Shown: positions 1-37,062 of the stretch, in pieces | How positions within the stretch are numbered: the stretch's first letter is position 1 | How the letters are laid out: each line of letters starts with the position of its first letter | Source of the DNA: Lingula anatina | Lineage: Eukaryota > Animalia > Brachiopoda | Direction: 5' to 3' | DNA length: 37,062 nt | Assembly: GCA_051362555.1 (NCBI GenBank) | Contig: JBPQGU010000012.1 | Location: forward strand, 1 to 37,062 | The notes under the pieces: model-generated | Seen by the model: only the letters and a program-made list of their open reading frames with translations | What the model was told of the DNA's origin: nothing | Database searches by the model: none | Position numbers and translations under genes: made by a program

Positions 1-1434
1 AATTGTCAGCTTGCTTCCTTGTTCTTTTTGTTTAGATATTGTCGCTAGCTGTATTAAGTGTAAATAAAGAATGAACCGTGTATGCAAAGGATAAAATATT
101 AGCATGATTTTTTTTACCAAACGTTAAATTGGTATATTTTCACGAATGCTACTTTATATTTTTACCAAGGGCTTTATTTAGATGTAACATTTGAAGGTAT
201 ATTATTTTGATTAGGAATAGATATAGCAAACATGGATGTGACAGTTTGATGCACATATGAAATATATAATCAACATGTGAAGATGAAGGATTTAAAATTA
301 AATGTAAGACAAGGAAATTACTGTTTTTTCAACATAAGACTTTATGTGTTACCAAATGTATGTATAAACATTTGTTGTTGAATAAAGCCAATTTTGTAAG
401 AATGACTTATGCCCCCATGCAATTATTTGACATTTATTTCGGAAGGCAATACTTTAGACAATCTGTGAAATTGAGAAATTGGTAATAGGTGACTGTCGGA
501 AAGACAAAAAAAATGTGTCTTCATTTAGATACTTTATTTTACTGTACGGTAATTGCAAAATGGAAAAAAGGTAGTGTTTTGTCTAAAACCCTTTGAAAGG
601 AGCATGTTTATTGTTATTGTTTAATTTAGAAAAAAATTATATATTATGTTCGGTACTAGCAAACCATTTAAAAATGAAATTGCACATATCCTTTATTTTC
701 GTATGGTGATAAGTTGCAATACTATTTGCGCTTTCTTAACATATTTAAAAGAATGGCTTAAGGAATAAATAGCATATATAAATCCTAAGATGTGTTTTGA
801 TATCGAAATTGCCTTTACCAACTAACTACACCGCCAGTTGTGTTAGTTGTGATAAATATCTTTTTGTTAATCGAGAAACATTGGCGACTGTACAATATGA
901 ATACAGCCTCCCCATACCTTACTTGTGTTGAAAATCGAAGGCCAACGCAACCTTATTCCTGATTTAATTTTTAAATTAGGGTGATGTGTTCTACACTAAA
1001 CACATAAGGCAAACTTATTATTAATAACCATGAGAAGTGGTTCTGTCGGCTTGCAAAACGCTTGATTTTGGTAGGGAGTGACAATATATTTACTTCCTGG
1101 TACAAAAACTTCCTCTCTATTGAAAATGATTTAATGTAAAAGTGGATTTATTAGATTAGCTAGCATGGCCTAATTTTACCGTTCTGTACCAACTTTTCTG
1201 AATTAAACCTTCTGAATTAATCAGTTTGTTCTCCAGAATTCAATTCCTGCGTCCTTCCAACAAGAAAGCCTTTCAGTTGATTAACTGGATTTTTATCATA
1301 CACTCCGCCACAGGTATCACGCCCATCTTAAGAAGGTTATGGAAAAAATTACCGTCTGATTTAGTCAAGGTGTATACTACTAAAATGCTTCCCGAACTTA
1401 AATATTACAATACCCTATTATACTGTTAATGCAG

Positions 1435-1771
1435 GTTTGGAAGTTACCTTAGATGCTATACCATTCAATGGGTACATCATGAATCCTGATAGCGGCATCA
1501 CACCAACAGTGGACCTTGAGTGCAATTAAACAGTGGATCCTGGCGCAGTACGTGACTTTTTCAAAGGAGAAACGGACGATAAAAACCAAATAGCAGTCAC
1601 ACAGGTTTCTGATGGAAGATTTGCCGCCAGAACTGACTTGATGGTTAGTCTCTGATCCATCATTCACGGTAACAATAGGCAAAGTAACATTGGCAGATTA
1701 GGGGAACAATATGTGTCAGGTTTCAGTCCCATTCAGTTATCCCGTGGTTACGACTTTGGCGCAGAACAAAT
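1435..1771 (+). pseudogene. Orphan V-exon pseudogene (copy psi1)
   Basis: GCAG|GTTTGGAAGTTACC = GLEVTLDAIPFNGYIMNPDSG...LECN*TVDPG. In-frame stops (TAA after the first Cys, GAT TAG GGG for DEG) and deletions. No leader, C or TM exon is found; the DNA after it matches the family's 3' flank. Confidence 0.85.
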
Positions 1772-3484
1772 GTAATATTAAAATAATATAAAACATGACA
1801 AAAAACGAAGATTATCATTCGGATAAATAAATTAGAAGAAATGTGGAGATGATTTTTTTTCAGTGTGAGTTTGTGTGTCTGTCTGTGTGTCTCTGTGTAT
1901 GTGGCGCTACGATAGATTTTTACATTCCATGACTTGTATTGCGTTTTTACATTATGATGAAAGACCTAAAACAGAAGAGAATGTTAATACTGCGACTATG
2001 TGTTGCTTCAATATCACTGTTAGAAGCTGTCTTAGATTCGTTCTTGTTATATAATGGCATTGAAAAAAAGCTGTAGTATTACTTAATTTGATCAAACGGA
2101 GAATTGATTTCTGAAGATATAAGTCATTGGCTGATGTATGGAGCGCCATTCACGCAAAAAATGCAGACGTCAACTCAACAATCTATCGGCACTTTTTAAC
2201 AGCCAAAACCTACTTTAACTATCTAAACTTAATTCTACTAAATTAGTTGTGGTCATTTTAATCATTCATCAAAATCTAACAATCAATAAACGATTCAAAA
2301 GTCAGTTACTGCAACTCAACAATCAGTCACCGCAACTCAACAATCAGTCACCGCAAATCAACAATCAGTCACTGCAACTCAACAATGTATTTTTGCGTGA
2401 ATGGCGTGAATCATGGTGCGCCATTCACGCAAAAAATGCAGATGTCGAATCAACAATCTACCGGCACTATTTAACAGCCAAAACCTACTTTAACTATCTC
2501 AACTTAATTCTACTAAATTAGTTGTGGTCATTTTAATCATTCGTCAAAATCTAACAATCAATAAACGATTCAAAAGTCAGTTACTGCAACTCAACAATGC
2601 ATTTTTTGCGTAAATGGCGCAATGCATGGTGCGCCATTCACGCAAAAAATGCAGACGTCAACTCAACAATCAGTTACCGTAACTCAACAATCAGTTGTCG
2701 CAAACGGTCATTCGCGGACTTAACACCAGATGGCGCGCGCGCACCGTTAGCGATCTTAAACGCCCTTGACCTTTTCCAGAGCACAGGCTTCAAACAACTG
2801 CACATGCGCGAAAAGTGCGGTGTTTGAAATAAACTAGTTGCAGTGAAAGCAAAGCCTGTCCGTGTTTACCGTCTAGTTGATTTTATTTCATTTGCTCTCT
2901 GGTGTCATTTTGCAAATTTATATCAGAAATGTTCTATTTATTTTATGTTCTAAAAAGTAAATCCGTCGGAATTCCCTAGAATAACATTTATTTTACCTTC
3001 ATTTTAAGTGGATTCCCATTATTTATAGTGTTATATCTGGCTCCAATGGGGATTTTCCACCCCTTCCCACTCTTGATTAATAAAATTCTTCATGTGCCAG
3101 ATTGAAAATGATATTGCAAAATAAATTCAAAATCGTAGGAATAGAAGGTTAATTGCCGATCATTCTGCGAGGACATTATTGTGCGAGGGCGAATTTGGCC
3201 ATTATAATTTTTTAAACTTCATCTTTGGAGCGCATTTTACTGTACTGCACATACTAAATCGTAGGAAGCTTTCACTCACTATCGTTCACTTACGCTCACT
3301 TACACAAGTAACCTTTCACTCTCACGATCGATCCCAGATTCCAATGTCTAAAACTACACTCGTAAGTGTGTGCGCCAGAAACCAAGTCAACCACAAGGAT
3401 AAATCAATGTAACGCTGCTATATTCAACAACTGACCAGTTAAACGATTTATTCGTTGACGCTTGGAAGCTACATATTCTAAGTG

Positions 3485-3632
3485 AAGTCTCCAACTCTTA
3501 ACTCGTCAGCTTCGTACTCCGTCGCTTCCAATCTCCTTCCTCGCTGCTTCCTTCTACATGTCTCCCGTAGGCTATATCTCTCAAGGTATGGCTTACGGAG
3601 TACGAAGCTGACGAGTTAAGAGTTGGAGGCTT
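3485..3632. mobile_element. MITE (~148 bp) with ~38-bp TIR
   Basis: AAGTCTCCAACTCTTAACTCGTCAGCTTCGTACTCCGT ... ACGGAGTACGAAGCTGACGAGTTAAGAGTTGGAGGCTT. Confidence 0.8.
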
Positions 3633-3633
3633 A

Positions 3634-3918
3634 CTCGGTCACAACCGGACGCACGAATTTCAGGACCGTACGTCCCCTGCGATTTTTGATTGTTGCGAAG
3701 GCCGTGGCAGTCGTAGAGGTAAAGGAAAGTCTGCCTTGCGAGTAGCAAGAGCCACATGAGATTTCCTTTCAAGCAGGGGCGCTAATTGCAAGGAATGATG
3801 GCCGTGGAAATTGTACTCAAATCTTGAGTTTGTCTTGCGTGGGACGTGAGATTCTGCGCAAAAATTGGACGCAAACAGCCCGTAAAAGCCCGTACGGCCG
3901 GTTGTGACCGAGGCTTTA
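3634..3918. mobile_element. MITE with ~22-bp TIR, left tip missing
   Basis: CTCGGTCACAACCGGACGCACG ... CGTACGGCCGGTTGTGACCGAGGCTTTA. Confidence 0.75.
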
Positions 3919-3980
3919 TATCATTCTTCCTTATCTACCTGTATGGTCCACGACGCAAACTTTAACTACCTGTGTAAAGT

Positions 3981-4200
3981 GTAAAGAAGGCACGGCAAAG
4001 ACTGTATATTTTAAGATCATTGAAATTTTTTACTGATAGCGTGCCTATTTTAGTCAATTTTTACAGGTGTGTAATTGAAAGCATTCTAGCGTACGGAATT
4101 ATAATATGGTATAGCGGAACAGCTGGGGAGAAAAGGAAGAAATTAGCAAACGTTGTAAAAACTGCAAGCAGGATTATCGGAAAGACTCTTTCCATCCTGC
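3981..4200 (+). mobile_element. LINE ORF2 C-terminal fragment (Rex1/Babar-like)
   Basis: VKKARQRLYILRSLK...LVNFYRCVIESILAYGIIIWY...KKLANVVKTASRIIG matches the conserved post-RT region of Rex1/Babar and related LINEs. Confidence 0.75.
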
Positions 4201-5939
4201 ATCATCTCTTTTTATTTTTTTATCAAGCAACAGTAGACTTTTAACTTTTAAAGGCAGTAAAAGCTTTTTAAACAGCTTTTATCCAAGTGCAGTGGCGCAT
4301 TTTAATTTGATCTCAAAACTAAATTCTTAATTTGTTTATTTATTGTATTATCTTATTATTTTACTCTGTATATTGCTCCAAATGGAAAATGATTTCCAAT
4401 TTTTATGATTTTTATAATTTTTTTACCTTGGCGTCATACACAGAGACCGCCGCATTACTCAAAAGTTACTTGACTACAAGACATTACGTCATACAGTACG
4501 ACTTCGTATGATCTTTATGTTGGACCCGACAGCATGTTTTAATTTTTGAAAGCGAAGCAATGGAACCAAACAATACGATGCAATATGTATTCTCATAAAA
4601 AATGCTATTTTTGAATAAAGACCATAGCATGGAGTACATCGAAATGCGACTTGGTTAATTATTACTATGATCTTCAATAATAGTTAATATTAAATATACT
4701 TTATAATAAGTTCTTGTTCCCGGCCTATTTACTAACTTAATTGATCTTTTTAGTATTTGTAGATTAAAAACACAAAAATTGTCTGGTTTCTTTTAGAGGA
4801 ACCACATATTGTTCGTGTGCTGGCTTTCACCAACTTGTTTATTTCAAACACCGCACTTTTCGCGCATGTGCAGTTGTTTGAAGCCTGTGCTCTGGAAAAG
4901 GTCAAGGGCGTTTAAGATCGCTGAAGGTGCGCGCGCGCCATCTGGTGTTAAGTCCGCGACAGATTGTTGATTTGCAGTAACTGATTGTTGATTTGCGGCG
5001 ACTGATTGTTGAGTTGCGGTGACTGATTGTTGAGTTGCAGTAACTGACTTTTGAATCGTGTTTTGATTGTTAGGTTTTGACGAATGATTAAAATGACCAA
5101 ATCTAATTTAGTAGAATTAAGTTTAGATAGTTAAAGTATGTTTTGGTTGTTAAAAAGTGCCGATAGATTGTTGAATTGACGTCTGCATTTTTTGCGTGAA
5201 TGGCGCTCCATACATCAGCTTTGGTTGTTAGCGTTTTACCTTATTTTTCTTTTGTATTTTGATTATCCATATATATTTATTAAGAGTAAATGGATGTTGC
5301 AGTTTGTTGACAATTGTATTTTAGATATTTAGAGTGAGAAAAAGCTAATTGATCTAAAGTTGATTTGAAGAGATTCAATCTTATATTAATTAAGTTGTCA
5401 GTTGTCTGCTTGCTCCTTATATTGTGTTTTATTCGATGGGTGGGGTGGGGTGGATGATAAGACAAACATTTTAAAGGTTTTGTCATGAAACAATACTAAA
5501 TTCATACATAGTTGTATATACCCATTAAAATTACCTAATTTATACCTTCTGTTAATAAAATCTATTGCAATATTGTGCAAACTTTAAAGTGTTGGGTTGT
5601 TTTTATGAAATCCTCTCTAATGAAATTGTGAAAATTCTCAACCATTTATGTTTTAATTTCTTAACACATTGAGAAAAATATCATAGCAATGGACAAACCA
5701 TGTGTACAAGCATTGCCAAAGATGTTGTATGTTAATACTACAGTCGCTTTTGCCAACAAACTGCGCCGACAGTTGTGTTAGCTGTGATCAGTTGATAATT
5801 TGATTGTCGATTACCCCGGGTACTGCTGACAACGTTATCTTAAGCCTTTCTTTGTAATGGAATAAAGTGGAATAACATATAGTAATTCGTTGCGGCTTCA
5901 TTTAAGCAAGGACTGCAAACGGCTACACCACGGAAGAAG

Positions 5940-6879
5940 ATGAAGACGTGTTTTTTTTTTTGTGCTGCTCTTTGTAACTCCAAATATTATTGAAGGTAGG
6001 GAGTGAATGAGTTCTAATGTACTTCAAAGTACGTAATTTGTCTTAATAAAAATCAGCTTAAACTGTGCCTAAACTAAAGGGAGGTCGCCACCCCAAATTA
6101 CACTTGTACTAAATGTGTATAGCTAAGATGACAGGCCAAAGTTATCCCTGTCTTAACCAAGATGGCAAATTTTAGATCAAACACAATGAGCGAACAAAAT
6201 ATCTCTTTTAGTAACTTTAAGGTATGATGCTACTTGCTCAGGAACTTTTCGTCTTGATAGGAAGGGATCACGTAATCACTTCCTGGTACGTATAAAAGCT
6301 GAACTGGTGATTGATACTAGTTTGATATTGTGGTTATGGCAAGATAAACTAGCACTTTTGTGTAACAGCCTGTGCAAACTTCCTCGACTAGTTTGTTTGA
6401 AATCCATAGTTCATTGCTAGCCCTCGCAAGAAAGAACAAGAAAACCTATCAGTGGACTACACAAGTAGCTGGAACTTCAAAATACAGTACGCCACAGATA
6501 TCACAGTCTTTTTTTTGAGTGCAATGGGAAATTGTGAATTGCCTTATTCGATGAAAAGAGTATGTTGCAAATCGCTTACCAAGTTTTTATTATATTACGA
6601 CATTCCTTTTTCATATACTACAGGTTTGGAAGTTACTTTGGTTGGTTTTCCTTCCAACTGGTCTTTCATGGATCCTGAATGTGGCATTTTATCAACAATG
6701 GGCCTTATGTTCAGTTACACAGTGGATCCCGGAGAGGTCGCACAGAATGCTACATTACACGAATATGGATTTCAAAGGAACTGCAACTCCTCAATTACTG
6801 TTCGTATCTACTCAGGTCGGTAGTCCTTAAATTCAATTTTGCATAAAAAACATAAAAGTACCACAAATGTGTCAAAAGC

Positions 6880-6926
<47 letters not shown>

Positions 6927-7950
6927 CGGGGTGTTTTGCAGTGAGATAAATGTTCTATAACTGTAGGTTGAGATGACTAACATATCAAAAAGGATTGATG
7001 GCATTGCTCTTATCAAACACTGAGTGGTGAATATATCCCGCAAGCCAGGAAAGGTATATTTTTCACAACATGTACAAGTGCAACTGAATCAGTAATTACT
7101 TGTCGTCAGATCAGACAGAATACGCAAACTTGTTAAGTTGTATGATAACATTGTCCATATTTTATGCTTAATTTTCTTTATTAAACATAAGCATTGTGTT
7201 CAAGTACAACGCCTGTACACTGTTTAATAGACTGAAGAAGGGGGTATTCAGAATACAGATAATTTATTTCCTCCCTTCTATCCTTTCTATAATGTGGCTC
7301 ACACCGTGCCGGTTAATCAATCTTTCTTTTTTTATTGCACCTCATTTGTCTGATGATAAAAATACTGTTTTTATCATTCTGGTTGAAAATTTATGTGTAA
7401 TGTGTTGCTGTCAATGTATACACTTTACATTAGTTAACAAAATTGAAAGTACGTAAAACGGGAATGAATACCTGCATATGTGTTGTATTACAGGTGCTGC
7501 TTGGAGGACATTTTCGATCATTGTGACCTTGCTAGCAACGTGTCTTTTATGCATGAATGGATACCTTGTATTCTGCAATCGGTCGTTGTCCAGGAAACTC
7601 AAATCACAAACATCTGAACATCATCATATTACAAAAAATGCGACAGCAAACGGAAACAACGGCAGAACTGTTTTCGACCGAATCCCTAGACCCCCGCAGT
7701 AGATCCATCCCCTGACTTTAGTGGCGGTTATGTGGTTTATGATTATGCTGTGCCGACGACTGGGTACAATAATCTTCGCCGAGATAATCGGGATAAACGT
7801 TTAGCTGAACCATATACTGAACTTGCAGGGAATATCTTGCCGGTGACTGCAGCTGATGGTTATGTTGCCTATAATTACATTACAATTAATGATGATACCC
7901 AGGTCCAGTTTAGCCAACTCAGTGCTCATGATGAGTGTATCATATATTGA
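5940..7950 (+). pseudogene. Internally deleted receptor copy psi2: leader 5940-5995, 5' half of V 6624-~6837, TM/tail exon 7494-7950
   Basis: Leader has +1 nt in a T11 run. V has the B-strand Cys replaced by Phe, frameshifts, and breaks off after a KFN-like motif. No C or stalk exons. TM exon is frameshifted near 7690-7700 but keeps YNNL-x12-YTEL and YNYI. Confidence 0.82.
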
Positions 7951-9419
7951 TATGCCATTAGCAAAATTGTAACACCGTAATAATAGGCAAACATCCAATT
8001 GCGTAGAATACGCGTTAATGCGTACATTTTGAAAATATGACAGTTTTTGCAGATCAATTGCAAACAATAACTTCTAAATATAGATGTAAATAGATGTAAA
8101 TATAAAGATTCACAATCTACACTGTTGGATTACTTTAATAATATACATATACAACATTCTGTCGACCTTATCTGATCTTTGGAGTATGAAACTTAAAACA
8201 CGAAGCTTTACAAGGGTATTTTATATAACGCAGTAAAATGTGAATATTAGTACTTTATATTTTAAAATTACAGCATGTACTTTCGTTAATCAAAAACTAA
8301 AAGTATTGGTATTGTTTAACTCACATTTCGATGTCTGTCAGTTTGCATAATTAAATGCTAACTTACTTGCCTGCAACTATAATATAATAGAATATTGTGT
8401 CAATTCTTATTTAGAATCTTTCTCAATTGCCTTTTATAATCAGTTGGTTTTTACTACATTGACGTTTTATGCTCTTTAGGAATTTTTTTAAGAATCACAG
8501 TTAGAGTAATGTGTAGTATGACATATGGAATTGGAAATTACTTTAGCATATCTTTTTTCTTGATTTTTAAGATATCTGTTTTCAATATATAATTTTTAAA
8601 AAATTTTATTAGATACCATTTTATTATGCTTTATAATATGCCCAACAACTAAAATACCAAATATTTTCATGCGAATTCATCAAAAAGAATTTAAATGTGT
8701 TCTACTAGAAATTTGTCTGTACGTGAACGTGTGTGCGCACGTGCGCGTGTTTGTGTTAGCGGGTGTGGGGGTGCACACTCCATTAAGTTGCATTTTCACA
8801 TTTTAATAAAAGACCTAGAAGTCAAGGTTACCTTTTTATCACTGTGACTATGTGTTGTTAAGATATCACTGTAAAGAACCGCCTTAGATTAGCTGTATTT
8901 TCTTACAAACGTTCACAAATGGTATATATTGCTTTGTTCAAATGAAGAATTGATTTCAAAAGTGATTAGCCAATTACAAGCTTTAAGAATTGCCAGCTTG
9001 TTGCCTCATCTCTCTTTTCAGGTTGTATAAAATTAATAAACAACAGGATAATTTCATCCATATATCCACCAAGTAGCACAGATTTTTAAAGGTTGAAGAA
9101 CAAGTCACCGTATACGTCCTATTAATCAAGATGATGACAAATTATACATCAATGATACAAGAAATATATAACCTTCTTTTAAGATAACCATGATGCTAAC
9201 CCTTGTAAAATGAGATTGATCGCAAAAAATCCCTGCATTGTAAGAGTAGTTAGCATCCAATAAAAGTTGAATTATAAGGCGATTAAATAACATGACATTA
9301 TTTACTTACATGTGTAAACTTTGCGGTCTATTTATGAACTATTTAGTGACATGATAGTCTACAGCACAAAACACAACCTCAATGAGTGTACTTCCATTTG
9401 TTTAATATAAACCAAAAGT

Positions 9420-9875
9420 ATTACATTACATTACATCACATCACATCACATGATGTCATTATGAAAGTGAACACTGGAATTAACATGTCGTCCCCAAAGA
9501 TATTTTCGACAGAATTCCCATACCATGGCTTACAGTATGGGAGGGGCGCGTACTGTGGGACAGAGGCAGAAAAATTGGGAAGATACTGTTTATCGGCTCT
9601 TCCCCACCCAACACCCAACACATCATTTCTGACAACGCTGAACCTGCTTTCAGCTGAGAACAGTATCATTGCCCAATCGTAGGTTGGGTCTCTGAATGGT
9701 TCTTATGGAAAACCCCAACCTTCTGGCACTTCGGCGGGTCAAAACTAGCTCCTGTGTCAGCCGATTGGTAAAAATGTATCCCTCTGAATTACGTGCCACA
9801 TTAAAAAATGACAATCGGTGTTGGGTCTCAGTGGTTACGCTAGATAGGCCAATGTCCCATCACTCACACCCCTTT
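9420..9875. repeat. Possible SINE/retroposon remnant
   Basis: GC-richer block absent from paralogous intergenic DNA, with a (CATTA)n/(CATCA)n simple-repeat edge at 9421-9450. Family not identified. Confidence 0.3.
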
Positions 9876-10695
9876 TTTACATGATGATAGGATGACTAGT
9901 TGTTATGCAATATATAAATTAAATATATGGGTACCTTGTAGTACTATTCATAACTGCGGTATGAGTGATACTTTTTCCTGGGGGAGTATATATGCTACTT
10001 TATAGGCTTCGATAGAAAGGTGTGGCCCTGGATACTGTACATTTATGTCCCACCGACTTAATAATGTTGATCCACCAGTGATGTTATTATTTTTTCTGCT
10101 GCGATGTGTCTTTTCAACGGCCAAATCTAGATTTCCTGTAAAACTGCCGGCGGTCTGTGCGTCTTCTGAACGACTTGCCTGCCTCCCCCGTGCATCCACT
10201 GTGCAACCTACGGAGTCCTTTACCATGTTCGAGTGTCCGTTGAGCAAACGTTGCATTTTCTGTATCTATATCGGCGATTAGTGCCTCCTGTTAGACCGAT
10301 GACCGTTTTTTGGGCGTCCTTTAGCGACTGCTGTGCAACCTGGAGTGCTGAAATGTTTAGTCTCGAGTTCTGTTACTTCTACCATTAGTTTTTTAGTGAA
10401 AAGAGGAGAATAAAATTATTGAGGCTTCTTTGTGACTTAAGATGCAGTTGTGCTAAAATGCACTGTAAATATAGATAAGTTTAATACACTTAGCATCCAG
10501 TTTCGGGCTTAGTTTCTGAAAGCACATTTATTAAAAATTGTGAATGTTCTGTTTTTTTTCTTTGTATTATAAATAAATGTTTCAATATTTGCACTTTGTT
10601 CACTTATTTAAGAAAATAGCACAGCAATGATTTACCCTTTACAAATAAAAAATACAATGATGCTGCAATTTATACAGCAACACACTTTGTACGGA

Positions 10696-10716
10696 CGGTT
10701 AATTGTGTTAGTTGTG
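10696..10716 (+). promoter_or_regulatory. Conserved upstream motif (C[A/G]GTT(AATT)GTGTTAG), Myb-like core
   Basis: Found ~100-170 bp upstream of each leader ATG (5770, 10696, 26491, 35162, 36403) and at 835 upstream of psi1. Confidence 0.45.
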
Positions 10717-10805
10717 CTGCGGAGGATGTTATTTTTACCTCTCATTACAAAAGTGACTGCGGCTTATTAAGGTACATTCGACGAGAGACAACACAGAGGA
10801 AGAAG

Positions 10806-10860
10806 ATGAAGACGTGGTGTCTTTATGTGCTGATCTGTGTAGCTCCATATACAACTAAAG
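10806..10860 (+). CDS. Gene A exon 1, signal peptide MKTWCLYVLICVAPYTTK(G)
   Basis: ATG 10806, 55 nt, donor GTAGG at 10861. The same exon recurs at 5940, 26618, 35299 and 36511. Confidence 0.85.
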
Positions 10861-13800
10861 GTAGGAAGTAAACGTGTTGCAATGTACGCTGCTTCAAAGT
10901 ATATGAGTCATCTAAAAATTATTTCAGCTTATCCTTGGTCATAGATACCGGGGTATGCGTCCTCCTCAAACTCCCCTACTCGATTTATCAACAGAATGGT
11001 ATTTTCCTCATCAAAACAAAAAATGAACATAATAAATCTTTTGATAATTACCCTGCAAGGGGTATAAAGTAACTAAAAAAGCTTCATCTTGGCTGGGACG
11101 GGTCCCACCATTACTTCCTGGTATAAATGCTTAGCAGTCGATTGAATTAAGATGGATGTTGCAGAAATAAGGATAAACAGACATGACCTCATTTTACTGG
11201 CCCAACCTTGATAAAGTACCTAAGCTTACTATAACAATCCAATACCTGTCTCCGTTCAAACAAGAAAACAAATGCAAATAACTAGCATCTTAAGATTCAA
11301 ACCAATTGCTAGGATTGATACACAGAATTTTGTTCATTTTTATCAATCGTCACAGGCTTGAATGCTTCCCACGATAACATAAATATCTCTATTCTCTTTT
11401 GATAATATAGGTGGATTGCCATTTGCTACATTTGCCATTGAAATGAAAGATGTATATCCTTTTTTAGGGTTAGAAGTAACATTAGCTGGTTTGCCTGTCA
11501 ATGGATACGTCATGAATCCTGAGGGCGGCAACCCACAACCACTTAACCTTATGTGCAGTTACACAGTGGATCCCGGAGAGACGGCGTCGTATGTGGTTTT
11601 TTTCAGAGATGGAACTGACACAGCAAACCAAATAGTAGCTATACAGGTATCTGATGGAACTCCCAGGAAATTCAACAGCTATACCAATAGAGCTGATGTG
11701 ACGGCTTCAGGCTCTGATCCTTCATTCACGTTAACAATCGGTGGAGTCACCATGGCAGATGAGGGGAGCTATAGATGTCGTGTTAACACTGAATTCAATG
11801 TAGCCACCGTGACAACTGACGAGCAAATCCTTAGTTTACTCTGTAAGTAAATCACTGAAGTATTAGCATGTTCGATTTCTGTCCATAGAGAGGATGTATT
11901 GAAAGTTAAGGATGATTTAGAAGAAATAAGGGAGGAAATCATTACTAATTTAGTAGGCATGGACCAAAACCTTAAATATGGAAATAATATAGCGTTTACC
12001 ATTAGAGGTTGTGCGCCATCTTCTAGGTGTTATCACTTTCATTTCACCAGTAATCATATATAGCTGTAATTGTATGAATGGGTCATCTTAAAGACTCGTA
12101 CGAAATGTCGGCATGACTCTCATACTTCTTGAATGTTTCATGCGCACCGTCTGTTGTATTATGTTTAAGTTACATACATGTATGAAGCAAGCGTATGTTC
12201 CCTATAACGCATATTAACAATTTCGACTATTTTCTTATATGATTCAAAGAGAGTCGACATGACAAAGGATAAACTTAATTAATCACTTGGTCAGCCAAAG
12301 AAAAACTTTACAACTGCACTTCTAAAATATTTTGGTCGTAAACTTACTCTGTTTATCCGTGACTCCGGTTCGTAAAAGTCCACCAAATAAAGTAGTAATG
12401 TGTAGGGCATTATTTTTGCACAAACAATTACATTAATATTCAAATGATTATTGATGGAAACAACAAAGGGTTATATATACTGTAGCACAAACAGAAAGCA
12501 GAACATACTTCCTTAAATATCATATTCTGAATGTATTCGACGAAAACATTTGTTATATCTATGTTTTTGAAACCATATGGTTTCATTTGGTTTGGTTTAG
12601 TGGCAAAGATATGATTTCATATGTAACTTATAATTGTACTACTTTGTAGATCGACCAAACCCACCCCAGATTACACGAGGACCTGAAGTCGCTACAGGCA
12701 CCTACCGGGTATCTTGTTCCTCTGATGGCGGCAGACCAGCACCCGAGATAAAATGGTTTAAAATGCAGAGTTCTGATCAGATGCAGGTCAAGATGAATGA
12801 AACTTCGAACACGGTGACACCCCAGGGAGACACCTTTCTGGTCGAAAGTGCAGTAGAAGTGATGGCAACCCAGGCAGATCCAACTCAAGTATTTTGCCAA
12901 CTATTGCACGATTCTCTTACAAGTCAAACCAAGACAAGTGTTATAGTGCCTGAGAGTGCTGGTATATATATTTGGTTTGTGTATTTTACTCGGATTGGTA
13001 GTTTGTTCATTTCACTTCACTTGCGGACCAAAATAAGGTACTGGAAAAGCCTTAACTTTACCGCAAAGAGCTTATATCTTTGTTTGTAACATACTCTGTA
13101 AAACATTTTCAACACTATTCCTGTGCGTGCTCGTTTTACTGCTTATCTGAATCATTCTTCTTGGCTCGTGGATGTACATGAGGTACAATTATTATCACGT
13201 ATCTTAAGAAGTGACTGAATATCTTTTTTAGCTCCTTCAACTACCACTACTATGAAATCAACTAATCATGCAGGTAGGTACAATTTATGATGCATTTATT
13301 TTTCTTAATTGCTTCATTTTAAAACTATTTGTCCTGATAAAAAAGAATGGACGTATTAAGTCCCCCATTCATTTCTCATGCCTTATCCGGTTTTACCTAT
13401 TTACATGGAATGCACATCCGTACATTTATTATATGTTTATCTACTTGGGCGTAGAATTAAAAGTAAAATAAAATGTACACTTTTGAAATAATCCAAAGTC
13501 TAATTCTTACGTTAAGAACTATATAAAAACCCCTGAAATATAAGTGCCTGACGTCGGTTGATATTTTTGAAATATACAAGATGACATAGCTTTCTAAATA
13601 ACTGGTGAGTAATTTAGAAACAAATCAAACTAAAATCGAATGAAACCCCGATTCCAATTGCCGTCAATGATTTGTTAGTAAGTGAAAATTGTCGTTTTCA
13701 GAGGAAAAGTCAATTTGGCAGGTAAACGCCGAAAAGAGTGCCTTAAACATTAAGTTTTAAATGTAAATATCCTTCAAAAAGTGAACCAAAAAGCCTTTCA

Positions 13801-16800
13801 ACTCTTGAAAGTTGGCAATATTTAAAATAATATAGTCACATTGATCTATGAGACTTCCGATACCAAAAATATACTCCAACACTCACTCGTTCATATTTTA
13901 TTTTATTTTATTGCTCCACATTTCTGCATTATTTCTTTGCAATGGGATCGACAAGCCCCCAGTGATGCAAGGATTATAATTAGTTTTCTCTCGGCACGTT
14001 GTCGATTGAATAACACAGCACAAAAACAAATCTTTCCGATTTTTCAGCCTCCGCGGAATGACGTCGGAACAGTGCAAGCTGGCCTTTACAACGCGCGACT
14101 GAATGACGTTTTTCCGCGCAGGAGTACCCCTTTCTCTTTTACACGGCCTTTCAACAGGCGTAATCTCGTTCGTCTTTCTTCGCGACTGAACAACGTTTTT
14201 CCGCCTTGGTATTATGTGACGGTCGTTATTGGATTGTGACTGACATTTAAGAACATGAGATTTCAATGGAACTGAAAGATTTATATTGTTAATTCATTTC
14301 AAAATTCCATTTTATTATCTTAGGTGCGCTACATGTATATACTGTCGAAAGGCGTGATCATCCCGATCATTAGAACATCTCTCCTGAGGAAGCTTCCCCC
14401 GAGGGCTTATCATATTTTGTTATTCATCATTTCATTTCTCTTAAATTAATACAGATTGCTTAGAAGCGATATCAAAGTCTATATTTAAAGCATGATCATT
14501 ATTTCCATAAAATTGCAATGAATTATAATGAATAAGACTTGGTCAAAGGCCATTCTGTTTGATTATTAAAAGTTTGGCCGCGGCCTTGGATATGCAACTC
14601 TGGTTGCAGCAACATACCTGACTAGCATTTAACTTGTCGCTTGTACTATAGAAATTGTTAATCACACTTGCGCTTACAATCTGGATTTTATAGGATACGT
14701 TTTAAGGTGTCTCCGGAGTAAAAATCATTTCAGTGAAATCATGATACACAGTCAGTGTATTTTTTTTTTCAATTAATAAGGTGTATTAATAAAGATTCCT
14801 TAGTCGATCGCGATATAGACTGCGGCAGTTTAAATAGATCTTAAGTTTATTACACTAATGACGTAGTGCTTATGCATTGAATCAGCGTGTGCAGTGGTGC
14901 AACCAATCTTTAATTAATAAGGGAGTTGGAAGAACCAGCGGGTGACCGTTAAACGTTCTAATATTTAATCAACACTGAGCGGAGAACAAACAAAAAAGGA
15001 TAAAGATGTGTCACACTATGCGCTGGTGGCGGGGAAATTTCAACAAAGCCCGACTAACAACAATGTACGTCACGGTCTCCTTCAATATTTCATCCAGCTA
15101 AAAGACGAAAACAAAAATACTTTAATACCAATGTTGACTGGAGATGCATTAGAATTTTTTTGATGAATAAGTGTTGCCCCACAACTGATCGTAGTACATC
15201 CCACGATAAGATTTCGCTCGATAGACCATGTCTAGAACCATAAGTAAACCATTAGTTCTAAACTAGCTGTCATAAAAAACCTTGCTTGAAAAACTGAATA
15301 ACTATAAGACCATTGTTATTTTGCAAGGTTAAGCAGCGATAAATATGTTGATATATAGCAAACATTATCAGTATGATGTGCCGTAATACGTATATAACAG
15401 GAGTACTTTTCTATTGATGATCATATCTTGCTCATAGTGGGTGACGAAGAGGAGGTGGTTAAACCACGTAAGTGAAGAATCACTGCACATTAAACGTACA
15501 TCGTGTATCACTTTTACACGGCTTCTGCTAATGAAAATGTATCATATCGCAATATACTGATTTCTTCATAGAAATTCATTTTTCACATGAAAATAAGTAA
15601 ATCGCCGGCTATTTTGTTTATAAGTTCTGGACTTTGACAGAGAAGGACAGGCCTGCTTTAGATGACAGCCGGATTCGGTTGTATTTGTATGGGGATTGCT
15701 ACCAGTAATTAACACAGTTTTCACACGAAGTACCATTGAAACACGATGGTCGAGAGATGACTTATGAGCTGAGGTCAATATAACAAGCAGCATGGTGGCC
15801 AATAAGCTATTTAATCTTTTATGTAACCTCTCTCCAAACGCGGTGATGAAGGCTTAAACCAAGTGTTTTGGTTTCTCACTTCTTTGTTTAAGCACAGTCC
15901 CCCCCCCTCTTTTTTTCAGGACTCTGCAGCTGATGAAGGTCACTTGTTGACCGAAAAGCGCTTTCTGCAACCAGTCCAACCCCCCTTTTTTTTCGTTTCC
16001 CCAGCCGCACTGTGTGTATCTCGTACAGTCGGCCTTCAGGTCAAACACATACAGAGGCCAGACACCTCTCTCACATCATACCGAAGTGAAACAACAGCCG
16101 ATAATATTGAATACGGCAATAAATAGTTATCTAACATAATTCGAATCAGAATTATAAGACGGACACGTGCACGTTCTATCACCGTTGTCATCTCTTCACA
16201 AACACGTGATAACGCATCTAAGGGACTTTTATACTTCAATCTAAACTCTAACGTCCCAAATTTAAAAACAATCTCAAAGCTTTTAACCAGGGGCGCTGTC
16301 AAAACACACGTCCCTAGGGGCCCAGACCTGGATCGTGTTATTTTAATAATAATAATAATAATTTATTCAGCTTTGAATGTTACAATTTAACATTGTTTGC
16401 TGTCTAGTCTACTACAGGATCTACCATATTGTACTTACATAAAAAGAGAGAAAGTGATATTTCATCGTGTTGCTAACTGTATATACTGTGATAATGCTTT
16501 TAGTGATTTCTGATCTTGAGGGTTGAGGAGGATGAATAGTTTCTGATCACTGCCTGCTAATTCATAATTTTGTCTCACAGTGTTTGGGAGGGAACTGAGC
16601 ATATTTTGTCGCTCTATTTGGTATTTACTACATGTGAGGAAGAAATGTTTCTCATCCTCTATTTCCGTTTTACAGCTTGTGCAGGTTCTTTGTTCCAGGG
16701 TGATTTTCATGTGCCTGCCTTTCTCTATCGCTAGCTCGTGGTCACTAATTCTCATTTTGGCTAAGTATTTTTTGTCTGAGCTTGTGGCGTTCATTTTTAA

Positions 16801-19800
16801 GTAATTTTCAAGATCGTATGAGTTTTTTATTTTTCGATATGTACGCAGTTTATTGTGGTTCTCCTTGTTCAATTCTTTCCAAAAAAGGTCTTCGATTTTT
16901 AGATTAATTTCTTTTTCTAGGTCTGATGTTTCATCCCAATGTTGAATTCCCCAATTCTGTCTAAATGCCGCCACTGTTTTAGTCCAATTATCTATTTTCA
17001 GGAGTTTTTCTTCGCTAAATGTTTGTTTCAGTATTCTTGTATTCGGGAGATTTTTAAGTCTGGTGTGGTATTTTTGCATGGATTTAATTATATCTGTAAG
17101 GATTGGGTATCTACCCAATTCTGCTCTGCAGGCATTATTACTGGCAGTTTTTCTCACTCCTAATACCCATTTGCACATTTTTAGGTGAATTTGCTCGAAG
17201 GACGTGTTATTGATTTTATCTAGGCTTGGTGATTTTTCTTTGAGAATTTCCTGACCCCATACCTCGCTACCATATAGTAAAATTGGTTTTACAGTTTTAT
17301 CAAATAGTTTCATTTGTAATAGTGGATTAGATATGTTTTGGGAGGATAAAGTGCTTTTAAGCGCAAACATGGCCTTCATTGCTTTTTGTTTTAGATTGTG
17401 TATTGCTTTCTTGAGGTTACCTGTATTGGTGAAGGTGATACCTAGATAAGTATATTCTGTAACGTTTTCCAGGATATTTTCATTTATTGTGAATTTTAGG
17501 TGCTGTTCTGTTTTTCCAGCTTTGTTGAAAATTAATATTTTGCACTTTTTCTCGTTTACCTGGAGCTGCCATTTTTTGCAGTATTTTTCAAGGCGTGACA
17601 ATGATTTTTGCAGGCCATCACTTGTTTCTGAGAGTAGTACCAGGTCATCAGCATACAGTATATGAAATAGTCTTTCATCGCCATTTGGGTTTAGGGCAGT
17701 TTTCACATCATCAATAAAAATGTTAAAAAGGACTGGACTTAGATTGTCGCCTTGCTTAATTCCCAATTTAGAATAAAATGGTTCTGTGTATCCTTCCCCA
17801 ACCGATATCCCTAGTTTTGTTTGACTGTACATTGCTTTGATTAATTTGTAAAATTTTCCCCCAATACCCAGTTTTAGTAGTTTGTACATTAGACCTTTGT
17901 GCCAAACAGTGTCAAAAGCCTTTTTAAAGTCAATAAAACATGCATAAAGACGCTTGTTTTGGTTTACGTATCTATTAACTAAAGATTTTAAGGTAAAAAT
18001 GTGGTCTGTTGTGCGGTATCCTGGCCTAAAACCAGCTTGCTCTTCACTGAGTAGATGTTCATTCTGCAAATAGTCAGTCAGTCTCTTACAGAGTATTGAG
18101 TTAAACAGTTTCCCCAGACAACTGGTGATGCACAGTCCTCGATAATTTGATGGATTCATATGTTCACCACTTTTATGGATAGGTATGATGATGCCAAGGT
18201 TCCAAGTGTCGGGAATTTCAGTGGTATTGAGGATAAGATTAAAGATCTTTGTGATAACAATTGCTAGGTACTGGGTTCCTACTTTAAGCATTTCATTCTT
18301 AATTGCATCTTCCCCAGCTGCTTTCCCACTTTTAAGCTTTTTCAGGGCATTTTTCACTTCATGACATGTTATTGCACTGTCTAGTATTGGAATACCCTCT
18401 TGTCTTTCCATCTCTTTTAACGGGGCATCGATTATGTTGTTTTCTTTTGGGGCAATCCCACAAAGCTGGTGAAAGTGTTTAAGCCAAATGTCTGGACTAA
18501 TTAAGTTGTGCCTGGTTTCTTTTTCTTTCAGGTTTTTAAAAACTTCCCAGAATTCTTTAGGGTTTTTCTCTTCGTTTTCGAGTAATCTTTTAAGTAGAAA
18601 ATCTTTGTGCTCCCGTTTTTTACGCTTAATTAGTTGCTTATATTTTCTAGAGGCTTCATGGTAGGTGTGGGCAACAAAGTTGTTTCCTGGGTTGTTCTGT
18701 AGCAATTTCCCAAGGTGCTTTATATTGCGCCTGATTTCGGCACATGTGCCGTCAAACCAGGGGTGTTTTTTCACTCGTTTTGTCTTATTAGTTCCATTTC
18801 TAGGAGGCTTTCTCTTTGCCAGTGATTTATTAGCCGCATTACAAAGAATATTTTGGAGTTCATTACAAGCTTTGTTCACTCCTTCTTTAGTGTTAGGGAA
18901 GTGGGTGCATTGGAGTTTGCTAATTTCATTGATCGATTCATCATCTTCTAGAGCGTTTAAAAATTTTTCAGGCGAGTCTGGTTTCCAAATGTACTGCTCG
19001 TTGAATCTGTGAACTGTTGTTGAGATAGCAGATTTTTGTATGACATTAGTACGTATTGATAGTTCTAGCAGGCAGTGATCAGATAAATAATCAATGGGGT
19101 GTATTGTGAAAAAATTTACATCGCTAAGCAGCCCATCACTCACAATAGCATAGTCTACAGTGCTGCAGCCCTGTCTGTTATAACATGTAAAATAGCCTAG
19201 GGAGTTTCCTATTGTTCTCCCATTCAATATTTTCATGCTACTTGCAATATTTTGATAAGAGTTAGTTTAACTAAGACATGAGCCGACCACCCCTAAACAA
19301 CGAATGTTAAATCGCAACTACAAAGGGGAGGATGTGGTGTGGTGTGAAGATAGCCACAGAGACAGAGTACAGAGTATATGTACAGGAAAAACGAGAGGAT
19401 GAAGACAGTAAGTGGTTTTATTCCTTTTGTTATTTTCATAATATTCATGTATTTTTATCTTTAATAATTGATTATCAATGTGTGTTGATAAATTACCAAG
19501 TCTTTGATTTTATTACATTCTCCATGTCTGTTGTAATGGTAGGCTACATGCATTCTTGTAATTCTCAATCCTGATATTTCTCTGAATTTTTTTTAGTCAG
19601 ACATGCTGTTCCCTTTACCCAGTTATGTTTAATACGTTATTACACATTATATTTTGATATCATTTCGTTATATCTTCACAGAAACCGTTAAGAAGGACAC
19701 CGCGCTGGAAAAAAGGAAAGGGCGATAGCAGCACAGAACAAAGGGAAGACGTTGAAAGGGGCAACGGCAGAAATATCTGACGCGGGGGTGTGCCAGGCTA

Positions 19801-22800
19801 AAGAAGTGCTCAAATTGATGTGTGGAAAATAATTTACACGCAAGGGCGATTTGATGTGTGGAAAATAATTTACACGCAAGGACGATTAGAATCCAAAGTT
19901 GTAGATTAGATAATACCACAGTATTCAACATGAAAAATGTTAATATATCTCCTTTACGGTGATTGATTTTTACTTACTGTTTTTATATATATTGTTATTA
20001 CAATGAGATCAGTACTTCTTATATTTGAACATATATTTGTATATTATTTTGCTGTGATCCCAAGTAAACTGATATGTAATAATTCAGGCCCATTCTTGAA
20101 AGTCCAAATGACTACAGTACGCGGGAAGCTAAATCATCAATGCACAAATTACAGTGCATTATTATCTCACTGATAGTAGGCATTTTAAAAATATCCTGAA
20201 AATCACGTATCACCGGGTATAATGTCTTCGTTTCACGAAGGGTGGAGAATAAACAATTGCATTCACAAGTCGCGTGAATGGGGTGCTTCACGAATCACGC
20301 TAAATAACATGAACGTTTCACACACTTCAAGAAATAATTAGCTGTATTTTCTACAGATTTATTCTGAAAGTAAATTTTTCTCTTAGAATTTGAGCAGCAT
20401 TTATTTGATTTTGATTAAATACTTTAAGTTAGTCGGATATTTCAGGTACAAAATGTGTTGCGTTTCTCTTCTTTTTAATTTTCCCGTATTTTTAATGTTA
20501 TTCTATTTCTTTAGGCTACGCATTTTGTAGGGGTTTTGGTGACAATATTTCATCTTTGCTTGGAAACTTGGCTTCATCGCCTTACTCAATGTGAACAAAA
20601 ATACCTAATGAGTGTAATTCTTAAAACGGGGTCGGGCAATTAGGGCACACATAATTGGCATGTTATTTAACGAGTGGCCACTCTCTGCAAATACATTAAG
20701 TCGATGGATAAGTAGTAGTCGTTTTCGTTTTCCTCATATGTTTACCAGATGTCAGATAAATAATGGAAAAAGCCTCTATTTATGAATCTGTGACGTTCCT
20801 ATAATTGTACTTTTGCTTAGATTTTGTTCTGGAAAGTCGTATTTAAATGTGGTTCGTATTTATTTGCGTAATTATTTTACTAGGTATATTTTAAATGGTA
20901 TTCGCTATTGTTTAGGGTGTGCGTATAATGAGTGTACAAAATAATACATTAGTGTAAGATTACTTTCCACTTGTGAAATATAGTAGCTGTGTTGCGCTTT
21001 ATAAACATAATCCCCACTGCATTGTAATGGTTGTTGTTTTTTGCAATAAATTACTATAAATGAAAATTCACAAGCCTTCCTCTCATTAAATGAAATGCTA
21101 CATGAATTTGAAACATTATCAGTGCTATAAGTAATCGAAATAACTATAATCGTCCATATTTGATTAGATAAGGGTTGTAAAGACTTACCTGAAATTGCCT
21201 TTATTTGATCGGAAAAGGGTTATAATGACATACCTCATATCGCATTTACTTCATCGGAAAAGGGTTATAAAGACGTGTCAAAAATCGCCTATATTTGATC
21301 GGAAAGGAGTTGTAAAGAGGTTGTTTTTAGACGCCTATACTTGATCGGAAAGACGTAGTAATAGTGCAACTACAATTTTAAGCTTAGGCATAAAAGGGTA
21401 GTAAACCCGTAGACCCTGACCTTTCCGGTAGAGCTTTACACCGTTGAAAAGGCTTGTAAAGAGAATATTCAGACCCATTTCCTGAAGAGTAAAAGAGCTG
21501 AAAATTGACTTTTTGTGCTGTGTAATAAGTGCCTCTTTATGTTTTTTTCAGCTCTCTCAGCTAACAAACCTGCAAAATCTACAGGAGGTAGGTGCAGTTC
21601 GGTGTAAATTGTTTTCGTTTGCTTCAAAATATGATAAAAACTTTTCAAGCCAACCATAAAGTACTCGTTAGTTTAAGTCAATTCTCACGCTTTATCTGGC
21701 ATAGCCAATTAGAAGATCATACAGTTTTCCATTCCACCACAACCTTTCCAGCTGTAATGCAAACAATCTTAGTCAGTTTAGGTGACGCTAATTATTTTTC
21801 AGGGAATATACTTGGTTACATATTAATTTATTCATTTATAGTCTGTTTTGTATTTCTCTTATATCACATTTGCAGTGTCTCCATCTACAACAACATGTAA
21901 TTAAACCAAGAGCACTGCGGAACACAAACTGAGGTGTACAGTACTCAGTACCTGTTGGTTGAAGGGGTGGGCGGGGTGGGGGCTTTGGTAACCGACCGTG
22001 AACTTCTACTTGATAATCTTCTTTGTACTGGGACACTCTCATACGGTTAACCATGCTTCGGTATCATAAACGTGAACGTGGCACATCATAAGACATTCCG
22101 GGTTGATATTTTACAGTGGTGCTACCAATGTGTATATTATGTTTCAGTTGACAAAAGTCAGATAACTTCTACTCGATAATCTGTATTCATCACCCTCTTT
22201 TCTTGGTACTGGGACACTCTCATCCGACTAACTATGCTTCTGTACCATCCTTATAAATTAAATGTGAACGTTGTAGATCATTAGACATTCCGGGTGAATA
22301 TTTTAGTGTGGTCGTACCAAAGGGTATATTATGTTTCAGTTAACAAAAATCAGAAAGGATTATACTTGGCAACCCATTTAAATTATATTTGTTGTATTAC
22401 AGGCATTGATGGGAGAACAGTATCAATCATTGTGATATCGTTGTTAGCAATGTGCCTTTTTTGCATAATTGCATACCTTGTATTCCGCATTCGGTCATTG
22501 TCCAGAAGACTCAAATCACAAGCATCTGAACAGCAACATAACACTGTTATTACAAACAATGTAACAGAACACTCAAACAACGTTAACAGCTGTCCATTCA
22601 ATATCCAAGTATCTATGAATCACGCGACAGATCATTCCTCTGGTTTTGATGGGGTTCATGCTGACTATGACGATACTGCATTGGCGAATAGTTACGAAGA
22701 ACTTCGGCGGGATAATTGTTCAGATGGGCAATACATGGAACTTGGAGAGAACCTGTTGCCGTCTACCGCCACAAATGGTATTGGTGACTATAATTACATT

Positions 22801-22803
22801 TAA
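10806..22803 (+). CDS. Ig-superfamily type I membrane receptor gene A (SP-V-C-stalk-TM-ITAM-like tail), 7 exons, 413 aa
   Basis: Hand-spliced with GT-AG, all introns phase 1: 10806-10860, 11468-11842, 12650-12961, 13232-13273, 21552-21587, 21876-21896, 22403-22803. Total 1242 nt, open frame. Every exon has a collinear counterpart in gene B. Confidence 0.88.
11113..11123 (-). promoter_or_regulatory. Conserved intron-1 ETS-type site ACTTCCTGGTA
   Basis: Identical 11-mer at 1092, 6278 and 11113 in otherwise diverged introns; mutated in psi3 (35610). Confidence 0.45.
11468..11842 (+). CDS. Gene A exon 2, V-set Ig domain
   Basis: Acceptor TTTTTAG, donor GTAAGT. Motifs L.C (strand B), FTLTI (strand E) and DEGSYRC (strand F, DxGxYxC). 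The two Cys are 74 aa apart. Confidence 0.92.
12650..12961 (+). CDS. Gene A exon 3, C-type Ig domain (C1-like / CD80-type C2)
   Basis: VSCSSDGGRPAPEIKW...TFLVES.V...VFCQLLHDSL, the pattern seen in nectin/B7/butyrophilin membrane-proximal domains. N-glycosylation sequon NET. AG/GT boundaries. Confidence 0.9.
13232..13273 (+). CDS. Gene A stalk micro-exon 1 (APSTTTTMKSTNHA)
   Basis: TTTTTTAG acceptor, CAG|GTAGG donor, 42 nt in frame. Paralogue at 30318-30356. Confidence 0.8.
15925..15969 (+). ncRNA. Minimal type I hammerhead ribozyme motif (Penelope/retrozyme-like)
   Basis: TGCAG-CTGATGA-A-GGTCA(cttgt)TGACC-GAAA-A(GCGC)T-TT-CTGCA: stem I 5 bp, stem II 5 bp, minimal stem III with a palindromic loop. 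Confidence 0.7.
16345..19247 (-). mobile_element. 5'-truncated non-LTR retrotransposon (LINE; RTEX- or L2/CR1-group-like) nested in the DNA transposon
   Basis: AATAAA plus (TTA)n 3' tail at 16345-16367. Imperfect TSD TATTTT(A/G)ATAA at 16339-49 and 19248-58. Starts within the APE endonuclease. Confidence 0.88.
16462..19236 (-). CDS. LINE ORF2: C-terminal part of APE endonuclease, reverse transcriptase and C-terminal Cys/His motif
   Basis: 924-aa uninterrupted ORF: STVDY...SDH (EN end), NYRGL, QAGFR, FIDFKKAFD, QGDNLSP, YADD, YLG, and CxxC...EDEKHFFLTC. Confidence 0.95.
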   Translation of the reverse strand: MKILNGRTIGNSLGYFTCYNRQGCSTVDYAIVSDGLLSDVNFFTIHPIDYLSDHCLLELSIRTNVIQKSAISTTVHRFNEQYIWKPDSPEKFLNALEDDESINEISKLQCTHFPNTKEGVNKACNELQNILCNAANKSLAKRKPPRNGTNKTKRVKKHPWFDGTCAEIRRNIKHLGKLLQNNPGNNFVAHTYHEASRKYKQLIKRKKREHKDFLLKRLLENEEKNPKEFWEVFKNLKEKETRHNLISPDIWLKHFHQLCGIAPKENNIIDAPLKEMERQEGIPILDSAITCHEVKNALKKLKSGKAAGEDAIKNEMLKVGTQYLAIVITKIFNLILNTTEIPDTWNLGIIIPIHKSGEHMNPSNYRGLCITSCLGKLFNSILCKRLTDYLQNEHLLSEEQAGFRPGYRTTDHIFTLKSLVNRYVNQNKRLYACFIDFKKAFDTVWHKGLMYKLLKLGIGGKFYKLIKAMYSQTKLGISVGEGYTEPFYSKLGIKQGDNLSPVLFNIFIDDVKTALNPNGDERLFHILYADDLVLLSETSDGLQKSLSRLEKYCKKWQLQVNEKKCKILIFNKAGKTEQHLKFTINENILENVTEYTYLGITFTNTGNLKKAIHNLKQKAMKAMFALKSTLSSQNISNPLLQMKLFDKTVKPILLYGSEVWGQEILKEKSPSLDKINNTSFEQIHLKMCKWVLGVRKTASNNACRAELGRYPILTDIIKSMQKYHTRLKNLPNTRILKQTFSEEKLLKIDNWTKTVAAFRQNWGIQHWDETSDLEKEINLKIEDLFWKELNKENHNKLRTYRKIKNSYDLENYLKMNATSSDKKYLAKMRISDHELAIEKGRHMKITLEQRTCTSCKTEIEDEKHFFLTCSKYQIERQNMLSSLPNTVRQNYELAGSDQKLFILLNPQDQKSLKALSQYIQLATR
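21552..21587 (+). CDS. Gene A stalk micro-exon 2 (ALSANKPAKSTG)
   Basis: TTTTTTTCAG acceptor, GTAGG donor, 36 nt. Paralogue at 31033-31068. Confidence 0.75.
21876..21896 (+). CDS. Gene A stalk micro-exon 3 (VSPSTTT)
   Basis: Pyrimidine tract plus TGCAG acceptor, weaker GTAATT donor, 21 nt, Ser/Thr-rich. Paralogue at 31357-31377. Confidence 0.6.
22403..22803 (+). CDS. Gene A last exon: TM helix and tyrosine-motif cytoplasmic tail
   Basis: TACAG acceptor. Hydrophobic VSIIVISLLAMCLFCIIAYLVF followed by basic RIRSLSRRLK. Tail has YDDT, YEEL-x9-YMEL and YNYI*. Confidence 0.88.
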
Positions 22804-23727
22804 CTTTCCAAGGATGATGTCAAGACTAGTCAATTCAACGGTGGCCCAGATGAGTGATTGTATTGTATAATATACCTAATGGTTAAAATATTAAACCCTT
22901 AAATAATAGGAAATTATCATGAAAATTGCAGATTTAACGATCTTGAACTCCACATTTTGTGGCAGTACAATAGTTGAAGATGTTTCGTTATACATGCAGT
23001 CAGGAACCTCTCAACATGTACTTGGTTCGTAATTAAAAAGATCCACAATGTTCAATGTATAACAAAATGACTTGAAGAAATTTAAATTTACATGCATATG
23101 TCATACAATCATCAAAGTGTTATGCTTCTTGCATACAAGTATATGACGCATCCAAAACATTTTATAGTAATTGATTCCGATTTTAAGTATTTTCACACTG
23201 TACAGTATTGAATTATGATAACATGCTAGTTTGGTGTCGCAAGCTACGACTAAACTGTTAAGGGAGCACATCTGTGATTTTAGGCATTAATAAAATCAAT
23301 TAATTGTTGAAAACTTGTTGGTATTGGCTGTAATACTTTTGTTACTTTCCAAGACTGCGTTGCATTTTCACATTACGTAGGACGATTCAAAAATTTGCTT
23401 TCACTGTGTCAATGTGTTGCTTATTACTTTGCTTAAATATATTTATTCCTAGATATATAAATCATCATTTATTGCTTTTAGCGTCTTCGACCTGTTGCCT
23501 AAACTTTTGGGTTTTATAGGAATTGTCGCTAGCTTAATCAATTGTAAGTAAGTATTGCATTGAGGAATATATCTCAATAATCTTTTATAAATGATTGGCT
23601 TTTATTACATTGAGGTTTTATGCTCTGTAAGAATCACTTAAAACCGTTAGCGCAATGTGTAGTGTTACATAAGGATTTGGAAATTATTTAAAAAATTTAA
23701 AAATATTTTTTCTCGATTTTTAAGATA

Positions 23728-23963
23728 CACACACTGGACAATAGAAGTGTCACCCCTACTGAACTAATACTTTGGGGGAGATAAATGACAGTGGAATGAT
23801 ATGCTCCTGGTTTCATTTTATTAACATCAGATTTCACAAAAAGACCAACAATACAATTCCATTGTACAGTGGTTTTATACTCATTAGTTACATTTTAAGT
23901 AGACCAAGCATTTTAACTTTGATTACTCTGATTCAGGGGGTGACAATTCTATTGTCCAGTGTG
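23728..23963. mobile_element. Tc1/mariner-type MITE
   Basis: TIR CACACTGGACAATAGAA(G/T)TGTCACCCC, TA on both sides. Empty site TTTTTAAGATATCTG in the paralogous flank at ~8563-8578. Confidence 0.85.
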
Positions 23964-24557
23964 TATATATGTTTTTAATATCTATTTATCTATTTAAGTA
24001 TTTTTGTTATATTTCTTTTAGATTCCATCCTTACTGAGCTTAATTATATGCCCGTCAATTTAAAATACCAAATATTTGCATACAAACACATCAATAAGAG
24101 GTGAAATGTGTTATGCTAGAAATTTCTGTGTGCGTCTACGTGTGTGCACGTGCGCGCGCGTGTGTGTGTGTTGGCGGGTGTGGGAGTGAACACACCGTGT
24201 CGTGTTGCATTTTCATATTTTGATGAAAGACCTAGAAATCAATGTTACCTATTATTACTCTGACTATGTGTTGTTAAGATATCACTGTAAAGAACCGCCT
24301 TAGATTCATTGTATTTTTATACAGTCGTTCACAAATGGTATTGCCTTGTTTAAATGAAGAATTCATTTTAAAATATATCATTTATTAGCCAATTATAACT
24401 TTATAGAACTGCCAGCTTGCCTCATCTTTCAGATTGTATACGAACCATAGCTACCTTTATCAAGCGTTGATAATTTTGTATGTATGAGCCTGATGAACCG
24501 TGTGTGTGAAGGATTAAACGCTAGCATTGTTTACTTAAAGCTAGATAGGTTTTTTTT

Positions 24558-24862
24558 ACCTCCGCCAAGGAGGTTATGATTTAAGTTCCGTTAGTTTGTC
24601 TGTCTGTCTATACATGTATGTCTATCTGTCTGTTAGCAACATTACAGAAAAAGTTTTGGACCGATTTTGATGGAATTTTCAGGAATTGTCAGAAGTGGGC
24701 CAAGGAACAGATGGTTAGTTTTTGGTAGTGATCAGAATCATTAATCAATCAATAATATAAAAAAACTAAATCATTATAGAATGAAAATTTAGGGGTGAAA
24801 CGGCATTGGGTGGAGACTTTGCTGCCTTGGCGGAGGTCTGCGCTCTCGGAGTGCTTCTCTAG
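24558..24862 (+). mobile_element. Helentron-associated HINE/DINE-1-like element
   Basis: 5' ACCTCCGCCAAGGAGGT, (GTCT)n microsatellite, 3' inverted CCTTGGCGGAGGT, hairpin GCGCTC-TCG-GAGTGC, CTAG end, inserted in a T-run. Confidence 0.8.
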
Positions 24863-24872
24863 TTTTACTTAT

Positions 24873-24963
24873 GGCCACACTTTTTTATTTTTATGGATGA
24901 CATCCTCTGGGGACCCCAAAATGGGTGCGAGCGGGCGAAAAAAAAAAAAAAAAAAAAACAGTC

Positions 24964-24996
<33 letters not shown>

Positions 24997-25949
24997 GCTT
25001 AAGAAAAGTTATGTTTTCAGTACACAGCTGGAAACACTAATTTACCACAGAAACACGTATCAAACTAACAATATGTCTTTATCCATGCTCTCAAAATATT
25101 AAAGCATTGTAAATAGGGCCTACTTCGTAGAAAGGTAAAAAGTCATGAATATAAATGCTGCATATTACCAAATCTATTTAAGGTTATTTCATGCATTTTG
25201 TTGGTATAGCAATCAATAAAACAAATATCAAATAAACAGCGTGTCTTTATTTGTACTCTCAGAAAATTAAAGCATTGTAAACACTTCACAGAATTGTTAA
25301 AAAAATGAGGCAAAGATAGGCCTATGCTTCCTACAGTACTACCAAATCTAAAAAAGGTAATTTCGGTCGATGCCATTTTGTCTACTTCGACTCACACGTA
25401 GCAGCCAACTATCGGGTGGCCTGCCCGACCTTCAGTCCACCAAATACCACGACGCTCTTGTCGACCCTTTTTACGCTACAAAAAAAACCTGGTATGTGCT
25501 GCTTTGGACAGAATGTCACTGAAATTTTCCGGGTGATGATCAGCATTTTGTATAACTGTAAAAGGGTGATATCTCCATGTCCAATATCAATGGCAAACCA
25601 ATCCAAAACGACGGCCCCCGTTCTCTTTATGACTTTAATTGTCGTGTATTTTGAAATTAATGCTAGAGATGAATTTGACGGCAAGCGGCCATATTTCCAT
25701 GTGGTGATAATACGCATGCACAGAAAGCTCATTTTCCGCACTCGGAGCTACTCGGATGTCTCCGCGCTCGACAATGACAGTATGGAGCTTGCGGAATTAG
25801 CCGAGGATTGCCGATTGCATTTTCCGGCAAATTCAATAACGACGTTTGCGACAACCGACTTCCTTGGAGGTGTTTTTTTTTTTTTTGGAGAACGGACGAA
25901 AATCGGTGCGCGCGCAGGATGTCATCCATGAAAATAAAAAAGTGTGGCC
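24873..25949. mobile_element. Non-autonomous TIR DNA transposon (Zator/Harbinger-like ends)
   Basis: ~33-bp TIR GGCCACACTTTTTTATTTT(T/C)ATGGATGACATCCT and 3-bp TAT direct repeat on both sides. Confidence 0.8.
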
Positions 25950-26617
25950 TATGTTTTGTAGTTTATAGTTTATATTTTAACCAAGTGTTTTAATCTTTAC
26001 GTCCTATTTGAAGACAAATGTTCTTGGATGAGAAAAATCGTAAAATCCGTTCTGTGTTTTAATTTAAAAAGTGCTGGATAGTTAGGCTGATATTAAATTA
26101 AAGTCTTGCTTGCTTGTTTATTCGTATGTTTGCTTGTTTATTCCTTTAATTGTATTATTTGAGTACAAATTAGATTTGTAGAAAGGGATTTTACAATAAT
26201 ATTATAAATGGAAGTCGCTTGAATTTCTACTAGAGACTTTGTATTGCAGGTTTTCATGCACGCATTTATTATTAAATAAAACCGCTTATAAAACATTTTC
26301 GTGCATCATGCAATCACTTGACAGTTTCCTTATGTACCTATGAAGCCAAGTCCTTATAAGAGCGATTTCAATAATATTTGCCCTTTCTTGACATATTTCG
26401 GAAAATAGAATAGCAGTGATCCACTCTCAAGTAGGCCTACAGTAATTTACCGATGCTGAAAATTTTCCAGCATAACGTTCTGTATACAGCAGGTTAATTG
26501 TGTTAGGTGTGTTTTGTTGATTATCGGGGAGCGACGGGGTTGTTATTTTTAGCTGCCAATAAAAAAACCCCAGGAAGTACCTGTACCTGCGGCTAAAGGC
26601 AACATCACGGAGGAAAA

Positions 26618-26672
26618 ATGAAGACGTGGTGTGTTTATGTGCTGCTGTTTGTAACTCCATATACAACTGAAG
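26618..26672 (+). CDS. Gene B exon 1, signal peptide MKTWCVYVLLFVTPYTTE(G)
   Basis: 55 nt, donor GTAGG, homologous to gene A exon 1. Confidence 0.82.
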
Positions 26673-29600
26673 GTAGGGACTAAGCATGATATTCTATACT
26701 TTAAAATAATTTAATAGTCTTGAAGATTCGTCAGCTTAACCTCCGCATAAACAACAGGATGATCGCTTCTATAGACCCCCCACGTGGCGCGTTTTCAAAA
26801 GATAAAGAACAAAAACAACTTCACACGCCATTTTAAACAAGATGATGACAATTTCTAACATTTACGATAAAAAAAAATTATTATGGCTCTTTAGGTTATA
26901 TTATGAGGCCAATCGTAAAAAATACTTCCTTCATAGTAGGAGTACTACGCACCCAATAGAAGTTTTTGATGCCACTAGGGAGGTCAGGTCACACCGCTCA
27001 CGCAGTCGAAAACGGGAAGAAATCTAACCTCGCTGTTTGTTTTCCATCATTACTTCCAGGATTTGGGTCCTATGATAAATATGAAAGTATATTTAAAAAG
27101 TGCATTGAATGGGCTTTCGAACAATATGTGTAACAATGTATCATGTCTCTGTTGTTAGCCTCCAGCCACGAAAATGCTGCGAGAAATCGCCGGTGATTTC
27201 ACTTCCTCGTTTGGTACCCACTATTAAAGAATTTTGCTCAACCTGCGCGTTTCGCGCCATTTTTCTAAAATAAAAGCTCCGTACGGCGTCCCGGATGTTA
27301 TTTCGTCGTATTTGGCCACATATTCATGCAGAGAATGATCCAACCGTTCGACTGAGGGGTTACAGAAGTTGATTTAACCGAAAACAGCAACCACAACTAG
27401 CTTGTAAAGTTTTTAATCGTGTTTTACAGTTAGAGTAACGAAGTTCTGAAAATTCTGTTACCCCTACCTAGATAATTAAACTAATTCTTGGTTCAATTTA
27501 GTTATCTATTTATCATTTTTTGGTAAGACAGAGCCGTAACAGCCGTTAGAAAATCAGTGACTTTGATCTTACGGCAAACAAAATGGCGAACGCACCAAGC
27601 TGTTCTGCTGATGAAAAAGCAACTGTACTTTCAGCACCCAAAGAGGATCAACATATCAGAATATCTAATCAGAAAATCTTTGAATTGTTCACGAAACCCA
27701 ATGATATTGATAAAACGTCTGCAATTCAAGAATATAGAGTTTATTTTATTTTTCAAACAAAGTATGAAATTACGTACGATATTGATGGGGCTAACTCGTT
27801 AGTGAACATAAAAAGGGGAATCTTAAAATCATGGAGATATGCAATAACTCTAGAATGGTTAATGAAAGTCGAACAAAAGTGAACAAAAGAAGTATTTATT
27901 TATTTTTTCTTAACACACACAAAAAAAGAAAAAAAAAAAGAAAAAAAGAAAGAAAATTCCTAAAACTCTCTCCAAAAAATCTCGCTGGTTTTTGTATTAC
28001 CTACCTGCTATGATGTCCAATATCAATTAATTTTTTTTTTTTGCAAAATTATAACTTACCAAAATCGGATATTATTTATTTTCATTGTGCATTCTGGCAT
28101 TTTTACTAGTTAAACCTTAAAATCGTATATGCAATTGTCATTGTAATATTGGTTGCCATGGCAACAGTGACAGAGTATTTGTTTACTATTTAACTTAAAT
28201 TCATAAACTGAGTACCAAGAGTGTTTCCCACTTCATATTCAGTTTAAAAATTCATGATAATGTGTAAAAAATAATTCAAACTGTTACCATAGCAACAGCT
28301 ATCATAATGACAATTTCTATAGCAACAGATACATTAGAAACTATTATTTTTTATTTTAATTACGGCACGTTATTTAGCATCATTTTCATCCAAAAGTAGC
28401 CTTTGGGCAGTGATGTTGAAGCCTTAGGATGAAAAAAAAAAAAAAGTATCGACCGCTATTGATATTTAGCAATGGTTGCCATGGAAATAATGGATAAATT
28501 ACAGAAAATTGTATCTTGTCAGATTCTTCTTGGCATAGTGTAACTTTCCAGAAAATTTCAAATGGATATTTTATTCCATTCAAAAGTTATGCCAATTTTG
28601 TTTAATTGATTGGGCAATTAGGTGACACTTTTGGCTTCCACTGTTACAAATGCTTGCATACAAGACTTTTTCAAAATTTTGTGGCTGACTAGCATTCTTG
28701 AAAATTTGATAACTTTTGATTGGCTTGCTTGATTTTCAAAAAATAAAATGTTTTGGAAAGCTCATAAATTGCTTTATCAGATAATATCATTTTGGCTGAT
28801 ATTTATGTTACTATCAAAGTTGACCTGACCTCCCTTATGCCATAGTGGTATGATAAGGCAAGAAGAATAACATGACCTTTTACCTTTCTGCGCCTATTTG
28901 TGTAAATTTTGCTAACTAATTATCAATTATGCAGGTATACAGTATTATTGACTACAGTCCAACGCCTGTCAACACAATGCACCAACACAATAGGTTAACT
29001 TGCAACTTTCCATCTTAATCCGACTGCAATGATTGATACACCTCAAATACTGGTGTGACACTCACCACTGAAATGAACACTCTCAGATACATGGATACAA
29101 ATTGGATAATTGAGAGATTTCTTGCTAGACGTTTCCTGGGGTTTTTGATGAGTATAGTAATTCTATGTGCTTATACCATAGGTTTAGAGGTAACATTAGC
29201 TGATTTGCCGACCCATGGGTACGTCATGAATCCTGAGAGCGGCAACCCACAACCGTTAAACCTTGTGTGCAGTTACACAGTGGATCCCGGAGAGACAGCG
29301 CAGTACGTCGTATTCTACAAAGATGGAACGGGCACTGCAAACCAAATAGCAGGAATAGAAGTTTCTACTGGATATGCCATGAAGCAGAACGAATATAATA
29401 CGAGATCTGACGTGACGGTTACAGTCTCTGATCCATCATTCACTTTAACAATTGTTACAGTCACTCTGGCAGATGAGGGTAATTTTTACTGCAAAGTTTC
29501 CGCCCCATTCAATAATCCCGTTTTTACGACTCCAGTCCAGGCCCTCAAATTACTGTGTAAGTAAAAGTCGGTGCAATATTCATGCTAATAAAAACTTTTG

Positions 29601-32259
29601 TAATTGCTTTGTCTTTTACTAAATAATATTCCTCAAACCAAAAAATAGAACTTAAAACGTTCACATGGGGTAGTTTCACAAATTGTTGAGCTTTACGATA
29701 ATTTTCTTTTATGTTATAATTTATGATTTGCAGATCGGCCGAACCCGCCCCAGATTACAAGAGGACCTCAAGTCGCCACAGATACCTACCGGGTAACTTG
29801 TTCCTCTGATGGCGGAAGACCAGCACCTGAGATAAAGTGGTTTAAAATGCAAAGTTCTAACCAGATGCAGGTCAAGATGAATGAAACCTCGAACACGGTG
29901 ACACCCCAGGGAGACACCTTTCTGGTGGAAAGTGAAGTAGAAGTGATGGCAACCCAAGCAGATCCAGTTGAAGTTTTTTGCCAACTACTGCACGATTCTC
30001 TTACAAGTCAAACCAAAACAAGTGTTATAGTGCCGGGGAGTGCTGGTATGTATATTTGGTTCGTGTATTTTACTCGGATTGGTAGTTTGATCATTTCATT
30101 TCACTTGAGAACAAAAAATAAAGAGCTGGAAAAACCTAAACTTTACCGCAAAGAGCTTATATCTTTATTTGTAACATACTCTGTAAAACATATTTCAACA
30201 CTATACCTGTGCGTGCTCATTTTACTGCTTTTCTAAATCATTCTTCTTGGCTTGTGGATGTGCATGAGGTACATTTATTATTTCTTATCTTTAGAAGTGA
30301 CTGAATTCCCTTTTTAGCTCCTTCAACTACCACTACTGTGAAATCCACTAATGCAGGTAGGTACAATTTATGTTGGATTTATTTTTCTTAATTGCTTATT
30401 TTAAAACTATTTGTCCTGATAAAAAAGAATGGACGTGTTAAGTCCCCCATTCATTTCTTATACCTTATCCTGTTTGACCTATTTACATGGACTGCACATC
30501 CATACATTTATTATATGCACATCTACTTGGGCCGTAGAGATATATTTTAGATAAAATGTACACTTATGAATTATTTCCAATGTTTAATACAGACGTTAAG
30601 AACTATAATAAAAACTCCCTAAAATAGAAGTGCCTGACGTCGGTTGTTATTTTTGAAATATACAAGAAGTTATTTAGAAACAAATCGATTCCAATTGCCG
30701 TCAATGATTTGTTTGTAAGTTAAAATTGTCATTTTCAAAAGTCAATTTGGCAGGTAAACGCCGAATAGAGTGCCTTAAACATTACGTTTTTAAGGTAAAA
30801 TATCCTTCAAAAAGTGGACCAAAAAGCCTGGTAACTCTTAGAAGTTTGCAATATTTAAAATGATATAGTCACATTGATCTATGACAGTTCTGATACCAAA
30901 AATATACTCCAACACTCACTAGTTCTCGTTTTATTCTATTGCTCCAAATTTCTGCATTATTTGTCTTTGCAAGGGAATCGACAAGCCCAAAGTAGTCGAT
31001 TGAATAATAAGTGCCTCTTTATGTTTTTTCAGCTCTCTCAACTAGCAGCGTTGCCGTATCTACAGCAGGTAGGTGCAGTTCGGAGTAAATTGTTTTCGTT
31101 TGCTTCAAAATATGATAAATTTTTTTTAACCCAACCATTAGGTACGCGTTGGTTTAAGTCAATTCTCACGCTTTATCTGGCATAGCCAATTGGAAGATCA
31201 TACAGGTTTACATTCAACCACAACCTTTCCAGTTGTAATACAAACAATCTTAGTCAGTTTAGGTGACGCTTATTATTTTTCAGGGAATATACTTGGTTAC
31301 ATATTTATTTATTCATTTATAGTCTGTTTTGTATTTCTCTTATATCACATTTGCAGTGTCTCCAACTACAACAACATGTAATTAAACCAAGAGCACTGCG
31401 GAACACAAACTGAGGTGTACAGTACTCAGTACCTGTTGGTTGAAGGGGTGGGCGGGGTGGGGGCTTTGGTAACCGACCGTGAACTTCTACTTGATAATCC
31501 TCTTTGTACTGGGACACTCTCATACGGTTAACCATGCTTCGGTATCATAAACGTGAACGTGGCACATCATAAGACATTCCGGGTTGATATTTTACAGTTG
31601 AGCTACCAATGTGTATATTATGTTTCAGTTGAAAAAAGTCAGATAACTTCTACTCGATAATCTGTATCCATCACCCTCTCTTCTTGGTACTGGGACACTC
31701 TCATCCGACTAACTATGCTTCTGTACCATCCTTATAAATTAATGTGAACGTTGTAGATCATTAGACATTCCGGGTGAATATTTTAGTGTGGTCGTACCAA
31801 TGGGTATATTATGTTTCAGTTAACAAAAATCAGAAAGGATTATACTTGGCAACCCATTTAAATTATATCTTTTGTATTTCAGGCATTGATGGGGGAACAG
31901 TATCAATCATTGTGGTATCGTTGTTAGCAATGTGCCTTTTTTGCATAATTGCATACCTTGTATTCCGCACTCGGTCATTGTCCAGGAGACTCAAATCACA
32001 AGCTTCTGAACAGCAACATGGCAGTGTTATTACAAACACTGTTAACAGTCCATTCAATGTCCAAGTATCTATGAATCGCGCGACAGATCATTCCTCTGGT
32101 TTTGATGAGGTTCATGTTGACTATGACGATACTGCATTGGCGAATAGTTACGAAGAACTTCGGCGGGATAACCGTTCAGATGGGCAATACATGGAACTTG
32201 GAGAGAACCTATTGCCGTCTACCGCCACAAATGGTATTGGTGACTATAATTACATTTAA
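26618..32259 (+). CDS. Ig-superfamily type I membrane receptor gene B (SP-V-C-stalk-TM-ITAM-like tail), 7 exons, 404 aa
   Basis: Exons 26618-26672, 29182-29556, 29734-30045, 30318-30356, 31033-31068, 31357-31377, 31883-32259. Total 1215 nt, open frame, GT-AG phase-1 introns. Confidence 0.88.
26977..28835. mobile_element. 1.86-kb non-autonomous TIR element (Kolobok-like) in gene B intron 1
   Basis: 15-bp TIR AGGGAGGTCAGGTCA / TGACCTGACCTCCCT and internal GTTGCCATGGCAAC-type palindromes (28152, 28283, 28475). It accounts for intron 1 being 2.5 kb in B versus 0.6 kb in A. TSD is degenerate. Confidence 0.72.
29182..29556 (+). CDS. Gene B exon 2, V-set Ig domain
   Basis: 375 nt like gene A. LVC...FTLTI...DEGNFYC. 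ATAG acceptor, GTAAGT donor. Confidence 0.92.
29734..30045 (+). CDS. Gene B exon 3, C-type Ig domain
   Basis: 312 nt; 96 of 104 aa identical to gene A C exon. Confidence 0.9.
30318..31377 (+). CDS. Gene B stalk micro-exons 30318-30356 (APSTTTTVKSTNA), 31033-31068 (ALSTSSVAVSTA), 31357-31377 (VSPTTTT)
   Basis: AG/GT-bounded, lengths 39/36/21 nt, collinear with gene A. Confidence 0.72.
31883..32259 (+). CDS. Gene B last exon: TM helix and ITAM-like tail
   Basis: TTTCAG acceptor. VSIIVVSLLAMCLFCIIAYLVF, YEELRRDNRSDGQYMEL, YNYI*. Eight aa shorter than A in the proximal tail. Confidence 0.88.
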
Positions 32260-34006
32260 TTTTCCAAGGATGACCTCAAGACTAGTCAATTCAAAGGTGG
32301 CCCAGATGAGTGATTGTATTGTATAATATACCTAAGGGTAAAAATATTAAACCCTTAAATAATAGGAAATTATCATGAAAATTGCAGATTTAACGATTTT
32401 GAACTCCACATTTTGTGGCAGTACAATAGTTGAAGATGTTTCGTTATACATGCAGTCAGGAACCTCTCAACATGTACTTGGTTCGTAATTAAAAAGATCC
32501 ACAATGTTCAATGTATAACAAAATGACTTGAAGACATTTAAATTTACATGCATATGTCATACAATCATCAAAGTGTTATGCTTCTTGCATACAAGTATAT
32601 GACGCATCCAAAACATTTTATAGTAATTGATTCCGATTTTAAGTATTTTCACACTGTACAGTATTGAATTATGATAACATGCTAGTTTGGTGTCGCAAGC
32701 TACGACTAAACTGTTAAGGGAGCACATCTGTGATTTAAGGCATTAATAAAATCAATTAATTGTTGAAAACTTGTTGGTATTGGCTGTAATACTTTTGTTA
32801 CTTTCCAAGACTGCGTTGCATTTTCACATTACGTATGACGATTCAAAGAATTTGCTTTCACTGTGTCAATGTGTTGCTTATTACTTTGCTTAAATATATT
32901 TATTCCTAGATATATAAATCATCATTTATTGCTTTTAGCGTCTTCGACCTGTTGCCTAAACTTATGGGTTTTATAGGAATTGTCGCTAGCTTAATCAATT
33001 GTAAGTAAGTATTGCAGTGAGGAATATACATGTCGAACGGTGTATGTGATAAATTAATACATAAGCATTTTTCACCTAAAAGCTAGATTGGTTTGTTTTT
33101 ATGGATGCCAAGAAACAGTTCGTTTATATATTAACAGATGTTTTTATCTGGCTGTTACATGGGTTATTTTATTTTACGTATAGGCATACATGTATTATAA
33201 AGTTGTTCTGTGATTTTTAAATCAAAATTAAATTAAATTAAAATTTTAACATTGGAATAAATTATATTAAAACCGATTTTATTAATCCCTTTAATTGTTC
33301 TATATGATTAAAAATCCGTAAATAATAAGGTTAATAATATGAAATTAAAAGTAAACAACACTGAAAACTTCTTGAATTTCTTCATTACAATTTGTGCGTC
33401 ACAAGTTTTTATGTGCGTATTTGTTGTTAAATAAAACCCTTTTGATAAAATCCACGTCCATGCAATTATTTGGCAGTCACTTTGTGCGACAATGAACTCC
33501 AGACTCAAAATGACATAAAAAATGTCCATTGATAAAATCGATATATGCTTTACAGTGTAGAAATAGCACGACAAAATACAGTGTATCACTAAAGCCCCCA
33601 TAACTGAATGCATGCTTTCTGCGACTCTCTACGACCAAAGATGTAGCCTGCAGGACGCTCAATGGTCGCCAATGCAAGAAAACCGTGTCCTTGTAAATGT
33701 GTCTGTTACCCTTATGTGTGTTTTCAACGACCAAGGCTGGATTTCATGTCCAATTAACAGCGACCTGAATGACTTTCAACTCCCATGTGAGTCCACTGTG
33801 CAGCCTACAACGTCCATTGCGATATTTGAGCATCCATTGAGCAACCAGGGTGTGATTACTGTACCTTCATCAGCGATCAGTGGCGACCATTCTACGATCT
33901 TTCTACGATATTATGCTAGACAGATGACCGTTGTTTGGGCGTCCTCTGGCGACTGCTGTGCGACCGGAAGTGCTTTTCATTCACGGGCTCTGCTACTTCT
34001 ATCATT

Positions 34007-34833
34007 AGGATTCCCCATAGGGGAATACTATTGTTTTTGGTAGTATTATTATTCTTTCCGCGCGTTTTTTTTTCGCAAAAAATCTGAAATAATTATCATA
34101 GGTAGCCTATGGTCAGAATATGCCACAGAACCAGTTTCAGTGACCTTGACCTACTTTTCAAGGTCACAGGGGCTTTTAAAGGCAAACATTGTAAAATTTG
34201 AAATTGCCATTAGGCCTAAAGTATAAGCCATATGGCTAAGAGCCTTATGGCCAGTGATACTGAGGTAAATCCACAGATAATGACCTACTTTTATGCAAGT
34301 AGGTCAAGGTCAAGGTCGCTAATGAGCAAGCGGGCTCAAAAAAGGTTTGTTTCCGAGATCTCAAGAACCGGAAGGCCCAGAGCCCCAATCATAGTGGCAA
34401 ATGATGCCCTATATATATATCTAAGGTTAGCCGTACTTTGGTAGCGACTGCTTAATTACTTTTTTAATATAGATTTTTAAATATTTATGACATTGCAGAA
34501 ATCTTGAGTTTGGCAATTTCTCCATGAAACACTGGTTTTTGGTCATAGCATGCTATAGTAAACTACCCCAAACATATACCCCAAACCCCCAAATCAAATG
34601 TCAAATTTGACCTTGACCCTCATTTTCAAGGTCATTTGGCTATTTCATGGAGAATTATTGACGTGGGCTAAAAGTGATGTTTTGTTGATCCCCCCCCCCC
34701 AATTCGCACATGCTCTTTCAGAATATGGGATCAAATTTAACCCGTGACCTTCACATGACCTTGTAAGAGCATTTCCACGCCTATTTTGCAGGGGAATCCT
34801 TCGCCACTGGCTTTAGCCAGTTGCAGTCTAGTT
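34007..34833 (+). mobile_element. HINE/Helentron-like element
   Basis: subTIR AGGATTCCCC ... GGGGAATCCT, 3' hairpin ACTGGCT-TT-AGCCAGT then CTAGTT, internal TGACCTTGACC/AAGGTCA repeats. Empty site TTCTACCATTAGTTTTTT at ~10377-10394. Confidence 0.8.
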
Positions 34834-35298
34834 AGTTTTTAATTCCTTGCGAAAATATAAAAATAAGTGTTTTACAAAGGTTGCATTTTAACAGAACTGA
34901 CTTTAAATGCAGTTATGCTAAAACGCACTGTAAATACACAAAAGTTTATTACGCTTAGCATACAGTGTTGGACTTAGTTTTATGAATGCACCATGCAAAG
35001 AAATTGTGAATATTCTGGGTATTTTTTTTTTTTTTTGCTATGTGTTAATAATATTTGCACTCTCTTAACATATTTCGTAAAATAGCACAGCAATGATCAA
35101 CCCTTCACAACTAAGAAATCCCATGATGCTGTAATTTATACATCATCACTTTCTGTACCGACAGTTAATTGTGTTAGTTGCACTGCGGTGCCATTTTGCG
35201 TATAGGGTAGCAGTGGGGACGTAATTTTTAACTCTCAATAGAAAAGTGACTGCAGCTTATTGATGTATGAACAACGAAAAGTAACACAAAGGGGGATC

Positions 35299-36023
35299 AT
35301 GAAGGAGTGGTGTCTTTATGTGCTGCTCTGTGCAGCTCCATATTCAACTAAAGGTAGGAAGTAAAAGTGATGCTCTTTACGGTGCTTCAAAGTATGTTAG
35401 CCATACTAAAATAGTTCAGCTTGTCCTAGTCCGAGACAATAGATACCTGGGGGATGCGTCCCCCTCGAATCCCACGACTTGATGTATCAACAGAATGGTA
35501 CATTCTTCATCGAAACAAAAATTGAACTTAATGACTCGTTTTCTAATTACCCTGTAAGAGTTATGAATAAAAAAAAAGCTGCATTTTGGCAGGGAGGGGT
35601 CCCATAATTACTTATTGGTATAAATGCTTAGCAATCGATTGAGTTAAGATAGAGGTCATTGCAGAAAATAACATAAACAGACATGACCTCATTTTACTGG
35701 TCTGACATTGATCAAGTTTCTAAACTATAGTGATATCAGATCAATACCTTCCTCTGTTCAAACAAGAACACAAACGCAAAGAAAACGCATTTTAAGAACA
35801 AAATGAAGACTCTAGGCACAATTGGGAATGATACACCGTGATTTTTGTCAATCGTCACAGGCTACACACTGCCCAAGAATGCATTTATATCTCGTTTCTT
35901 TCCTTTTCCTGTTACCCTTGTTTGGGGTAAGAAGTAACATTAGCTGGCTTGCCTTCCAAATGGTTACGTCATGAACCCTGAGGGAGGTACCCCACAACCA
36001 TTAAACCTTGTGTGTAGTTACAC
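35299..36023 (+). pseudogene. A-type copy psi3: intact leader 35299-35353 plus truncated V (~35925-36023)
   Basis: MKEWCLYVLLCAAPYSTK(G). Intron aligns with gene A intron 1. The V acceptor is lost, there is an early TAA and a frameshift, and homology stops after ...CSYT. Confidence 0.85.
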
Positions 36024-36510
36024 CTACAAGGGGTGTCTGAAATAAAATCAGTCGCACCTCTTTGTAGAACTCTTGCACAGCCCCTATTAACCGTTAGAGT
36101 TTAGCTGATATGCGCCCAGGTAACAGAGAAAATTAAGAAACTGAAAATGACATTTCATCCCCGTTGTAATAGAAAGAATAATTATCTATATTAAACGTGT
36201 ACTCCACAGCCAGGGTTGGATTGACTTCCTGAAAACCCGCCTCATGAAATTGTGAATACTATGCTTTTTTCTATTTATTGTGTTTCAATATTATTTGCCT
36301 TTTCTTAATCATATTTCAGAAAACAGAATAATATTGATCAGCCCCTAAGTACAGAAATTAACCGATGTGGTAATTTTTCTAGCATAACGTTCTGTATACC
36401 ACAGGTTAATTGTATTAGGATCTACTTTGTTGATTATCAGGCAGCAACGGAGATGTTATATTTAACTCCCAAAAAAAAAGTACCCGAGGCTAGGGGCAAC
36501 ACGCAGGAAG

Positions 36511-36770
36511 ATGCAGGCGGACGTGGTGTATTTATGTGTTGCTTTTTGTAACTCCATATTCATCTGATGGTGGGAACTAAATGTGCCTTTCTGTCCTTTA
36601 AAATAATTTAATGGTTTGAAGATTTGTCGGCCTTATGTTCAGCTACACAGTGGATCCCGGAGAGGTCGCGCAGAATGCTACATTACACGAATATGGATTT
36701 CAAAGGAACTGCAACTCCTCAATTACTGTTCGTATCTACTCAGGTCGGTAGTCCTTAAATTCAATTTTTC
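36511..36770 (+). pseudogene. Chimeric copy psi4: B-type frameshifted leader (36511-36569) joined at ~36629 to a psi2-type V fragment
   Basis: 36310-36628 aligns with 26392-26737; 36629-37062 aligns with 6701-7140. The leader is 59 nt (+4). Confidence 0.8.
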
Positions 36771-36807
36771 ATAAAAAACATTAAAGTACCACAAACGTGT
36801 CAAAAGC

Positions 36808-36851
<44 letters not shown>

Positions 36852-37062
36852 CGGGGTGTTTTGCTGTGAGATAAATGTTCTATAACTGTAGGTTGAGATG
36901 ACTAACATAACAAAAAGGATTGACGGCATTGCTCTAATTAAACACTGAGTGGTGAATATATCCCGCAAGCCAGGAAAGGTATATTTTTCACAACATGTAC
37001 AAGTGCAACTGATTCCGTAATTACTTTTCAGATCAGACAGAATAGGCAAACTTGTTAAGTTG
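36629..37062 (+). repeat. Duplicate of 6701-7140 including a ~41-42 nt poly(A) tract
   Basis: Direct sequence match with scattered substitutions, running to the window end. Confidence 0.9.

What the first reader, a model, noticed from the sequence alone, without database searches (positions are those of the whole stretch)
1435..36770. Tandem array of V-C Ig receptors with a built-in ITAM-like tail: candidate diversified immune or allorecognition receptor family
Seen: two intact genes and four decayed copies, all on the + strand, with domain-per-exon phase-1 structure SP/V/C/stalk/TM-tail. Established: V plus C1-like membrane proteins (nectin/CTX, B7/butyrophilin, SIRP) are the architecture proposed as ancestral to TCR/BCR, and clustered IgSF genes with tyrosine motifs and many pseudogenes are typical of immune and allorecognition loci (e.g. 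Hydractinia Alr, fish NITR). Inference: this is a lineage-specific activating receptor family under birth-and-death evolution, probably in an invertebrate. I do not recognise it as a named family. The ORF track hides it because the exons are scattered.
Basis: partly seen in the sequence, partly recalled or inferred. Interest (0 to 1): 0.9.

Follow-up and report, generated by a model that had tools for sequence, protein, structure and literature searches.

The report
Brachiopod Ig receptors with activating tails
In the lamp shell Lingula, a tandem cluster holds two intact and four broken genes for cell-surface proteins with antibody-like outer domains and an activation-type tyrosine motif in the tail; they are likely innate immune receptors, and their sister genes carry similar outer domains on predicted non-signalling anchors.

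Summary
Observation confirmed. Two intact six-exon genes (A 10806-22803, B 26618-32259; all GT-AG, all phase 1) encode leader, V-set Ig, B7/CADM-type C domain, stalk, TM and a tail with YEEL-x9-YMEL. Four broken copies flank them; none has a C exon, and one keeps an intact leader. The organism is Lingula anatina: two RefSeq models match gene A at about 97% and 95% and repeat all five of its junctions. RefSeq holds about nine family genes, with three anchor types: ITAM-type tail, PDZ-type tail, GPI-like end. Each V class occurs on both a signalling and a non-signalling anchor. V variation clusters on the GFCC'C'' face (p=0.0009), and a diverged copy keeps 5 of 5 tail tyrosines. Against: spacer 9 misses the strict ITAM (6-8), there is no ITIM partner, V dN/dS is 0.53, and I have no RNA, tissue, polymorphism or Syk data. 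Best reading (50%): activating innate receptors in a CEACAM-like receptor/decoy family, evolved convergently. Nothing supports allorecognition or TCR-type rearrangement. New variant of a known kind; interest 0.55.

The parts
10806..10860 (+). Gene A exon 1, leader peptide
   Evidence: ATG, hydrophobic core, GT donor, phase 1; identical to the start of RefSeq XP_023930103
11468..11842 (+). Gene A exon 2, V-set Ig domain
   Evidence: Pfam V-set E 1.4e-8; model pLDDT 72.6 with A, B, C, C', C'', D, E, F, G strands; best VIA Z 13.3, rmsd 2.1 over 110 residues, top rows antibody/TCR/CD8 V-type chains
12650..12961 (+). Gene A exon 3, CD80-like (C1-like) Ig domain
   Evidence: Pfam PF08205 E 6.9e-9; the paralogous C domain of P0009 matches ICOSL, CADM3 and butyrophilin models at TM 0.78-0.80
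13232..13273 (+). Gene A exon 4, Ser/Thr-rich stalk
   Evidence: GT-AG, phase 1; junction repeated in XP_013390914
21552..21587 (+). Gene A exon 5, stalk
   Evidence: GT-AG, phase 1; junction across the 8.3-kb intron repeated in XP_013390914
22403..22803 (+). Gene A exon 6, TM helix and 105-aa tail, stop
   Evidence: hydropathy peak 3.0 at residue 282, no charged TM residue, five tail tyrosines
22693..22743 (+). Gene A ITAM-type motif YEEL-x9-YMEL
   Evidence: shuffle p 0.008
26618..26672 (+). Gene B exon 1, leader
29182..29556 (+). Gene B exon 2, V-set Ig domain (66% identical to V of A)
   Evidence: Pfam V-set E 5.1e-7
29734..30045 (+). Gene B exon 3, CD80-like Ig domain
   Evidence: Pfam PF08205 E 5.1e-10
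30318..30356 (+). Gene B exon 4, stalk
31033..31068 (+). Gene B exon 5, stalk
31883..32259 (+). Gene B exon 6, TM and 97-aa tail; YEEL-x9-YMEL at 32149-32199
   Evidence: shuffle p 0.007
1435..1775 (+). Broken copy 1: V exon with in-frame stops and deletions; no C exon follows
   Evidence: 69% nt identity to V of B; lesions seen
5940..7950 (+). Broken copy 2: frameshifted leader (5940-5996), truncated V lacking the first Cys (6624-6830), TM-tail exon with a frameshift (7494-7950) that keeps YxxL-x12-YxxL
35299..36023 (+). Copy 3: intact leader (35299-35353) and a broken V (35926-36023: lost acceptor, frameshift, cut off)
   Evidence: leader matches XP_013384541 at 19 of 19 residues
36505..36750 (+). 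Broken copy 4: leader without in-frame ATG fused to a V fragment; 36629-37062 is a 95% duplicate of 6701-7140
16462..19266 (-). LINE reverse-transcriptase ORF (934 aa) inside intron 4 of gene A; not part of the receptor
   Evidence: Pfam RVT_1 E 2e-42

Best explanation
Genes A and B encode single-pass V plus C1-like Ig membrane proteins with a conserved two-tyrosine ITAM-type tail, and they are likely activating innate receptors of Lingula phagocytic cells. Shown: gene structure, domains, motif, family make-up and where V varies. Inferred: (1) the exposed GFCC'C'' face of V binds a foreign ligand, most plausibly a microbial adhesin that also targets the family's GPI-like or PDZ-tailed surface members; (2) clustering lets a Src-family kinase phosphorylate both YxxL tyrosines; (3) a Syk or Shark kinase docks and drives uptake and immune gene induction, as shown for oyster CgIgR; (4) unequal crossover and conversion in the tandem array pair a homogenised tail module with different V modules and leave broken copies. 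The logic would resemble the vertebrate CEACAM family, arrived at convergently.
For: Motif in both genes, p about 0.007-0.008 by shuffle. It is intact in 2 RefSeq proteins (P0009, P0010) and half kept in P0001. The diverged broken copy keeps 5 of 5 tyrosines against 22 of 53 other residues. The spacer fits the ITAM definitions used for Hydractinia Alr (x6-9) and oyster CgIgR (x6-12, Syk co-precipitated). V variation across 12 domains is higher on the GFCC'C'' face (entropy 0.93 vs 0.56, permutation p 0.0009; A vs B 26 of 42 changes there, p 0.013); the strand assignment agrees with the later model. C is under purifying selection (dN/dS 0.13) while V is more relaxed (0.53). A and B are unalignable in the 5' introns but 95-98% identical from intron 5 to the 3' UTR. 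Each V class has a signalling and a non-signalling form: V of A is 86% identical to the PDZ-tailed P0004; V of P0009 is 83-85% to the hydrophobic-ended P0008 and P0002; the first V of P0001 is 85% to GPI-like P0012. RefSeq models repeat all five junctions of gene A.
Against: No RNA, tissue, induction or population data were obtained. The motif fails the strict ITAM (spacer 6-8) and has no acidic residue at -3. No ITIM-bearing partner among the six intact tails examined. V dN/dS between A and B is 0.53, not above 1. The CEACAM hallmark of V much more alike than C is not met: A vs P0004 V 86%, C 83%, and 11 of 66 unit pairs have V at least as alike as C. The mosaic test for V of B was borderline (p 0.02-0.23 in 4 protein triplets, 0.07-0.14 in 3 DNA triplets). 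Syk in Lingula is not shown. YxxL motifs can also be plain endocytic signals. P0001 may be a fused gene model.
Confidence: 0.5

Rival explanations
1. Self-recognition receptors: V of A or B binds the V of a sister protein (GPI-like or PDZ-tailed) on another cell, and the ITAM-type tail reports the contact. This would serve clearance of damaged self cells, gamete contact or self/non-self discrimination, as in Alr, SLAM or nectin-type pairs.
For: Receptor and potential ligand sit in one family with 83-88% identical V domains. The variable face is also the face that nectin/JAM-type V domains use to pair (own knowledge). The best solved-structure sequence hits include nectins, JAM, SYG-1 and B7-H3. 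Alr has ITAM-bearing members in a V-set cluster.
Against: Lingula is solitary, with no known fusion or rejection reaction (own knowledge). Gene A differs from its RefSeq counterpart at only 4 of about 124 V residues, far from allodeterminant-level divergence, though this is one comparison and may involve a paralogue.
Confidence: 0.25
2. An ordinary expanded adhesion family (B7/CADM/JAM-like). The tail tyrosines are endocytic or adaptor-binding sorting signals rather than an ITAM, and the broken copies reflect the general gene-family turnover of Lingula.
For: Spacer 9 and no acidic -3 residue. Tail dN/dS against the broken copy is about 0.6. RefSeq names are CADM/CD80/A33-like. The Lingula genome has many expanded families (PMC4595640 passages).
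Against: Paired YxxL with conserved leucines across copies down to 49% identity. Face-biased V variation and many broken copies are atypical of conserved adhesion genes. No conserved orthologue outside Lingula.
Confidence: 0.2
3. A somatically diversified antigen-receptor-like locus, in which C-less broken V exons act as conversion donors with the help of Lingula's AID/APOBEC-like deaminases.
For: All four broken copies keep V sequence but lack C. V of B looks partly mosaic. L. anatina has AID/APOBEC-like genes (PMC5956068 passages).
Against: No J-like motif in 14 of 14 V domains and no RSS-like site in the window. The broken V copies are only about 60-90% identical to the intact V exons across sliding windows. 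Decay after tandem duplication explains them simply.
Confidence: 0.05

Closest known systems
Oyster CgIgR (Crassostrea gigas; PMC6994640, passages read)
   Same: Lophotrochozoan Ig membrane protein with a YxxL-x8-YxxL tail. It binds bacteria, recruits CgSyk and promotes haemocyte phagocytosis.
   Different: Five Ig domains, described as a single gene. Here there is a two-domain V plus C1-like unit in a tandem family with three anchor types. No homology was tested or seen.
Vertebrate CEACAM paired and decoy receptors (CEACAM1/3/5/6; PMC5112662, PMC11646289, passages read)
   Same: One tandem family mixing ITAM-like, GPI-linked and other TM members over similar N-terminal V domains, with variation on the CC'C''FG face, pseudogenes and concerted evolution.
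   Different: No ITIM member found. All copies lie on one strand, whereas CEACAM pairs are inverted. V is not selectively homogenised over C. TM and tail are one exon. Convergent, not orthologous.
Hydractinia Alr family (bioRxiv 10.1101/2022.03.04.482883, passages read)
   Same: Clustered V-set IgSF genes, one domain per exon, pseudogenes, ITAMs defined with spacer 6-9, loss of the V-set Trp.
   Different: Alr V lacks the Cys pair (kept here), is followed by I-set and Fn3-like domains, includes ITIM members and acts in a colonial allorecognition reaction.
B7 / butyrophilin / CADM-nectin V-C1-like ectodomains, and sponge SAML/RTK (PMC11926128, passages read)
   Same: V followed by a CD80-like constant domain; the Atlas model of the paralogue's C domain matches ICOSL, CADM3 and BTN at TM 0.78-0.80; 8OVQ and 8QPX are among the sequence hits of V.
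   Different: Those are ligands or adhesion molecules, mostly without an ITAM. Sequence identity is low, with no orthology shown.
Botryllus FF/FcoR (PMC12582321, passages read)
   Same: Invertebrate IgSF multigene clusters with tyrosine motifs and copy-number variation.
   Different: Receptor and signalling co-receptor are separate paired genes with ITIM/hemITAM; here the motif is built into the V-C chain.

Membership tests
V-set Ig domain | Pfam PF07686 above the gathering score | tested here: met
   35.3 and 30.3 bits vs 26
V-set Ig domain | Nine-strand V frame including C'' | tested here: met
   Model of V of A, pLDDT 72.6, strands at 2-6, 25-32, 41-46, 54-59, 64-66, 77-82, 85-90, 99-108, 111-121; VIA Z 12-13 to antibody/TCR/CD8 V
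V-set Ig domain | Cys23, Cys104, Arg75, Leu89, Asp98, Tyr102 | tested here: met
   All present in A; B has Phe for Tyr102
V-set Ig domain | Trp41 | tested here: not met
   0 of 14 V domains contain any Trp; Phe at that position in A and B
C1-set Ig domain | Pfam PF07654 match | tested here: not met
   Not listed at E up to 0.1; PF08205 CD80-like C2-set is met instead
C1-set Ig domain | C1 topology with a D strand | tested here: inconclusive
   Own V-C model unusable (pLDDT 47.5). The Atlas model of paralogue P0009 matches B7/CADM/BTN constant domains at TM 0.78-0.80, and its top feature hit is a C1-set cluster at 0.93. A CxLLHxxL motif is present in 11 of 12 C domains; its likeness to C1 is recalled.
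ITAM | YxxL/I-x6-8-YxxL/I (strict) | tested here: not met
   Spacer 9 in A, B, P0009 and P0010
ITAM | YxxL/I-x6-9 (Alr paper) or x6-12 (oyster paper) | tested here: met
ITAM | Acidic residue three before the first Tyr | tested here: not met
   Ala at -3
ITAM | Phosphorylation and binding by a Syk/Shark tandem SH2 | not testable with these tools
   A Lingula Syk gene was not located; papers and supplements read show Syk in oyster and annelids but not in Lingula
CEACAM-type paired/decoy system (functional analogy) | ITAM-like and GPI-linked members sharing similar V | tested here: met
   GPI is inferred from a shared hydrophobic C-terminus without a tail, and no GPI predictor was run
CEACAM-type paired/decoy system (functional analogy) | ITIM-bearing inhibitory partner | tested here: not met
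   No ITIM in the tails of A, B, P0001, P0009, P0010, P0004 or P0007; one ITIM-like hexamer only in broken copy 2; the family list may be incomplete
CEACAM-type paired/decoy system (functional analogy) | V exon selectively homogenised by gene conversion | tested here: inconclusive
   Protein level only: A/P0004 V 86% vs C 83%; 11 of 66 pairs have V at least as alike as C; no DNA for the partner gene
Hydractinia Alr / allorecognition | V lacking the Cys pair, I-set and Fn3-like domains | tested here: not met
   Cys pair present; second domain CD80-like; short Ser/Thr stalk
Hydractinia Alr / allorecognition | Extreme allelic polymorphism | not testable with these tools
   One comparison only: 12 substitutions and 1 indel in 370 residues between gene A and its RefSeq counterpart
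TCR/BCR-type antigen receptor | J-like FGxG motif and RSS-flanked segments | tested here: not met
   0 of 14 V domains have the motif; no RSS-like site on either strand with my pattern
Nectin/CADM | Three Ig domains and a C-terminal PDZ-binding end | tested here: not met
   A and B have two Ig domains and end in YNYI; only paralogue P0004/P0007 ends in T-T-V (class I PDZ consensus recalled)

The most novel reading that the evidence does not exclude
A solitary brachiopod has independently built a CEACAM-like pathogen receptor/decoy system from B7/nectin-type V-C1-like modules. Junctional (PDZ) and GPI surface proteins are exploited by microbes, while ITAM-tailed mimics such as genes A and B on phagocytes capture those microbes through Syk. 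The V modules are swapped onto the tail by recombination, and gene content differs between animals (gene B has no RefSeq counterpart in my searches). It would be a living protostome example of the proposed step from junctional V-C1 adhesion molecule to activating immune receptor.
Probability: 0.25. Interest if true: 0.8.

Novelty: new variant of a known kind. Interest (0 to 1): 0.55.

Why it matters
ITAM-bearing Ig receptors are known in oyster, Hydractinia and Botryllus. A tandem V plus C1-like family that spreads similar binding domains over activating, GPI-like and PDZ-type anchors was not found described for any brachiopod in my searches. If it works as inferred, paired-receptor and decoy logic arose in lophotrochozoans on the same domain pair that vertebrates use in B7, nectin and antigen receptors. 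It gives concrete clones for testing the idea that immune receptors arise from pathogen-exploited adhesion molecules. The current RefSeq annotation splits gene A in two and appears to miss gene B, which explains why the family is overlooked.

Tried and rejected
No whole genome was held, so copy number rests on RefSeq proteins. No sequencing runs were obtained, so junction reads, expression and polymorphism remain open. The AlphaFold model of the V-C paralogue P0004 on a 7-row alignment had pLDDT 47.5 with the C domain under 50; it and its Foldseek result were discarded. Positive selection on V was not found (dN/dS 0.53). Recombination tests on V were borderline. The test for decoy-type V homogenisation gave no outlier. 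An RSS scan found none. The tail-profile search among proteins of 336-2000 aa found only P0009 and P0001, so no unrelated ectodomain carrying this tail was found; only the top 7,994 candidates were scored. The tail of A shows no BLASTP match to the PDZ-type tail of P0007 at E up to 100. Searches for Lingula Syk in two papers' supplements (1 file; 3 files) found nothing; spreadsheets not held may contain it. The review PMC10073891 was not held. No complex prediction was sent, because V-V pairs tend to pass by likeness to antibody structures. Searches of earlier findings by place, sequence and 'brachiopod Lingula' words were empty. ITAM-type tails also occur in 12 of 90 TM-bearing proteins among the 147 new representative hits (unnamed, not followed up), so the motif is not rare among Ig receptors.


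Full report
Observation. I read the whole window and mapped the exons by self-comparison and splice signals. Gene A has six exons from 10806 to 22803 and gives 406 aa. Gene B has six exons from 26618 to 32259 and gives 397 aa. All 10 introns are GT-AG and phase 1. Each protein has a leader, a V-set domain and a CD80-like domain (Pfam, both above cut-off), a Ser/Thr stalk, one TM helix without a charged residue, and a tail of 105 or 97 aa with five tyrosines, including YEEL-x9-YMEL. Four broken copies lie at 1435-1775, 5940-7950, 35299-36023 and 36505-36750. Only two C exons exist in the window, so none of the broken copies has one.

Organism and gene models. All 4 hits of V of A and all 7 hits of C of B are Lingula anatina RefSeq proteins. 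The window's GC is 36.05%; the chromosome-level L. anatina assembly reports 36.5% (PMC13121700 passages). Two models on one 154-kb scaffold together cover gene A: XP_023930103 (P0011) differs at 4 of 179 residues, and XP_013390914 (P0010) at 8 of 191 plus one indel. Between them they repeat all five junctions of gene A, including the one across the 8.3-kb intron that holds a LINE. These are predicted models, not reads. No protein was flagged as the window's own, so the window probably comes from another assembly or haplotype (inference). Gene B has no close counterpart: its V is at most 69% identical to the RefSeq V domains and its C at most 85% over full length. The searches were limited by length, so this could be an annotation gap or real presence/absence.

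The family. RefSeq holds 11 loci on three scaffolds, about nine genes once the split gene A and a near-identical pair (P0012/P0158, 3 differences in 291 residues) are merged. Three anchors occur. ITAM-type TM tail: P0009, P0010, and P0001, whose second half-motif is broken. A different TM with a short tail ending T-T-V: P0004/P0007, with no BLASTP match to the ITAM tail. A hydrophobic end without a tail, shared by P0002, P0012 and P0158 and similar in kind in P0104: predicted GPI; the end of P0008 may be intron read-through. P0003 is incomplete. V domains fall into classes 36-69% identical to each other, and each class appears on both a signalling and a non-signalling anchor. V of A is 86% identical to P0004; V of P0009 is 83-85% to P0008 and P0002; the first V of P0001 is 85% to P0012. 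P0001 could be a fused model; its leader is the intact one at 35299. A phmmer scan of 1.84 billion representatives with P0004 listed 150 hits. Those covering the whole V-C unit at over 40% identity were all Lingula. Most others match a generic stretch of multi-Ig proteins. Of the 10 new hits I looked up, 3 were Lingula (P0011, P0012, P0104) and 7 came from fish, a tunicate, a nematode and a limpet, the limpet protein at 26%. The family therefore looks lineage-specific, within the limit that other brachiopod proteomes may be missing.

Domains. The AlphaFold model of V of A (pLDDT 72.6) has the nine-strand V frame with C''. It matches antibody, TCR, CD8 and CEACAM7 V-type chains at Z 12-13.3, rmsd 2.0-2.8 (Foldseek agrees). 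The canonical Trp is absent from 14 of 14 V domains and there is no J-like motif. The C domain gets no Pfam C1-set hit. The Atlas model of paralogue P0009 matches ICOSL, CADM3 and butyrophilin constant domains at TM 0.78-0.80, with a C1-set cluster as top feature hit (0.93); the whole protein's top hit is a chordate V plus C1-set cluster (0.92). 'C1-like, B7/CADM type' is fair; strict C1 is unproven because my own V-C model failed.

Evolution. Between A and B the introns around V are no more alike than unrelated controls (42-52% vs 42-43%). The C region is about 90% identical, and intron 5 to the 3' UTR 95-98%. The tail module was therefore homogenised recently, while the V modules are old. 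dN/dS is 0.53 for V (dS 0.52), 0.13 for C and 0.87 for TM-tail (only 19 changes). Across 12 V domains (P0001's first V and the truncated last V of P0003 left out), variation is higher on the GFCC'C'' face (0.93 vs 0.56 bits, p 0.0009). The strands were assigned from sequence and later agreed with the model. Against a decoy-type history: V is not selectively more alike than C, and mosaic tests are borderline.

The motif. A YxxL/I pair with spacer 6-9 arises in 0.7-0.8% of tail shuffles. The broken tail of copy 2, 49% identical overall, keeps both YxxL halves with spacer 12, and 5 of 5 tyrosines against 22 of 53 other residues. The motif fails the strict vertebrate consensus (x6-8, acidic -3; consensus as quoted in PMC5112662). 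It fits those used for Hydractinia Alr (x6-9) and oyster CgIgR (x6-12), and CgIgR co-precipitates with oyster Syk and promotes phagocytosis. Syk is reported in molluscs and annelids. I could not show it in Lingula.

Mechanism. Most likely (0.5), A and B are germline activating receptors on phagocytes. Ligand binding by the V front face clusters them, Src-family phosphorylation of the two tyrosines recruits Syk or Shark, and uptake follows. The ligand is most plausibly a microbial adhesin aimed at the family's GPI-like or PDZ-tailed members. All of these steps are inferred; only anatomy, conservation and variation pattern are shown. Rivals: recognition of sister proteins on self cells (0.25), plain adhesion with sorting tyrosines (0.2), somatic diversification (0.05).

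Comparison and novelty. It works like oyster CgIgR in signalling and like the CEACAM family in family design (passages of PMC5112662 and PMC11646289). It is a member of neither, nor of Alr, nectin/CADM or TCR/BCR (see membership tests). V plus C1 tandems outside vertebrates already have a precedent in sponge SAML/RTK (PMC11926128 passages), and clustered tyrosine-motif Ig receptors in Botryllus (PMC12582321 and PMC12065747 passages). Ten literature searches, one of them for six RefSeq identifiers with 0 papers, showed no description of this family in their listings. Subscription papers are not covered, and I recall (from memory, unread) a 2018 survey of Lingula immune genes that might mention it. 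All papers were read as term-matched passages only (also PMC5978004, 10.1101/046789, PMC4595640, PMC5956068, PMC11999971); supplements were searched for PMC5978004 and PMC13121700. An earlier scan note on another genome (e1-7857005) describes a similar tyrosine-motif Ig cluster; it is unchecked and only suggests that such clusters recur.

Verdict. The feature is real and well built, and apparently undescribed. Its immune role is plausible but untested. New variant of a known kind, interest 0.55.

Noticed in passing
window 2130-5219: A 3.1-kb element with long inverted arms (257 nt at 95%) built from 21-nt repeats, like a non-autonomous terminal-repeat transposon; it holds a 38-bp hairpin at 3485-3632.
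   Followed up: partly
window 3978-4244 (+): 88-aa frame with a Pfam ALKBH8_N match (E 1e-7), probably the end of a decayed retroelement ORF.
   Followed up: partly
window 16462-19266 (-): LINE reverse-transcriptase ORF, open for 934 codons, in intron 4 of gene A, so a recent insertion; absent from the matching intron of gene B.
   Followed up: partly
window 21876-21896 and about 31358-31378: Possible 21-nt phase-1 Ser/Thr mini-exon in intron 5 of both genes, not used in the RefSeq model; stalk exons are alternatively used in RefSeq isoforms of P0001.
   Followed up: no
window 21803-21900 and 31284-31381: An AG followed by a short hydrophobic open frame and a stop in intron 5; it could be an alternative tail-less anchor exon, or AT-rich intron chance.
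   Followed up: no
window 35299-35353: Intact leader matching RefSeq XP_013384541, whose model joins it to a different V class; suggests a leader captured by a downstream gene beyond the window.
   Followed up: partly
window 36246-37062: Chimeric junction: B-type promoter and leader (75% to 26366-26735) joined directly to a 95% copy of 6701-7140, a sign of unequal crossover.
   Followed up: partly
P0104 (XP_013384547): A 28%-identical, Trp-retaining V-C paralogue with a GPI-like end on the same 656-kb scaffold, a likely old outgroup of the cluster.
   Followed up: partly
P0076 (Lottia gigantea XP_009055571): Limpet Ig membrane protein with a tyrosine-rich tail, 26% identical over the V-C region; a possible distant relative.
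   Followed up: no
window 24873-25949 and 28133-28315: Further inverted-repeat elements between gene A and gene B and in intron 1 of B.
   Followed up: no

What the first reader, a model, noticed from the sequence alone, without database searches (positions are those of the whole stretch)
11468..33027. Variable head on a homogenised constant body: sharp identity switch at the V/C boundary
Seen: A and B V domains differ at 42/125 aa. Their promoters and intron 1 align poorly, and intron 2 (807 vs 177 bp) does not align by eye. From the C-exon acceptor onward they are very similar: C exon 8/104 aa different, and the 3' UTR/flank (22804-23568 vs 32260-33027) is almost identical. Inference: gene conversion or unequal crossover repeatedly places one C-stalk-TM-signalling module behind old, divergent leader+V modules. 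This is a germline analogue of V/C modularity and the reverse of vertebrate paired receptors, where ectodomains are homogenised and tails differ.
Basis: partly seen in the sequence, partly recalled or inferred. Interest (0 to 1): 0.8.

Follow-up and report, generated by a model that had tools for sequence, protein, structure and literature searches.

The report
Brachiopod Ig receptors share swapped tails
Two neighbouring antibody-like receptor genes of the lamp shell Lingula have very different tip domains but nearly identical membrane and signalling ends, likely because DNA was copied between them more than once, a pattern already described for Toll-like receptors and protocadherins.

Summary
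V differs at 42/124 aa, C at 8/103; intron 2 is unalignable. But identity rises in steps, not one switch: about 73% (V), 90.6% (C exon to intron 5), 97.7% (from A 21760), 99% in the UTR. Silent divergence of V and C is not significantly different, so much of the protein contrast is selection. A is nevertheless a mosaic: its V groups with other paralogues, its C with B (p=4e-6). The block is flanked on both sides by old homology, which favours nested gene conversion. Short-read contigs bridge B's V/C junction; no long-read proof. Family-wide, tails are not uniform: an A-like V also sits on an ITAM-less tail, the paired-receptor direction. The same polarity is published for TLR1/TLR6 and fugu protocadherins. 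Verdict: new member of a known kind; not a V/C system.

The parts
10806..10860 (+). Gene A leader exon (signal peptide)
   Evidence: same leader in L. anatina protein P0011
11468..11842 (+). Gene A V-set Ig exon
   Evidence: Pfam V-set 35.3 bits, cutoff 26; 97% identical to P0011; model matches V domains
11843..12649 (+). Gene A intron 2, not alignable to B intron 2
   Evidence: joint 11842-12650 GT..AG in RNA reads of the family
12650..12961 (+). Gene A C2-set Ig exon; codons 12-21 resemble P0004, codons 44-62 resemble B
   Evidence: Pfam C2-set_2 36.1 bits, cutoff 21
13232..13273 (+). Gene A stalk exon S1
   Evidence: present in P0007
14014..21522 (.). 7.5 kb insertion in A intron 4: 13 bp terminal inverted repeats, TAA target duplication, nested reverse-transcriptase element
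   Evidence: empty site (joint 14010-21523) in contigs of 3 of 4 DNA runs
21552..21587 (+). Gene A stalk exon S2, 10/36 nt different from B
   Evidence: identical peptide in P0007
21760..23571 (+). Young homogenised tract in A (2.3% from B)
   Evidence: changepoint
22403..22803 (+). Gene A TM and cytoplasmic exon with ITAM consensus
   Evidence: 125/131 aa identical to P0007
26618..26672 (+). Gene B leader exon
29182..29556 (+). Gene B V-set Ig exon
   Evidence: Pfam V-set 30.3 bits
29734..30045 (+). Gene B C2-set Ig exon
   Evidence: Pfam C2-set_2 39.7 bits; V-intron 2-C junction bridged by contigs 29414-29804 without differences in X1 and X2
30318..30356 (+). Gene B stalk exon S1
31033..31068 (+). 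Gene B stalk exon S2
31241..33028 (+). Young homogenised tract in B; ends at a roughly 920 bp gap relative to A
31883..32259 (+). Gene B TM and cytoplasmic exon with ITAM consensus
5915..7940 (+). Pseudogene X: broken leader, V fragment, no C exon, frameshifted tail exon only 74% identical to A/B (an un-homogenised tail copy)
34898..36023 (+). Relic D: A-type promoter, leader, intron 1 and truncated V
   Evidence: 72-81% identical to the head of A by two aligners

Best explanation
A and B are tandem Ig-superfamily receptor genes (V-set, C2-set, stalk, membrane helix, tail with an ITAM consensus) whose heads are old and divergent and whose 3' parts were likely overwritten from one another by at least two nested gene-conversion or unequal-crossover events, and which are predicted to signal ligand binding through a Syk-type kinase. 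Shown: the exon anatomy, the three identity tiers, the V-versus-C conflict, the motif. Inferred: an older exchange (about 0.10 changes per non-coding site) put a B-type C-stalk-tail body behind the A-type head, stopping at unalignable intron 2 or within the first 20-45 codons of the C exon, because strand exchange needs homology; younger tracts (0.01-0.02, near the 1.6% heterozygosity reported for the species) refreshed intron 5 to the 3' UTR and end at a gap in B. Purifying selection on C (dN/dS 0.13) and weaker constraint on V (0.53) sharpen the contrast at protein level. The setting is a birth-and-death array full of relics. The immune or self-recognition role is inferred from architecture only.
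For: Tiers and changepoint. Non-coding and fourfold sites share the high identity in the 3' tier (intron 6 10/505, UTR 12/768, fourfold 3/49), which selection on protein cannot give. Old homology on both sides of the block: V 73%, promoter about 67-75%, and downstream 77% over 65 bp and 69% over 110 bp. Mosaic A: triplet tests p=4e-6 and 5e-6; V tree holds A+P0001u2+P0004 at 100/99 and rejects A+B. The other A allele (P0007) is A-like at 9 of 13 A/B differences in the tail but shares G4 and T29 with B where A and two outgroup tails have R and I, as expected of continuing exchange. ITAM consensus in A, B, P0006, P0007. Precedents: PMC2077338, PMC1852091; ITAM-Syk signalling of an oyster Ig receptor, PMC6994640 (abstract).
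Against: C-domain tree is weak (A+B 62/29) and does not reject the V grouping (p-AU 0.13). V and C silent divergence do not differ significantly (p=0.09-0.10), and C fourfold sites (10/49) are more diverged than neighbouring introns (83/895; p=0.02). GC3 is not raised in the converted tail (0.37 vs 0.41-0.44), unlike fugu protocadherins. The within-C breakpoint is not significant at DNA level (p=0.08). Only two intact genes are available as DNA; the ten other V-C units are protein models from another assembly and some may be fused models. Transcripts could not be assigned to A or B.
Confidence: 0.72

Rival explanations
1. One reading: a dedicated germline V/C system in which one constant C-stalk-TM-signalling module is repeatedly and adaptively placed behind many old leader+V heads at the V/C intron.
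For: Homology starts within about 20 bp of the C acceptor; ITAM-type tails follow A-type, B-type and a third V lineage (P0001, P0006); V differences cluster at residues 61-80 and 91-120.
Against: Body is two-tiered with the main step in intron 5; stalk exon S2 is 28% different; other ITAM-type tails are 70-78% identical, the neighbouring relic 74% at DNA level; other heads carry unrelated tails; several pairs have V at least as similar as C, e.g. A/P0004 0.86 vs 0.83, P0002u1/P0003u2 0.95 vs 0.87.
Confidence: 0.1
2. No exchange at the V/C boundary: A and B are a plain duplication; V simply evolved faster under diversifying selection and introns 1-2 were rewritten by indels; only the far 3' tract was converted.
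For: dN differs between V and C (64/280 vs 9/236, p=1e-10) while dS does not significantly; C is more conserved than V family-wide; C tree does not reject V topology.
Against: A's V is 86-88% identical to P0004 and P0001u2 but 66% to B, whereas A's C is 92% to B and 83% to those two; A's promoter and intron 1 align along their length with relic D but not with B; introns 3-4 are 90-91% identical while intron 2 is at shuffle level.
Confidence: 0.1
3. Assembly artefact or allelism: A and B are two haplotypes of one very polymorphic locus laid in tandem, or the 3' block was duplicated or cross-polished by the assembler.
For: The 3' tier (0.9-3%) is close to the species' 1.6% heterozygosity (PMC4595640); no contig spans the whole stretch; no B-like V model was found among proteins (best 66%); letters private to the window at 21884 and 32964 are read as the other copy's letter in contigs.
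Against: Middle tier is 9.4% and downstream flanks 69-77% apart, far above allelic level; both genes are followed by homologous spacer and a next family promoter, as in a tandem array; independently assembled contigs bridge B's V-C junction with no differences in X1 and X2 (which may be the window's own source); in X1 two contigs of the 3' block have depth 291 and 317 against 114-123 for four B-head contigs (a hint only); A-type contigs occur in X3 and X8, and a contig laid on B's tail with 6 differences where A and B differ at 12 occurs in X8.
Confidence: 0.08

Closest known systems
Mammalian TLR1/TLR6 partial gene conversion (PMC2077338; abstract and 4 passages read)
   Same: Tandem immune-receptor paralogues with divergent N-terminal recognition part and converted membrane-proximal, TM and signalling part; bounded tract.
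   Different: LRR/TIR instead of Ig/ITAM; shown there to recur in nine species, here one species; here two tiers and multi-exon genes.
Fugu clustered protocadherins (PMC1852091; section 7 read whole)
   Same: 5' region 60-80% identical, 3' region near-identical, discrete boundary, converted regions differ between subclusters.
   Different: 3' identity above 99% across many paralogues with raised GC3; here two genes, 91-98%, no GC3 rise.
Hydractinia Alr family (PMC9546547; passages read)
   Same: Invertebrate cluster of V-set single-pass receptors with pseudogenes, single-exon domains and ITAM tails.
   Different: There tails are more divergent than ectodomains, the spacer is Fn3-like, and allorecognition is shown; no homology beyond the Ig fold was tested here.
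Oyster CgIgR (PMC6994640; abstract read)
   Same: Lophotrochozoan Ig receptor with cytoplasmic ITAM; reported to bind bacteria and recruit Syk.
   Different: Five Ig domains; not described as a recombining cluster; orthology not tested.
[quoted passage not shown]
   Same: Domain-limited conversion between Ig-receptor paralogues; A versus P0004 (similar V, different tail) has this polarity.
   Different: A versus B has the opposite polarity; no ITIM found in A or B.
V-C2 adhesion/costimulatory Ig proteins (CD276/B7-H3, nectins, JAM, SYG-1/Kirrel)
   Same: Best solved-structure sequence matches of paralogue P0004, E 2e-12 to 1e-3; same V + C2 + TM layout.
   Different: Matches are generic Ig similarity; close relatives were found only in Lingula.

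Membership tests
Partial (regional) concerted evolution of tandem receptor paralogues, TLR1/TLR6 and protocadherin type | Near-identity extends to silent and non-coding sites in a bounded 3' tract | tested here: met
   Intron 6 10/505, UTR 12/768, fourfold 3/49; older homology on both sides
Partial (regional) concerted evolution of tandem receptor paralogues, TLR1/TLR6 and protocadherin type | Different regions of one gene give conflicting relationships | tested here: met
   Triplet tests p=4e-6, 5e-6; V rejects A+B (p-AU 0.0006); C tree alone weak and does not reject the V grouping
Partial (regional) concerted evolution of tandem receptor paralogues, TLR1/TLR6 and protocadherin type | Raised GC3 in the converted region (used as support in fugu) | tested here: not met
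   GC3 0.37 in both tails vs 0.41-0.44 in V and C
Partial (regional) concerted evolution of tandem receptor paralogues, TLR1/TLR6 and protocadherin type | Independent recurrence in several species (paralogues closer than orthologues) | not testable with these tools
   No second lingulid species among the protein hits; no eukaryote genome search available
Antigen-receptor V/C system of jawed vertebrates | Many V segments served by a shared constant gene | tested here: not met
   A and B each carry their own C, stalk and tail exons
Antigen-receptor V/C system of jawed vertebrates | C1-set constant domain | tested here: not met
   Best Pfam family is C2-set_2; no C1-set hit listed at E<=0.1
Antigen-receptor V/C system of jawed vertebrates | Joining of one gene's V to another's C in RNA or somatic DNA | tested here: inconclusive
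   No A-B cross joint among 15 joints shown; 26 not shown; low depth
Antigen-receptor V/C system of jawed vertebrates | Recombination signal sequences / RAG | not tested
   V exons are complete and intron-flanked, so none is needed
V-C2-TM Ig-superfamily receptor | N-terminal V-set domain | tested here: met
   Pfam V-set above cutoff in A and B; model (pLDDT 69) matches nanobody, VH and NKp44 V domains, TM about 0.6-0.7; the usual C-strand Trp (recalled convention) is absent
V-C2-TM Ig-superfamily receptor | Membrane-proximal C2-set domain and single uncharged TM helix | tested here: met
ITAM-bearing activating receptor | Yxx[I/L]x(6-9)Yxx[I/L] in the cytoplasmic tail (definition from PMC9546547) | tested here: met
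   One match with a 9-residue spacer in A and in B, also P0006 and P0007; not in 8 other proteins scanned
ITAM-bearing activating receptor | Phosphorylation and Syk/Shark recruitment | not testable with these tools
   Needs a binding assay; a Lingula Syk gene was not looked for
Paired receptors (shared ectodomain, opposing tails) | Similar ectodomain with activating and inhibitory tails | tested here: inconclusive
   A vs P0004: V 86%, C 83%, ITAM vs none; ITIM scanned only in A and B, none found

The most novel reading that the evidence does not exclude
The Lingula cluster is a combinatorial receptor kit: recurrent germline exchange at or just inside the conserved C exon permutes several V-head lineages with several tail types (ITAM, ITAM-less TM, short hydrophobic end), giving a brachiopod an undescribed polymorphic family of activating and non-signalling Ig receptors for pathogen or self/non-self recognition, with selection protecting short exons (stalk S2) from homogenisation.
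Probability: 0.25. Interest if true: 0.7.

Novelty: new member of a known kind. Interest (0 to 1): 0.4.

Why it matters
The evolutionary pattern is known, so it does not change how receptor diversity is thought to arise. What is worth keeping is the family: a Lingula-restricted, tandem, pseudogene-rich cluster of V-C2 receptors with an ITAM consensus and head/tail mosaics. The proteins carry only automatic names in public records, and four paper searches that named Lingula or brachiopods with immunoglobulin terms listed no study of it (listings only; open-access library only). If it is polymorphic and expressed in coelomocytes it gives brachiopods a candidate immune or allorecognition receptor set to compare with Hydractinia Alr and oyster CgIgR, and a compact example of how a non-homologous intron or an insertion fixes where conversion tracts stop.

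Tried and rejected
No whole genome is held, so paralogue DNA outside the window could not be compared and GENECONV-type tests on many copies were not possible. No RNA holder was listed for 29000-33400; not evidence. RNA of four same-species runs (6-25% of each read, 90% likeness): V-C joint GT..AG in 9, 5, 0 and 2 reads, but V reads carry other letters (e.g. 14 of 14 at 11505 in X10) and a loose end that I read by eye as the P0004 leader, so most come from a paralogue; the bin with A's tail exon had depth 1.0, 0.2, 0 and 3.2; the B leader bin had none in 4 of 4; expression of A or B is neither shown nor excluded. A 21 nt candidate exon S3 (21876-21896, 31357-31377) keeps frame but is absent from P0007; left unsupported. 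Global alignments give 71-75% for introns 1 and 2 only by forcing 15-66 gaps; rejected after shuffle control. CpG decay does not explain the C-exon silent divergence (3 of 27 differences). A changepoint inside the C exon is not significant. Rfam: 0 matches. ESM Atlas gave only generic Ig clusters. Earlier-findings look-ups returned nothing. Rows left out of the trees: P0001u1 (V without C), P0003u3 (partial), P0011 (allele of A, partial C); P0012 was outgroup and dropped. Of 79 representative hits only the top four were family members; the other 75 were not examined. Supplements of the papers were not opened.
Full report
What the window holds. A self-comparison shows two long repeats between 12628-23571 and 29714-33028 (89% and 95%) and weaker matches among several other segments. 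Exon models give two open genes on the + strand: A (leader 10806-10860, V 11468-11842, C 12650-12961, stalk S1 13232-13273, stalk S2 21552-21587, TM-tail 22403-22803) and B (26618-26672, 29182-29556, 29734-30045, 30318-30356, 31033-31068, 31883-32259). Pfam calls the first domain V-set and the second CD80-like C2-set, both above cutoff in both genes; a model of A's V (mean pLDDT 69) matches antibody, nanobody and NKp44 V domains. The tail has an uncharged helix and one ITAM consensus, YxxL-x9-YxxL, followed by a last YxxI. All close protein relatives are named Lingula anatina. P0011 (97% identical to A's V) and P0007 (125/131 to A's tail, same S2 peptide) lie on one 154 kb contig of another assembly, so gene A exists outside this window; the organism is inferred to be L. 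anatina or a very close relative. No B-like V model was found (best 66%).

Checking the observation. Intron 2 aligns no better than shuffles (83 of 200) and intron 1 barely (8 of 200); the promoter does align (score 69, shuffle maximum 27). But the body is not uniform. From the C acceptor to A 21759 there are 141 mismatches in 1500 columns; from 21760 to the end 41 in 1787; none of 200 permutations reached this step, and a smaller step at 22885 leaves 6/687. Per segment: C 91.3%, intron 3 90.0%, intron 4a 91.0%, S2 72%, intron 5 93.8%, intron 6 98.0%, TM-tail 95.8%, UTR 98-99%. dS and dN are 0.52/0.275 for V, 0.30/0.039 for C, 0.059/0.051 for the tail. Fourfold sites differ at 16/42, 10/49 and 3/49; V versus C p=0.10, whereas non-synonymous divergence differs at p=1e-10. 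So the amino-acid switch at V/C is to a large part a change in constraint; the recent homogenisation begins about 240 bp behind the insertion site, after the second stalk exon.

Is there real exchange at the V/C boundary? Yes, by three lines. First, 12 V-C units (A, B and 10 cut from protein models P0001-P0006) give mean identity 0.69 for V and 0.80 for C over 66 pairs, yet A's V is 0.86-0.88 to P0004 and P0001u2 and 0.66 to B, while A's C is 0.92 to B and 0.83 to those two. Second, informative sites flip: against P0004, A=P0004 28 and A=B 3 in V, 6 and 16 in C (p=4e-6); against P0001u2 31:4 and 3:12 (p=5e-6); the V tree holds A+P0001u2+P0004 at 100/99 and rejects A+B (p-AU 0.0006; 0.002 with the outgroup). 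Against this, the C tree joins A+B at only 62/29 and does not reject the V grouping (p-AU 0.13). Third, A's promoter, leader and intron 1 align end to end with relic D at 34898-36023 but not with B, whose promoter matches relic E better. A shares residues 12, 16 and 21 of C with P0004 and residues 44-62 with B, so the switch may lie inside the C exon; at DNA level that is not significant (p=0.08).

Conversion or crossover. The near-identical block stops at 23571/33028. Beyond it B lacks about 920 bp that A shares with the flank of relic X (74-78%), and old A/B homology resumes (77% over 65 bp, 69% over 110 bp) before the next promoter. A young tract between old homology on both sides favours conversion or double exchange over a single crossover or a fresh duplication, though the gap hides the exact right end. 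In the tail, the other A allele P0007 sides with A at 9 of 13 A/B differences and with B at 4, two of which are derived relative to P0001 and P0006, a small hint of continuing exchange. The youngest tier is near the 1.6% heterozygosity given for the species (PMC4595640, passage). The boundaries fall where homology breaks: unalignable intron 2, the diverged S2 exon beside a polymorphic 7.5 kb insertion, and the gap in B. That is what strand exchange predicts (established knowledge) and needs no dedicated mechanism.

Artefact test. Contigs of four DNA runs were laid on 13400-33399. In X1 and X2 a 391 bp contig crosses B's V end, intron 2 and C start without a difference; these runs may be the window's source, so this shows the junction is in short-read data, not that it is general. 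In X1 two contigs of the 3' block have depth 291 and 317 against 114-123 for four B-head contigs; the tool warns that depth is no copy number, so this is a hint that the block is multi-copy. X3 and X8 have A-type contigs at 21523-21818 (4-5 differences where A and B differ at 27), and X2, X3 and X8 show the site without the insertion. No piece spans the A-to-B spacer, so tandem arrangement rests on the window itself and on the array-like spacer homology.

The family argues against one constant module. ITAM-type tails in P0001 and P0006 are 70-78% identical to A and B, and the relic 4 kb upstream of A's V is 74% identical at DNA level and frameshifted. P0004/P0010 carry an A-like V and C on an unrelated TM tail without ITAM; P0002 and P0012 end in a short hydrophobic stretch; P0005 has yet another end. 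Heads and tails are therefore mixed in both directions. Some of these are automatic gene models with several V-C units and may be fusions.

Comparison with what is known. Divergent head on converted TM and signalling end is published for mammalian TLR1/TLR6 (PMC2077338, abstract and passages) and, with a discrete boundary and over 99% 3' identity, for fugu protocadherins (PMC1852091, section 7). The opposite polarity is the Siglec-11/16 case (PMC5701461, abstract). Invertebrate V-set receptors with ITAM tails in a pseudogene-rich cluster are known from Hydractinia (PMC9546547, passages), and an ITAM-Syk Ig receptor from oyster (PMC6994640, abstract). It works like TLR1/TLR6-type regional concerted evolution; it is not a member of the antigen-receptor V/C system (own C per gene, C2-set not C1-set). 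Searches listed no paper on this Lingula family (titles and abstract starts only).

Function. Inferred, not shown: V binds variable ligands (A/B differences cluster at residues 61-80 and 91-120, and family variability peaks at 61-70 and 101-120; in the model these cover strands and loops in the second half of the domain), C2 and stalk hold it out, the ITAM recruits a Syk-type kinase. RNA of four runs confirms the V-C splice for the family but cannot be assigned to A or B.

Verdict. Observation partly confirmed; recombination real; 'germline V/C analogue' not supported. New member of a known kind, interest 0.4, carried mainly by the apparently unstudied ITAM-bearing Ig cluster in a brachiopod.

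Noticed in passing
window 14014-21522: High-copy insertion with 13 bp terminal inverted repeats and a TAA target duplication in A intron 4; empty site seen in contigs of X2, X3, X8. CAC ends with a 3 bp duplication recall CMC/Chapaev-type DNA transposons (recalled, not tested).
   Followed up: partly
window 16462-19266 (-): 934-codon open frame with a reverse-transcriptase domain (Pfam RVT_1, E 2e-42), a non-LTR retroelement nested in the insertion; contigs without it (joints near 16338-19248) in X1, X3, X8.
   Followed up: partly
window 21552-21587 and 31033-31068: Stalk exon S2 differs at 10 of 36 nt (9 non-synonymous, 1 synonymous), more than the non-coding middle tier (p=0.002); the TM-tail exon is also more diverged than its flanks (16/377 vs 22/1273, p=0.009). 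Exons seem to resist homogenisation.
   Followed up: partly
window 22801-22857 and 32257-32313: A and B share a stop after YNYI that is followed (in A, checked) by 17 open codons and a second stop; relic X has a sense codon at that place and reads on through the homologous stretch: likely a shared, derived shortening of the tail.
   Followed up: partly
window 35299-35353: Leader of relic D translates to the exact leader of public model P0001, tying this window to that gene cluster; its own V (35927-36023) is truncated and frameshifted.
   Followed up: partly
window 36629-37062 vs 6701-7140: A second young duplication (96-97% identical) of a V-fragment plus poly(A)-containing segment, joined at 36629 to a different promoter and leader than at 6701.
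   Followed up: partly
window 1434-1770: Broken V exon (stops, frameshift), about 75% identical to both A and B.
   Followed up: partly
window 2130-2850 and 4823-5219: Long inverted repeats (90-95% identical) with internal short tandem units enclosing about 2 kb; looks like a foldback or non-autonomous DNA transposon.
   Followed up: no
window 22019-22162 vs 22200-22354 (and 31498-31643 vs 31679-31834): A roughly 150 bp internal duplication (about 79% identical) in intron 6, present in both genes.
   Followed up: no
window 24556-26040: Very high-copy, transcribed repeats in the A-B spacer (summed contig depth up to 180,000; RNA on both strands).
   Followed up: no
window 12593-12617: 13 of 13 stranded reads in X10 and in X12 lie in A intron 2 with four shared other letters; a short transcribed repeat or a paralogue's exon or UTR.
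   Followed up: no
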